Assembly (NCBI RefSeq): GCF_964204645.1
Contig: NC_134028.1
Location: 10,106,001-10,170,000, forward strand
Direction of reading: 5' to 3'
Source: Tubulanus polymorphus
Taxonomy: Eukaryota > Animalia > Nemertea
DNA: 64,000 nt
A program made the translations under genes and the position numbers. The notes beneath the pieces are model-generated. The model was not told where the DNA came from and ran no database searches. It was given only the letters and a program-made list of their open reading frames with translations. This document shows positions 1 through 64,000 of this stretch, one piece after another. Numbering within the stretch: the stretch's first letter is position 1; each line of letters starts with the position of its first letter.

Positions 1-11
1 GTGAGAAAGAA

Positions 12-308
12 ATGATATTTAACATTAATGATGTAATTACACAAATCAAAAATATTGCATTTTCTAATGAAACAACATTTAAGTATGAAAAAACAATAGA
101 TAAAGAAACTTTAAATGTAGAAAAGATTACTAATTTAATTAGAGAATCTTTAAGATTTTATGAATTAGATGAAGATTTTATCATCGATGATATTAAAAAA
201 ATAATAATTGAAATATATACAAATGAAACTAGTAATGAAATAAATGTTGAATTAATCATCACTAAGATAACTAAATATTTTGAAGATAGTAATTTTTTCG
301 ATAAATAA
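12..308 (+). CDS. Polinton hypothetical protein (5'-truncated by the window; homolog of 62233..62586)
   Basis: Near-identical to residues ~21-117 of the 117-aa ORF in copy C. Confidence 0.75.
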   Translation: MIFNINDVITQIKNIAFSNETTFKYEKTIDKETLNVEKITNLIRESLRFYELDEDFIIDDIKKIIIEIYTNETSNEINVELIITKITKYFEDSNFFDK

Positions 309-530
309 ATGAGTGATAATAAGTGGATAATAACCGGATTATACAATGGAGCATTACTATCAGTTGGAACTGTTGGTTCTTCAATGGTATTAAAAAAAGT
401 ATTTAAAATGGGAAGTGTTAATGTTGATAGATTTGATATAAATGATATTTTAAAATTAACATTAGCAGTTACTTTATCTTATTTAACTATTGATTATTTG
501 GAAAAACAAAAATATATTCCTCCCATATAA
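309..530 (+). CDS. Polinton small hydrophobic protein (73 aa)
   Basis: Intact, TAAATG start, near-identical to 62008..62229. Confidence 0.75.
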   Translation: MSDNKWIITGLYNGALLSVGTVGSSMVLKKVFKMGSVNVDRFDINDILKLTLAVTLSYLTIDYLEKQKYIPPI

Positions 531-554
531 ATGCATAATTTTTTTGCTAAATAA

Positions 555-977
555 ATGGCTTCTGCAATTATAACTATTATAGGATCGGCAATTGTTTACG
601 CTTTAGCATTTACTGGTGGCGGTTATTTATTTAGGCATATTGATAAAAATAGTTCATTAGGAGAACAAAGAAGACATAACTTAGCATTAGAGAAATACAA
701 TAAAGCAGCAGAAGAATACAGAGAAAAACGACAAAACTATATGGATTATATTAACAAGGAATTATATGATCAGAAGATTTCACATAGAGATTTTCAATCA
801 GTTGATGATGCAATGAGTTTATATAACGCGGTAACAAATAAAGAAAAATTACATCTATACAAACCTAAATTATCAGATTATTATACCCCAAGTAAAGAAC
901 AACAGAAATATGAAATAATTTGGATTTTAGGGGGAACAGTTATTGTTATATTTGTTGCTTATAAGTTTACTAATTAG
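555..977 (+). CDS. Polinton predicted membrane protein (140 aa; hydrophobic N- and C-termini, coiled coil)
   Basis: Intact, TAAATG start; homologs at 25432..25743 and 61560..61982. Confidence 0.8.
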   Translation: MASAIITIIGSAIVYALAFTGGGYLFRHIDKNSSLGEQRRHNLALEKYNKAAEEYREKRQNYMDYINKELYDQKISHRDFQSVDDAMSLYNAVTNKEKLHLYKPKLSDYYTPSKEQQKYEIIWILGGTVIVIFVAYKFTN

Positions 978-997
978 TAATTTTTTTTGCTAAATAA

Positions 998-1432
998 ATG
1001 GATGATAATATTGATAATATTGATATATTTCCTCATGATATAAATAAAACTAAATTAAAAATATATTTAGAAAAACAAATATTAGAATTTGAAAGTGATT
1101 TAAAAGTTAAAAAGAAAAAATATTTTAAAAGTAAAATTATATATTATTTGATTATAAGTGGTTCGGTTACAAGTAGTTCTGTAATAATATTTCTAGCAAT
1201 ATTCAGCCCATTTACACCTTTAGCTATATCAATTGGTGTATTAGGATTAAGTTCAAGTGTTTTAACTGGTATAAGTTCAAAATTAAATATAAAAAGTAAT
1301 AAAGAAAAAATTAAAACTAATATAAAAGAAATTAATAAATTAAAAAATACACTAGATTATATAATAAGTTTAAATGGCCATATAACAGTTGAAGAACAAG
1401 ATAAATTATTAAAAGAATTAATACATTATTAA
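998..1432 (+). CDS. Polinton two-TM coiled-coil protein (144 aa)
   Basis: Intact, TAAATG start, central hydrophobic hairpin; disrupted homologs at 25769..26199 and 61106..61540. Confidence 0.8.
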   Translation: MDDNIDNIDIFPHDINKTKLKIYLEKQILEFESDLKVKKKKYFKSKIIYYLIISGSVTSSSVIIFLAIFSPFTPLAISIGVLGLSSSVLTGISSKLNIKSNKEKIKTNIKEINKLKNTLDYIISLNGHITVEEQDKLLKELIHY

Positions 1433-1448
1433 TTTTTTAATTATATAA

Positions 1449-2837
1449 ATGGCAGATAGTTTTCCAAAATCTTTCCAATATAATAAACCAATTAAATATA
1501 ATATTCCTGCAATAGATTTTAATAAAGATATTACATATAGAAATGAAGTTTTAGATTCATTAACTAATTTAGAAATTTATGTTACTGAAACTAATAATTT
1601 TAATGCAAAGATGGAAAATATATTTCATGTATATTTAATTAATTTTAAAAAATTGAAAGATGAAAAACAATGGTTATTAAAATCTAATATGAAGTATTGG
1701 CAGAACCAATTAAATTTTGCAGTTTATTGTGCAACAACAGGATGTGTAATTAGTTGGAATGATCATTTGAATAATTCTAAATATAAATTAATTCAAAGTT
1801 TATTTAGATTTCATACATACTTTCAAATAAGAATAATATTAAATGAATTAGAGTGTGCTTTACCAGGATCTAGATATTTTAAAGAATTAGATAATAATAT
1901 TAATTTATCAAAGTTTTATAAAATTTGCAATGAATTTAATATAGATATAAATAATTCTGATTTTAGAACAAAAATTGGAACAATAAGATCACTTCCTTGC
2001 CCTAAAAAGATTGCAGAATATTGTGCACTTCCCATACCATCTAATAGCTTTTATAATATCTATAATAATAAATTAGGTTATGGTAAAATAGAAACTAAGG
2101 ATTTCGAAACATTAAATTTCAATAAATTACCGAAATTTTATGATCATTTAAAACAACACAACAATATTGGTTGGGTTTATTTCATTTTAAAAAATAGTGA
2201 AGGTTTTACTAAATCAGGTATAGAAAGAATAAATCAATCTATTAGAACTTATTTGATATGTATTCTAGGTGCGCAAGTTGAAACAAGATCCCAAATAATT
2301 GGAAATTTAAATACATCATTTGATACACAGAAACAATTCAAAGTATTATTTGAAGATTCAATTCATAATGATAAAAATAGATCGATTCCGGAAAACATTG
2401 TAAGATATCAAAATTATCTAGATAAATCACATATTAGATTAAATTATTGTATAGGCCCTAATCTATTTATTATTTCTAATGATTTAGTATTTAAGATGGG
2501 AAATATAATTGGTTATAATAATCTAATTAAAACTGCAACAATAAATAATTCATTTGGATTAAATGATATAAATAAAAAGATAATTACTGCTCCAAAATCA
2601 ATGGAAGGTGAAAAAAATAAAAAACACATTCAATCAACAGAAACTAAAACTAATAATATTAAATTAAATAATGATTCTAAAATAAAAGATTACAATACAT
2701 CAGAAAACATTAGAGCTGATAATATTCAACATGAAATAATTAAACTAAATGATGCTAATAAATCCCATGAAAATACTAAATTAGCTATAACTTGTATAGG
2801 AATTGTAATCGGAGGAATCTTATATTTTAAATTTTAA
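1449..2837 (+). CDS. Polinton conserved protein of unknown function (462 aa, C-terminal TM anchor)
   Basis: Intact; motif WQNQLNFAVYCATTGC; same length and highly similar to 26216..27604. Confidence 0.85.
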   Translation: MADSFPKSFQYNKPIKYNIPAIDFNKDITYRNEVLDSLTNLEIYVTETNNFNAKMENIFHVYLINFKKLKDEKQWLLKSNMKYWQNQLNFAVYCATTGCVISWNDHLNNSKYKLIQSLFRFHTYFQIRIILNELECALPGSRYFKELDNNINLSKFYKICNEFNIDINNSDFRTKIGTIRSLPCPKKIAEYCALPIPSNSFYNIYNNKLGYGKIETKDFETLNFNKLPKFYDHLKQHNNIGWVYFILKNSEGFTKSGIERINQSIRTYLICILGAQVETRSQIIGNLNTSFDTQKQFKVLFEDSIHNDKNRSIPENIVRYQNYLDKSHIRLNYCIGPNLFIISNDLVFKMGNIIGYNNLIKTATINNSFGLNDINKKIITAPKSMEGEKNKKHIQSTETKTNNIKLNNDSKIKDYNTSENIRADNIQHEIIKLNDANKSHENTKLAITCIGIVIGGILYFKF

Positions 2838-2847
2838 TTTTTTTATT

Positions 2848-4554
2848 ATGTTAATGGATGTAGAAGGTGGAGAAGATATTCCAATGGATCCTTTAGATGA
2901 ACCTGGTATAAGTGATGAACAACCACCTGATTTTGATGAAACAAGTTTTAGTAATGATGATAAAACAGAATATAATACTAATTTAGGTGAAGATGATGAT
3001 TATGATGATGAAACGCGTAAAGAATTTAAAGAATATATGACAGCTACCGAAAGGGAAGTTATTAGAACCGCAACATCTAGAAAGGATTTAATGAAAAGAT
3101 AAGTAAATACAACTGATCCTCTTATGAAATATCAATTAAAATTAATGAAAAATAGAGTAATATATACAATTGTTAACGCATTATTACCAAAAGATGTAAT
3201 AGATAAAGTTGACACAGAAGATATTGTAGATAAGATTTTAGAATATGACCCATTTTTCATGAATAATTTAGAATTTAAAAATGATTCATGGTATTATAAT
3301 GTTGAATTAAATAACAAAACTGCATCAATACAATTATCTAGAATTGGTCAAGAAAATATTTTTGAACCTGATATGTTAGCAAGATCTACAATTGAACATT
3401 CAAAAGGTGGCACAGAATTGTTCAGAATTATATGGAATGCACTCGATAGAATAAATGAAGAAGAACCAATTCCTAAAATTAATATTAACAAATATTCACC
3501 ATTTAAAAATCGAAATCCAAATCCTACTGATGTTGATCCAGAAATGGAAGAGTATGGAGATCGATTAGATAAATTAAGAACATCAACACCAGAAACATCG
3601 AGAAGAGATATTCAACAAATTAATAATGATTCAAGCCAATTACAATTAGGAAAACATTTAGATAACTTACTGGATACAATGAATTCATTTGAAGAAGATA
3701 TGATTAGTGTTTTAGATGCACCCGGTGCTGAAACTGGAATAAATCGAATACAATCTTTACTAGAAAAAGGATTATTTGATTTAACTGATGATGAATTAGA
3801 AGCATTTCCTGAACAAGCACGTAGAGAAATTAAAGGTATGCAAGAATCAGCTGGTGAAATTGCTAATATTAAGATGAGATTTTCTAAAATAACCATGTTA
3901 GAAAAAGAATTAACTAATGTAAATGAAGAATTAAAACAATTAGAATTAAATAGAGATCTTCAATTAATCGAGGAAGCTGATTATGAAAGCAGAAAGTTAG
4001 CTTTAGAAAAAGAAATAGATGATTTAAAATATAACAAAGAATTACAGGAAAAAGAAATAGATACATTATTAAAATCATATGATCTTAATCATATTAAAAA
4101 ATTAAAAGTTATTTTTAAAGATTTGTTGATAAAACCAGATTCTAAAATATCATTGAAAGATAGAATAAAATTATTATTTAAGTTAGAAGGTATAACAATT
4201 CTTTTAATTCTAACAGCTGTAACTATGTTATTTACAACAATTGGTTTAGCAATATCAAATGCTTTAAAATCTACTCCCACTCCCAATAAACCAGATAAAC
4301 CCCCAAATGATAATAATTCTATACAAGATAAAGTTAAAGATGGTTTAAAGAAATTAGCAAAATATTTATGGGAACTATCTAAAAAATCTGCTGCAGCATT
4401 GCCAGGAGTAATTGCATCAATTGTTGATTTTATATTGAAATCTGCAGGAAACATTATTAACTTTGCTGCTGAACATATTATTTTATTTTTAATTACAGTT
4501 GTAAGTGCAATTATTTTTGGTTTAGTAAATATGATAACAAAAAATATCAAGTAA
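2848..4554 (+). pseudogene. Polinton large coiled-coil/membrane protein (acidic N-terminus, C-terminal hydrophobic helices), one in-frame stop
   Basis: ORFs 2848..3102 and 3124..4554 share a frame, separated by TAA 3100-3102; C-terminal third shared with copies B and C. Confidence 0.8.
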
Positions 4555-4594
4555 ACATGATAAAAAATAGATAATTAATTTTTTTGTTAAATAA

Positions 4595-4972
4595 ATGAGT
4601 GGGAGTTATATCAATCCTTCAAAGAATCATAGAATATCTAATGCTATTAAAGCAGAAAGATCACATCATATAATTACTCATAACCCTTCTAATATTAATC
4701 CCGATGAAACTTTATATGTTAGAATCCCTCGATTAACACAAAATACTTTTTATGTTCCAAATAGTATTTATTTATCAGCCGATATAAAAGTAATCGGTAA
4801 TAATAATAATTATGTTGTTGATAATGTTGGAAGATATTTGATTAAAAAATTAACTATAAAGATTGGACCAGAAACAGTTTTCTCATTAGATGATTATAAT
4901 TTATTTATGCATTATAAAGATTTATGGTTAACTAAAGAAAATAGAAATAATATGATATTTCAAGGCATCCAA
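4595..4972 (+). pseudogene. Major capsid protein (double jelly-roll type), 3'-truncated
   Basis: Matches the N-terminus of 29097..30343 up to ...IFQGIQ, then runs into unrelated sequence. Confidence 0.75.
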
Positions 4973-5125
4973 AACACATTATTCTTCGAAAATGGAATTA
5001 TTAAATTCGTGGAATCAGTTGTAAAGCTGAAAAAAGAAATACGGTTATGATTGGGCCAGGATAAAGACAAAGCAATAAGCAACCTGGCAGACTAGGTTGA
5101 GGCAAATGTATGATTCATCAGTGGA

Positions 5126-5226
5126 ACACTGACCGAGGCTACAATATTGTAACCTAGGTCGGTTGACTCGCGCGGATTTATCTGCATACACTGACCGAGG
5201 CTACAATATTGTAACCTAGGTCGGTT
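5126..5226. repeat. Two direct copies of a ~39-bp unit containing a 30-bp imperfect palindrome
   Basis: acactgaccgaggctacaatattgtaacctaggtcggtt at 5126 and 5188. Confidence 0.85.
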
Positions 5227-8200
5227 TACTGCATTATATTTGCAGTATTCACTACTAATCCAAGATTAAGATCAGTCAGTTAACTTGATCAGTTTTTTAA
5301 GTTATTGCTGGTCCGATATCAGTCGGTTGATTTGTAGTTTTGACTAACTAGGAATCCAAAAGTGTTTCAGTCAAACGTCTCCTATCATTGAGAAATGACT
5401 TGAATAGTTAGGAATGTACATCGTACACGTTCCAAATTAAGGGTTTAAAAGAAGTTTAAGTGAGAGCCTTATACTTATATTGCGCAATTGCCATGATTGA
5501 TACGAAAACGTTTCTAGAATCGGATGACAATTTATATAGAATTGGAGTCAGATGTGCATTGTTTTGGGAGTGTTCGAACTTCGCTGAATCACTGAGTCGT
5601 TGATTATTATATTAATTTCGCTGATTTGAATTTACGCTCAATCCATGCACATTTTACATATTCTAGAAAAAATGTTTCATTTGACCGATTCATTGATAAA
5701 TTTCGTTACATATATTCTATAAAAATTCAGTTGGATTACGGTAACGAATCTATTTTGCGGAGAGCGGTAACGGCTTTCGGCTTAAGGAATCGGTACTTCG
5801 ATGTAGTCTTACAGCTTTAATAGTGATTCGCCCTGGGGACGCGAGTTTCAGATATGACACAAAAATATACAAAAAATCGTGACGATTGTAAGTTGAGCAA
5901 CGATTGAAATGAAATCATTTGACTGCTGGATGTAATCACAAATAACAAATAAACTGACGCCGAAATAGTCTACCTTTCAATTCAGTTTGTTTTCCATAGT
6001 AGCTGTTTGAAAGAGTCTACTGCTGAAAAGTGACTGTTGTAAAACATATGATGTGCTAGTGTGAAGCATTTTGATAGTGCACACTGGCAGTAGATGTGAC
6101 TGTAACCAACCGATTGTAAACAGCGACTTAGTAATAGTAACTCCTATCACAATAGCTACTCTCAAAACACATCGTTTCTAAAAGTCAACTAGTGAAAAAT
6201 GACCATTTTGAGATGGCGCAGTAATTTCCTGTTCAAAATAGCCACATCTGTTAAAGATTTGCAGTGATACGTGACAGGGTCAAAGGTACTGTTAAACCCC
6301 ATATGCTTTGTATACAGAACTCAGTATGCTTTGAATACAGTTCTGTCAATAGAAATCCTAGTTTCTGAGTTGCTAAGAACCCCCTAAATTATATCACGCT
6401 CAACAAAATGGGAATAACCAATAGGAAAACTATTGATTAACATCATTATGGATTAAATCCTTTAAAACAAGTATTGTGCCAGATCTAATTTAGAATTTTA
6501 TGATTTTTGTTTTATATTTGCGATTATAAAACATGCTGGTGCATTCATACTGTCATAAATCTTTGATTCTGTGGAAATGAATTTGTCTTCAAGGATATAT
6601 GAGAGACGAAAATACAAATAAAATCACATGTTCATGAAATGGATTATGTCTTTAGATCTTTTTACTTGGATGAAAGACTACAAAAATTTTCCCCAAAAAT
6701 GTATCTAAAATACTTAGAATTAACCTACAATTGTTGTTTATTTCGATAATCAATTTCTAAGTAATCCATCACTTTGTCAGGCTGTTCTCTGCTTGTTCGT
6801 TTATGAATATTGAACCCTTTTATCGCTTGTTAGAATTGATACCTTAACCGAAATTTCATTTCATAGTTATACAGTCTGGTTGAAATGATATTACAACTTC
6901 TAATATAAGGTCAAAATAATAGTTCATGCTATTATAATCTAATACCCATTACTTACTGAGCGTATGCTAGTGAGAATAAGCCTAACAATTATCATTATTG
7001 ATTGAATAAATACTGAAATAAATTCAGTTGAGATGTTCACGTAGTTTTGAAATCAGTTATTCCAATTTGATAAAAAAAAACCTCTTCTGGTCTAAGTAAA
7101 AGAATGCAAGGCTGAAATTTCAGTTTCACATGCTTTCCTACTTTGTTGAGTAAATTGTTTGTATAGGTTATCAAAAACCCAGCAGCAGCTATTAGTCAAC
7201 AGGTGAATTACACTGGCTAACTAGACAGTGTCTGATGAACGAATAAACAAACTGCACTGACCACCAAAAATAATGACCTCTTAATAGTAATAAACTTAGC
7301 ACCTCAAAACTCTATTTGAAGATGCCAATGAAATAAAATGCCAATGAATCGCTGAATTTTAAGGTACTTCATCAGTTTTTTTTCCAATATAACTCATTTT
7401 CTCAAATTATCGTAAAATAAAAACTACTTTTATATCAGTGGCACCATATTCTACGACAGAAGTGCATTCAGAGTAAGAATAACGTTACCAATACGTTAAA
7501 TTGGAAGTGAATGCAGGCTAGGACCAACAAAGGTGCCGATTTAAGATGCCGATATACATGGAATCTAAATGAATCTAAACGACTAAATGACCCGAAGTAG
7601 TCGAATAGAACACTAATCAGATAAATGAAGAAATTCCGCAATAAAATTTTATACGATGACATTTAATTATCAAAGTTAAACCACGAGAACGTTCGGATTT
7701 TCAGTGACTGCCATCTCACTTAAAGCTCAAATCACTGGAATGTCTACATTCCACCTGATAATGGCTGTTAGTCAACAGTCAAAACGTTGCGGTTTCATCT
7801 CAACACATTTCATCATATTAAGAGTTCTGTTACGGTATTTCTTCATTCATGACCCCACGGTGAAGATCACCAGAGGCCGTTACCGTACTCCAAATGAAAT
7901 CTTGAATAATATACGAAATTTCTTATTTCTATTAAATTCGGCCTCAGATCGGAAGATTTCTTTAGAATGCATTGATAGATCCACATAAATCCATTATAGG
8001 TACCGCATTTTTTACTTTAAATCAACGATTCAGCGATATTAATATAAAATCATGGGAGGTTCGAACACTCCAAAATGCACATCTTAATTTTATGATGCAA
8101 AGACATCCAGACCCCCTTTGAAAATAAACCACCATTTCAATAATGAGAGGTTAGCCTGAATTTATGATTACACTTCTAATTAAAGAAATTAAATCAAAAT

Positions 8201-9280
8201 ATGAATGCAGACATGCTTGTAAATAGCTGCATTTGTTAAAATCGAATTCTTCATTAAACTAATATCGCCATCCATAAAAAGAAGGAAATTTCGATTCATC
8301 GTAAAATCCAAAACCAATGACAATTTGTAAACTAATTTACTCCAATCTCGATTTTTATTTGTTAGACTATCTTCAGAGCTTAACTGAGTCACTCAAAATA
8401 CAACTATACCCCAAACTATAGGCTGAGAATAGAATTTTCCACTAGTTTCTCAGTGTGTCCATGTTGTCATGTATCACCGCATATCTTAAGTGGCTACTAA
8501 GTAAAAGTAGACGTTTAGGCTCAAATGTGCGATAGACATGTTCTTGGTTTCAGGGAACAATACATAGACATGGGGCCAGGCCCTCGTCCACTTTTCTGTA
8601 AAACCGTTATTGTCGTATTTCTGCATAGCGTTACATTCTGAAATTCTTCAACAGTTCGTGGGCTTAAGATTTTAACCTTCATTTTATACATTAGATATTC
8701 TTAGCCTCCTTGAATCTATTGTAATCGTTATTATCCTTTTTACATAAAACATGCCTGAAATTGTGAGCATATACCATTCCTAATTTCAACTAAGAAAGTG
8801 CTCAGAAAGCACCTAAATGCATCTAATTCTTCAAAGACCACACCCCTTTTGTGCCTTATTCACCTGTGGCCCTTCTCCAACAGATAGATTCTCGAACATT
8901 TATCTAAATTACTCAATGGCATTTATTTCAAGTCTGCCCCCCGCGATCATGCCACTCTCCAAAAGCATCTACTTTTCAGTTTGGATTTGCTTGCCAGATT
9001 CCCTGTTATAAATAGCGACATGTGCTTCATATTTGCAGTGATACGTGACAATATAAACAGTGTATAAACAGTAGTGCAAAATGTATGCATCCACTATAGT
9101 TTTCAGGGCAGTTAAAATCTAAAGATTCTGAATATGCTCCTTGAGGATGTGAAATATATGAGAGATAAAACTCTAACCGATAACCATCGAGCTAAATCTG
9201 TTTGTATAATGTGATAAGTTTTGAAGTTTTAAGATTAATCGAAATTGCCTTTATTTCATTGCAATAATTTAATGAAAATT

Positions 9281-9550
9281 CAATTATTATTTGAATATAT
9301 TTGATTATATGAATTTGTGTATTGTAAATAAATCAATTGGTCGCGGAGCGGAGCGGTAGCGAAGTGGAGCGACCAATTAAATACAATATGCTTTTTAAAT
9401 TATTGATATCTTAGAATAAATATTTAGTTTTAATATAAAATGCACACGGTTATGAAAATATATTATAGTTTTAAATTACTTTTAATGTTTTGTTTTTTAA
9501 TGAGCTCGACCGTTCGACCTTTGGTATGAAAGCCCATTACCCCTATTACT
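9281..9550. repeat. Orphan Polinton terminal repeat (right-end orientation, ends ...cccctattact)
   Basis: Matches ~36735..36984 of copy B, including the terminal CCCCTATTACT and the GC-rich hairpin tip. Confidence 0.9.
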
Positions 9551-9770
9551 TTGGTCACTCGAGATGCTTCATATTTTCAAATAAGGCAAATTATACTGAA
9601 CTCACATTTTTATACCGCAACAAACAAACAATAGTTTTGCAACATCTTGATTCTGACAGGGCCAGTCTTTGGGCAGAAGATGTGTCTAGGGTAGATACAC
9701 GTGTAACCCAAATATCAAGACATTACCTTGAAGTGTCTTCAAAACTTCCCAAAATAACTGGATTCCGTCT

Positions 9771-9843
9771 ATGGACGGACGGACGACGGACGAGAAGTGA
9801 ACGCACTAGCCCGCTGGGACTAAAGTCCCAAGTGGGCTAAAAA
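9771..9843 (+). mobile_element. Probable 3' end of a HINE/DINE-1-like (Helentron-associated) non-autonomous element
   Basis: (ggac)n microsatellite followed by stem-loop tagccc-gc-tgggact-aa-agtccca-agt-gggcta (9807..9839) and an A-run, the usual 3' layout of these elements. Confidence 0.55.
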
Positions 9844-9890
9844 CAGGATTATATTGTTGGAAGAAACTGTTATGTGACAATGATTCTTAT

Positions 9891-10775
9891 ATGGGACAAA
9901 TGATGCGAGAGATGGACAATCATCAAGCAGTTTACTATTACCAGGCACCTCAGCAGCAGCACCAACAACAACAACACTACACCGACGATAATCCCCAACC
10001 CATTACATCATACCAGAATGAAGAGCCAGATTTTTCACCAACGTTACAACTTGGTGCTGGTATCCTGAACATGGATTCCAGAAAACTGGTTGTTAAAGAG
10101 AAGTCTACTTCTGTTCATACTGTCACGCACGACATACTCTCCGAAGCCATTATGTCTATGTCCCTAGGTTTTGGGTCCACATACGACAACATATCAACTG
10201 TGGAATTTCAAGAATCAATACAGCCCCATTTTCAAGAACCAGTACAAGAACAGAGAGAATTTACAAACCCGGTTTCGGGTTATTTATATCAACTACCAGA
10301 GCCGCAACAACAGGTCCAGAAGATAGAAAAAACCGATTATGCCTGTATACTATACGACAGATAAATTTCAGCTAGGAGAAACCTTGTTGAGTCTACTTCA
10401 ATCGTTCCCTATACCAGAGACAAAACCAGACTCACCCAAAGAGACAGCAGCACCAATATCCAAGTCAGAACAGTCACACACACCAGAACCATCGAAAGAG
10501 GAACACATTATCATAAGCGAAGAAGATAATGAACTGATTGGGCAGCGGAAACAGCATATATTCGACAACCAGGTATGGACGAATTGATAAACACCAACTG
10601 TCAAAAGGAGAACATGATAGAATTGTACGAATCGTTGGATTCCAAGTTCAGTACGGATATTATCAAACAATCATACCAGATTGAAGTGCCAGATTTTTCA
10701 CCAACGTTACAACTTGTGGAAGAATTCTTTGAGGCGGAGGCGTCTGAAAAATTGGAACAATTTGCTCCAGTTGGT
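9891..10775 (+). pseudogene. Degraded Gln/Glu/Pro-rich ORF of unknown origin
   Basis: Three overlapping frameshifted ORFs; peptide PDFSPTLQL occurs twice (~10025 and ~10689); interrupted by the Penelope relic. Confidence 0.35.
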
Positions 10776-12358
10776 CTCCCCCCGAAGGTCGCAACACCAA
10801 ACTCGATCTTTACATCACCAGCTTCAGAAACAGAGTCAGATCAGAAATCATCAACACCGGACCTAAAACTCAATACAATCTCACTACAGCAGAACGAAAC
10901 GCCATACTCACACTCAGAAACAACGGAGACATCATCATCAAACCTGCTGACAAAGGAGGCGCCACTGTCATCATGAATCGAAACGACTACATCAACGAAC
11001 CACACCGCCAACTTCACAACACCGACTTTTACAAAAAAACTCGACCAAGACCCCACCAGCCAATTTACCAAAGAATTCAAACAACTTATCAAACCTCTAC
11101 CCACCGAATGGAAGAACTATCTACTCGCTACAATACCAGCTGATCTACACTGGGCACCTTCTACATTCTCCCGAAGATACACAAGAAGAATAACCCCGGA
11201 CGCCCAATCATCTCCGGCATCGGGACCATCATCGAGAATATATATCTGGCTACATAGATCATCTCCTACGTCCATACGCAGCGAACACACCCAGCTACGT
11301 ACAAGACACCACAGATTTCATCAACAAACTCGCAAACATCAAAGACCTCCCAGCAGACACCCTACTCGTCACTATGGATGTCACAGGTCTCTACACCAGC
11401 ATACCACATGAAGATGGACTCACCGCGATTTCCAGAACCTTACCTAACAACGAAAACTCACAGACCATCATCGATCTCACCAAGTTAATACTTGGACACA
11501 ACAACTTCAAATTCAACGGATCGCTCTTCATCAAGACCAAGGGCACAGCTATTAGCACCCGAATGGCTCCCCAATTCGCCAACATATTCATGTCTGTCTC
11601 TGAAGAAGACTTCCTCCAAACTCAGCAGCACTCACCACTTTTATACAATCGATTCATCGACGACGTCTTCATCATTTGGACGCGTGGGCTTGAAAAACTA
11701 CTTGAATTCCACAGAAACTTCACCAACTTTCATCCATCTATCGAACTCAGTCTCGAACACTCGCCTCTTCAAATTCCTTTTTAGACACTCTAGTCAAAAT
11801 CATCAACGGCAAACTCGAAACATCGCTCTACAGAAAACCTACTGACACCTACAGCTCCCTTCACGGCACCAGCTTTCACCCACCACACACCACGAGATCC
11901 ATCGTCTTTAGTCAGGCCATTCGCCACCAAAGAATCTGCTCCAACACTCAAGACCGCGACCAACACCTACAACAACTGAAAAATGCGTTCCGCTTACTCA
12001 AGTACAACCCTGAAACCTTCGACCAACAAATCGCTCTCGCTACTCACATACCCAGAGATAGAACACTCCAATACAACCCCCCGCGTCTGAAGAAACCGAA
12101 AGAATCCCCATCGCAGTCACCTACAGTCCGCGCCTACGCAGAATCCAACGAATCATATCAGATTTCCAACCCATAATCGAAGAGAATGATCATCTTCGCG
12201 ACATACTACCACCAAGACCAGTCATAGCGTACCGCCAACCAGCAAACCTAAGAACAGTCCTCATCAGCAGCAAACTATCCACCGAAGAAGACTCAGATAA
12301 CAAATACACGCGCCCCTGCAAAAATCTAGATGTCAACTCTGCCCTCTCATCAACTCGT
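10775..12358 (+). mobile_element. Penelope-like retroelement RT relic, frameshifted, truncated before GIY-YIG
   Basis: Across frames: [73 protein letters not shown], ending at the Cys linker (C..RC.LC). Confidence 0.9.
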
Positions 12359-12497
12359 GAGGGTAACAGCCTACCCTGGCTTTCACTGTGCCCGGTCACA
12401 TAGAAAGATGTAATACTGTTTATATTATTATTGTTTGAAAAATGATTTTCTATGACGAAATAAATCAAATCAAATAGATTCGAATTGTGGGACTTCT

Positions 12498-13265
12498 TCA
12501 TCTATATGCTGGGCTATCGTCAGAATCATTAACAGAGACAGCACTCCGTTTTCCTTTCATCGAGTCCAAGTATGCTGTCAACAAGGTAATATTCTTCCTC
12601 TTTCTCTGGTCTTTCAGATAATCTGACACAACATTCATATCGACATTCACAAAACATGGTTTGATTTGGTCTTTAACCATCATAACAGTTTCAAAATCAG
12701 ATTCATCAGAGTCCGACATCTCATCAATAAGTTCATCAGAATCAGATAGGGACGGGAGATGTCGTCTCAAATCGGGTAGAAAATCAACATCCCTCACATC
12801 ATCAGAATTTGGTGATAATGATCTGACAGGTGTAGATTTTTCATTTTGCATCTCCGACATTGATGGATCCTTGTCGCTTTCATTTTCGATCTCTGAGTCG
12901 TAACATGACGAAGAGGATGTCTCGGTAGTAGTAGGTTTCGAATCATCATTCTCGATAGATTCCGCTCTGCACTTTGAATCAGAAACTGACATTCCACTAT
13001 ACAACACAAGTTTCTGCTTGATGATTACGTGTGACACACCATCAGACTCCGACTGTATGTGTTGTACTACCGGCTTCTTACGACAATTTTCGTTTTCAAG
13101 ATACATGTCTCTTTTGTACTTCTCATACGCTTTATGTCTGGACCACCGCTCTACACCCAAAGACCATCGATCAAGTGGAGCTGCATAGTCGGTTAAACCC
13201 ACTACGTAGTTTTTCTGAATTTCACGATCATTATCGAAATACATCGAAACAGAATCATTCAACAC
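12498..13265 (-). CDS. Acidic Ser-rich hypothetical protein (possibly an exon or TE accessory ORF)
   Basis: 255-aa open frame with low-complexity D/E/S content and a basic patch (QRKRK); no recognised domain. Confidence 0.3.
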   Translation of the reverse strand: MLNDSVSMYFDNDREIQKNYVVGLTDYAAPLDRWSLGVERWSRHKAYEKYKRDMYLENENCRKKPVVQHIQSESDGVSHVIIKQKLVLYSGMSVSDSKCRAESIENDDSKPTTTETSSSSCYDSEIENESDKDPSMSEMQNEKSTPVRSLSPNSDDVRDVDFLPDLRRHLPSLSDSDELIDEMSDSDESDFETVMMVKDQIKPCFVNVDMNVVSDYLKDQRKRKNITLLTAYLDSMKGKRSAVSVNDSDDSPAYR

Positions 13266-16200
13266 TATAACACATCACTATCATTTGCGCAAATATCCTC
13301 AGTCTCGACAGTTTCTATTTCAATGTATTTCGACAGTTTCTCAACACTGGAGTTGTAAGATTTTTGCTGAGACATGTGGGAAGTATCGTTTCCCATATAC
13401 CTGTCTGCGTTCCGAATCACTTAGAGTCCTCAGAATATCCGTCGTTTCCTACCATTTCTGGGATAAACTCCAGAGTCCAGGTTTTTCCCGATGGTTTCCA
13501 ATTCTATTGGCTGAAATGTCTGAAGACGGTTTTCTTCATCTCCACGTCTGCTAGGTTGTCCATAATGTAGACCCTACTTGTGTTTTTGTCGACTATGAGT
13601 ACCACGTAGCACGTTGCATAGTATCAGATGGTACGGCTTTCTCACTTTCATTACGGGGCTGATATATTTCAGATCTACAGGTAGTTGAGCACATTTCGCC
13701 ATTTCCTGCAGATATAAAGAGTGGAACATATGTAAAAAGAATCGAGTAGTTAATAGCCTGAAAAAATTACAATTTGTTTTCTTTATCCTGAAAAAAAAGA
13801 ATTACAAAAGAATTGTATTTTTCCCATCACTCATTATGAACCAAAATAAAAATCAAAACTCCCCTCCCATTTCGTAAACACAAGGAACTGTGGACGTGAA
13901 AGTTCTTGTTTCCTTTCCTGTGTATCAAATGCCGCATAAGCATGTCGATGGTGATGTCGGTGAAATATTTCCCAGGGTTGATGATTGGATTGACATCGCT
14001 AATGTGGATAGGAGTAGCGGTACCATCTAGTCGGAATATCAATCCCGTCGTTTTATCACCCGTGTCGTAGTTTGCCATCTTCTTTTTGAAAAGTTGATGG
14101 TCGGTAGCTGTAAATATACAAACACACAAATAATAAATACAATGTGTTAAAATGATTTTGATATATAGATGGGTTTTACGCTGATGTATAAAAAAGGTAA
14201 CGAGACGAGTAGTACTGTATAAGTTAACTATTTATAGAATAGAAGCTTCATCAGGTGAATGAGTATAGTCAATGGAAAAACAAAGGTATTTATAGGTAGA
14301 CTGAGACTAATTACAGAGAACTGAGTGAAAAGAGTAATTACAAATAAGTGATGAGTGACGTGATAATTAATAACTAAGTGAGTGAGTAGATAATTAATTA
14401 ATTAAGGAACAACAAACTGAAACAAATCAAAGAGAAATAATAATTTCACTTCTAAGTAAATTTTTACAACTTGCGACAGAACTGACCTCAGACAAAGGAT
14501 TTTTGGGGGCAATTTTCATTAAACGAATAAATTTTTTTCTAAATTACCACTTGGACCAACTTATAAACATATTGGGGTACCAAAACCATGATTAAGATCA
14601 GGGATTCGTCATTTAGTAAGTCCCGTGGAAGAAACGGAAGTACTTCGAAGGTACAAAAAATCACGAAATGGGGTATGTGACCCCCTAAATTTCATATCAG
14701 GACCAAAAATAGCCCCCACCCCCAAAAATAACTTCATGTGAAAATGCACCTTCAAATACATAGATCCCGCTTAGTCAGTGAAAAAATTGAGAAAAAAAAT
14801 TTTAAAAGAAAAATTTATATTCTGAGTATAATACATCTGCTGATTTTCCTTAGTTTTCCCACTTTCCCTTTAAATTTGACCATTTTCCACCAAAAATTTC
14901 TTGGTAAACTTTTTCATGTTAAACGTAAAAGTTTTTAACATTAGATTGATTGGACTACTGCTGTTCTGTTGGCGTAAATTTGCGGACTTTCCAGATAGTG
15001 ATCATACATGAGAGATATGGATGGCAAAACATTTGTAGAGACCAGCTTCACTAGTGCACTTAGTATCATTTAACGAAGTCCGCTAGAATAGTGCTGCCCA
15101 TCAGTTGTGGTGAACTAGTCGGACTGAACAGTGGAACTATATATACGCACGCATCACTATGAAGAAACAGAAAGAAAACAACGTCACTGCTTCTACTTCG
15201 ATCACCGTGAAACGATGGCCGAGCCAGATAATGGCTATTCTGCAGGAAGATGGTGTTTGCTCGAGATCTACCTCCGTAAAAGGAAAAGACTGGCTTCAAA
15301 TGCAATGGCTGGTCATTGACCATACCTCAGGCGCCGCCAATGAATGTGTTGGATAAATTGGATAAAAGAAACACACACGACGTAAACCTTCGTCAAGTAT
15401 ACAACTTTGCTGGGAAATACTACAAACACACATACGAAGTATTAATGTCAGACACACCTACTTGCTGTTACTGGGACTTGGAGGCTCCATGGAATTGGCG
15501 TGAAGGCGATGAAGGAAATAGATCTCCACTTTTACCTGTCGTTGATGCAATCGAAGAGTTAAGGCGACAAAAAATTAACAAAAGGAGTGGTGGTTCTTAA
15601 CTCTACGATAACTGGAGTAAAGCACAACTATCACGTCAAGGTGGAGGTAAAGTGTTTTTAGCTTCTTCTGGATCGGAAACATCTACTACATTCGAAGTCA
15701 GTTTACAACCAATCGATCAACAATTGCTCCATTGATGATATAAACCGTCACTACCAGCACCACCACAACTACCAAGAAACGCAAGATAAAAATACACTTG
15801 CAAAGACATTTGCAAAAGAAAACGCATGTGGTTTATTGGTAGAATGTAGACTGATGGTCCTATACGTTTCGCAAATACTACAAGGATGATCCTCCAACAG
15901 AAGATGAACTGTGAAATGGTTTGTTGTTAATACCTCAGGCTAGAAATTTGAAGGACATGATCTTCGTTGTTTTACAAGTGGCAGTGTTGTGTGCTACAAA
16001 AGAAAACATGAATAAAATGAAAGAATTGAATTTTTTAATTTTTTTGAAATTCTTTAAAAAAATTACAAGTCCAACTTCTCACACTTTTTCACCCCGGGTG
16101 AAAAATCATGAAAAGTCATGCCAGACGTAACGGCAACATATTCAAAGCACTTGCCTACGAGAAGTGCATTTATTCACATCTGCAAAATATTGTACAATTT

Positions 16201-17603
16201 TTTGCTGTGATGGACTTGTTGCCCAAAAACGGCCAGATTCAATGAATCTGTCTGGCGCAACCAGATACTAAGAACAAATGTAGAAGAAAAAAAATTGCAT
16301 TTAGTGACCCAACATATACTTGTTCGTTTTAGCGACTTGTCTTTTTCAAAATGGACTACTCTGTTCACGATCATGCTTCATATAGGGGTATAGTAACTGG
16401 AGGAGAGCCGTTCAGCATGTTAAAAGCCACGACACCACCACATTAAAACTTTGCCTAAAAACATCGTGACGTTTGAAGCCAAGCATCAGCACACATTCCC
16501 GTCAATTTATTGGAACCTTCTCCGTGTTATATAAAATGTTTAGATCATGCATTTGATGAGTTGGCATGGAGCAGGAATTGTTTCAAGTGATTGATAGAAT
16601 AGGCGAATTGACATTTTACGCTTTAGCTTTGAACATCGTGGCATCTTTGGAGACAGAGCCCATAGAAATAGAATTGGAACTGGTTTTTTGAAGAAACAGC
16701 GAGCAATGAAAATGGAACTGAAGGGAATAAACTAGGTGTCGAGGCAGGCGATGCTATTATGATGAATAGTACTGTTACCGTGGAAAAATTTCGAGCTGAT
16801 TCTCATCATAACAGTTTAGGTGCTGAACGAAAAGGCACTACTGTGAGTTCGCTTCAGATCAGAAGAAATCAACGTGTCCGTCAGCAAACCTATCTATACT
16901 TGCCAAAATTGTTGGAACTGCAGCTTTTGATAACTCACCTAACTTAAAGACGATATGATAAGATGCGTTCTGTGGAGCTGTGCCATAGATTGCGTACCAG
17001 AGCGCGATAAGGTGCAAATACAAGACATTATCAACTCTCGAAGTTAGTCGACAAGAGTTCATTGGAAGTGGTCTTGTGTCAGCTCATAGACCAATACAAG
17101 ATAAAACCAGCAGGCTCAAACATCACGCCAAAGTCACAAGAGCAAAAGCGAGCAAAATTCGTGTACAGTGCATTATCGTTACTGGTAGAGAGCATATCTA
17201 AAACACCTGTGATCAGTTGTGATTAGTCGGATAGACACAATCTAGTCATAACAGAATATGGGGGTAAATTAACTGCCATCAATTACTATCCGGTTCATCA
17301 GAGAAGACCCACATCAAGTCAGCAATCAAAATTACAAACCACCCGTATCTGTAATGATGCAAAGTTCTTTGCGGTCAAACGATTCTGCACAAAAATCACG
17401 TCTATCACAAAAATTGACCAAAGTCTTATTGTGATAATATGCCTGTCTGACCAGTATGCCCTGTCTGTGAATCCATGCCATATGCCTGTCGTATCAAAAA
17501 TAGAAAAATCGAAAGCCTCACCCGGTGGGAGGTTCAGGTCATTCATTGACACCTGCATAAAGGAACAAGAAGCTACGAAAACTGTTAAATCTTGTATACA
17601 GGT

Positions 17604-18020
17604 TGTTGATGCCAAAACGTATGGTATGGTGTCGCCCTCCTTTTATGGTGCTCCCTGTTCCGGAAGTATAGCTGCAGGGCAGAACACGTTGTTTTTTCTG
17701 AAGTTATATGAGCCAGGAGATCGTACCATGTTTGTAAGTTTATTTTAGTTTATATTTAGATTTGAAGATGTTAAACCTTTCGGATTTTTAAGGTCATTTT
17801 GTATTTTTCTAGAAATCTCGATATTCGGAGCTTGAATTATGTAAACAGCGGCTGCAGTGTTTTGTATGTGGAACTACTGTGTACCATTACTGTAAGTGTT
17901 ACAATTGGTTGGAACAACTGTACTGTTTGGAACAAATACAGGAACGCAATCGAGCATATATCAAGAGCGAAATACGTCCTGGTTATTATTGGTATCGTCT
18001 GTTGGATTTTCGATGGTATA
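17604..18020 (+). repeat. 5' LTR of BEL1
   Basis: Starts TGTTGATGCC; aligns with 52383..52758, which lacks ~41 bp. Confidence 0.85.
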
Positions 18021-18100
18021 TTAATTTGTGATTCGTGTAAGTACTGCTGTTAGTTCTTACGTGTGAGTAGCTGCTATGCTAGTATGATCATCAGCTGATC

Positions 18101-20522
18101 ATGGAGTATGCAGAATTTATGAAGAGGGTTAGTTCCTTCTTGACTGTGGATGAAGACTATAGTGATTGTAGTAGGCCTAGTGTAAACCAGTCGGAGTATC
18201 TAGGTCGTTTAGAAAATAGAATTAAGGAACTGGAGGTCGAAGTTCAATCGCTTACCAAACGGAACTGGAAATCGACTGTAGTCGATAACTCGTTGAAATC
18301 GCATGATCCGTCGTTTCCGTCGTCAGTAAGAGATGATCGTGCGTATCCGTCTACAGTTAGACATGATCCGTCGTTTCCGTCATCAGTAAGAGATGATCGT
18401 GCGTATCCGTCTACAGTTAGACATGATCCGTCGTTTCCGTCGTCAGTAAGAGATGATCGTGCGTATCCGTCTACAGTTAGACATGATCCGTCGTTTCCAT
18501 CGTCAGTAAGAGATGATCGTGCGTATCCGTCTACAGTTAGACATGATCTGTCGTTTCCGTCGTCAGTAAGAGATGATCCGTTGTTTACGTCAGCACGAAA
18601 AGACGAACAGGTATATTCCTCTACAGCTGCCGAAAGGGGTTATACACCTGCCGCTCCAGTATCTAATGGAAACGCAGTTACGATTGTCAAGCCGCCATTC
18701 GAATCGACAGTAGCGGCAGGTACTACGCTTAGGCCGGAGGCCGTGTCCTTCACACCTGAATATGGTCATGTCAGTGTAAATCCATCATATAACCTGGAAA
18801 ACCTATTGTCCAGGCAGATAGAAACCACAATGGCCTTGACTTTACCACAAACTGAAATGCCCAAATTTGATGGCGATCCGTGTGAATTCTACAGTTTTAT
18901 GAGAGCATATGATACCCTGATAGATCGAAATACGTCTAATGATGGGACTAAGTTTTATCTCTTGCTACAGTGCACTACTGGAGATGCGAACGGACTTGTA
19001 AAAAGTTTTTGTTCAATGGAGTCGTCGAGCGGATTAAATAACGCGTTGTCAGCACTGAAGAAACAATACGGTCAGAGCTACAAGATCGCTTGCAGCTTTG
19101 TGGATAAGTTGGTCAGCGGACCACCCATAAAGGCGGAAGATAGCGCAGGAATGCAGAAATTGTCGGTCGTTGCGATGAGTTGCGTTAATACCCTTCGCGA
19201 TATTGGATATCTGTCCAAGGTTGAAAATCCGAAGACAATGCGGAAGCTGAGCGAAAGACTACCATATGATGCACGCAAACGCTGGCGTGTAACTGCAGAT
19301 CGGATCTCTGAGGAAGCGGGTCGAAAAATTAGCTTCCAAGATGTGGTTTCATTTATTACCGAGGAGGCGCGTGTGTTAAATCACCCCGTTTTTGGGAAAG
19401 TTTTTAGTGATCGTAAAGTGGAAAAACCTCCACAAAGTTATGAAAGGGGAAATACCCTTAAAAAATCTATTCATGCCGTAAAGCATGAAAGTTCAGGTCC
19501 AGTTTCGAATTTTGTCAAATGTCAATATTGTAGTAACAGTGACCACTGGACAGATAAGTGTGATATTTTCAAAGCAAAATCTGTTGAAGAACGGAGGGAT
19601 TATGTTGTAAATAAAGGTTTTTGTTGGTTGTGCCTTAAGCCTAATCATAGAGCTAAACAGTGTCGTAGCAAGTTATCGTGTTTAAAATGTAGTAAGTCTC
19701 ATAATGCATTGTAACACTTTGAATCGGAGAGGCCTCCTAAATACGAAGAGGCTGATAGGTCTGCTAAGAGCGGGTTTGTCACTAGTAGTACCTTAGATTC
19801 CGTTATTGGTCTGCCAATCGTACCCGTTAAAGTTATCGGTGACAAAGTTATTGAAACTTATGCATTCCTTGATAATGGTTCTACAGCATCATTCTGTACT
19901 GAAAGTCTTGTTAAGGGTTTAGGAATTTCTGGAGTTAAAACTGAATTTAAGCTGTGTACGTTAGGTAAAGATGAGAAAATCATTAGTACTAAGGTAGACT
20001 TAACTGTGTCGGACCTTAACGGGCAATCCAGCGTGCCCCTCCGTGATGTAATATCGGTTTCGAATCTGCCCATATCAGTCGACGACATAGCAAAACAGGT
20101 AGACATTGATAAGTGGCCACATTTGTCTGATGTAAAGGTTGAACTTATAAATTCTGGTGTTGAGATTCTAATAGGAAACGACAATTGTGAAGCACTTGAA
20201 CCGCTTGATGTGCGTAAAGGTAGAGGTAAAGGTCCGATAGCGGTTAAGACAGTTTTCGGTTGGACAATAAATGGCCCGCTTAAACGTTGTATGAGTATTA
20301 ATACAAAGGAAAACTGTAAACGTGTAGGACCTATTAAAACTGACCAACGGTTGAACGATTTGTTCCAAGATTATTGTAATCGCGAGTTTAATGACGACGA
20401 AGTTTGTTGTGATAAGACTAGGTCTGTAAATGACCAGAAAGCTATAGGCTTATTCGAAAATTCTGTAGTATTGTCTAGTGGTCATTATGAGATCGGCCTT
20501 CCATGGAGGTCATGCCCACCTA
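18101..20522 (+). pseudogene. BEL1 gag-protease portion
   Basis: PKFDGDP gag motif, three Cys/His knuckles (CQYC..H..C, CWLC..H..C, CLKC..H), stop at 19712, protease YAFLDNGSTASF; cut at GLPWRSCPP by the Polinton. Confidence 0.9.
18301..18580 (+). repeat. In-frame 60-bp tandem repeat (~4.6 copies; HDPSFPSSVRDDRAYPSTVR) in BEL1 gag
   Basis: Visible as near-identical consecutive 60-nt lines. Confidence 0.95.
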
Positions 20523-21110
20523 AGTAATAGGGGTAATAGGCTTTCAAATCAAAGGTCGAATGGTCGAGCTCATTAAAAAACAAAATATTAAAAGTAATTT
20601 AAAACTATAATATATTTTCATAACCGTGTGCATTTCATATTATAACTAAATATTTATTCTAAGATATTAATAATTTTAATTTTAAAAGCATATTGTATTA
20701 AATCAATTGGTCCCTCCGCTTCACTACCGCTCCGCTCCGCGACCAATTGATTTATTACAATACACAAATTCATAATCAAATATATTTTAATAATAATAAT
20801 TATTCTATTATTCAACTGAAATGCACACGGTTATGAAAATATATTATAGTTTTAAATTACTTTTAATATTTTGTTTTTTAATGAGCTCGACCATTCAACC
20901 TTTAACCTGAAAGCCTATTACCCCTATTACTCTTAAAATAATCATATACATGAATAACATTTAAATTGACAGATTATTCAATATAAAAGTGTGAGCTCTT
21001 ATGGAATATATAGATAGATATATTTACAACATTATTTTAATATTCATATTTGTATGAGTTAGATTTTTAAACATTAAAAGTGTTAGTAAAGTGTGATTGA
21101 AATAATACAT
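20523..21110. repeat. Left TIR of Polinton copy B (588 bp; outer 409 bp form a fold-back)
   Basis: Reverse complement of 36426..36984. Confidence 0.95.
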
Positions 21111-21164
21111 GATATAAATCATTGAACTTCTAAAATCAATTTTAATAAAAATTTTAGTATTAAA

Positions 21165-24100
21165 ATGGAAGCAAATAAGTACTACTGTTCAACATGTAAA
21201 ATCAATATAGATAAATCCCAAAAAGCAAGACACAATAAAACTAAAACACATTTAGAGAATAAATTGAAATTAGAATATGAAGATGATATATTAGAAACTA
21301 AATTAGATGAATTAAAGAATGAAAAAGAAATATACAAATGTGATACATGTAATCAATCATTCAGTGATAAAAGATATTATAAAGAACATTTAAAATCTAA
21401 AAGTCATTTTAGAAATAAGAATAATGATATTTTAGGTAAAGATTATTTTGATAAAGATAATGATAAGAAACAGAAGACAATTAAAAGCATAAAAAATTAA
21501 TTAAACAATAAAAGACCATACATGGAAGATGTAAGAAAATATATTAATTTATTGGATAATAAAAAAGATATAGAGATAACCGAAGCATTTAAAAGTGATA
21601 TTGGCCCAGCAGCTATCGAGTTTAAATTTCATAAAGGTAAAACATTAGAAGAAAATAAAAAACATTTAGAAAATATGAAAGAAATAATAAAAATAACTGA
21701 TGTTGAATATCCTAAAATTAGTATATCAGTTAAAGTAAAGTTTATAAAATCTGAAGATAAACCAATATATAATATAAATTCTCATTCACAACATATTATA
21801 TGTAAACAACATATAGATGATAAATTAGATAAATGTTATAATGAAGTAAAAACTAAAATAGAAGAGAAATATTTTGAAGGATCTGGTTTAATATTTGATG
21901 AAATAATATTTATGACTTTACATGTTTATAACACAAAATATAATAAGTTAACTAAATCAAAACCAATAGATGAAAATAATGTATCATATTATAAAGAACC
22001 AGATATTGAAGCATCGAGTTATATTAAACTACCATTTAAAACTAATGCTGTAATAAATGTACAAAATTTTGATGATAAATGTTTTCTATGGGCTATAATA
22101 AGTTGTTTACATCCTGCAACTTATGATATTTGTAGATTAACTCATTATAAACCATTTGAAAATAATTATAAGATAGATAAGTATCCTGTTATAATTAAAA
22201 ACATCCCAAAAATAGAAAGAGATAATACTATAAAGATAAATGTATTTAATTTAATCAAATTACCAAATACAAAAGGTAACAATATAAAACATTATACATT
22301 AGAACCTTTATACCTATCAAAAGATTATGATTCAAACGATGTTATAGATACATTATATTATGAGAATCATTATATGTAGATTAAACAAATAGATTTATTC
22401 TTTAGAACAGAAAGTGATCACCATAATAAAATATATCTATGTAGAAAATGTTTACATAAATTCAGTAATGAAAGTACATTATTAAATCATAAACAATTAT
22501 GTGAAAATCATGATTATTGTAAATTAGTTTTACCAAATGAAAAGGATAAAATATTAGAATTCAAAAAATAAGATTACAAAAATAAAGTACCATTTGTTAT
22601 ATATGGATATTTTGAATCATTAAATAAAGAACAAACTGATCAAGATAGAAAAGAAATATATTATAAAAGAAAGAAATTAAATTCTAATGAAAATGATTTT
22701 TCAGATGAACCACCAATAACAAATACTATTAAAAAGATTCATCAATCAGCTGCAGCTTTCGGGTTATATATAAAATCTGATTATCCAGAACTAATTGAAA
22801 GTGAATATTATCATTATAGAAATGAAAATGTTATCAATCATTTTTGTGACTTATTAATTGAATATGAAATAAGATTTAGTAAATTATTGAATACAAATAA
22901 AGAAATTATTATGACAGAAGAAGATAAAGAAGCATTTGAGTTTGCAGATAAATGTTATTATTGTGAAAAGATATTTAATTATGAAGATAAAAAAGTAAGA
23001 GACCATGATCATTTGAACGGAAAGTTTACAGGTGCTGCACATGAGAATTGTAACTTACAAGCTAAGAAAATTAACTTTGTACCAGTTATATTTCATAATC
23101 TATCAGGATATGATGCACATTTATTCATCAAACAGTTATGTCATAAAATAGAAGAAATTAATAATGAAATAGAAAGATTAAATTCAAATAGATCAAAAGA
23201 TAAAATACCAACTTATAAATTTAGAATGTTAGCTAAAACATCTGAGAATTATATATCATTCCAATTTGGGTGCCTAAGATTTATAGATTCATATAGATTT
23301 TTAAATAGTTCATTAGATAACTTATCAAAATCATTAGTTGATGATGAATTAAAAATATTAAAGCAACATTACCCAAATAATGATGATTTCCAATTAATGA
23401 GATATAAAGGCGCAATTCCATATTCATTTTATAAATCACATAATGATTTTAATATAACTGAATTATTAAAAGAACAATTTTATGATGAATTAAAAAATGA
23501 ATATGTTAAAGATGAAGTATATAATAGAACATTGAATATTTGGAATCATTTTAAAATAACAAATCATGGACAATTAGTAGATTTATATCTAAAATCAGAT
23601 GTATTATTATTAACTGATATATTCGAAAGGTTTAGACATGTAAACCTAAAATATTTTAACATTGATCCTTGTCATTGTTATTCAAGGATTAACATGGGAT
23701 TGTGGTTTAAAATTTACAGATATAAAAATGGATTTGTTAACAAATATAGATCAATTACTATTATTTGAAAAATCTATAAGAGGAGGTGTTTCAGGTGTAT
23801 TAGGGGATAGATATTTCAATGTAAATGATAGCCCTGGATATAAGTTATTATATATAGATGCAAATTATTTGTATGGTTGGGCAATGATGGCACCACAACC
23901 TTATGGAGTATTTGAATTAACTGAAGTTTTACAGAATGAAAATAATGATAAATTTGATTGGAAGAAAAGAATTCTAGATATTGCAGATGATTCAGATACT
24001 GGTTACTTCTTTGTTGTAGATTTAGAATATCCTGAACATATTAAATTTAAATCTAGAAATCTAGCTTACTGTCCCGAACATAAAACTGTAACTCATGAAG

Positions 24101-25191
24101 AATTATCAAATTATCAAAAAAGAATTAAACCCGAAAATCATATTCATACAGAAAAGTTAACGGTAACTCAAGAAGATAAATATAATTATGTAGTACATTA
24201 TAGAATGTTAAAGTTTTATCTAAAACAAGGAATGATTCTAAAAAAAGTACATAGATATATTTCATTTAGTAAATCTAAGTGGTTAGAAAAATATATAGAA
24301 TTTAACACCAAACAGAGAACTGAAGCTAAAACTGATTTCGAAAAAGATTTCTTCAAGTTAATGAATAATGCATTCTATGGTAAGACTTGTGAAAATATTA
24401 GAAATAGAAATGATATTGAGTTAGTTAGTAATGGTAAAAGGATAAGGCATTTACAATCATATCCTAAGTTTTTAGGTAACAGAATATTTGATGAAAATTT
24501 AGCCGCAGTTAAAATCAGAAGAACATCAATGAAATTTAATAAACCAATCTATGTTGGAGCATCAGTTTTAGAATAATCAAAATTACTAATGTATGAATTC
24601 TATTATAATGTATTACAACCACTTTTTGGAGAAAAACATATAGAAATACTATATTTTGATACTGACAGTTACATATTAAAGATAAAAACTGATAACATAA
24701 CTGATGATTTAAAAACATTAAAACATCATTTTGATTTCAGTAACTATCCTAAAAATCATGAATTGTTTAGCAATGATTATAAAAAAGTTCCCGGTAAATT
24801 CAAAGATGAATTATGTGGTGAAGAAATGATTGAATTCATCGGTATTAGATCTAAAATGTATTCATATAAAACTAAAGAACATGAAGCTAAAAAGTTGAAA
24901 GGAATAACTAAAAGTGTAGTAGAAAAGAATATTCATTTCAAAGATTACATCAATTGTATATTCAATGAAGAAGTTAGAAAACATAAGATGAGATGTTTAA
25001 GATCTGAAGATCATGAAATGTTTATTGAAGAAATTGAAAAGATAAGTCTAAACCAATTTGATGATAAAAGATATATTTTAGATGATGGAATTCATACAGT
25101 TGCTTATGGTTGTAATTTAGATGAATACTTAAAATTTAAAAGAGAAGAAACAAAAGAGAACGAGATAATGAAAAGAATTCTAACGTGTTAA
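21165..25191 (+). pseudogene. Protein-primed family B DNA polymerase (pPolB) with N-terminal C2H2 fingers and an endonuclease-VII-like His/Cys insert
   Basis: One frame from 21165 with stops at 21498, 22377 and 22569, frameshift ~23685, stop 24574. Motifs DHDHLNG..GAAH..CNL, FHNLSGYD, YLKSDV, YIDANYLYG, KLMNNAFYGK, YFDTDS. Confidence 0.93.
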
Positions 25192-25220
25192 TCAAATTTT
25201 AATAAAAATATGTATTATAA

Positions 25221-25431
25221 ATGGAGAGTAAACAAGCGCACAGTGAGAACAACAAATCATTTCTAGATAGAATAAAAGATACTTCAAATGTCAAATCAGT
25301 AGATTATAAATATAAGAAGTTAAAAGTATTAATAATCCATAAGAAATATCTAATTACAAATATTGATACAGTTACTAACAAATATGGAGATAAATTAGTT
25401 ATACACTTAGAATATGAAGGATTACACGTAT
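25221..25431 (+). pseudogene. Small basic Polinton protein, 3'-truncated by an internal deletion (distant homolog of 54543..54848)
   Basis: TAAATG start; K.FL..I and T/N-KYG motifs shared with 54543..54848; fused at 25432 to the 140-aa gene. Confidence 0.6.
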
Positions 25432-25743
25432 CAAAGAAGACATAACTTAGCATTAGAGAAATACAATAAAGCAGCAGAAGAATATAGAGAAAAGAGGCAA
25501 AACTATATGGATTATATTAACAAGGAATTATATGATCAGAAGATTTCACAAAGAGATTTTCAATCAGTTGATGATGCAATGAGTTTATATAACGCGGTAA
25601 CAAATAAAGAAAAATTACATCTATACAAACCTAAATTATCAGATTATTATACCCCAAGTAAAGAACAGAAGAAATATGAAATAATTTGGATTTTAGGCGG
25701 AACTGTTATTGTTATATTTGTTGCTTATAAGTTTACTAATTAA
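25432..25743 (+). pseudogene. 5'-truncated copy of the 140-aa membrane protein
   Basis: Matches 666..977 from QRRHNLALE onward. Confidence 0.85.
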
Positions 25744-25768
25744 TTATTTTTTTTTTTTTGTTAAATAA

Positions 25769-26199
25769 ATGGATGATAAAGTTGATAATATTGATATTAT
25801 TCCTCATGATATAAATAAAACTAAATTGAAAATATATTTAGAAAAACAAATATTTGAATTTGAAAGTGACTTTGAAAGTGAAAAAAATATTTAAAAAGTA
25901 AAATTATATATTATTTGATTATAAGTGGTTCGGTTACAATTACTTCTGTAATAACATTTCTAGCAATATTCAGCCCATTAACACCTTTAGCTATATCAAT
26001 TGGTGTGTTAGGATTATCATCAAGTGTTTTAACCGGTATAAGTACAAAATTAAATATAAAAAGTAATAAAGAAAAAATTAAAACTAATATAAAAGAAATT
26101 AATAAATTAAAGAATACACTAGATTATATAATAAGTTTAAATGGCCATATAACAGTTGAAGAACAAGATAAATTATTAAAAGAATTAATAAATTATTAA
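25769..26199 (+). pseudogene. Two-TM coiled-coil protein, frameshifted
   Basis: Homolog of 998..1432 with a lesion at ~25870-25890. Confidence 0.8.
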
Positions 26200-26215
26200 T
26201 TTTTTAGTTATATAA

Positions 26216-27604
26216 ATGGCAGATAGTTTTCCAAAAGCTTTCCAATGTAATAAATCAATTAAATATAATATTCCAGCAATAGATTTTAATAAAGATATTA
26301 CATATAGAAATGAAGTTTTAGATTCATTAACTAATTTAGAAATTTATGTTACTGAAACTAATAATTTTAATGCAAAGATGGAAAATATATTTCATGTATA
26401 TTTAATTAATTTTAAAAAATTGAAAGGTGAAAAACAATGGTTATTAAAATCTAATATGAAGTATTGGCAGAACCAATTAAATTTTGCTGTTTATTGTGCA
26501 ACAACAGGTTGTGGAATTAGTTGGAATGATCATTTGAATAATTCTAAATATAAATTAATTCAAAGTTTATTTAGATTTCATACATACTTTCAAATAAGAA
26601 TAATATTAAATGAATTAGAGTGCGCTTTACCAGGATCTAGGTATTTTAAAGAATTAGATAATAATATTAATTTATCAAAGTTTTATAAAATTTGTAATGA
26701 ATTTAATATAGATATAAATAATTCTGATTTTAGAACAAAAATTGGAACAATAAGATCACTTCCTTGCCCTAAAAAGATTGCAGAATATTGTGCACTTCCC
26801 ATACCATCTAATAGTTTGTATAATATCTATAGTAATAAATTAGGTTATGGTAAAATAGAAACTAAGGATTTAGAAACATTAAATTTCAATAAATTACCGA
26901 CATTTTATGATAATTTAAAACAAGAAAACAATAATGGTTGGGTTTATTTCATTTTAGAAAATAATGAAGGTTTTACAAAATCAGGTATACAAAGAATAAA
27001 TCAATCTATTAGAACTTATTTGATATGTATTTTAGGTGCACAAGTTGAAACAAGATCCCCAATAATTGGAAATTTAAATACATCATTCGATACACAAAAA
27101 CAATTTAAAGTTTTATTTGAAGATTCCATACATAATGATAAAAATAGATCGATTCCAGAAAACATTATAAGATATCAAAATTATTTAGATAAATCACATA
27201 TTAGATTAAATTATTGTATAGGCCCTAATCTATTAATTATTTCTAATGATTTAGTATTAAAGATGGGAAACATAATTGGTTATAATAATCTAATTAAAAC
27301 TGCAACAATAACTAATTCATTTGGATTAAATGATATAAATAAAAAGATTATAACTGCTCCAAAATTAATGGAAGGTGAAAAAAATAAAAAACACATTCAA
27401 TCAACAGAAACTAAAACTAAGAATATTAAATTAAATAATGATTCTAAAATAAAAGATTATAATACATCAGAAAATATAAAAACTGATATTATTCAACATG
27501 ATATAATTAAAACTGATAATGATAATAAATCCCATGAAAATGCTAAATTAGCTTTAACTTGTATAGGAATTGTAATCGGAGGAATATTATATTTTAAATT
27601 TTAA
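26216..27604 (+). CDS. Polinton conserved protein of unknown function (462 aa)
   Basis: Intact; homolog of 1449..2837. Confidence 0.85.
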   Translation: MADSFPKAFQCNKSIKYNIPAIDFNKDITYRNEVLDSLTNLEIYVTETNNFNAKMENIFHVYLINFKKLKGEKQWLLKSNMKYWQNQLNFAVYCATTGCGISWNDHLNNSKYKLIQSLFRFHTYFQIRIILNELECALPGSRYFKELDNNINLSKFYKICNEFNIDINNSDFRTKIGTIRSLPCPKKIAEYCALPIPSNSLYNIYSNKLGYGKIETKDLETLNFNKLPTFYDNLKQENNNGWVYFILENNEGFTKSGIQRINQSIRTYLICILGAQVETRSPIIGNLNTSFDTQKQFKVLFEDSIHNDKNRSIPENIIRYQNYLDKSHIRLNYCIGPNLLIISNDLVLKMGNIIGYNNLIKTATITNSFGLNDINKKIITAPKLMEGEKNKKHIQSTETKTKNIKLNNDSKIKDYNTSENIKTDIIQHDIIKTDNDNKSHENAKLALTCIGIVIGGILYFKF

Positions 27605-27620
27605 TTTTTTTATTATGTAA

Positions 27621-29056
27621 ATGGCAGAATGTGTAGAAGATAATCCATTGGATGGCATGGGAAATAATGATGAAGGATATATTGATGATGATTATAATGA
27701 TGCAGGTGCTAATCTTAATGAAACTAATATTGATAATGATGATGAATCAGCATATAATTCTAATTTAGCAGATAGTGGTTCTAAGGTCCCATCAACAGAA
27801 GAAAATGATAGAAGAATTAGATCGAGAATACCTACTGAAAATTTAGACCCAGGTTTAGAAAATTATGAATTTATGTATGAATTTCAACATGTATTTAAAG
27901 AATCTGGATATAATATAAATGATAGAGGCGCTAGACCTTTAGTACAAGACTTAATGTTTTTGGATTGTGAATATTATTATCGTTTGAAAGATGATTATTA
28001 TATTGATATCTCTTATAAAAAACAAAAAAATTTTTTAGCAGAATCAACTTTGCTTAAGTCTGACTCATTACTATCTAGAATTAAAATAATAAGAAATATT
28101 AATGAAATAGAAGATGTAACACAAGAAGAAATAAATCAAAATGAAAGAGTATTTAAACAAAGAATCAATAAATTATTTGAAACAATCGATAATAATTTAG
28201 AACCAGAAACAAGTTCTGAACAGAATAAAACTTCCAAAACTAGTAAACTTAAATCAAATAAAGTTCCAATTGAAAAACTTTTACCGAATGGATTACTTGA
28301 TGCAACAGATCAAGAATTAGAAGATTTAGATATATTTTCTGATAAAGCAATTAGAGAAATTATTAGTATAAGACTTGCATCTGATAAAATTGCGCATGAT
28401 AAAAGTATAATAGATTTTAAAATTAGAACTTTAGAAAAAGAATTAACTGATAAAAATAAAGAAATAGAACAATTAAAGTCTGATTTAGATCATCAAGTAA
28501 TTGATGAAATAGAATATAGGCAAAAAGAATTACGTTTAGAAAAAGAAAAAGATGATTTAGAATATAACATAGAATTACAAAAAGAAGAAATTAAATTATT
28601 ATTAAAATCATATGATTATAATATTAATAGATTAAAAGTCATTTTAAAGATTTGTTGATAAAACCAAATTCTGACATATCATTGAAAGATAGAATAAGAT
28701 TATTATATAAGATTATTATTTAAGTTAGAAGGAATATCAATTCTTTCAATTCTAACAGCTGTAACTATGTTATTTACAACAATAGGTTAACAATATCAAA
28801 TGCTTTAAAATCTACTCCTACTCCCAATAAACCGGATAAACCCCCGAATGACAATAATTCTATACACGATAAAGTTAAGGATGGTTTAAAGAAATTAGCA
28901 AAATATTTATGGGAACTATCAATTGTTGGTTTTATATTGAAATCTGCAGGAAACATTATTAACTTTGCTGCTTAACATATTATTTTATTTTTAATTACAG
29001 TTGTAAGTGCTATTATTTTTGGGTTAGTAAATATGATATCAAAAAATATCAAGTAA
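27621..29056 (+). pseudogene. Large coiled-coil/membrane protein, frameshifted, with deletions in its 3' part
   Basis: 345-aa ORF, then broken frames matching 4100..4554. Confidence 0.8.
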
Positions 29057-29096
29057 ACATGATCAAAAATAAATAATTAATTTTTTTGTTAAATAA

Positions 29097-30343
29097 ATGA
29101 GTGGGAGTTATATCAATCCTTCTAAGAATCATAGAATATCTAATGCTATTAAAGCAGAAAGATCTCATCATATAATTACTAATAACCCTTCTAATATTAA
29201 TCCTGATGAAACTTTATATGTTAGAATCCATCGACTAACACAAAATACTTTTTACGTTCCAAATAGTATTTATTTATCAGCTGATATAAAAGTAATCGGT
29301 AATAATAATAATTATGTTGTTGATAATGTTGGAAGATATTTGATTAAAAAGTTAACAATAAAGATTGGTCCAGAAACAGTTTTCTCATTAGATGATTATA
29401 ATCTATTCATGCATTATAAAGATTTATGGTTAACTAAAGAAAATAGAAATAATATGATATTTCAGGGCATTCAATCGGAAAACCATAATAAATTATGATC
29501 AGGAGCTAATGACGCAATAGTAACTCGTACCGCAGATAACTTGATAAAAAAGATTTATGGAAGCAAATATAAAATTCCATTAGACTTTGAATTGATAAAT
29601 AATAATGCACCTTTATATAAATACGCAATTCAAGAAGATATTATATTCGAGATAACATTTGCTCCTGTAAATGAAATTGTATTATCTAGCGTTGTTAAAG
29701 ATATGAGTTATAAATTATCGAATATATGTTTGGAATATGACACAGTAACTGATGAAAATATTTCAAGTATAATTCAAACTCAATACAATCAAGGATTTTC
29801 ATTATTATATGATTATATTGATAAAATTAAAACCGTAACTATTAATGCAAATGATGAAATTATTAATGAGAATATTAACTTCCCAAGAAGATCTATTAAA
29901 GGTATATTAATATTTTTTACCATTGCAACATATGCTAATGGTGCAATACAGGTAGATAATTATTTTAACCCTGAAATAACAAAAGTAAAAATAACTATCG
30001 AAGGAATAGCAAATAAATATTTTGTCAAGGAATGAGAATGATAGTTCAATGGCCAGAAATTAGAAAACATTTTATGAATGAAAAAGTGAAATCATCTGAA
30101 AATTGTAATATTAATCAAATTGATTATTATACCGGTAATAAATATGCATTATGGTTAGATTTTAGAACAACAGAGGATAATTCATTACATGGTTCTGGAA
30201 AAAAACTACAAAACACTATAGATGGAATACAATTATTCATGACAAAGAATAAAGGAATCAAAAATTTTAAAATGCACATTTATATTATATCTGACGCGCA
30301 ATTAAATATTGTAAATTCACAATTAGATAGTGTTATGTATTAA
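29097..30343 (+). pseudogene. Major capsid protein (double jelly-roll type)
   Basis: ~415 codons, beta-rich; TGA at 29496 (AGA in copy C) and 1-bp frameshift ~30020. The capsid assignment rests on size, context and resemblance to Polinton MCPs. Confidence 0.75.
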
Positions 30344-30375
30344 AATTTTAACTTTAATAAAAATATATATAATAA

Positions 30376-31185
30376 ATGGAAGGAGGTAAAGTATATAAAC
30401 ATATTCCATACATCGATACACATGAAAATAATGAGTTTATATTATGTAATACCTTGAGTTTATATTATGTAATACCTTGTAATATAGCTTTGATATTTGA
30501 TCCTATTTTCAAAATTTATAAAACTAAACTAATAGAAATCGATAATAATAAAAGTGGTGTTGTTGATAATTTAAGTAATGTAATTGATAATAATGTAATA
30601 CCTACTACAGTAATACCTACTACATCTAATAATGTAATACCTACTACATCTAATAATGAAATAATATTAAATGTTAGTGAAAATAGAAATTATTGTGATT
30701 ATTGTAAAGGTGAATTTTCAAACGCTCCATCAAATTGGAATAAACATATGAATACAAAGGTACATATTACTAATGTTATAGAACGTGTTGGTTTAAGAGA
30801 ATTTATAGAACACCCATTTACATATGTTACAAAATTTGTTTCAAATAAAAAAGTAAATGGTAAAAAATTATACGAAGATTTTTTATTAGCAACACCTAAT
30901 AAAGATGAATTAGATTTAACTGATGCTAATGAAATATTAGGATCAAACACTGTAAATGAAATATTAGGAGCTAACACTAATAAAGATTCTATGAAACATA
31001 AAGTAGAAAATAATGATAAATTTGATTGGATGAATAAGCATAACAATGAAACAACTATTGATGATGCGGTAAAAAGGGTGAAGAATAAGTATAAAAATAA
31101 AACTATTGATGTAGATTCGGTAGAGCATTTGCATAAATTGTTAGGGCCTGATAGTGAATTGGAGAGTGATAGTGGAAGTGATTAA
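30376..31185 (+). CDS. Zinc-finger-containing protein (269 aa)
   Basis: YCDYC-x12-HMNTKVH finger; short VIPTT repeats; TAAATG start. Confidence 0.7.
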   Translation: MEGGKVYKHIPYIDTHENNEFILCNTLSLYYVIPCNIALIFDPIFKIYKTKLIEIDNNKSGVVDNLSNVIDNNVIPTTVIPTTSNNVIPTTSNNEIILNVSENRNYCDYCKGEFSNAPSNWNKHMNTKVHITNVIERVGLREFIEHPFTYVTKFVSNKKVNGKKLYEDFLLATPNKDELDLTDANEILGSNTVNEILGANTNKDSMKHKVENNDKFDWMNKHNNETTIDDAVKRVKNKYKNKTIDVDSVEHLHKLLGPDSELESDSGSD

Positions 31186-31611
31186 GATATTAATTATATT
31201 TAACTCAAATAATAATATTAGTTGAAAATTGTATAAAATAATAGCAAATAAAAAAGGGGGTTTTAAGTATTTAAGGTATCTAATACATATCTAATACATA
31301 TTATTTGAAAATACCTTAAATTATATTTCTTTTTTAAATTTATGTTGAAACCTCAGTAATAATAAGTAACCTTTATTATTTTCAAACTTATTCATATATT
31401 AGATATAAATTGATATATAAAAATAAATTGGTTGAAAATTGCATAAATAATATTTATTTTAAAAAAGGGGGTTTTAAGTATTTAAGGTATCTAATAGGGT
31501 ATCTAATACATAGATATATAAATAGTTATTTTATAAATTTATATTCATATGGAAATTGTAGTCTCAGTAATAATTTTGAACCTTTATTATTCTTTAATTT
31601 ATTCATATATT
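31186..31611. repeat. Diverged ~210-bp tandem duplication that includes the ATPase 3' end
   Basis: gttgaaaattg...aaaaaagggggttttaagtatttaaggtatctaata...ctcagtaataat...cctttattatt...ttcatatatt occurs twice. Confidence 0.75.
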
Positions 31612-32139
31612 CATCATGTAATTCAGTAGGTATAATTTGATTCTCTTCCAATGATTGTTGCAGAGATTTTCTATCTTTGTTATGAAATAAAACTAGAAAT
31701 CTTATATTATCCCTAAAGTCTTTAACAATTGAATTATATTTTTGATTTAAAACCCATGTTGTTATCCCAAAATGTCTCCCAGAGAAAGCTAAATAACATA
31801 ACTCACTTTCTCTAACTTTTGAATCATGTAAATTTGCGCAATCATCTATAATGAATAATGTATTTGATCCTTTATAAGTATCAATTGCTATTTTTATACA
31901 ATTATCTAAATTTTCTTTTACTGTTTTAGGATCTAATATAATAAAATTTTTTTCATCTTAACTATATATCTATTATATGTTTTATTCATTTCATAAGTAG
32001 GACAGAATAATATTATATTATCAAAATGATTCTTATAAATAGTTTCTAACAAATCTAATATGAAATGTGTTTTACCACAATTGGTTACACCAGTAACTAA
32101 CATATTATGCGGTTCAAATATAAATAAATCTTTATTCAT
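31526..32139 (-). pseudogene. A32/FtsK-like DNA packaging ATPase, frameshifted
   Basis: Walker A GVTNCGKT, Walker B FIIDD, SGRH and NQ motifs; frameshift ~31960; intact homolog at 56240..56848. Confidence 0.9.
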
Positions 32140-33217
32140 TTATTCTTTTAATTTTACTAGATAAAATCCATTCATTAAATTTATCATCATATCCTTTATA
32201 TTTCACCAAAGAATACTTTTTTCCTTTAAGAGTTTTTGTTTTCAATACTTCTTCCATTTTGTATTCTATTTTATCTGGATTTGGTACAAGTGATAATTCT
32301 TGTTCATAGAAATAACCTAATATTTCTTCATCTTTTAGATCTTCTAATTTATAAACAAAAGGTTTAGTTAATATTTTCTTTTTAATCTTAAATGTTTCTT
32401 CAGTAAAATTAGGGGTATAACCTTTGTAAAAGGTTTTTCTATATTTAGATATTCTAACGTGTTGTCCTATTTTAAATTTAGGTTCACCGAAATCGTGTGT
32501 AACAAACGCTCCATATAAATTATTCCAAACTATTTCTGAATTATCTTCTTTTCTAGCTTGTATAGGTTTCATATTTATAGAACTATGTTTAGAATTATTA
32601 TAACCTTTCACTAAATCATCTAACACATCGATATATTTATATGTTTCATTAGCAGTAAAATATTTCCACATTCTAGTTTTCAATGTTTTATTAAATCTTT
32701 CTATAATAGATGCTTTTTTATCTGAGTGTGTTGAAAAATAATCTACATCGTTATCAGATAATAGTTTTTTGAAATGTTTGTTATAAAATTCTTTACCTTC
32801 ATCAAATTGTATCTTATCTGGAATAGCTTCTTTAAATATTGATTTAAAAGCATTTGTCACTTCTATACCAGTTTTATTTTTGATTGGAATTGACCATGCG
32901 TATCTACTGAATATGTCTATAACATTCAGTATCCAGAAATATCCTTTGTTGTATTCTTCTAAGTTCTTCATGTCAATTAAATCTGCTTGCCATTGTTGAT
33001 CGATATATGAAACCATAACTTTTCTTGTTAAATAAGTTTTATACATTTTCTTGTGGATTTGATATGTTGGTTGATTTTGTAACCATGATTTTAATTCACT
33101 ATATTTTATACCACCATTATCAGATTTAATTTTATTCCATAATTCTGAAACGTTAGAATATGATACTTCACTCTCTGGGTTATAGTATAAATCTCTTAAA
33201 TATTGTTCTTTTTTCAT
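32132..33217 (-). CDS. Retroviral-like (rve, DDE) integrase with C-terminal chromodomain, intact
   Basis: WQADL, QFDEGKEF, ERFNKTLK catalytic motifs; chromo-like tail VKYKGYDDKFNEWI; typical Polinton c-integrase. Confidence 0.95.
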   Translation of the reverse strand: MKKEQYLRDLYYNPESEVSYSNVSELWNKIKSDNGGIKYSELKSWLQNQPTYQIHKKMYKTYLTRKVMVSYIDQQWQADLIDMKNLEEYNKGYFWILNVIDIFSRYAWSIPIKNKTGIEVTNAFKSIFKEAIPDKIQFDEGKEFYNKHFKKLLSDNDVDYFSTHSDKKASIIERFNKTLKTRMWKYFTANETYKYIDVLDDLVKGYNNSKHSSINMKPIQARKEDNSEIVWNNLYGAFVTHDFGEPKFKIGQHVRISKYRKTFYKGYTPNFTEETFKIKKKILTKPFVYKLEDLKDEEILGYFYEQELSLVPNPDKIEYKMEEVLKTKTLKGKKYSLVKYKGYDDKFNEWILSSKIKRINE

Positions 33218-33223
33218 CTTATT

Positions 33224-33592
33224 TTAATCCATTAATAATAATTTAGATTTAGTTTCAATGGCTTTATGATTTGACTTATTTTCTGGTATGATAGGTTTAT
33301 TGTCATTGGAATCATCTTTATCATCAGATTTGAATTTTGATTTATATATTACACCGGATAATATAATAACTGTTACTAATCCAATTGTCATATATAATTT
33401 ATAATTACTTCCAGCATTAGAAGAATCAGATGGATTATTATTTGAATTAATATCAGATAAAGTCTGTGATTCCTTTATATCAGTTAATTTCTTTTTCTTA
33501 GCTTTTTTTAATTCTGCAGATCTTTTACCTAATTCTCTTGCCCATTTAATTTGTTTTTCAGATCTAACCTTTTTCTTAACTCCATCACTCAT
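33224..33592 (-). CDS. Basic single-TM protein (122 aa)
   Basis: R..KQIKW.R.LG motif and TM segment; diverged homolog at 55051..55419. Confidence 0.75.
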   Translation of the reverse strand: MSDGVKKKVRSEKQIKWARELGKRSAELKKAKKKKLTDIKESQTLSDINSNNNPSDSSNAGSNYKLYMTIGLVTVIILSGVIYKSKFKSDDKDDSNDNKPIIPENKSNHKAIETKSKLLLMD

Positions 33593-34193
33593 TTATTTTA
33601 GTTAATTTTTGTTCTGATTCGTTTTCTGTTTCACCGTTTGGGTGTCGTACGGCGCCATCTTTTTCGTTCTTACCTGATTTATATACCATAGGTTTGATGT
33701 TCGAAAATGTTATGACGCCAGTAGAAATTAATGTCATAACCGATCCTAATTGAAATGAAGCATATCCAACCCATTTTTGTAATTCAGTCATAACTAAATA
33801 GTCATTTTTCAAATCACTATATAATTTATTTTCATCATCAATTGGTATTAACTGGTTACATAACTTAGAATAACATTTGACAATACCATCTGAAATAGAA
33901 TCATTTATTCGGGCTAATCTTGCTTCTTCATAAATCTTAAAATATTTTATTACTTTATCTGGTTTCATAGCATCTAGTTCTTGAAAAGTAATTATCTTAG
34001 TTAAAAACTCTTTAGATTTCCCGCCAGCAATTAGTAATTCAAGATGGTGTTTACAATATAAATAGTATTCATAATATATATTACAATTAATTTGAGCACA
34101 ATTAGTTACAACTGTATCTTTATTATCACTTATACCCAAATCATCTAATGTCTTTTCAATATCAATACTATTCTTACTCGATTTCTTTGACAT
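33585..34193 (-). CDS. Polinton hypothetical protein (202 aa, hydrophobic C-terminal segment)
   Basis: Intact; diverged homolog at ~55420..55956. Confidence 0.75.
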   Translation of the reverse strand: MSKKSSKNSIDIEKTLDDLGISDNKDTVVTNCAQINCNIYYEYYLYCKHHLELLIAGGKSKEFLTKIITFQELDAMKPDKVIKYFKIYEEARLARINDSISDGIVKCYSKLCNQLIPIDDENKLYSDLKNDYLVMTELQKWVGYASFQLGSVMTLISTGVITFSNIKPMVYKSGKNEKDGAVRHPNGETENESEQKLTKINE

Positions 34194-34502
34194 TTATATT
34201 AGAGAAAAAAGCGAAAAAAAATATAAGTATTATAAAATGATACCAGTATCTCTTTAGATTAATACTAGCTTAGTTAAAGGTAAAGAATTTTAGTATTAGT
34301 TATTGTTTTTTTAGTATTTTTTATTTGTGATATAAAGTATTCTCTTTTGAAAAGAATTGTAAAAGAAAATATCAAAAATTAAAATAGAAATAATGGCTAG
34401 TTGAAGTGATTGTTTTTTTAATATATTTTATTTGAATTCTATTTGATATCTCACTACTTTTGTTTATCTATTAGGAGCAGTTATTATAACTGTCCAGATA
34501 AG

Positions 34503-35178
34503 TCATTTCGGATCCTTGATATCAAATTCCTCAACGTATTGTTCATTATTTGGATCATTGTTCCATTGATCAATAAATTTCTTTGCCTTTGTTAACTGTT
34601 CTAAATATAACTAAATCTAGTTTATTAGATTTAATTATGTTTTCCTTCTTTTCTAAAGGTCTTAAATTTTTCCAACCCCAAATAAGTTTTTTATTGTATT
34701 CATCATTCATGTTAAATTTAGATATCGGTAACAAGTGATCAATATGGTAATAATCCCCATAATTATCTATATTCATTTTATCATCGAATTGAAATATAAT
34801 CCATGATTTGAGAAATTCATCTGAACAACCCAAAAAATTAGATAGTGTTTCTGAATGCGTTTCTTTGTTGAATAATTGTGTTAATCTAGATCTTAAGCAT
34901 TGTTTCAATCTAAAATTAAGATCTGTTTTATATCTTTCTCTCATATATTCTGTCATATAATCATTATAAGCTTCTCTATTATCTTCTCGGTATTGTTTGG
35001 TATATAGTTAAGTACAAGTTTTACAGCAATATTGAAAACCATCTTTGCTAATCTTACGCTTGCTAAATTCTGTTAAAGCTAATTTATCTAATTCACACTT
35101 AGAACACTTCTTGTAATATATATTTATAACACCAGTGTTATTTGTAATATTTATAGTTTGTGGTTGTTCTGATTCCAT
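34503..35178 (-). pseudogene. HNH endonuclease with N-terminal CxxC..CxxC, resembling those of large DNA viruses
   Basis: ATG 35178 (TAAATG); KKCSKC...CKTC, in-frame stop ~35008, LGCS, HIDHLLP...NLRPL...N..KSNK; probable frameshift ~34600. Confidence 0.75.
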
Positions 35179-35316
35179 TTATTATATGTATTTTTTACTA
35201 AATTGGTTAATATTTTAGAATCCTCTTCCATTTCTTCGACCAACGTCATCCTTTTTCATTCCTCGCTGCTTTTGATAAGTCGTTTCAGTTCCTTGATATT
35301 TAAATCATACCACTGG

Positions 35317-35670
35317 GCAAAAGCGCGCATTCAGGCGTGCTTTTGCTTAATGCGCATGCGCTAATCATAATTATATATTCATTATGTAAATTCTGTAAAA
35401 TAGAAACAACCGACATAAAATATCAAATCGTGTTCGCATTAGGCAAAACCGCGCATTCAGATTCAGGCGCGCTTTTGCTTAATGCGCATGCGCTAATCAT
35501 AATTATATATTCATTCTATAAATTCTGTAAAATAGAAACAACTGAACACAGAAAATATCAAAACGTGTTCGCATTAGGCAAAAGCGCGCATACAGGCGCG
35601 CTTTTGCTTAATGCGCATGCGCTAATCATAATTATATATTCATTCTGAATAGAAACGACCGAACATAAAA
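35317..35670. repeat. Three ~126-135-bp tandem units, each with a GC-rich hairpin and a GCGCATGCGC palindrome
   Basis: gcaaaagcgcgc-loop-gcgcgcttttgc type stems begin at 35317, 35443 and 35578. Confidence 0.92.
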
Positions 35671-36425
35671 ATTTACACCAAACAGATTTACACAATACAT
35701 TATACAAGTTGTTCAGTCGTTTCTTCCAATACAACATTTGATTTCTATAAATACAATTTATAATTACAAACATTTTTTCAATTGCTGGTAAATATTTAAC
35801 TACAACAACAAATGTTAAACTTAATCATTGGAGTCTTAATGTTTTTGAAATTCTTATATAGTTTCTTCGTCGATCTTTTGGTGATTCTTGTGCTTCTACG
35901 TCAGGTTCTATTGGTTTGATATCCATTGCTGTTGATTCCTCAGTCAGAAAGAGTATCTTGAGTTTCTCTATCGCTTCTTGATGCGTATGACGTTTTATTA
36001 ATCTAAAATATATTAGCGGCAACTCTAGCCATCTAAAAGATATACTAAATACACTTAAATATATCTAAAGGTTTCATATTTAATAGCCCCAATAACTACA
36101 AAAAACAGTACTTACATTTAGATTTAGAATTGTAAACTATAAACTCCTAATTTCGTTTCGAGAGATAGAATATCCTAAGCGTTATGTTACAGCGTCTATT
36201 CATTTCCGGTGCTATTTCGAAATTAACACGTCGTCTATTATGACACGTCATCTGGTTCCGGCACACCTTCATCTAGAATGTTCTACGCGTTTGCAATATT
36301 ATGTCTCATATGTCTCGGCGTCATAGTAACAGCTGTAACAGCTGTGAATTTATAGATTTATTCAATAGTTCATTACATTAAATGTATATAGGCTCAAATA
36401 GAATCATGTTCTAGTATAAACAGCT

Positions 36426-36984
36426 ATGTATTATTTCAATCACACTTTACTAACACTTTTAATGTTTAAAAATCTAACTCATACAAATATGAATATTGAA
36501 ATAATGTTGTAAATGTATCTATCTATATATTCTATAAGAGCTCACACTTTTATATTGAATAATCTGTCAATTTAAATGTTATTCATGTATATGATTATTT
36601 TAAGAGTAATAGGGGTAATAGGCTTTCAGGTTAAAGGTTGAATGGTCGAGCTCATTAAAAACAAATATTAAAAGTAATTTAAAACTATAATATATTTTCA
36701 TAACCGTGTGCATTTCAGTTGAATAATAGAATAATTATTATTATTAAAATATATTTGATTATGAATTTGTGTATTGTAATAATCCAAGCGGAGCGACCAA
36801 TTGATTTAATACAATATGCTTTTAAAATTAAAATTATTAATATCTTAGAATAAATATTTAGTTATAATATGAAATGCACACGGTTATGAAAATATATTAT
36901 AGTTATAAATTACTTTTAATATTTTGTTTTTTAATGAGCTCGACCGTTCGACCTTTGATTTGAAAGCCTATTACCCCTATTACT
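36426..36984. repeat. Right TIR of Polinton copy B (559 bp; fold-back 36605..36984)
   Basis: Reverse complement of 20523..21110, with ~29 bp missing at the hairpin tip (~36783). Confidence 0.95.
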
Positions 36985-36990
36985 CACCTA

Positions 36991-39815
36991 GTATGCCCAA
37001 TAACCGTATTTCGGCAAAACGTAGGTTGCTATATCTAAAGCAAAGGCTGTTGCGTAATGAAGATTTAAAATTAAAGTATGACGAATATGTTAGGGATTTA
37101 GTCTCATCGGCCTTTGCTGAAAGATTAACTGGCGCAACAGGTTAATGAGGGTAGTGGATTTACGTGGTACATACCCCACCACCCAGTATTCAATAAGAAA
37201 AAAACCTGATAAATTTAGGGTTGTGTTCGATGGCTCCTCTAAATATGAGGGAGTCTCCCTGAACGATTCTTTATAAGAACTAAAGGAGCTTATTGCATTT
37301 ACTGCCGACATAAAATGCATGTTTCATCAAGTCAGGGTGCCTGACAGAGATGCTCATGCACTCCGTTTTTCTCTGGTGGCCTGACGGAGATCTTGATTTG
37401 GATCCGGTAGATTATCGTATGCTGGTACATATCTTTGGTGCGGTGTCGTCACCTAGTGTGTGTAATTTTGCTCTACACCGGACCGCCGGGGGTACTATTC
37501 ACCTGTTCAGTACTTTGGTTGTAAATACTGTATATAATAATTTTTACGTGGACGATTGCCTTAAATCTTTGGAATCTGTTCCCGTGACAGCAGAAATGGT
37601 TAGCCGTTTAAGCAAACTCTTAGCCTTGGGTGGCTTTAAACTGACCAAGTTTACCTCAAATTCTAAGGAAGTATTGGGAAGTATCCCCTTGGAGGATAGA
37701 GCTGACAAATTAAGGGAAATTGGCCCTGGACTCCCTGGCGAAAGAACACTAGGTATATGGTGGGATATGGACAAGGATGTATTCAAAATCAGTGTTAATT
37801 TAAAGGACCGTCCAGCAACACGGCGTGGAATGTTATCCACTATTACTGGCATTTACGATCCGTTAGGGTTCGCTTGTTCACCTGCCTTGTTACCGGGTAA
37901 AATAATTTTGCAGGAGTTGTGTAAAATGGGCTGCGGTTGGGATGATAAGTTACCCCACGAGTATGTGACTCGATTTGAAAATTGGAAGTCAGGTTTACCT
38001 GATATTGTCAGGGTTTCTATTCCCAGGTGTATGAACCCCCCCCCCCCGGGTTCAAGGTAATTAATGCTCAGTTACATCATTTCGCCGATGCGTCTCAGGA
38101 CGGCTACAGATTTGTTACTTATTTGCGGCTGCGCGACGATAACGATAAGGTTCATACAACGTTAGTAAACTCTAAATCTAGAGTTACTCCGCTTAAAGCG
38201 GTCAGCATCCCCAGGTTGGAGTTAGCTACTGCAACCTTAGCAGTAAAGAATGATCAAACATTGCGTAATGAGTTTGAATTTGAAATTCACGATTCACAGT
38301 TCTGGTCGGATAGTACAACCGTGATAAAGTATGTCAATAATGCTGACAAGAGGTTTAAAACTTACGTAGCCAATCGTTTGGCCATGATTCACGCAGGTTC
38401 AAATCCAGATCAATGGCACTACATTCGTTCTAAAATGAACCCGGCTGACGCTGTGTCCCAAGGCGTCTCTGCTCAGGAGTTCCTTCAAGCTGATTGGGTC
38501 TCTGGTCCATCACTTTTGCGTTTACCAGAATGTGATTGGCCTAAAGGGTTGGATAACCTTGAAATTCATGAGGACCCTGAGGTAAAAGAGGTTTCTTCCT
38601 TTCAGACGAGTGTCAAGCAGGTAGATTCCGAGAGTAAAAGTGAAAATAATGTCATTGCTGACGATACCGGTTACATGTTATTAAATATGGCTAACAAATT
38701 CTCTTCTTGGTATAAGCTTAAGGCTGTTACCGCATGGGTCCTACGTTTCCTCAGAAATCTGAAAGCGGCAGTGACCGCTAAACATGACAAAGGTGTACAA
38801 AGGTATACAGGGTTTATGACCGTACCTGAAATCAGGCATGCAGAGAAAGTGTTACTGCAGGCTGTGCAATCGAAATATTACAGTTACGAAATGAGAATTC
38901 TTTCTGGCGCTTGCAGGAGGAAGACTTTGAAACAGACTAGCCCCATAAAAAGGTTGGACCCGGTATTACTTAGAGTTAAAGGACGTCTCGCAAATTCCAA
39001 TTTGCCTTACAGTAGTAAGCACCCTATAATCTTGCCAAAGGGCTCTTATGTTACTAGGTTGATAGTTACGTACTACCATAGGTATGTGGTTGGGCATTCT
39101 GGTAGGAATCATGTTTTAACGGGTATTAGATGGAAATTCTGGATAACGCGTGGTAACTCACTAGTGGGATCTGTCTTGCGTAGTTGTGTAGACTGTATTA
39201 AACGACAAGGTGCGGTGCATGGTCAAAAGATGGCTAATTTACCCGCTGACAGGGTAACACCCGATAAACCTCCATTCACTTAAATGTCGGTGTAGATCTG
39301 TTCGGACCTTTTTGGTCAAAATCGGTCGCAGTCAGTTAAAACGGTACGGTTGTATCTTTACTTGTCTGGCTTGTCGTGCAATACATATTGAAGTTTTGCA
39401 TAGTATGGATACACCTTCCTTTATAAACGGTTTGAGGAGATTTATTGCCCGTAGAGGTTCACCGGAGTCGATCAAGATTTGTATTTCAAATTGGAATCAA
39501 CAGGAAGTGTCCAATTTCTTGCTTCAGCGGGAAATAAATTGGAAGTTTAACCCACCTGCTGGTAGCCATTTTGGTGGCGTCTGGGAAAGATGCATCCGCA
39601 CCATAAGGAAAATACTGGGTGCTCTGCTGCGTCAGCAGACGTTGACTGATGAAAGTTTGCAGACGCTTATGTGCGAGGTTGAAAGTGTTGTCAATAGCCG
39701 TCCGTTAACCCATGTTTCTGATAACAAAGATGATATACATGCTTTAACACCTAATCACCTCTTATTACTGCGCCCTGGTGGAACCTTGCCACCTGGTATC
39801 TTCATTGATACATAT

Positions 39816-39905
<90 letters not shown>

Positions 39906-40187
39906 CGTCACAGATGGCGACAGGTACAATACTTAGCTAACATTTTTTGGCGTCGGTGGAATAAGGAATATCTGCACCTCATGCAAGAACGTCAAAAATG
40001 GCATAATCCCAGGAGAAATATAGTTACTGGCGATATTGTGTTAATCAAAGATAATACTGCTGCTAGGTGTAACTGGCCGTTAGGCAAAGTAATTCAAGGG
40101 TTTCTTGGTAGTGACGGGTTAGCGAGAAGCGTATTATTAAAAACTATGGATAATGAGTTGATCCGGCCTGTGGACAAATTAGTATGA
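36991..40187 (+). pseudogene. BEL1 RT-RNaseH-integrase portion
   Basis: HIFGAVSSP, FYVDD, YDPLG, HHFADAS, SIPRLEL, NPAD, GGVWER, INSRPL-like and GPY/F-like tail; several frameshifts. Confidence 0.92.
39812..39902. repeat. (TA)n microsatellite inside BEL1 integrase
   Basis: ~90-bp TA run. Confidence 0.95.
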
Positions 40188-40449
40188 CTTGAATTGGATG
40201 ATTAATTGCATACGCATTAATGTATAACCGGGTTGATTGTTTTCCACTGTTGTCGGAAACAACTTGATGTAACTGATACTACTGAACTGTCAATCAATAT
40301 GACCTATATGTAACTCTGCATGCAGCCCCCTTTCCCGCCACTTGGCACTCTAATAAAATTTCTTATACTGTACACACGGAATTCATCACAGCTGTTCTCG
40401 ATCCTGTTTCTAGTGGATTCTCTACCACATTTTTGGTGCCGTGACCAGG

Positions 40450-43400
40450 ATGGCAGCTCAGGACAAACGCTTGGTGCAAAACCGCACGACCAACAGAGGA
40501 CTTTTGACCAAAACTATTTCTAAAATTCAAATTATTCTAAGAAGCGAAGCTATTTCGGAATTGGATCGCGATCGGCTACTCGCAGCCATGGAGACGTACA
40601 AGGAGAAAAATTAACATTCTCGCTGATCTAGATCAAAAACTCCTACTGACCGTCGAGGAGGCGGACTTGGATAAATTCATTACGGAGGCAGACGAATACC
40701 TAACGGATATCAAAGAAAATTACCGGGTACTACAAAGACAAATCGATTGAAGGTTCGCTGCAGATCAACACGATACCAGCTTGATCTCAGATCAGTCTGC
40801 GCGAAGCGACCGTAACTCGCGACGAACGGTCAACTTACCAAAACTCTCCTTAATGAAATTTGATGGAAATATACTGAACTGGTTGGAATTCTTCGATTCC
40901 TTTAATTCGGCAGTTGGGATGGACGAAAACCTTACGGACGTCCAGAAATTCCAATAGTTACGGGCTCAAACAACGGACGAAGCGGCTCAGGTGATAAACG
41001 GGTTATCACTCACCGATGGTAACTACAATCACGCGTTGGAATTGCTCAAAGATCGATACGGTAAACCTCATGTTATCATCGGCGCATATGCGTGCGCTGT
41101 GGGAGCTTGAACCACCTAGCGCCAACCACCAATCATTACGTAACTTTTACGACCGTTTAGAGGCTTACATAAGAGGTTTAAGATCTCTTGGTAAACCAGA
41201 AGAAACATACGGAGATTTACTCGTGCCTGTCGTATTGGATAAGTTACCCGGTCATATCCGCCAACAAATGACGAGACAACGCGGAAACAATGATTGGAAT
41301 ATCGTCGACCTCAGAACTTCGCTACTAAAAGAAATCGAAGCCCTTCGCGCGGGGGATACGCTAAATAACGACTTTCAAGACCACGATCTCACGTACCCAT
41401 CCGCAGCCTTCCATACCCGTGTATCTACGTCCAAGCCGAAAACATTCTCACGATCTAATTGCGCTTACTGTAAATCAAACAACCATAATTCTCATGAATG
41501 TCGCGTTTTCAACAGACCCGGAAAAAGGCGAGAAATAGTAATTCGAGACCGCTTATGTTTTAACTGTTTAGGTTCACACCGTTCCGCCGACTGCAAATCC
41601 ACAGATGCCGAAATTGCCAACGGAAACATCATTCATCTCTATGTGACCCGCAGAGAAACCACGTGGCAACGCAACCGCTACAAACTAACACTGACTCACA
41701 AACTACCACCCATCAAGTGGAAGTAAAAATAACTCCAACTGGAGGAGCCGTTCTACTAAAAACGGCGTTCGCCCGTATCTCTTCTGAATCGACATCAAGT
41801 ATTGCGACCATCTTTTTTGACGAAGGCGCCCAAAGATCCTTCATCACACAGAAAATGGCACAAGCCCTACATCTAGTGTCAAATGAGTCCGAAGACATTC
41901 AGATATCGGCCTTTGGTGGTATATCAGGACTTGCTCGGTCTTTAGACGTCGGGACCATAAAGCTAAATACCAGTTATGGAGATTTAAAAATTCGAACACT
42001 GATCGTGCAGTCGATTTCTGCTCCCATTCACAATAAAATGTCACGAAAGGTGCTCGAATTACCGCATATACGAAATCTCGAATTGGCACATCCGTATTCG
42101 GACTGCGAAAATCACGAAATAGAACTCTTAATCGGTGCAGATTATTATTGGGCGATCGTAGGAAATGATATCGTACGTGGCCCCGGACCAACTTCGACAA
42201 TCGGTAATCTACTATCAGGACCCACATGTCAGCCTACAACTCATATTAACCTCATTAGCGCGCTGAAAGTTAACACATGTGCTGTCGAAAACAAACGCGA
42301 GGAAATAAATCTACAACGTTTCTGGGACCTGGAAACAATCGGGATCAAAGATGACGCGCATACAACCGGAACTGCAGTCAGCAAATCCATGTCGAATTAC
42401 AGTCAGACACACTTGCGCTTTAAAAATGGAAAATACACCGCGAAACTACCCTGGAAAGATGACCACGCCCCCTTGCCAACCAACCGAATGGTGGCTGAGA
42501 GACGAACACGTGGTATGATCCGCCGACTTGAACCGGAAATGCGAATCGTCTACAATAATATTATCAACGAACAATTATCACGTGGCTTCATCGAAGAAGT
42601 CGAAAACGACGATCACTCGGGACACTACTTACCTCACCGTGGGGTAAAAAAGGACTCAGTAACCACACCTTTGAGAATAGTATTCGACTGCAGCTGTAAG
42701 TCCGGACATGAACCTAGTTTGAACGATTGCCTTGAGACTGGACCGTCATTGCTTAACGATCTAGCGTCAATCATAATACGCTTCCGATTACACAAATTCG
42801 CGATATCTGCAGACATTGAGAAGGCCTTCCTACAAATCGGCCTTGATTCAAACGATCGAAAATTCACAAAATTTCTTTGGCTTTCCGACCAATCAAACCC
42901 AGAAAGTGAATTGAAGGCTTACCAATTTCGTTCAGTGCTCTTTGGAGCGGTTTGCAACCCATACATCTTAAACGTCACCGTGAAATCACACTTACGCAGT
43001 ATAGATACGGAAACCGCTCGGGATATCTCTGATAACATATATGTTGATAACGATGTCACGGGTGTAAGCTCCGATACCGAAGCGCTTCGATTCTACCACG
43101 AATCCGTAGACATTACCAAATCCGCCGGACTCAACCTACGATCCTGGGCAACTAACTCCGGAAAATTACGCGAACAACTAGAAACCGATGAAGTGGCCGA
43201 CTCAGATACCGAATCGAAAATTCTTGGCTTAATCTGGAACACCCAATGGGATTCTATCGGATTTCCACATAAGCTTAAAAACGAACTGTCATGCGATGTT
43301 GTTACTAAACGCGAAGTCGTCAGTCGAGCTTCGAAAGTATTTGACCCATTAGGGTTTTTAGCCCCAGTTCAGATAAGGGCTAAGATCTTTATTCAGGAAC

Positions 43401-44931
43401 TGTGGAAAGAGAAATTCGATTTGGACCAACCCATACCCGATGACCTAAAGCTTAAATGGATACACATTGCGACTGATCTTTGCGACGCTTCAGAGATCCA
43501 CATTTCACGGAAATACTTCGAGGAATCTGACCGTAGATCAGACTACGAGATCCACGCGTTCGGAGATAGTAGCAAGGAAGCCTATGGATCTGTTGTTTAC
43601 TTACGTAACCTCACCGACACATCCTTAGTGATGGTAAAAACGCGTGTCGCTCCGGTAAAGGAACTTACCATTCCTCAGCTCGAGCTGCTTGCAGCGCTTA
43701 CTGCTGCCAGGCTTATCACGTATGTCTATCGTGCTCTCGCGTCGAAAATAAATATATCTAAAACTATTCTGTGGTCCGACAACCAAATCGTATTACATTG
43801 GATTCATAGCGACAAGAAACTACCTGTTTTTGTATCAAACAGCGTAACTCAAATCAAATTGGTAAATATTGATGAATTCAAGTACTGCCCGACGAAAGAT
43901 AATCCGGCTGATATTCTCTCTAGTGGAATATGCGCAGCCGACTTGCAGAACTGCGACCTATGGTGGAAGGGACCACATTGGTTAGGCCAAGGCGATTGGC
44001 CCATTTGCGAACTGTTCGATTCACAATCCTGTTAACTGAAACGGAATCATTAGACCCCCAAAGAAGCGCAATCGCTTCTCAAGCCCGCCAGAAATTCGGA
44101 ATCATTAAAGAAGTAAATCCGGCGTTTTATCCCGACTTATCGAAAATGGTTCGGATATGTGCGTACGTTCTAGGATTTGTCTCACTCTTAAGGGGAAACA
44201 AACAGGCGACAGGTCAGACCCTAACAGTTACCGAGTTACAAAAATCCGAAAATGCTTTCATTAGATCGGTACAAAAGAAATACTTTACGAAGGAATATAA
44301 TGAACTACATCAGAAAAAAACAAATTCAACGTTAATCAAACAGTTTCGCCTCTTCATGGATAACGATGGAATTGTGCGCGTCGGGGGAAGATTACAGAAT
44401 GCGCCACTAAATTACAGCACAACCTTCCCGGCTCTTTTGCCGTCGAAATCAAGGTTAACCGAACTCGTTGTATTAGACGCCCGCCATAACGTGAAACACG
44501 CCGGTTTGGAGTCAACTATGACCCACATACGTCAAGCATTCTGGATTATAAAGATACGGCAGGCTGTCAAACCCATCCTACGGAAATGCGTTCCATGTAG
44601 GTAAGTGACGGGATTACCATACGCACTACCAGAACCGGCACCGCTCCAGAAAGATCGCTTAAGCGAAGCTCCGCCCTTTACAGCGTGTGGACTAGATTTC
44701 TCCGGTGCTTTACATGTTCGTCCCAATTCGCTAGGGACAAATAAAGCCTACATTCTGTTGTTTACATGCGCCAGTACACGGGCGCTTCATCTGGAAGTCG
44801 TAACCGACCTTTCAACTTCAACGTTCTTACACGCGTTTCGTCGCTTCGCGGCTCGTCGTTCCGTTACAAACAAAATAATTTCGGACAACGCCTCAACATT
44901 TCTCTCCGCGGACGAGACGATTCGGAATATC
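40450..44931 (+). pseudogene. BEL2 gag-pol, disrupted (continues 51011..~51776)
   Basis: Zn knuckles, FFDEGAQRSF protease, YVDN RT, IPQLEL RNaseH, GLDFSG integrase; stops and frameshifts. Confidence 0.92.
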
Positions 44932-47900
44932 TGTCACGCAGTACTAGCGTGTATTATGTAACGTGTTATATTTCACCGATCACAGTTTCACGGGTGATCA
45001 ACCATGTATATTATTGTGTATATAAACCTTTTCCTGCAATAAAGTGGGGTTCAGTTTTTCGTTTGTATCTAGCTGTGTTGGAGTTATTTTTCTGCCTTTG
45101 GAGGATCTACAGTCCCAGGTCATTTTCCGTATGACATTTTGGTCCCTCGAGCCGAGGAAATAGAAACAGCAAGATGGACGAAGAAGATAAGAAAAAATTA
45201 TACAACACGAGGAAAGGACATCGGAGTCACCTAACGAAATTATTTACGAGAGGAAGAGACGCGGTATCTCAGGAGCAAAGCGTGCAAGGTATGTCCGTCG
45301 TATCGATGATAAAGGAAAAAATTCAAATGATGACCGATTTAGATTCAAACTTATTAGAATTTTATTCGAAAGAAAAAGAAATTTGCGACTTTATCGCCGA
45401 GTCTGAAGATTATTTGTCGGAACGAAAAATTGATTTGTCAGTGTTGGAGCATTCCGTACAAGCTCTTACGATTAATGTTCCTTCAAACCGTGATTTTACA
45501 ACTCGTCCGAAAAGATTAACGCTCGAAAAATTAAAATTGCCGACATTCTCAGGAAACCTCCTAGAATGGAAGTCATTCTGGGACTTATTTTGCGCAACAG
45601 TTGACGAGCAGTCGGATCTCTCGGGTATCGAAAAATTTAGTCATTTGATTACTCATTTGACAGGAGAAGCCAAAGAATGTCTTGAGGGCCTCCCGTTAAC
45701 CGATGTGAATTATTTCGTTGCAAAAAAGTTATTGTGCGACCGATTCGGGCAAGCTCATAAAATCGCTGAGGTCTATATGACATCCTTGTTGAGTTTACCG
45801 GCACCCCGCTATGATCTAAAATCGTTAAGGTCATTTTACGATAAGTTAGAGAAATACATCAGGAGTTTAGATTCGATAGGGAAGCCTACTTCAAATTATG
45901 GCGCCATGTTAGTTCCGGTTCTGCGAACGAAATTACCATATGAAGTAAATTTGAGTATTTCTAAAGAGCATGGCAATAAAGACTGGGACCTCGACTCGTT
46001 GCGTACGGCTATAAAGAATGAAGTGTTAACTCTCGAGGCGTGTAACACTTTGAGTTGTTCGAATTCAACTCAAGCCAAAAGTTCAACCGTGACGTCGTTG
46101 ATTTCGACCGTAGATCGCGTGAATTATAATAGACCGGTTAAACAACAACTACACCGTCCCAACAATTCGAACCGCGGTAAATGCGCGTATTGTTATTCTT
46201 CAAATCATTACGCGAACCAGTGCGAGATCATAACTGACCCTGAAATTCGCTTCAGTATGATCAGAAATGCGAATTTATGTTATAGTTGTTTAGGGAAACA
46301 CCGTTCTCGAGATTGTGGTTCTCAACAGCGGTGTAAATCGTGCGGCGGCAAACATCATTCGAGTTTGTGCAGTGCTTCTTTTTTCAGGCGATCTCAACCT
46401 AAGGGTGTGCGTGCACATTTGGTCAGTTGTGAGCGTAGCGTTGATGGTACTGCGCCTACACCTCAGTTAGTACCCGCGGCTCGCAATCCCACACCACAAC
46501 AGCAGTCAACAATGAGTTTAATAAATGAATCCAATTCTTACGCAAAATCAGAAACGTCTATAGAAAATGTTAACATTTCAGTAGCCGTTAATACGGTTCA
46601 AACGATTCCAGTTCATTTAAAAACTGCTGTTGGTAGGGTAACGGGACCCGAGGAACATACCTTCGCCAACATCCTTTTCGATGATGGATCGCAAAGATCA
46701 TTTGTTACGGAAGAGTTAGCAAATCTTCTAAAATTAAAGATTATCAAAAATGCAGATTTGAATTTGTGTACTTTTGGGGCAACTTCGACTACGAACAGGA
46801 AGGTCGATATTGTAGAGATTAACATAATATGTACAGATGGATCTACTTTAAAAGTCGAAGCAATAGTTGTACCGGCCATAACAAAACCATTACTTGTGCC
46901 TTCTGATATTGAAACAATTAATGAATTTAAAGGTCTTCAATTTGCACAACCCATACATTACGCTTCAGATCACATCGACATTTCTGTATTAATCGGAAGT
47001 GATTATTACTACAATTTTATTGAGACTGAAGGCACAATACGGTCGAGCGATGGTCCAGTAGCGGTTCCAACTAAACTCGGTTATGTTATAACTGGGCCTA
47101 GGAAAAATGGTAGTTCTAGTAATGTTAGCATGTTACATGTAGTATCGGAGCCTGATTCTTATAATCTTGGCCGATTCTGGTCGTTAGATATTTTAGGTAT
47201 CACGCCTCCAGTCGACGAAACTTCCAATTTTTTAGAGGAATATCTAAATAGTTCTATTTCTAAAGAAGGAGGTATCTATCAGGCAAAACTCCCGTGGAGA
47301 GTGGGTTATGGTCCTTTACCATCAAATTACTCGGTAGCATACGGCCGTACAAGATCACTCGCTCGGCGCCTGTTTCAATCTTCGTTGTTAGAGAGTTATG
47401 ACGGGATAATCAAATATCAATTAGAACGCGACTTCATTGAGAAGGTGGCCTACCCTGATCCTATTGATGATTTAGGGAAAATTCATTATATTCCGCATCA
47501 CGCTGTATTTCGAGAGTCTAGTACTACACCTATCCGCATAGTATTTGACTGTAGTTGTCGTTCTTCCAAAAACTCATTAAGTTTGAATGATTGTTTGGAG
47601 TCAGGGCCTTGCCTTCTCAATGAACTCACTTCTATTCTCATACGATTTCGATTATTTGATTGCGCAGTAACCACTGATATCGAAAAAGCGTTTTTGCACG
47701 TTGGTTTAGATAAATCGGATCGAGATTCTACGCGTTTTCTCTGGCTTAGTGATTCGAAAGACACTGAAAGTACATTTGAGGTTTATCGCTTTAAGAGAGT
47801 CCTTTTCGGTGCGAAATGTTCGCCGTTTATGCTAAATAGTACAATTATATATCATCTTAGAAACAGTTTCAAAGGTAAATTTACGAATAACCTTTTACGA

Positions 47901-50900
47901 GATATATATGTCGACAATATTAGTACAAGCGTAAACTCTGTGTCAGATGTAATTCAGTTCTATAAAGAAGCGAGATCACTCAAAGAAAATGCCAATTTCA
48001 ATTTTCGATGCTGGGCATCGAATAGTTCGCAGCTACGTGAGCTTGCAAAACACGACGGTGTACTTGAACCTTCTCGTATTGTAAAGAATCTTGGTCTCAT
48101 GTGGGACACTGATAGAGATTTGATCGCATATCCAAAGCACGCGGTAATAGACGAGTCTCCTATCACAAAACGTGTTATTTTGAGAAGGACCGCCAAAATA
48201 TATGATCCTCTTGGGTTTTTGACTCCCGTCACTCTTCCATCAAAATTACTTCTTCAAGATTTATGGAAGCAGTCATACGGATGGGATGATTTGTTACCTA
48301 AGGATATTTGTTCTCAATGGTTCTCTATTAATGAAAACCTGTGCCGAGCTTTGGATATGACATTTCAGAGAAAGTATTTCTCAGATCCGAATTTGCGAAC
48401 TACTGATTTAGAACTACACATATTTGGTGATAGTTCGACTCGCGCGTATGGAGCAGTGGCGTACCTTAAATCTGGTAGTCAGTCTAGTTTGATAATGTCA
48501 AAATCTCGTGTCGCTCCAGTTAAAGAATTGACCATCCCTAAGTTAGAATTGATGGCAGCTACGGTTGCAGCCAGGTTGTCTGATCACATTCAACGTTCAA
48601 TTAATCCAACCATTGGTTCTAATTCGCCTATAAAATCCTTTCACTGGACTGACAGTCAGATTGTATTGGGTTGGTTAAATTCAGGAAAGAAACAGACACA
48701 ATTTGTGAATAACCGGGTATCCGAGATTAGAAAATTAACTTCTTTAAACAGTTGGTTTTACTGTCCAGGTAACGTTAACCCTGCAGACCTGTTAACTCGC
48801 GGTGTGCATTACAATGAGTTAACAGCTGATCTATGGTTAAAAGGGCCAGCTTGGTTGACCAATGGGAGTCCTCTACCTGAACAGCCTAGCACAATTTCAA
48901 TCAATTACGTAGTGGCTCAAAATTCCGATCCAATTCGTAAGAAGGAAAGTTCAATTTTTACTTTTCAATTGGGAGAAGTTATAGATTATAGTCAATTCAC
49001 GTCATACTCAGAGTTGGTAAATGTCATGGCTCTGGCTTTACGCTTTATTCATAACCTTAAATCAATAAAAGAGGATCGAAATCACGGACCACTATCGTCA
49101 TCAGAAATCGTGAATGCTGAAAAATTGATAATCAAATATTTTCAGTCCGCTTTGTGTGCCGAGATAATTCAGGACTTGACGAGTGGCACAAAGAGAAAGA
49201 AATTATCTGTAGTTAATCAACTACAATTATACATAGACGACGAGGGCATTATTAGGTGCAAAGGTCGTCTCCAGAATGCTGATATGAGTTTTGATTCTAA
49301 ACACCCGATATTCGTACCAAAATCGTGTATGTTATCTAGTTTGATTATCAATGATGCTCATCTGCAGGTCATGCATTTCGGTGTAAGTGCAACTGTGTGT
49401 AAGATACGAGAAAATTTTTGGATCCCTCAGATACGCCAAGCAGTCAAGTCTCAGGTCAGAAAATGCGTTACATGTCGCAAAGTTTCTGGTAAACCCTTTA
49501 CGTTACCAGATCCACCTCCACTTCCTGGGTATAGAGTTTCTAGATATCCACCGTTTTACTACTGTGGACTGGATTATTGCGGACCATTCGTTTTAAAAAA
49601 TGGCAGCAATTGTTATATTGCATTATTCACATGCACTGTAACCAGAGCAGTCCATTGTGAGGTTGTAGTTAGTAACTCTACAGACGAATTTATAAGATGT
49701 TTCCGTAGGTTCACTGCTCGTCGCTCCGTGCCAAGGATGCTTATCTCTGATAATGCTAGTACCTTTATCGGAGCCAACTCCGAATTGAAGAAGATATTTG
49801 AAGCTTTGAGTTCAACGAATTTCCTTTCAAAGCGACGCATTGATTGGCATTTTATGACAAAAAGAAGCCCTTGGCACGGAGGATTCTACGAGCGATTAAT
49901 CGGTTTGACAAAGTCTGCTCTGAAAAAGTGTTTAGGAAGGGCAAAAGTAACTCTAGATGAATTTTCGACATTAATCACAGAAATTGAGTGTACGATTAAT
50001 GACAGACCCTTAGTCAGGGAAACATCAGATATCAATGACATTAATGTATTAACTCCATCTCATTTAGTTTGTGGAAGGAAAATTAATTCATTGCCTCATC
50101 CTGAGTTTGATATCAATGATCCTGATTATTCCAATTTGTCAGAATCCGAGTTGCAGAATCGATATAAATTCCTGGTTACACTTCAAGATAAATTTTGGGA
50201 TAAGTGGCATAAAGAGTACCTGGTAAATTTGAGAGAATCTCATAAATCTGTTGGCGATAATTATCAAAATATCAAACCGGGAATGCTAGTTTTAATACAT
50301 GACGCACATGTTCCACGTTTACGATGGAAATTAGCTATAATTACTAAGATTTTGCGCGGGGAGGATGACCTCATTCGGTCAGTAGAGTTAAAAACTGCCA
50401 ATGGTTTCACTAACCGTCCAATTTCTAAACTAGTTTATCTAGAAGTAAATGTTCCAGTTGAATCCATTCCAGTGCAAAATTCAATTTCAACTGATGAGAA
50501 AACTCAAACTCCTCGTCCCCCTACTCGTGCATCGGCAATAGTTGCCAAAGATAGAATTTCGAAGCAATTAAAAGTTTTGGAAGATCAAGATACAGATAAT
50601 GCTTAAATTAGTCTCAGTTCTATTAAGATTATATTACAATTACATGTAAATAGTTTGATTGTTAAATCAATTGTTCATTATAATAATATGTAAATTGTTT
50701 GTAATTTCGTACATTGAGATATTTGTTATACGAACTTCTATTTCTATTTTGTATGATTCTATGTACGATTTATCTTTAAACTTATCTGCTGTGGTGGGAG
50801 TGTCACGCAGTACTAGCGTGTATTATGTAACGTGTTATATTTCACCGATCACAGTTTCACGGGTGATCAACCATGTATATTATTGTGTATATAAACCTTT

Positions 50901-51005
50901 TCCTGCAATAAAGTGGGGTTCAGTTTTTCGTTTGTATCTAGCTGTGTTGGAGTTATTTTTCTGCCTTTGGAGGATCTACAGTCCCAGGTCATTTTCCGTA
51001 TGACA
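44932..51005 (+). mobile_element. BEL/Pao LTR retrotransposon 3, intact, nested in the BEL2 integrase
   Basis: 205-bp LTRs 44932..45136 and 50801..51005 (TGTCA...TGACA), identical by eye; TSD ATATC; PBS TGGTCCCTCGAGCCG (tRNA-Tyr-like). Confidence 0.97.
45174..50606 (+). CDS. BEL/Pao Gag-Pol polyprotein (1810 aa)
   Basis: Uninterrupted: LPTFSG gag, three Cys/His knuckles, LFDDGSQRSF protease, YVDN RT, RNase H, HHCC-DDE integrase. Confidence 0.97.
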   Translation: MDEEDKKKLYNTRKGHRSHLTKLFTRGRDAVSQEQSVQGMSVVSMIKEKIQMMTDLDSNLLEFYSKEKEICDFIAESEDYLSERKIDLSVLEHSVQALTINVPSNRDFTTRPKRLTLEKLKLPTFSGNLLEWKSFWDLFCATVDEQSDLSGIEKFSHLITHLTGEAKECLEGLPLTDVNYFVAKKLLCDRFGQAHKIAEVYMTSLLSLPAPRYDLKSLRSFYDKLEKYIRSLDSIGKPTSNYGAMLVPVLRTKLPYEVNLSISKEHGNKDWDLDSLRTAIKNEVLTLEACNTLSCSNSTQAKSSTVTSLISTVDRVNYNRPVKQQLHRPNNSNRGKCAYCYSSNHYANQCEIITDPEIRFSMIRNANLCYSCLGKHRSRDCGSQQRCKSCGGKHHSSLCSASFFRRSQPKGVRAHLVSCERSVDGTAPTPQLVPAARNPTPQQQSTMSLINESNSYAKSETSIENVNISVAVNTVQTIPVHLKTAVGRVTGPEEHTFANILFDDGSQRSFVTEELANLLKLKIIKNADLNLCTFGATSTTNRKVDIVEINIICTDGSTLKVEAIVVPAITKPLLVPSDIETINEFKGLQFAQPIHYASDHIDISVLIGSDYYYNFIETEGTIRSSDGPVAVPTKLGYVITGPRKNGSSSNVSMLHVVSEPDSYNLGRFWSLDILGITPPVDETSNFLEEYLNSSISKEGGIYQAKLPWRVGYGPLPSNYSVAYGRTRSLARRLFQSSLLESYDGIIKYQLERDFIEKVAYPDPIDDLGKIHYIPHHAVFRESSTTPIRIVFDCSCRSSKNSLSLNDCLESGPCLLNELTSILIRFRLFDCAVTTDIEKAFLHVGLDKSDRDSTRFLWLSDSKDTESTFEVYRFKRVLFGAKCSPFMLNSTIIYHLRNSFKGKFTNNLLRDIYVDNISTSVNSVSDVIQFYKEARSLKENANFNFRCWASNSSQLRELAKHDGVLEPSRIVKNLGLMWDTDRDLIAYPKHAVIDESPITKRVILRRTAKIYDPLGFLTPVTLPSKLLLQDLWKQSYGWDDLLPKDICSQWFSINENLCRALDMTFQRKYFSDPNLRTTDLELHIFGDSSTRAYGAVAYLKSGSQSSLIMSKSRVAPVKELTIPKLELMAATVAARLSDHIQRSINPTIGSNSPIKSFHWTDSQIVLGWLNSGKKQTQFVNNRVSEIRKLTSLNSWFYCPGNVNPADLLTRGVHYNELTADLWLKGPAWLTNGSPLPEQPSTISINYVVAQNSDPIRKKESSIFTFQLGEVIDYSQFTSYSELVNVMALALRFIHNLKSIKEDRNHGPLSSSEIVNAEKLIIKYFQSALCAEIIQDLTSGTKRKKLSVVNQLQLYIDDEGIIRCKGRLQNADMSFDSKHPIFVPKSCMLSSLIINDAHLQVMHFGVSATVCKIRENFWIPQIRQAVKSQVRKCVTCRKVSGKPFTLPDPPPLPGYRVSRYPPFYYCGLDYCGPFVLKNGSNCYIALFTCTVTRAVHCEVVVSNSTDEFIRCFRRFTARRSVPRMLISDNASTFIGANSELKKIFEALSSTNFLSKRRIDWHFMTKRSPWHGGFYERLIGLTKSALKKCLGRAKVTLDEFSTLITEIECTINDRPLVRETSDINDINVLTPSHLVCGRKINSLPHPEFDINDPDYSNLSESELQNRYKFLVTLQDKFWDKWHKEYLVNLRESHKSVGDNYQNIKPGMLVLIHDAHVPRLRWKLAIITKILRGEDDLIRSVELKTANGFTNRPISKLVYLEVNVPVESIPVQNSISTDEKTQTPRPPTRASAIVAKDRISKQLKVLEDQDTDNA

Positions 51006-52382
51006 ATATCTACGAATCTCTAACAGTACACGAATATCTGCTTAAAAACTGCTGCGAATGGTCGTTCATTCCCAAACGTGCACCCTGGTTCGGAGGGTTT
51101 TTGGGAACGTTTAGTGGGTGTTGCCAAGTCTATTCTCAAAAAAGTGTTGGGACGTGCCCTTCTATCAGTTCAAGAGTTAATAACTGTCGTAACGGAGATC
51201 GAATCGGTGTTAAACAATCGTCCGCTTACGTATTTCTCTACGGATGTCAATGATCCGATGCCATTGACCCCGGCACACTTGTTGTATGGCCGTATGTTAA
51301 ACATCCTCCCTCACATTGTATTCTCGGATGACGAAATAAACGACCCGACCCTACTTTCGGTACAGACCATTCTAAATTCATAAAACGCGCGATAAGACTT
51401 TCCGAACTACAGAAACATTTTTGGAATAGGTGGTCGTCCGAATACGTGACCGCGTTACGTGAAAGACATATTACACTTCGGAAACGAGCGGGTCAAAACG
51501 TCATAAAGGTTGGAGACGTCGTACTCGTCCACGATGACGTAAAAACCGTGTTAACTGGAAGATGGTTTAGTTCGGTCAGCTAGAATACGTACGAACAATA
51601 TTATAACTTCGAGACCGATTAGTTAACTTTATCCGCTAGAGGTATCTAGTGTCGAAACCGATAAACCCGATATCGCGCCCGATACCTCTATGAGTGATCA
51701 ACCAGAGCGAAACGCGAAAACTATAAGACAATCGGCGATCAGAGCTCAACAGAACATTAAAAATGGACTGGATTAATTTCAGATTGACTCAAATCTTAAT
51801 TAATTAACTGTGTGTGTACTTATATCTATATTAATATCTAATCTTACATAGGTTTATATCGAAATATTTACTCTACTTAATCTGAATAACTCCGTAAAAT
51901 GTTCTTATGCAATTTCAAACACAACGCAATATAACCAATCTATTTCGCTTAATTGTTTTAGGGTATCACCTTAAGTGGCCCGGGAGAATGTCGGAAACAA
52001 CTTGATGTTACTGATACTACTGAACTGTCAAACAATATGACCTATATGTAACTCTGCATTCAGCCCCCTTTCCCGCCACTTGGCACTCTAATAAAGTTTC
52101 TTATAATGTACACACGGAATTCTTCTCAGCTGTTCTCGATCCTGTTTCTAGTGGATTCTCTACCACAACTGTTATTGCATTTAGTTGTACTAGTATGTTA
52201 AATTTTAGTTTTTTGTTGTATTGTTCATTTTTATCAAATGATTTATAAGCACTTCAGGGGCAATGATAAGTTTCCTTTACTTAAGAAAGGTGGCGCTTTG
52301 GTAAATGTGTGTTAGTTATCATGGTAGAATCAATTTAGGATTTTGAGAGTTAAGGGACTGGGTGCCCTTAAGGGGGAGGGTA

Positions 52383-52758
52383 TGTTGATGCCAGAACGTA
52401 TGGTATGGTGGCGCCCCCTTTTATGGTGCTCCCTGTTCCAGAAGTATAGCTGCAGGGCAGAACACGTTGTTGTAAGTTTATTTTAGTTTATATTGAGATA
52501 TGAAGATGTTAAACCTTTCGGATTTTTAAGGTCATTTTGTATTTTTCTAGAAATCTCGATATTCGGAGCTTGAATTATGTAAACAGCGGCTGCAGTGTTT
52601 TGTATGTGGAACTTCTGTGTACCATTACTGTTAGTGTTACAATTGGTTGGAACAACTGTACTGTTTGGAACAAATAAAGGAACGAAATCGAGCATATATC
52701 AAGAGCGAAATACGTCCTGGTTATTATTGGTATCGTCTGTTGGATTTTCGATGCTATA
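52383..52758 (+). repeat. 3' LTR of BEL1
   Basis: Follows the PPT; aligns with 17604..18020. Confidence 0.85.
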
Positions 52759-53088
52759 CAGGTGAAATGATGCTGACCGTCTTCACTCTCATCAATGCCT
52801 CTTAAAAAACAATACAGGGGTGAGGGAAGCAAACGGGCGAGAGGAGGACAAACGAACAGCGGCATTGAGTGAATTCACCACCAGAGAAGAAACAACTCCA
52901 CCCGGAGAAGATATCGATACATTTTCCTATTACGGTAACAGCCAAGAGAAACAAATAGAACCAGATGAAGAGATTGAAGAAAAAGAACCGACACCAGAGC
53001 CGCAACCACAGTCACTGGAACATGCAGTGAGACAAGAACCAAAACCAAGAAGAAGATGAAAATAGATTTTATTTAAAACAATTAACAG

Positions 53089-53257
53089 AATACAATTATT
53101 TAAATTTTCTTTTACTGTTTTAGGATCTAATATAATAAATTTATTATTTCTAGTAATATTTCTATCATAAGTTTGATTAAATTCATACGTTGGGCAAAAT
53201 AATACTATATTATCAAAATAGTTTTCATAAACAGTTTCTAATAAATTTAATATAAAA
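53089..53257 (-). pseudogene. Isolated ~170-bp duplicate of the copy C ATPase interior
   Basis: Near-identical to ~56606..56774 in the same orientation. Confidence 0.9.
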
Positions 53258-54542
53258 CTTTAGACATAGGACATGCAACTTTAGACATAGGACATCAAAG
53301 TTGAAAACTTTTTTTAATGAAACAATGGATAAATTCAATATAATTTATACTTCATTGATCCAATTATGAGAAAATAATTTCATTTCTTAAATTTGCACTT
53401 TAATTTCAAAGGCCTCCATCAATGTATGTTTGAAGCTATATAAAGCTCCGATATCGGGGCCCGCTAGTGACGTTCAACTACCACCTAACAACAGCTCTTC
53501 TGTATATGCAACGGTTCTACGCATGTACGAGGATGCACACCGCCAGAAGCTGTTACACTGGAATCAGGCATCAGTGATTAGAATAGCACTGGTAGCAAAG
53601 GACATTCCGAAACAATTCCGAATGCACTTACCACTGCGAGTGATCGATACCGATAAAAATCAAGACTACTCTTGAGACTGGGCTAAACAGTTACCACAAA
53701 CATGCCTGGACTTGATGAAAATGTCGATCCGTCACCACGACACGATGACGGAATACTTTCGCAAGAAGGTCAACTCCATCATGGCCGAATTCCTGAAGAT
53801 GTCCGGTTCATCGCAGCTACTACTAAACACGGCTGAAGCCGAGGTGGAATCGAAGAATATTGTACTGCAAAGAAATCAACTATAGGCCTATCATCATCAC
53901 CAAATCCGGTACAAACAGTATTTAACACACCACCTCCACCTCTACCAGTTAGGACTACACCAGTTAGGACTACAGTTACATCACAACTGCAGTCATCTAC
54001 AAAAGTAACCCCAGTTCATTCACTCCAAGGTATTTGAATTGAAATGGTCTTTAATTTTAGCTTGTTTCGATACATGTAAAATGAATGAATGAATATATAA
54101 TTTAATTGAAGCCTAAAATAAAAGGTTCAGCTTTACATTGTGATGAAAGTGCACAAACCTGAAAGTAATTGGAAGATGTGGGTTTCAGATCAGAGGGCGA
54201 GAGGGCGAAACACCACTCATCACCAAAAGTAATAATTCAATTGAGTATGAGACACCACTCATCACAGCTAGGCTCTAGTGAGAACGGACGATTGCTCTGT
54301 GATACACATATACAGTGAGTGCGCGTAACAACATCTGCGCGTGGATTGAACGATACAGTGAGTCTCTACTGAGAACGGTTATTAACGCGTGTGCTATTAC
54401 TGTAGTACAGTGATTGCGTGTCAACTGTACCCAGATAAATAGATGCTGTGAGGCTTGGGTGAGAACGGTTAATAGCGTGTTTGTTATATACAAGGGGAAG
54501 TAATCCCCACTCATCACCACAAATAATTTGTTTTCCTTATAA

Positions 54543-54848
54543 ATGGGAGATAGAAAAGCATTCTTAGCAACAATAAATAACAGAATAAAACCAGCAAAAA
54601 AACAATTTGAAATAAAAAAGTTAGTTGATGTTACAAAAGAAATTGAACATAAAATATTGAAATTAGAAAAGATAAAAACTAAATATGGAGAGAAAGTATC
54701 AGCGAATTTAAGCTACTGTAATGTTAGCACATCGCGAGAATTTAAAGTGTTTTTACCTGATAAATGGGTTTCATTGAGTACAGAGGAATTAAAAGATTTA
54801 GAAGGATTTAAAATAATCTATCATGGGAAAAATAATGGATATAAATAA
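54543..54848 (+). CDS. Small basic Polinton protein (TKYG...VFLP motif)
   Basis: TAAATG start; distant homolog of 25221..25431. Confidence 0.65.
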   Translation: MGDRKAFLATINNRIKPAKKQFEIKKLVDVTKEIEHKILKLEKIKTKYGEKVSANLSYCNVSTSREFKVFLPDKWVSLSTEELKDLEGFKIIYHGKNNGYK

Positions 54849-55050
54849 TAAAGATGGCCATCATGATTTAGAAATTGTTGATTAAATTTAAAAAAATAAA
54901 TTAATAAAAATAATGAATATCTAGAATCCGAAATGACTTATCTGGACAATTTAATTGCTCCGCATAGATGGTACCATAAACGGCACCCACACAGTGATAG
55001 ACAAAAGTAGTGAGATATTCAATTATTTTTTTTGCTTTTTTTCTAAAATA

Positions 55051-55419
55051 TTAATCCATTTTTTTAATTATCAATTTTGGAATTTCAGAAGTACTTTCAT
55101 TTTTGATAGCAGTTGGTTCAGAATTACTAATATCATGAATTTTATTTGATTTCTTATACCAATTACACCCAATCAAAATGAATACAATTACAAATCCAAC
55201 TGTAAAATATAAATATTTATCAAATATTCTATTATCAGAAGGAGTAGAAATAACAATATTTTCACCATTTTTATTAACATTTTTATTACTTATTTTTTCT
55301 TTTACAGCTTTTTTATATTCTTGTGATTTAATTCCTAATTGCCGAGACCATTTAATTTGCTTCTGAGTTCTCGGTTTTTTCTTCACAGTTAATTCCTTCA
55401 CTTCTTTCACCTCGCTCAT
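55051..55419 (-). CDS. Basic single-TM protein (122 aa)
   Basis: Homolog of 33224..33592. Confidence 0.75.
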   Translation of the reverse strand: MSEVKEVKELTVKKKPRTQKQIKWSRQLGIKSQEYKKAVKEKISNKNVNKNGENIVISTPSDNRIFDKYLYFTVGFVIVFILIGCNWYKKSNKIHDISNSEPTAIKNESTSEIPKLIIKKMD

Positions 55420-55956
55420 TTATTATAGAAATATTTTTACTTTCAATATTTGAAATGTTATAACCCCAGTTGATAATAATGTCATAAATCCGCCTAATTG
55501 AAATGATAAATATCCAATCCATTTATTTAATTCAGTCATAACTAAATAGTCATTTTATGAATCGGAATATAATCTATTTTCATCTTCAATTGGTAGTATA
55601 TAATTACATAATTTACCATAACCTTTTACTACATTTTCTGATATCGCGTCATTAATTCTAGCTGTTCTCGCGGCTTCATAAATCTTAAATAATCTAATAA
55701 TTTCAACTGATTTCATTGTATCTAATTCATTATAAGTTAAATTTTTATCGACAAAATTTTTACATTTTCCAGATGCTATTAATATTTCTAATTGATGTTT
55801 GCAATAAAGATAATATTCATAATTATTATTTGTTGTAACATTATTTAAAGCATCATCATCTGGAATTAATTTGTTTTCTGTTATTCCTAAATCATCTAAA
55901 GTTTTTTCAATTGGAACATCACCATTTTTAGATTTTATTTTCTTTTCACCTACCAT
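55420..55956 (-). pseudogene. Homolog of the 202-aa protein, frameshifted ~55557
   Basis: YEYYLYCKH.LE and NDYLVMTEL motifs shared with 33585..34193. Confidence 0.75.
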
Positions 55957-55987
55957 TTATATAACAAAAAAATTAGTTGTGATGTTG

Positions 55988-56228
55988 CAACTAGAATTCA
56001 ACTAGAATGTAACTAGAATTCAACTAGATTAACAAGCTAGTTGAAATATTGTTATTTTTGTTTATTTCTTGTTAAATCTAGTTGATTTTTGTTCCAACTA
56101 CCAATAACTAGAATTCAACTAGAATGTAACTAGAATTAAACTAGATTAACAAGCTAGTTACCATATTGTTAAAATCTAGTTGATTTTTGTTACAAATACC
56201 AATAACTAGAATTCAACTAGATTAACAA
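55988..56228. repeat. Intergenic array of ~11-bp AACTAGAAT(TC/GT) units in three blocks
   Basis: Blocks start ~55988, ~56107 and ~56204. Confidence 0.9.
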
Positions 56229-56239
56229 ACTAATTGAAT

Positions 56240-56848
56240 TTAAATAAATTCATATTTAAATGGGTGTTGTAATCTAAATAGTAATTTTGATCTTTTAATA
56301 TTTTTCAACTTATCCATATATTCATTATGTAAATCATGTGGAATAATATCATTTTCCTCAAGTGCATTTTTCATTGATTTTCTATCTTTATTGTAGAATA
56401 AAACTAGAAATCTTATATTCTCCCTAAAGTCTTTAACAATTAAATTATATTTTTGATTTAAAACCCATGTTGTTATCCCAAAATGTCTCCCAGAGAAAGC
56501 TACATAACATAACTCACTTTCTCTAACTTTTGAATCATGTAAATTTGCGCAATCATCTATGATAAATAATGTATTTGATCCTTTATAAATATCAATTGCT
56601 ATTTTAATACAATTATTTAAATTTTCTTTTACTGTTTTAGGATCTAATATAATAAATTTATTATTTCTAGTAATATTTCTATCATAAGTTTGATTAAATT
56701 CATACGTTGGGCAAAATAATACTATATTATCAAAATAGTTTTCATAAACAGTTTCTAATAAATTCAATATAAAATAAGTTTTTCCACAATTTGTTACGCC
56801 AGATATTAACATATTATGAGGCTCAAATATAAATAATTCTTTATTCAT
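56240..56848 (-). CDS. A32/FtsK-like DNA packaging ATPase, intact
   Basis: GVTNCGKT, FIIDD, SGRH and NQ motifs. Confidence 0.92.
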   Translation of the reverse strand: MNKELFIFEPHNMLISGVTNCGKTYFILNLLETVYENYFDNIVLFCPTYEFNQTYDRNITRNNKFIILDPKTVKENLNNCIKIAIDIYKGSNTLFIIDDCANLHDSKVRESELCYVAFSGRHFGITTWVLNQKYNLIVKDFRENIRFLVLFYNKDRKSMKNALEENDIIPHDLHNEYMDKLKNIKRSKLLFRLQHPFKYEFI

Positions 56849-57976
56849 TTATATATTTTTAATTTTACTTGATAATATCCATTCATTGAATTTATCTGAC
56901 CATCCAACCCATTTTACTAAAGAATATTTTTTTCTTTTAATAGTTTTTGTTTTTAATACTTTTTCAATTTTATATTCTTGTTCTAGATTTTCAGTAGTTA
57001 AACTTAATTCTTCTTCGTAAAAGTAGCCATCAACTTCTTCACCATCTAAATCTTCTAATTTATAGACATATGGTTTTGTTGTTATTACCTTTTTTATTTT
57101 ATATATTTCTCTAGTAAAATTTCGATCGTATCCTTTATCAAATATCTTTTTATACTTAGAAATTCTAACATTTTGACCAACTTTAAATTTAGGTTCACCA
57201 AAATCATCTACAAGAAATGCTCCATATAAATTATTCCAAACAATTTCAGCATTTTCAGGTTTTCTAGCATCAATAGGTTTCATTCCAATAGAAGAATGAT
57301 AAGAATTATTATATCCTTCTATCAATTTTGGTAAAACATCAATCCATTTAAAAGTATTATTTGCTGTAAAATATTTCCACATTCTTGTTCTTAATGTTCT
57401 ATTAAATCGTTCAACAACTGCTGCTTTTTTATCTGATTTTGTTGAAAAATATTTAATATTATGATTATCTAAGAGTTCATGAACAAGTGAATTATCAAAC
57501 TCTTTTCCATCATCAAATTGTATTTTTTCTGGTTTTAGTTTATCATCCAAAAAAAATTTTCTTAAAACATTTGATGTTTGTACAGCATATTTTCTATAAA
57601 GTGGGAAACTCCATACATAACGACTAAAAATATCAATTATATTCAATAACCACCAATAATCATTATTATCTTTCTTAACATTTTTCATATCAATTAAATC
57701 TCCTTGCTACTGTTGATCTACATAACTTACCATAGTTTTACGAGTTTTATATTTTCTAACAATTTTTTTATGTGTTGTATATGTTGGTTGTTCTAACATA
57801 AATTCATTTATATCTTTATATTTAACTATATTTTGTGGGATTATCTCATCTAATTTATCTTGTTTTACTTTACGCCATATATTTTTAGTAGAAGAATAAG
57901 CAACCGAACTCTCAGGGTTGTAATATAAATTTCTTAAATATTTTTCTTTAGTATTAGGAGTTTTTTTACCACCCAT
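56849..57976 (-). pseudogene. rve integrase with chromodomain, one in-frame stop
   Basis: QQ*QGDL (TAG at 57707-57709 replacing W), QFDDGKEF, ERFNRTLR, VKWVGWSDKFNEWI. Confidence 0.92.
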
Positions 57977-58006
57977 TTATATATCCTTAATTTTAACTTT
58001 ATATTT

Positions 58007-59207
58007 CTAATATTGAATACTATCTAATTGTGAATTTACAATATTTAATTGTGCGTCAGATATAATATAAATATGCATTTTAAAATTTTTGTCCCCTCTT
58101 TTCTTCGCCATGAATAATTGTATTCCATCTTTAGTGTTCTGTAGTTTTTTCCCAGAACCATGTAATGAATTATCCTCTGTTGTTCTAAAATCTAACCATA
58201 ATGCATATTTATTACCGGTATAATAATCAATTTGATTAATATTACAATTTTCAGATGATTTTACTTTTTCATTCATAAAATGTTTTCTAATTTCTGGCCA
58301 TTGATCAATCATTCTCATTCCTTGACAAAATATTTTATTTGCTATTCCTGCGATAGTTATTTCAACTTTTGTTATTTCAGGATTATAATAATTATCTACC
58401 TTTATTGCGCCATTAGAATATGTTGCAATAGTAAAAAATATTAATATACCTTTAATAGATCTTCTTGGGAAGTTAATATTCCCATTAATTATTTCATCAT
58501 TTGCATTCATAGTTACAGTTTTAAATTTATCAATATAATCATATAATAATGAAAATCCTTGATTGTATTGAGTTTGAATTGTGCTAGCAATATTTTCATT
58601 AGTTACTGTGTTATATTCTAAACATATATTCGATAATTTATAACCCATATCTTTAACAACGCTAGATAATACAATTTCATTTACAGGAGCAAATGTTATC
58701 TCAAATATAATATCTTCTTGAATTGCATATTTATATAAAGGTGCATTGTTATTTATCAATTCAAAGTCTAATGGAATTTTATATTTGCTTCCATAAATCT
58801 TTTTAATCAAATTATCTGTGGCACGAGTTACTATTGCGTCATTAGCTCCTGATCTTAATTTATTATGGTTTTCCGATTGAATACCCTGAAATATCATGTT
58901 ATTTCTATTTTCTTTAGTTAACCATAAATCTTTATAATGCATAAATAAATTATAATCATCTAATGAGAAAACTGTTTCTGGACCAATCTTTATAATTAAT
59001 TTTTTAATCAAATATCTCCCAACATTATCGACAACATAATAATTATCATGACCAGTTACTTTTATATCGGCTGATAAATAAATACTGTTTGGAACATAAA
59101 AAGTATTTTGTGTTAATCTAGGAATTCTAACATATAAAGTTTCATCATGCTTTAATAGCATTAGATATTCTAGAAATCTTAGAAGGACTTATATAACTCC
59201 CACTCAT
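58007..59207 (-). pseudogene. Major capsid protein; 5' deletion near 59147, remaining ~380 codons open
   Basis: ATG 59207 (TAAATG); lacks the ERSHHIITHNPSNINP segment; otherwise near-identical to copy B. Confidence 0.75.
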
Positions 59208-59226
59208 TTATTTAACAAATAATTAA

Positions 59227-60588
59227 TTATTTATTTTTGATCATGTTTACTAAACCAAAAATAATAGCACTTACAACTGTAATTAAAAATAAAATAATAT
59301 GTTCAGCAAAAAAGTTAAGAATATTCCCAGCAGATTTCAATATAAAACCAACAATTGATGCAATAACTCCTGGCAATGCTGCAGCAGATTTTTTAGATAG
59401 TTCCCATAAATATTTTGCTAATTTCTTTAAACCATCCTTAACTTTATCTTGTATAGAATTATTATCATTCGGGGGTTTATCCGGTTTATTGGGAGTAGGA
59501 GTAGATTTCAAAGCATTTGATATTGCTAAACCAATTGTTGTAAATAACATAGTTACAGCTGTTAGAATTGAAAGAATTGTTATTCCTTCTAATTTAAATA
59601 ATAACTTTATTCTATCTTTTAATGATATTTCAGAATTTGGTTTAATCAACAAATCTTTAAAAATAACTTTTAATCTATTAATATTATAATCATATGATTT
59701 TAACAATAATTTAATTTCTTCTTTTTGTAATTCTATGTTATATTCTAAATCATCTTTTTCTTTTTCTAAACGTAATTCATTTTGCCTATATTCTATTTCA
59801 TCAATTACTTGATGATCTAAATCAGACTTTAATTGTTCTATTTCTTTATTTTTATCAGTTAATTCTTTTTCTAAAGTTCTAATTTTAAAATCTCTTATAC
59901 TTTTATCATGCGCAATTTTATTAGATGCAAGTCTTATACTAATAATTTCTCTAATTGCTTTATCAGAAAATATATCTAAATCTCCTAATTCTTGATCTGT
60001 TGCATCAATTAATCCATTAGGTAAAAGTTTTTCAATTGTAACTTTATTTGATTTAAGTTTACTATTTTTGGAAGTTATATTCTGTTCAGAAGTTGTTTCT
60101 GTTTCTGATTTCTTTTTGATTATTCCAAATAATTCATTAATTCTTTGTTTAAATACATCTATATTATCATCTATTTCTTTTTGTGTAACATCAGTTATTT
60201 CATTACTATTACTTATTATTTTAATTCTATCTGGTTTTAATTTTTCTAAAGTTGATTCTGATAATATTTTATTTTTATTATTTTTATTTATAAATGATAT
60301 CAATATAATAATCACCTTTCAAACGATAATAACATTTACCATTATCTAAAAATTTTAATTGATCTGCTAAAAGTCCAACGTCTTCATCATTTATATTAAG
60401 TTTAGATTTTTCAATTAAATCTTCTAATTTAGGTATTTTGTTTAAATTATCTAAATCTTGTTTTACTAAATCTGGGTCTAAATTTTCAGGATTTAATTGT
60501 GATTCAGCATTTTTTATATAATCAGGCATATTCAAATTATTATTATATTCTGGCTCATTACCATCATTAAAACTTGTTTCATTAAAAC
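59227..60588 (-). pseudogene. Large coiled-coil/membrane protein, 5'-deleted and frameshifted (~60290)
   Basis: C-terminus shared with copies A and B; middle shared with B. Confidence 0.8.
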
Positions 60589-61089
60589 TTAATCTATATT
60601 AAATTCATTACAAATTTTATAAAACTTTGATAAATTAATATTATTATCTAATTCTTTAAAATATCTTGATCCTGGTAAAGCGCACTCTAATTCATTTAAT
60701 ATTATTCTGATTTGAAAGTATGTATGAAATCTAAATAAACTTTGAATTAATTTATATTTAGAATTATTCAAATGATCATTCCAACTAATTCCACAACCTG
60801 TTGTTGCGCAATAAACAGCAAAATTTAATTGGTTCTGCCAATACTTCATATTAGATTTTAATAACCATTGTTTTTCATCTTTCAATTTTTTAAAATTAAT
60901 TAAATATACATGAAATATATTTTCCATCGTTGCATTAAAATTATTAGTTTCAGTAACATAAATTTCTAAATTAGTTAATGAATCTAAAACTTCATTTCTA
61001 TATGTAATATCTTTATTAAAATCTATTGCTGGAATATTATATTTAATTGATTTATCATATTGGAAAGCTTTTGGAAAACTATCTACCAT
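60589..61089 (-). pseudogene. 462-aa protein, truncated at residue 166 by an internal deletion
   Basis: Matches the N-terminus of 1449..2837, then joins the next gene. Confidence 0.85.
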
Positions 61090-61105
61090 TTATTTAATAA
61101 AACAA

Positions 61106-61540
61106 TTAATAATTTATTAATTCTTTTAATAATTTATCTTGTTCTTCAACTGTTATATGGCCATTTAAACTTATTATATAATCTAGTGTGTTCTTTAATT
61201 TATTAATTTCTTTTATATTAGTTTTAATTTTTTCTTTATTACTTTTTATATTTAATTTTGAACTTATACCGGTTAAAACACTTGAACTTAATCCTAACAC
61301 ACCAATTGATATAGCTAAAGGTGTTAATGGGCTGAATATTGCTAAAAATGTTATTACAGAACTAATTGTAACCGAACCACTTATAATCAAATAATATATA
61401 ATTTTACTTTTTAAATATTTTTTCTTTTTTATCTTTAAGTCACTTTCAAATTCTTATATTTGTTTTTCTAAATATATTTTTAATTTAGTTTTATTTATAT
61501 CATGAGGAATGATATCAATACTATCAACTTTATCTTCCAT
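61106..61540 (-). pseudogene. Two-TM coiled-coil protein with an in-frame stop
   Basis: Homolog of 998..1432; EKQI*EF. Confidence 0.8.
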
Positions 61541-61559
61541 TTATTTAGAAAAAAAATTA

Positions 61560-61982
61560 CTAATTAGTAAATTTATATGCTACAAATATAACAATAACAG
61601 TTCCACCTAAAATCCATATTATTTCATATTTCTGTTGTTCTTTACTTGGGGTATAATAATCTGATAATTTAGGTTTGTATAGATGTAATTTTTCTTTATT
61701 GGTTACTGCGTTATATAAACTCATTGCATCATCAACTGATTGAAAATCTCTATGTGAAATCTTCTGATCATATAATTCTTTATTGATGTAATCCATATAG
61801 TTTTATCTCTTTTCTCTATATTCTTCTGCAGCTTTATTGTATTTCTCTAACGCTAAGTTATGTCTTCTTTGTTCTCCTAATGAACTATTTTTATCAATAT
61901 GTTTAAATAAATAACCACCACCAGTAAATGCTAAAGCGTTAACAATTGCCGATCCTATAATTGTTATAATTGCAGAAGCCAT
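61560..61982 (-). pseudogene. 140-aa membrane protein, disrupted near 61805
   Basis: Homolog of 555..977; ATG 61982, reading broken just before MDYINK. Confidence 0.8.
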
Positions 61983-62007
61983 TTATTAAGTAAAAGAAAT
62001 TATGCAT

Positions 62008-62229
62008 TTATATGGGAGGAATATATTTTTGTTTTTCCAAATAATCAATAGTTAAATTAGATAAAGTAACTGCTAACGTTAATTTTAAAATATCATTTAT
62101 ATCAAATCTATCAACATTAACACTTCCCATTTTGAATACTTTTTTTAATACCATTGAATAACCAACAGTTCCAACTGATAGTAATGCTCCATTATATAAT
62201 CCAGTTATTATCCACTTATTATCACTCAT
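62008..62229 (-). CDS. Small hydrophobic protein (73 aa)
   Basis: Homolog of 309..530. Confidence 0.75.
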   Translation of the reverse strand: MSDNKWIITGLYNGALLSVGTVGYSMVLKKVFKMGSVNVDRFDINDILKLTLAVTLSNLTIDYLEKQKYIPPI

Positions 62230-62232
62230 TTA

Positions 62233-62586
62233 TTAATCAAAAAAATTACTATCTTCAAAATATTTAGTTATCTTAGTGATGATTAATTCAACAGTTATTT
62301 TATTACTAGTTTCATTTGTATATATTTCAATTATTATTTTTCTAATATCATCAATGATAAAATCTTCATCTAATTCATAAAATCTTAAAGATTCTCTAAT
62401 TAAATTAGTAATCTTTTCTACATTTAAAGTTTCTTTATCTATTGTTGTTTTATACTCAAATGTTGTTTCATTAGAAAATGCAATATTTTTAATATGTGTA
62501 ATTACATCATTAATGTTAAATCTCATTTCTTTCTCACGTTTAACATCAAATCCAAAACATACACTCGGTCCAACAGTTATATTCAT
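62233..62586 (-). CDS. Polinton hypothetical protein (117 aa)
   Basis: Intact; homolog of 12..308. Confidence 0.75.
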   Translation of the reverse strand: MNITVGPSVCFGFDVKREKEMRFNINDVITHIKNIAFSNETTFEYKTTIDKETLNVEKITNLIRESLRFYELDEDFIIDDIRKIIIEIYTNETSNKITVELIITKITKYFEDSNFFD

Positions 62587-62602
62587 TTATATAGTGAAAA
62601 AA

Positions 62603-63361
62603 TTACTCTTTACATCTTATAACTAATTCATAAATTACAGGAAAGTTATTCAAATCAATTAAATAACCATTATGATTTCTTATTTCTAATTTAAAATTAT
62701 TGAAATGTGGAATACAAGGTTTGAAATCACATTCAGTTAAATTATAATTTATTTGAGTTCCAAATTGTTTGACATTTTTTAATGGTAAAATATTTAATAA
62801 ACCAGAATTACAAATTGTATCTTTAGTTGCTTCAAATGTTTTTGTTGGGTCAATCAAATTGCAATAAATATAAAAGTGTGTAAAAGGTATTAAGTTTGAT
62901 CTACCTTCTGCGTGTGCTGTAACAATATTTGGGTTAATTCCTAACAGTTTAGCTAAAGGTTTTCTTACTGTAAATTTAAATTGTTCGTTATTATCTAACC
63001 TAATCTTTATTTTATTAGAACTATCACTTTTTAAAATTCTAATATTAAATTTAGAATCACTTCCTAATTTAGCTCGAGCTTTTCTATTAATTTCTTGTGC
63101 TAATGTATCTAAATTATATAATCCTGGTTTTAAATATATAAAATACCATTCATTCATTTTTTTGTAAAAGATTGAAAAAATTAAATTTTCTAGACTTTTA
63201 TCCGATATATTGTAAAATGAGTTACATAAACTTATATTTACTAATTTTAAATCAACACAATTCTTAAATTCTCTATCTAATTGTACTAGTAAATTATGTG
63301 ATTTATAATTTGTAAGTTTTCTAGAATCTACAAATATTCTGTATTCTTTTAATTCTACCAT
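62603..63361 (-). CDS. Minor capsid (penton, single jelly-roll) protein
   Basis: N-terminal IFVDSR, PGLYN, LLG, FYIYCNLI and C-terminal LEIRNHNGYLIDLN pattern typical of Polinton/NCLDV pentons. Confidence 0.75.
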   Translation of the reverse strand: MVELKEYRIFVDSRKLTNYKSHNLLVQLDREFKNCVDLKLVNISLCNSFYNISDKSLENLIFSIFYKKMNEWYFIYLKPGLYNLDTLAQEINRKARAKLGSDSKFNIRILKSDSSNKIKIRLDNNEQFKFTVRKPLAKLLGINPNIVTAHAEGRSNLIPFTHFYIYCNLIDPTKTFEATKDTICNSGLLNILPLKNVKQFGTQINYNLTECDFKPCIPHFNNFKLEIRNHNGYLIDLNNFPVIYELVIRCKE

Positions 63362-63429
63362 TATTTATAACATAAAAAAATTACCAATCATCACTAAAAA
63401 TTAATTTTAATAAAATTTTTCCTAAATCA

Positions 63430-64000
63430 ATGGATGAGAAGATAGCATGCGAAATTTGTGGTGAACTTCTAAGAAAAAGTAATATGGCTCGACATATGAA
63501 AAAACATGATTAAAATTATAAACCCCCCAAAAATAAACTGCCCAAAATGTAATAAATTATTCTAAAGAAATTATGTTAAAAAACATTCAGAGAAGTGTAG
63601 AATTAATGACGCAACGGCTAATGTTGATAGTAATGAAAGTAATAGTAATTCTGCCGAAGTTGAACCTGAAGTTATTTGGAAAAGACCTTTCTTATTCTAT
63701 GATAAGGATAATATAAAAGATCATTTCTGTGAGCCTTGTCGAATAAAATATAACGCTGAAAATATAGAAGATTGGGAGAATCATCAATTTCGTAAAGTAC
63801 ATATAGATGAAATTTCTAATAAATTTGAAACTGAATTTAATGAAAGAAAAAATAATTTATTAGAAAAAATAAAATATGAGAAAACGTTACCAGATCATAA
63901 AGAAACAGTTGAAAAGTTAGAAAAACAATAAAATGAATTAACAAGAAAAACATATTATTGTAAATATTGTAAATTGATTATTACAACAAGTAATTCAAAT
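63430..64000 (+). pseudogene. Multi-C2H2-finger ORF with stops; possibly the start of the copy C pPolB
   Basis: CEIC..RHMKKH, CEPC..H....H, YCKYC; the copy B pPolB also begins with such fingers. Confidence 0.5.

Follow-up and report, generated by a model that had tools for sequence, protein, structure and literature searches.

A Polinton lineage that integrates through an rve integrase carries a separate promoter at each gene, and the form of these promoters suggests that it is probably a satellite that relies on a co-infecting, poxvirus-like cytoplasmic virus for the RNA polymerase that transcribes it. In the window, by which we mean the whole 64,000-nucleotide stretch of DNA analysed, exact TAAATG lies at the ATG opening an element gene in 26 of the 31 Polinton starts of copies A, B and C. 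The first-pass annotation had listed these starts and five exceptions; all 26 were confirmed, and the exceptions proved to be variants (TAAAATG at 21165, the pPolB N-terminus; TAAATAATG at 63361; TAAGATG at 33217, the integrase; TTAATG at 2854; TAAATCAATG at 63430). Each promoter consists of an AT-rich core of about 20 bp and a TAAA(T) initiator that runs directly into the start codon. The features are:

1..4972, plus strand: structural module of Polinton copy A, which the window start cuts and which breaks off within the MCP; 93-96% to copies B and C (blastn); weak Capsid_N match
289..4600, plus strand: copy A promoters, T-run and TAAATG at 309, 555, 998, 1449 and 4595; TTAATG at 2854
9253..9550, plus strand: right TIR remnant, probably of copy A; matches the copy B TIR; ends CCCCTATTACT
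20517..20522, plus strand: left 6-bp TSD of copy B, CACCTA
20523..36984, plus strand: Polinton copy B, complete at 16,462 bp, inside BEL-derived sequence (from TIRs, TSD, ORF map and Pfam); TAAATG starts at 25221, 25769, 26216, 27621, 29097, 30376, 32139, 33592, 34193 and 35178
20523..21110, plus strand: left TIR of copy B, begins AGTAATAG; 94% to the right TIR
21145..25191, plus strand: A-run promoter, TAAAATG, protein-primed PolB in pieces (DNA_pol_B_2 E=1.5e-6)
25201..25445, plus strand: A-run promoter, TAAATG, small soluble gene cut by a deletion, g101 family by inspection
25749..28658, plus strand: three T-run promoters with TAAATG (25769, 26216, 27621), membrane-type genes g4, g5 and g6 with hydrophobic segments
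29077..30343, plus strand: T-run promoter, TAAATG, double-jelly-roll (DJR) MCP, broken (family model, Foldseek)
30356..31185, plus strand: A-run promoter, TAAATG, g269 (zinc-finger-like)
31526..32159, minus strand: A-run-like promoter, TAAATG, A32-type packaging ATPase, frameshifted (Pox_A32 E=1.2e-6)
32132..33237, minus strand: rve integrase with chromodomain, start TAAGATG (rve E=1.8e-9)
33224..34213, minus strand: g122 (A-run) and g202 (T-run), each with TAAATG
34570..35198, minus strand: A-run promoter, TAAATG, HNH/endonuclease-VII-like gene, broken (phrog_1035 E=8e-4)
36426..36984, minus strand: right TIR of copy B
36985..36990, plus strand: right 6-bp TSD of copy B, CACCTA
54523..64000, minus strand: Polinton copy C, mosaic, in reverse orientation, with 11 TAAATG starts (54543, 55419, 55956, 56848, 57976, 59207, 61089, 61540, 61982, 62229, 62586)
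63361..63432, strand not assigned: head-to-head starts 68 nt apart with TAAA-type variants; putative penton at 63361 (minus) and pPolB-like zinc-finger gene with its ATG at 63430 (plus)

The element has the Polinton hallmarks: pPolB (DNA_pol_B_2 above the cut-off at 22911-23765 of copy B), an rve integrase with a chromodomain, TIRs, a 6-bp TSD, a DJR MCP and an A32 ATPase (Pox_A32 E=1.3e-12 in copy C). The MCP family model (pLDDT 83) matched iridovirus and PBCV-1 MCPs at a Foldseek E of about 1e-15, with the mavirus MCP ranking lower (E 8e-11), all at about 10% identity. The penton label given earlier to 63361 is weakly supported, as the g252 profile matches PBCV-1 P1v1 at E=0.07 only. Searches for RNA polymerase families among 54 window ORFs and 24 ORFs of relatives found none, and no ORF of copy B or of the relative L003 matched a Pfam protease, although a divergent or broken protease may have escaped detection. 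The MCP and integrase had no relatives in viral_contigs, and no element gene could be traced clearly to a poxvirus; the dNK of L003 points to no particular donor. All three copies are broken, copy B by stops or frameshifts in pPolB, MCP, ATPase, HNH and g4, and copy C is 86-96% identical to copy B over the structural module and 72-76% over the integrase/ATPase module. Read depth over the element is about 40-fold above its flanks, with 1168 reads leaving the right end into mixed flanks and loose read ends at 25424/25432 within the deletion-cut g101-type gene. The element is present in many copies, integrated at many sites, in a host that is likely an animal.

The claimed excess of the motif over background holds. 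At other ATGs in the element copies TAAATG occurs in 5-9%, versus 26/31 gene starts; TAA lies ahead of 16/184, 32/658 and 16/328 non-start ATGs in copies A, B and C and 11/467 in the BEL region, and ahead of 16/116, 30/437 and 17/228 first ATGs of short non-gene frames. None of the seven BEL ORF starts carries the motif, as the first-pass annotation had observed. Its description of unrelated genes sharing the signal on three copies stands for 14 of 16 distinct genes, half or more of whose copies have TAAATG (binomial p=2.6e-10, with the null set generously at 15%), although the three copies, 93-96% alike over the structural module, are not independent. Intergenic gaps, given as 0-40 bp, are in many cases short, but some exceed 40 bp.

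Among curated starts of the window copies and their relatives, which are related and not independent, 74/79 have TAAATG. These counts, like those of distinct genes and of stop overlap, omit 2854 of copy A and take the copy C pPolB start as 63432 rather than 63430, neither of which is TAAATG. Position −12 is T in 69/74 TAAATG starts versus 48/130 non-start TAAATG (Fisher p=1e-16), −13 is T in 55/74 versus 46/130, and −18 is A in 57/74 versus 54/130. TAAATG here therefore reads as a positioned promoter-initiator resembling published vaccinia late and intermediate promoters. In those reports, a T precedes TAAAT by 10 nt in late promoters, and intermediate promoters have an A-rich stretch 15-19 nt upstream (PMC11980589), the poxviral polymerase reads TAAA directly (PMC12917281) and TAAAAT is the G8R intermediate initiator (PMC12722222), to which the pPolB variant is identical; the likeness thus covers TAAAT over the ATG, the T, the A-rich core and the TAAAAT variant (see also PMC5294985). 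Unlike vaccinia, both flavours share T at −12 and TAA at −19 to −17, no early class is visible (the early-promoter consensus is absent upstream of element genes, save one A-run with one mismatch), and no RNA polymerase gene was detected. The T-runs reported upstream of many genes are present, but at about −16 to −10 from the ATG and in one of the two flavours only, and a late-promoter core fits them better than early terminators do.

Judged from sequence, the TAAATG signal is conserved throughout one capsid branch. TAAATG opens 51/58 ORFs of 100 aa or more in the relatives L001-L013, at 20-44% GC, versus 0/12 in the AT-rich sister loci L015, L016, L021 and L034. For homology-placed starts the counts were 36/42 in the TAAATG branch and 5/243 in sister lineages, where starts were placed automatically, some wrongly or antisense, and 199 were retained by gene family and second codon. 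The TAAATG loci form one MCP branch in a quick tree (SH-aLRT 93), and in sister lineages the same genes have a short TATA and a normal Kozak purine in place of TAAATG. Position −3 is T in 88% of starts, and a purine in 179/199 sister-lineage starts.

Since nearly all genes start at a poxvirus postreplicative signal, the element likely needs a co-infecting poxvirus-like virus. Once helper DNA replication begins, the helper polymerase would read TAAA and initiate in the A-run, and slippage would add a 5′ poly(A) leader, so that the unfavourable T at −3 would be gone from the message. A-run cores would act first, in intermediate-like fashion, at packaging and DNA-handling genes, and T-run cores later, in late-like fashion, at capsid and membrane genes. 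The ATPase core is of the A-run type (AAA in 3/5, T in none); vaccinia A32L is of the intermediate class, as is the scaffold gene D13L, which is not late. Class and function do not always agree: g122 has a hydrophobic segment yet an A-run, MCP and g3/g4 have A-run cores at distant loci, and g101, HNH, penton and pPolB switch class. The linear genome would be replicated by pPolB, virions would be assembled at helper factories and the integrase would insert new copies. The proposal of a poxvirus-like polymerase thus draws on the promoter match, branch conservation, the lack of a detected RNA polymerase in copy B and the mavirus precedent, and is weakened by TAAATG at many iridovirus-like starts.

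Those starts point to an appreciably less probable reading, in which the lifestyle is the same and the helper is a non-pox nucleocytovirus, such as an iridovirus-like member of Pimascovirales, whose polymerase likewise starts at A-rich TAAA sites by the ATG. Six non-pox giant-virus records, picked by the motif, start 42/100 ORFs with TAAATG (G001 6/22, G002 8/14, G003 12/30, G004 7/14, L125 5/8, L138 4/12); the best match of the G001 and G003 MCPs is the grouper iridovirus MCP (E 1e-47 and 5e-54), the G002 MCP itself starts with TAAATG, and ranavirus polymerase promoters are reported to carry a TAAAT motif (PMC5294985). However, these records have no fixed T at −12 (18/42 versus 42/45 in the Polinton branch), they mix AAAATG with TAAATG, and five of the six show no clear depletion of TTTTTNT. 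The T-run pattern also occurs in the two terminal repeats of a chordopoxvirus-like record, where 22 nt match the 55956 promoter, this record being pattern-selected; three promoter-pattern scans yielded no core region of a poxvirus to serve as positive control.

We consider it improbable that the element is autonomous and nuclear, transcribed by host Pol II or another host polymerase with an element factor, its pox likeness being convergent or inherited from a helper-dependent ancestor. The element does integrate in the nucleus, contigs of one run of unspecified kind cover 33853-35869 only and could reflect host-driven transcription, and g5, g269, g202 and g1 have no assigned function, leaving room for such a factor; g5 gave a confident model (pTM 0.74) with no fold match in BFVD or a wide PDB search and no profile match in PDB. 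A TATAAA abutting the ATG would, however, make Pol II start downstream of that ATG. The head-to-head TAAATG pairs of L001, L009, L010 and L011 are 19-28 nt apart, too close to accommodate two Pol II cores; the T at −3 runs against Kozak; splice acceptors are missing (AG within the last 8 nt in 3/42 starts); and retention of the motif across 20-44% GC and deep protein divergence argues against a relic. Trans-splicing at gene starts was rejected on the same AG count. Stop-start coupling on polycistronic RNA, or chance in an element of about 24% GC, is refuted as a general cause: although 309, 56848 and L003:8470 come immediately after an upstream stop, the TAA doubles as that stop in only 2/26 window starts (309 and 56848), no long open frame precedes 24/26 window and 46/49 locus starts, and TAAATG also heads divergent gene pairs and genes of relatives at 40-44% GC, yet is missing from sister loci that are just as AT-rich.

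The satellite reading has its closest precedent in the mavirus/EMALE04 provirophages of Cafeteria, all of whose genes are proposed to run on the helper's promoter, and EMALE types carry different motifs, implying different helpers (PMC10945749). The present element shares with them the rve integrase, pPolB and integrated copies bounded by TIRs, and differs in its likely animal rather than flagellate host, in carrying the pox-type TAAATG where they have the CroV late motif, and probably in its capsid lineage; 'virophage' would suit it as a probable lifestyle rather than as a member of Maveriviricetes. Reactivation and protection have been demonstrated for the mavirus system; for the present element, any antiviral benefit to the host would be only an analogy. 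The entomopoxvirus PLVs AHEV_PLV1/2, CBEV_PLV1 and Ca_PLV1 (Barth et al. 2024, PMC11296320) are Polinton-like, poxvirus-tied and from animal hosts, but all four have an adenovirus-type protease and lack an rve integrase, the reverse of the present element, which has rve and no detected protease; the accessible text and supplement of that study contain no occurrence of 'promoter'. Mavericks or 'adintoviruses' (Starrett et al. 2021, PMC8502044) share pPolB, the rve integrase with chromodomain, A32/FtsK ATPase, DJR capsid, TIRs and 6-bp TSD; unlike them, the complete copy B has no detected adenain, several membrane-type genes and uniform pox-type promoters, and 'promoter', 'helper' and 'cytoplasm' have no matches in the accessible part of that paper.

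The yeast pGKL elements are linear, of the pPolB type, and encode their own RNA polymerase; to our knowledge they neither integrate nor have a capsid. The present element, by contrast, integrates, has a capsid gene and has no detected RNA polymerase. These cytoplasmic virus-like elements have poxvirus-related promoters and poly(A) leaders (PMC12722222).

The helper-promoter mechanism is already known from mavirus; among openly accessible papers, we found none on a TAAATG/TAAAT signal in Polintons. Animal Mavericks/Polintons may be autonomous transposons, autonomous viruses or satellites that depend on larger viruses, and a uniform helper-type promoter makes this question testable; it also predicts an unseen poxvirus-like virus in the host group. 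The initiator switch between sister lineages that share genes suggests that helper range may be readable from integrated sequence. More tentatively, this capsid lineage of animal Polintons might comprise endogenous virophage-like satellites whose sub-lineages are tuned by promoter dialect to different helper orders, this branch to poxviruses (TAAATG with an intermediate-to-late cascade) and its sisters, with TATA 4-14 nt before a Kozak ATG as in asfarvirus late genes, to asfarvirus-like viruses. In that case the elements would preserve a genomic trace of invertebrate poxvirus-like and asfarvirus-like viruses yet to be discovered, and possibly an inherited defence against them. If reactivation and interference hold, an inherited antiviral system of the mavirus type would extend from protists to animals.

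TTTTTNT is depleted in coding strands of the window (2 versus 12.8+/-3.0) and of the TAAATG clade (11 versus 48.0+/-5.8), whereas sister loci are not depleted (70 versus 56.6). This motif is the vaccinia early terminator, so its avoidance is not predicted for genes with postreplicative promoters. Plain T5 runs (18 versus 34) and A6 runs (32 versus 48) are likewise depleted, and some TTTTTNT depletion is seen in G004 (8 versus 18) and in AT-rich sister loci (4 versus 8.7). Internal AATAAA was uninformative, at 60 versus 61.6 in element genes and 7 versus 5.6 in the BEL control, with depletion in neither.

The window holds three copies of one AT-rich Maverick/Polinton (21–28% GC) lying amid BEL/Pao elements, which are metazoan retrotransposons.

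Polinton copies and BEL/Pao repeats in the window
1–4972: Polinton copy A, partial
20523–36984: Polinton copy B, complete, ending in TIRs and flanked on each side by CACCTA
54523–64000 (minus strand): Polinton copy C, partial
17732/52470: BEL/Pao repeat pair, 98%
40251/51989: BEL/Pao repeat pair, 96%
44932/50801: BEL/Pao repeat pair, 100%, either side of an intact 1810-aa ORF

The genes of copy B comprise pPolB, an rve integrase that carries a chromodomain, an ATPase of the A32 type, an HNH-like gene, the gene of a double-jelly-roll capsid protein and a number of small genes whose products have hydrophobic segments, with the capsid gene and most enzymes broken. The Polinton hallmarks pPolB, rve, TIR, TSD, capsid and ATPase are all present. 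For a penton, the g252 profile reached PBCV-1 P1v1 at E=0.07 only, and a Pfam search of the ORFs of copy B and L003 gave no protease. The structure model of the capsid family (pLDDT 83) matched iridovirus and PBCV-1 capsids (Foldseek E about 1e-15), and the few named matches to the major capsid protein (MCP) included one from a bivalve at 38%; this match and the BEL/Pao elements point to an animal host. One set of raw DNA reads under the same species label gave a depth of mostly 450–890 over copy B, compared with 12–16 in the flanks, and 1168 reads left its right end into mixed sequence, indicating a Polinton family with tens of copies at many sites. Copy B itself sits within a graveyard-like nest of BEL/Pao elements (17604–52758). 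Copy C is a mosaic: in the comparison of 54523–57976 with 31526–34213 of copy B, its integrase/ATPase module is 72–76% identical to that of B, with a different end, and its structural module 86–96%. Genes of the g101-like family occupy differing places in B, C and a related locus (L003), and every one of them has a promoter to itself. Blocks of short tandem repeats, possibly replication or packaging signals, lie within the right ends of B (35304–35674) and C (55989–56269). The g5 gene (1449–2837) encodes a conserved 460-aa protein with a C-terminal hydrophobic helix and invariant Q87, C94, H122, N149, C160 and E162; its confident structure model gave no fold match.

The first-pass annotation held that nearly all the Polinton genes start at the poxvirus late initiator TAAATG, and we found the exact hexamer at all 26 starts it named, the remaining five being near variants. 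Counted by gene, TAAATG is used in 14 of 16 distinct genes (p=2.6e-10 against a 15% null). By comparison, TAA precedes 5–9% of the other ATGs in the same elements, 7–14% of the ATGs that come first in short non-gene frames, and none of seven BEL starts. An upstream stop directly abuts just two window starts, so stop–start coupling is not the cause. The TAAATG feature is real and strong.

To describe its surroundings, we took 79 curated starts, drawn from the window and from ten related loci and including 74 with TAAATG, and compared them with 130 non-start TAAATG from the same DNA. Counting from the ATG, T occurs at −12 in 69/74 starts versus 48/130, T at −13 in 55/74 versus 46/130 and A at −18 in 57/74 versus 54/130, with positions −18 to −12 nearly G+C-free at starts. 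By its sequence, the TAAATG signal is a positioned promoter. It comes in two flavours, a T-run upstream of MCP, g2–g6 and g202, and an A-run upstream of the ATPase, g269, g122 and some pPolB and HNH starts; flavour mostly tracks the gene in the close group, and some genes switch in distant loci.

Set side by side with published descriptions, the T-run and A-run promoters are like the late and intermediate promoters of vaccinia, respectively. In the review PMC11980589, late promoters combine TAAATG with a T, itself amid other Ts, ten bases before it, and intermediate promoters are A-rich 15–19 bases upstream, followed by T; the A32 ATPase and the D13 scaffold count there as intermediate, membrane proteins as late. 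The viral polymerase contacts TAAA directly in a structure (PMC12917281), and the same use of TAAATG is described for a fish poxvirus and an entomopoxvirus (PMC4542343, PMC3061580). At pPolB, the variant TAAAAT is that of the G8R initiator; initiators of this kind yield non-templated poly(A) leaders (PMC12722222). Separately, terminal repeats of a chordopoxvirus-like record (L095:5001–5022, L111:620–641) share an exact 22-nt match with the promoter at 55956 of the window; the record was found by pattern and hence selected.

TTTTTNT, the vaccinia early terminator, is scarce in coding strands of the window (2 versus 12.8 expected) and of related TAAATG loci (11 versus 48), compared with 70 versus 57 expected in sister loci. 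The depletion is stronger for interrupted T-runs (ratio 0.2–0.3) than for T5 followed by non-T (0.65–0.7); as plain homopolymers are likewise somewhat depleted and the motif ends early transcription in vaccinia, it is a second, weaker signal that supports a pox-like machine just loosely. AATAAA showed no depletion either in element genes (60 versus 61.6 expected) or in the BEL control (7 versus 5.6), and was thus uninformative.

Retrieval with an MCP alignment yielded 83 loci. In L001–L013 (GC 20–44%), 51 of 58 long ORFs begin with TAAATG, versus 0/12 in four AT-rich sister loci; for homology-placed starts the counts were 36/42 and 5/243. The TAAATG rows form one branch in a quick tree (SH-aLRT 93, under the tool's star level), which also contains L014, whose TAAATG is placed four bases before the ATG. 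Four loci (L001, L009, L010 and L011) have head-to-head TAAATG genes 19–28 nt apart. Base −3 is T in 88% of branch starts and a purine in 179/199 sister starts; T there would fit transcripts with a 5′ end remade of As. Sister starts (L015–L083; MCP, g2, g3, g4, g6, g202, ATPase and integrase) instead carry TATA in −14..−1 in 112/199 cases (shuffle mean 30.5, maximum 48), a count that overstates independence because the rows are closely related, and in −28..−15 in 17/199. This TATA resembles the ASFV late initiator, described as TA(+1)TA with short UTRs (PMC7163114).

No RNA polymerase family was found among 54 window ORFs and 24 ORFs of relatives. Together with promoter anatomy and lineage conservation, this makes a helper-dependent element with a poxvirus-like helper the best explanation and, we judge, a fairly probable one. 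This is also the core of the original provirophage proposal; the initiator is not exclusive to poxviruses, and no gene of pox origin was found. A helper RNA polymerase would initiate within the AAA of TAAATG, and Polinton transcripts would gain poly(A) leaders; A-run promoters would fire first and T-run promoters later, pPolB would replicate the element, and packaging would take place at helper factories.

The loss of exclusivity comes from uncultured giant-virus records (L114, L118, L125, L138, L156 and L160; G001–G004), in which 27–62% of ORFs begin with TAAATG. Another nucleocytovirus as helper is an unlikely alternative: pattern scans of viral contigs gave 42/100 such ORFs, and two records have capsids nearest an iridovirus, but their TAAATG starts do not have the fixed T (−12 T in 18/42, versus 42/45 in the Polinton branch) and the records mostly do not share the TTTTTNT depletion. 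The pattern scans brought up no poxvirus core region. Beside the promoter anatomy, transcription of an autonomous element by the host polymerase is quite improbable, and an origin of TAAATG from coupling or chance can practically be discounted. Trans-splicing is rejected, since AG occurs within the last 8 nt before the ATG at just 3/42 starts.

A poxvirus-like helper would place the element beside mavirus and EMALE04, which carry their helper's late promoter (PMC10945749); antiviral defence of the host by the element may be suggested by analogy with mavirus only. Algal PLVs can be reawakened by a giant virus (10.1101/2025.10.09.676808), and PLVs occur in entomopoxvirus occlusion bodies, with a protease and without rve, unlike the rve-bearing window Polinton (PMC11296320). 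Promoters are not mentioned in the available text of that paper, that of the adintovirus paper (PMC8502044) gave no match for promoter or helper, and no data on promoters are given in the egovirus preprint. A literature search, with most subscription papers outside its scope, found no published account of TAAATG in Polintons.

The relatives showed further features. Their g4-like two-helix membrane proteins open with PSAP and YPxL-like motifs (L009:2348, L011:267, L048:1172, L058:1202, L069:1838 and L081:5995), which resemble ESCRT late domains; the window's g4 has neither. Two sister-lineage Polintons, L081 and L083, come from a genome bin that carries a bacterial label, probably through eukaryotic contamination. 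Finally, L003 encodes a deoxynucleoside kinase (10343–10981, minus strand; dNK E=1.7e-31) that is not in the complete copy B and has its own T-run TAAATG promoter.

Follow-up and report, generated by a model that had tools for sequence, protein, structure and literature searches.

The window, i.e. the whole stretch of 64,000 nucleotides that was analysed, carries in its central part a degraded copy of a Polinton/Maverick element. Its termini read AGT...ACT, in agreement with the AG...CT ends of such elements, and the 6-bp target-site duplication characteristic of them is present at both flanks as CACCTA. The terminal inverted repeats (TIRs) are about 588 bp long and 93.7% identical (20523-21110 and 36426-36984); thus, the 409-bp unit, which the original prediction had treated as the whole TIR, makes up only its outer part. 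TIRs of several hundred bp and end motifs have been described for Polintons (PMC8097293, PMC8502044). In its length of ~16.5 kb, long TIRs, AGT...ACT ends, 6-bp duplication and genes for pPolB, an rve integrase and a packaging ATPase, the element resembles the Polintons/Mavericks (polintoviruses; adintoviruses) presented in these two papers. Nested BEL/Pao retroelements occupy 18101-20522 and 36991-50606, and the Polinton sits within a BEL/Pao reading frame; one of these retroelements has an open polyprotein of 1,810 aa at 45174-50606. The features of the element are as follows.

20517..20522, unstranded: left target-site duplication CACCTA, inside a BEL/Pao retroelement (flanking reading frames, BEL/Pao domains)
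20523..36984, unstranded: Polinton/Maverick, 16,462 bp, degraded copy (tip-to-tip span)
20932..21110, plus strand: remainder of the left TIR, of which ~150-185 bp are skipped by most family copies in the reads
21165..25191, plus strand: pPolB gene, broken by stops and a frameshift, with zinc fingers, a putative vOTU, exonuclease and polymerase motifs
about 21522-21929, plus strand: predicted terminal-protein domain in pPolB (structure matches)
22944-23060, plus strand: endonuclease VII-like insert in pPolB, below curated cut-offs
29097..30343, plus strand: major capsid protein gene, broken, weak support (Capsid_N E 0.0012, below cut-off)
31933..32139, minus strand: packaging ATPase fragment (Pox_A32, E 1.2e-6)
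32132..33217, minus strand: retroviral-like (rve) integrase, open frame (PF00665, E 1.8e-9)
34570..34956, minus strand: stand-alone HNH / endonuclease VII-like ORF (phrog_1035 E 0.00079; HNH_4 E 0.037; Atlas 0.96, HNH cluster)
36426..36604, minus strand: remainder of the right TIR (TIR alignment)
36985..36990, unstranded: right target-site duplication CACCTA (sequence)

The polymerase gene was recognized by DNA_pol_B_2 (E 1.5e-6), its catalytic motifs are discernible, and intact relatives are 66-85% identical to it, depending on the segment. Its N-terminal part was modelled together with nine natural homologues; residues 1-136 reached mostly pLDDT 66-91, and residues 140-237 of the model are unreliable. 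All PDB matches listed for this model were little-finger/PAD domains of Y-family polymerases (E ~0.004-0.02, probability 0.9-1.0, none below 0.001), and it also matched pPolB proteins of adintoviruses, bidnavirus-like or densovirus-labelled entries and MELD viruses, with E from 4e-9 to 6e-4. A fold of the little-finger/PAD type was reported for the terminal-protein domains of the PRD1 type and of Polintons (10.1101/2024.03.18.585575). A terminal-protein domain is thus predicted, on structural modelling, at the N-terminus of pPolB. The endonuclease VII-like insert is retained in pPolB of all three intact relatives; homing-endonuclease insertions of such type are described as common in Polinton pPolBs (10.1101/2024.03.18.585575). 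The separate HNH / endonuclease VII-like ORF (34570-34956, minus strand) found a match also in the close relative L001. When 19 of the 21 ORFs of at least 60 aa were scanned against Pfam, no HUH Rep nickase, telomere resolvase, tyrosine recombinase or helicase was recognized, at a sensitivity that a distant homologue could escape, and no protease match, sought as a maturation protease, appeared in the ORFs scanned. The integrases of related elements combine the rve domain with a chromodomain. Homologues of the integrase that carry a name belong to a nemertean, lancelets, an acorn worm, a spider and a nematode, apart from one record with the label Bartonella; the host is thus likely an animal.

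Two repeat arrays were seen inside the element. Between the converging gene blocks, ~215 bp are directly duplicated in tandem (31185-31611, 76%); a reading of this stretch as a palindrome was rejected. Between the HNH ORF and the right TIR, three direct repeats of ~125 bp (35316-35670) each contain a palindromic core of the GCGCGC/GCGCATGCGC type and might form a regulatory array.

Further Polinton DNA lies near both borders of the window. The fragments 1-4972 and 55051-64000 are 91-97% alike over long stretches and 72-95% alike to the central element, and just past the break of the first one there are two partly palindromic 43-bp direct repeats (5126-5230). The integrase and capsid blocks of the 55-64 kb copy share one direction, whereas those of the central Polinton converge; the order in the relative L003 is that of the 55-64 kb copy. 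An ORF homologous to the broken capsid gene of the central element (58007-59161) scored 0.97 in Atlas to capsid clusters, at a low recognition value.

Architecture of the termini

Each end of the central Polinton consists of the terminal sequence, a structured centre and a second, inverted copy of the terminal sequence. The parts of both ends, together with a third terminus of the same family found in the window, are the following.

9253..9550, minus strand: third family terminus, with outer arm and central stem-loop in the same orientation; stops where the inner arm would start
20523..20637, plus strand: left outer arm, true terminus, 115 bp (arm alignment, folding)
20638..20690, plus strand: AT-rich spacer, 53 nt, 9% GC, without complementarity to the opposite spacer
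20691..20762, plus strand: central stem-loop, with a 22-bp stem (21 of 22 pairs) and a 28-nt loop of 71% GC
20763..20816, plus strand: AT-rich spacer, 54 nt, 13% GC
20817..20931, minus strand: left inner arm, the inverted terminal 115 bp; this second tip faces the interior
36605..36717, plus strand: right inner arm, 113 bp, with a 2-nt gap and the same four diagnostic letters as the left inner arm
36718..36869, minus strand: right centre, 27 nt of the stem-loop deleted
36870..36984, minus strand: right outer arm, true terminus (arm alignment, folding)

The fold-back proposed for each TIR on first inspection was borne out at both ends. At the left end, 111 of 115 positions of the two arms (20523-20637 and 20817-20931) are paired, with four mismatches, and the inner copy lies ~180 bp further in; the length of the arms, put originally at ~113 bp, is 115 bp on alignment. 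These arms aligned with a score of 243, whereas none of 300 shuffles exceeded 43. DNA folding of the left end gave -131.5 kcal/mol (z -29.2), and that of the right end (36605-36717 against 36870-36984) z -18.7; in neither case was any of 100 shuffled sequences equally stable. In the predicted structure of the left end, 20523 pairs with 20931 at the base of the stem and the flanking bases are unpaired. The expectation that the right end has the same layout held for its arms, but not for the central stem-loop, 27 nt of which are gone.

A second stem of about 22 bp with a GC-rich loop had also been anticipated, and it is indeed found at 20691-20712 / 20741-20762, its loop (71% GC) standing out from the surroundings of 9-28% GC. 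At the left end, the axis of this central stem (20726.5) almost coincides with that of the arms (20727). The complementarity of the two spacers is no better than in shuffled sequences (1438 of 2000 and 915 of 2000). Unpaired spacers between paired arms and a paired central stem would be expected if the pairing were selected or renewed. A match of the central stem to a miRNA model of Rfam (25 bits, with a gathering score of 81) was taken as chance.

The four arms are not equivalent. At arm positions 25, 26, 28 and 35 the inner arms of both ends are alike and differ from both outer arms; the existence of inner-type and outer-type letters indicates that the arms are two pairs rather than one collapsed repeat. 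The claim that the terminal sequence is present four times agrees with the count of the 11-nt tip motif, which occurs five times in the window, four times in the central Polinton and once at 9550. That each end is a unit bounded by AGT...ACT is correct as far as both arms carry tips, but CACCTA adjoins the outer tips only and is missing from the inner ones. Furthermore, comparison of repeats within the window revealed that the interior of the Polinton has no tip of its own.

The third terminus (9253-9550) has an arm of the outer type, and beyond its break lies other repeat DNA. No trace of an inner arm was detected there, as 317 of 500 shuffles scored equally well. We considered this terminus as an ancestral simple end and dropped this view, since other repeat DNA takes the place of the arm and no matching loose end was present among those listed for the reads. 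Six sites distinguish the left outer arm from the third terminus, and at four of them the outer arm agrees with the left inner arm. All three termini of the window share one orientation, which, with two of them belonging to one element, would occur by chance in about 1 of 4 cases.

Family copies in raw reads and distant relatives

Palindromes are prone to assembly artefacts. Of five runs found under one species label, all but X4 (share 0.22) were aligned. Depth was taken from run X5, which contains raw Illumina data of a second study and of which about 12% was read; runs X1-X3 consist of contigs of one study, possibly the source of the window, and were left out of depth counts. The reads were aligned to 20638-21500, a segment that contains one arm only. 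Among the 11,237 aligned reads, 163 were at least 99% identical to it, 3,533 were 95-99%, 6,059 were 90-95% and 1,482 were less than 90% identical, and this spread points to many related copies as their source. Judged by the read depth, there are roughly 70 ends of the family in every 100 Mb of the host genome.

The depth over the centre was flat at ~1,355, the stem-loop included, and it rose to 2,986 over the arm (2.2-fold) and to 3,571 at the tip. A position 10 bp into the interior was covered by 1,791 reads, i.e. 0.50 of the tip depth. Among the positions listed, loose ends behind the tip occurred in 1,117 and 274 reads with an agreement of only 0.34-0.36, which implies many different flanks, and joints on the opposite strand from the arm to the start of the centre were found in 753, 309 and 54 reads. 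Such joints are what outer arms must give. The typical end of the family therefore has one centre and two arms, with one tip in host DNA and the other against the interior. The arm-to-centre ratio excludes an accident of a single copy, and the presence of the fold-back in independent raw reads, together with the inner and outer diagnostic letters, argues against an assembly artefact; these were the two outcomes on which the original prediction was to stand or fall. Stand-alone 409-bp units, which had also been envisaged, are absent from the window, and with half of the tips joined to the interior they can be at most a small minority in the reads. Thus, the fold-back of the ends is real and extends to the family as a whole, the Polinton being ordinary in other respects.

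Unphased reads with the outer-type letter at arm position 26 numbered 1,261, which corresponds to about one for each centre; a mismatch close to the base of the stem (arm positions 25-28) thus persists across the family. Indels that shift the stem off-centre were also recorded: a 6-nt loss in 588 of 1,421 reads, and 2-nt gains in 838 and 224 of 1,304. No sites at which many molecules start or stop were present among those listed for the run. The variants, joints and loose ends given here are those with the best support, beyond which the run has 125 variants, 55 joints and 347 loose ends.

A second subfamily was represented, among the positions listed, by 343 and 267 reads with different sequence before arm position ~40-46. 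These reads, placed at 20886-20894, share the last ~40 bp of the tip and then continue into different, partly GC-rich sequence that is absent from the window. If this subfamily had a doubled tip, the depth joined to the interior should be 1,785, and with simple ends it should be 1,355; the observed value was 1,791. This arithmetic, which is sensitive to mapping edges, suggests that the diverged subfamily keeps the doubled tip. As a separate observation on 20932-21110 and 21115-21280, 153-184 bp of the inner TIR of this copy are missing from most reads of the family, and the depth stays near 1,700 until about 21250 and is about 1,000 thereafter; typical TIRs of the family appear to reach into the start of the polymerase gene.

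Outside this species, we compared 79 related loci from metagenome and viral contigs, 15 obtained by integrase alignment and 64 by a metagenome scan. None of them yielded a TIR match or a verifiable pair of termini. The exact tip motif had no match in viral contigs, and scans of these contigs with single integrase and pPolB sequences returned no loci. A putative end of L011, whose integrase is 42% identical, had no copy of the tip (best 10 of 20); a 57-bp GC-rich palindrome of short repeats (254-400 of that locus) lies there ~70-130 bp inside the putative tip. A 217-bp fold-back in L070 is missing in six relatives and was taken as either a one-off or an artefact. In three relatives (L003 9082-9359, L065 4657-4840 and L068 5891-5967), the integrase block is closely followed downstream by a palindrome that scored better than all 300 shuffles.

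Possible role of the doubled tip

The original prediction offered a hairpin-type end for replication or resolution. A structural role of the end is plausible in the light of the family-wide occurrence and of the diagnostic letters, but no Rep or telomere resolvase was recognized in the ORFs scanned, and a terminal protein is predicted. In adenovirus-type replication, a protein-primed polymerase uses a panhandle origin, in which the duplex terminus is re-formed on a single strand. Such a panhandle needs both genome ends, whereas here each end could form the duplex alone. We favor, at a probability of roughly 0.4, the interpretation that the doubled inverted tip provides a local panhandle origin for protein priming at each end. 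Once displaced or looped out as a single strand, each end would fold on itself into a hairpin, which we infer to form in vivo. The folded 3' tip would pair with the inner copy and thereby present a duplex terminus to the polymerase primed by the predicted terminal protein, and this duplex origin would be made without the partner TIR located 16 kb away. Protein priming at the folded 3' tip would then displace the inner copy, and the outer arm, the centre, the inner arm and the interior would be copied in turn. The original order would be restored, with no inversion and with the differences between inner and outer arms kept. The base of the stem, positioned at the host junction, would be a candidate site for cutting the looped-out strand free.

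The standing model of Polinton replication involves a looped-out, excised strand, with the panhandle formed between the two TIRs as the origin for protein priming (PMC4046053); a Polinton panhandle is likewise drawn in a figure legend of a recent preprint (Fig. 4C, bioRxiv 10.64898/2026.07.28.741278). A local panhandle fits the presence of the terminal-protein domain, the lack of a recognized Rep and the single orientation of the three ends in the window. Pairing between the TIRs is far more stable (-582 kcal/mol, compared with -131.5 and -113.8 kcal/mol for the local hairpins), so any advantage of the local hairpin must be kinetic, either in speed or in not needing a 16-kb single strand. Evidence against a local panhandle includes that the right end has no full stem-loop and the third terminus no inner arm, although both are decayed copies, and that common indels leave the stem off-centre in many copies of the family.

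One alternative would be that the structure is a neutral relic. In a founder, snap-back or template switching might have duplicated the tip, replication would have copied it to both ends, and conversion between the arms would have kept them alike without any function. Copy-back would presumably also end exactly at the tip, and the unphased letters of the left outer arm, four of whose six differences from the third terminus match its own inner arm, are what conversion gives; the fold-back of the distant relative L070, without which six relatives continue, illustrates a one-off event. Nevertheless, complementarity of the spacers is gone while pairing of the arms and the central stem is kept, the subfamily that diverged beyond ~40 bp appears to retain the doubled tip, and selection is described as acting against inverted repeats with a short spacing (PMC3300023). 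We regard a neutral origin as possible but doubtful. Priming by the hairpin itself, as in parvoviruses, is unlikely in our opinion. There, the folded 3' tip would prime synthesis into the interior and a nick at the inner tip would resolve the product, with flip and flop arising in each round. The geometry is that of an extended ITR of the AAV type, a palindrome ending at the genome end (PMC11575299), hairpin priming was proposed for virophages and PLVs of Halocafeteria (bioRxiv 10.64898/2026.07.28.741278), and the persistent mismatch near the stem base (the outer-type letter in 1,261 unphased reads) can be read in its favor. However, HUH Rep was recognized in none of the ORFs compared with Pfam (19 of 21), all three ends in the window share one orientation, the run showed no site of many molecule starts or ends among those listed, and the Halocafeteria palindromes occur preferentially with replicases other than pPolB (bioRxiv 10.64898/2026.07.28.741278). 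Moreover, as pPolB has kept a predicted terminal-protein domain, hairpin priming would not be needed.

The position of the stem base exactly on the host junction raises the question of excision. A cruciform extruded from duplex DNA at the host boundary might be cut by a junction resolvase, either of the host or the endonuclease VII-like/HNH protein of the element, to free a hairpin-capped element that is subsequently re-opened. The concentric central stem and the AT-rich spacers could nucleate extrusion, the nuclease insert is present in pPolB of all three intact relatives, the element has a separate HNH ORF, and AAV ITRs carried in plasmids were shown to form structures sensitive to resolvases (PMC3300023, PMC11754738). 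On the other hand, the nuclease matches fall below curated cut-offs and such domains are common as homing-endonuclease insertions (10.1101/2024.03.18.585575), the 179-nt centre disfavors extrusion, as a 52-bp spacer abolished fork stalling (PMC3300023), and no closed-end joints were present among those listed; we consider such a handle for excision quite improbable. Less probable still is that the inner copy matters as sequence, by doubling the sites for the integrase, the polymerase or a host factor or by serving as the polymerase promoter, with the central palindrome binding a dimer. The inverted, CCAAT-containing stem and its GC-rich loop, which precede the first ORF by ~400 bp, and the full depth of the central loop in family reads would suit this idea, but it leaves the inversion and the exact end at the tip unexplained, and inner tips were not seen to be used in bulk as insertion ends (0.50 of all tips are joined to the interior). 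Finally, an assembly artefact, an accident of a single copy or a palindromic MITE inserted on the ends is suggested by the known behavior of palindromes in assemblies. Against it, the depth ratio and the joints are family-wide in raw reads of another study, diagnostic letters are shared inner-to-inner and outer-to-outer, the target duplication is confined to the host side of the outer tips, and no separate tip occurs in the interior. We find this explanation barely credible.

A combined scheme can be imagined, which we hold rather doubtful: an abundant lineage of animal polintoviruses with parvovirus-like fold-back termini, in which the hairpin or cruciform of each end would be cut at the host junction for a precise release of the element and the ends would then be re-opened or re-primed locally. 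If true, such a reading would join protein-primed and hairpin-based replication in a single virus, and would supply the missing excision step of Polintons. The ends share with ITRs of AAV and other parvoviruses a palindrome that ends at the genome end, an internal secondary stem and the presence of the same repeat at both ends (PMC11575299). Unlike in AAV, neither Rep nor another HUH nickase was recognized, the element has its own polymerase and integrase, and the palindrome is about three times longer. Similarly to hairpin telomeres of poxviruses and ASFV (PMC8956199), an AT-rich, incompletely paired fold-back lies inside the TIR; in contrast to them, the ends are open and the element is integrated between copies of a target duplication, the endonuclease VII/HNH matches are weak and no convincing resolvase was found. 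On the features compared, the fold-back ends appear to lie outside both the parvovirus and the poxvirus telomere systems.

Closer parallels come from Halocafeteria seosinensis, in which virophage subtypes 1, 2, 5 and 6 and PLV subtype 4 have palindromes in their TIRs (bioRxiv 10.64898/2026.07.28.741278). These adjoin the target duplication and are present in all copies of a subtype, and hairpin priming was proposed for them in the preprint as an untested mechanism (bioRxiv 10.64898/2026.07.28.741278). A palindrome within the TIR beside the target duplication is a common feature of those elements and ours. However, as given in the preprint, their palindromes are 52 nt long (subtype 5) under a gap limit of 10 nt, compared with 115-bp arms and a structured centre of 179 nt here, and they belong to a protist and mostly to replicases other than pPolB, whereas here the host is likely an animal and pPolB has a predicted terminal protein. 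TIRs of casposons also carry internal palindromes (PMC4046053). The statement that Polintons have simple TIRs should therefore be qualified. The main texts on described Polintons deal with TIR length and end motifs only, whereas the present TIR holds an inverted second copy of the tip. For animal Polintons, a doubled and inverted tip was not described in the full-text literature searched, comprising few subscription papers and articles without their supplements; end palindromes do exist, however, in the related protist elements (bioRxiv 10.64898/2026.07.28.741278).

Our results extend end palindromes, which we found described for protist virophages and PLVs and for casposons only, to an element whose pPolB has a predicted terminal protein. 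They also have a practical aspect, as a program for TIR detection could take such ends for MITEs if it goes no further than the first inverted match. The exit of Polintons from the chromosome and the restart of their replication have been presented as a model without direct evidence (PMC4046053). Folding of the end at the host junction, together with the inner and outer letters and the abundance of the family, makes this step of the Polinton life cycle testable from sequence.
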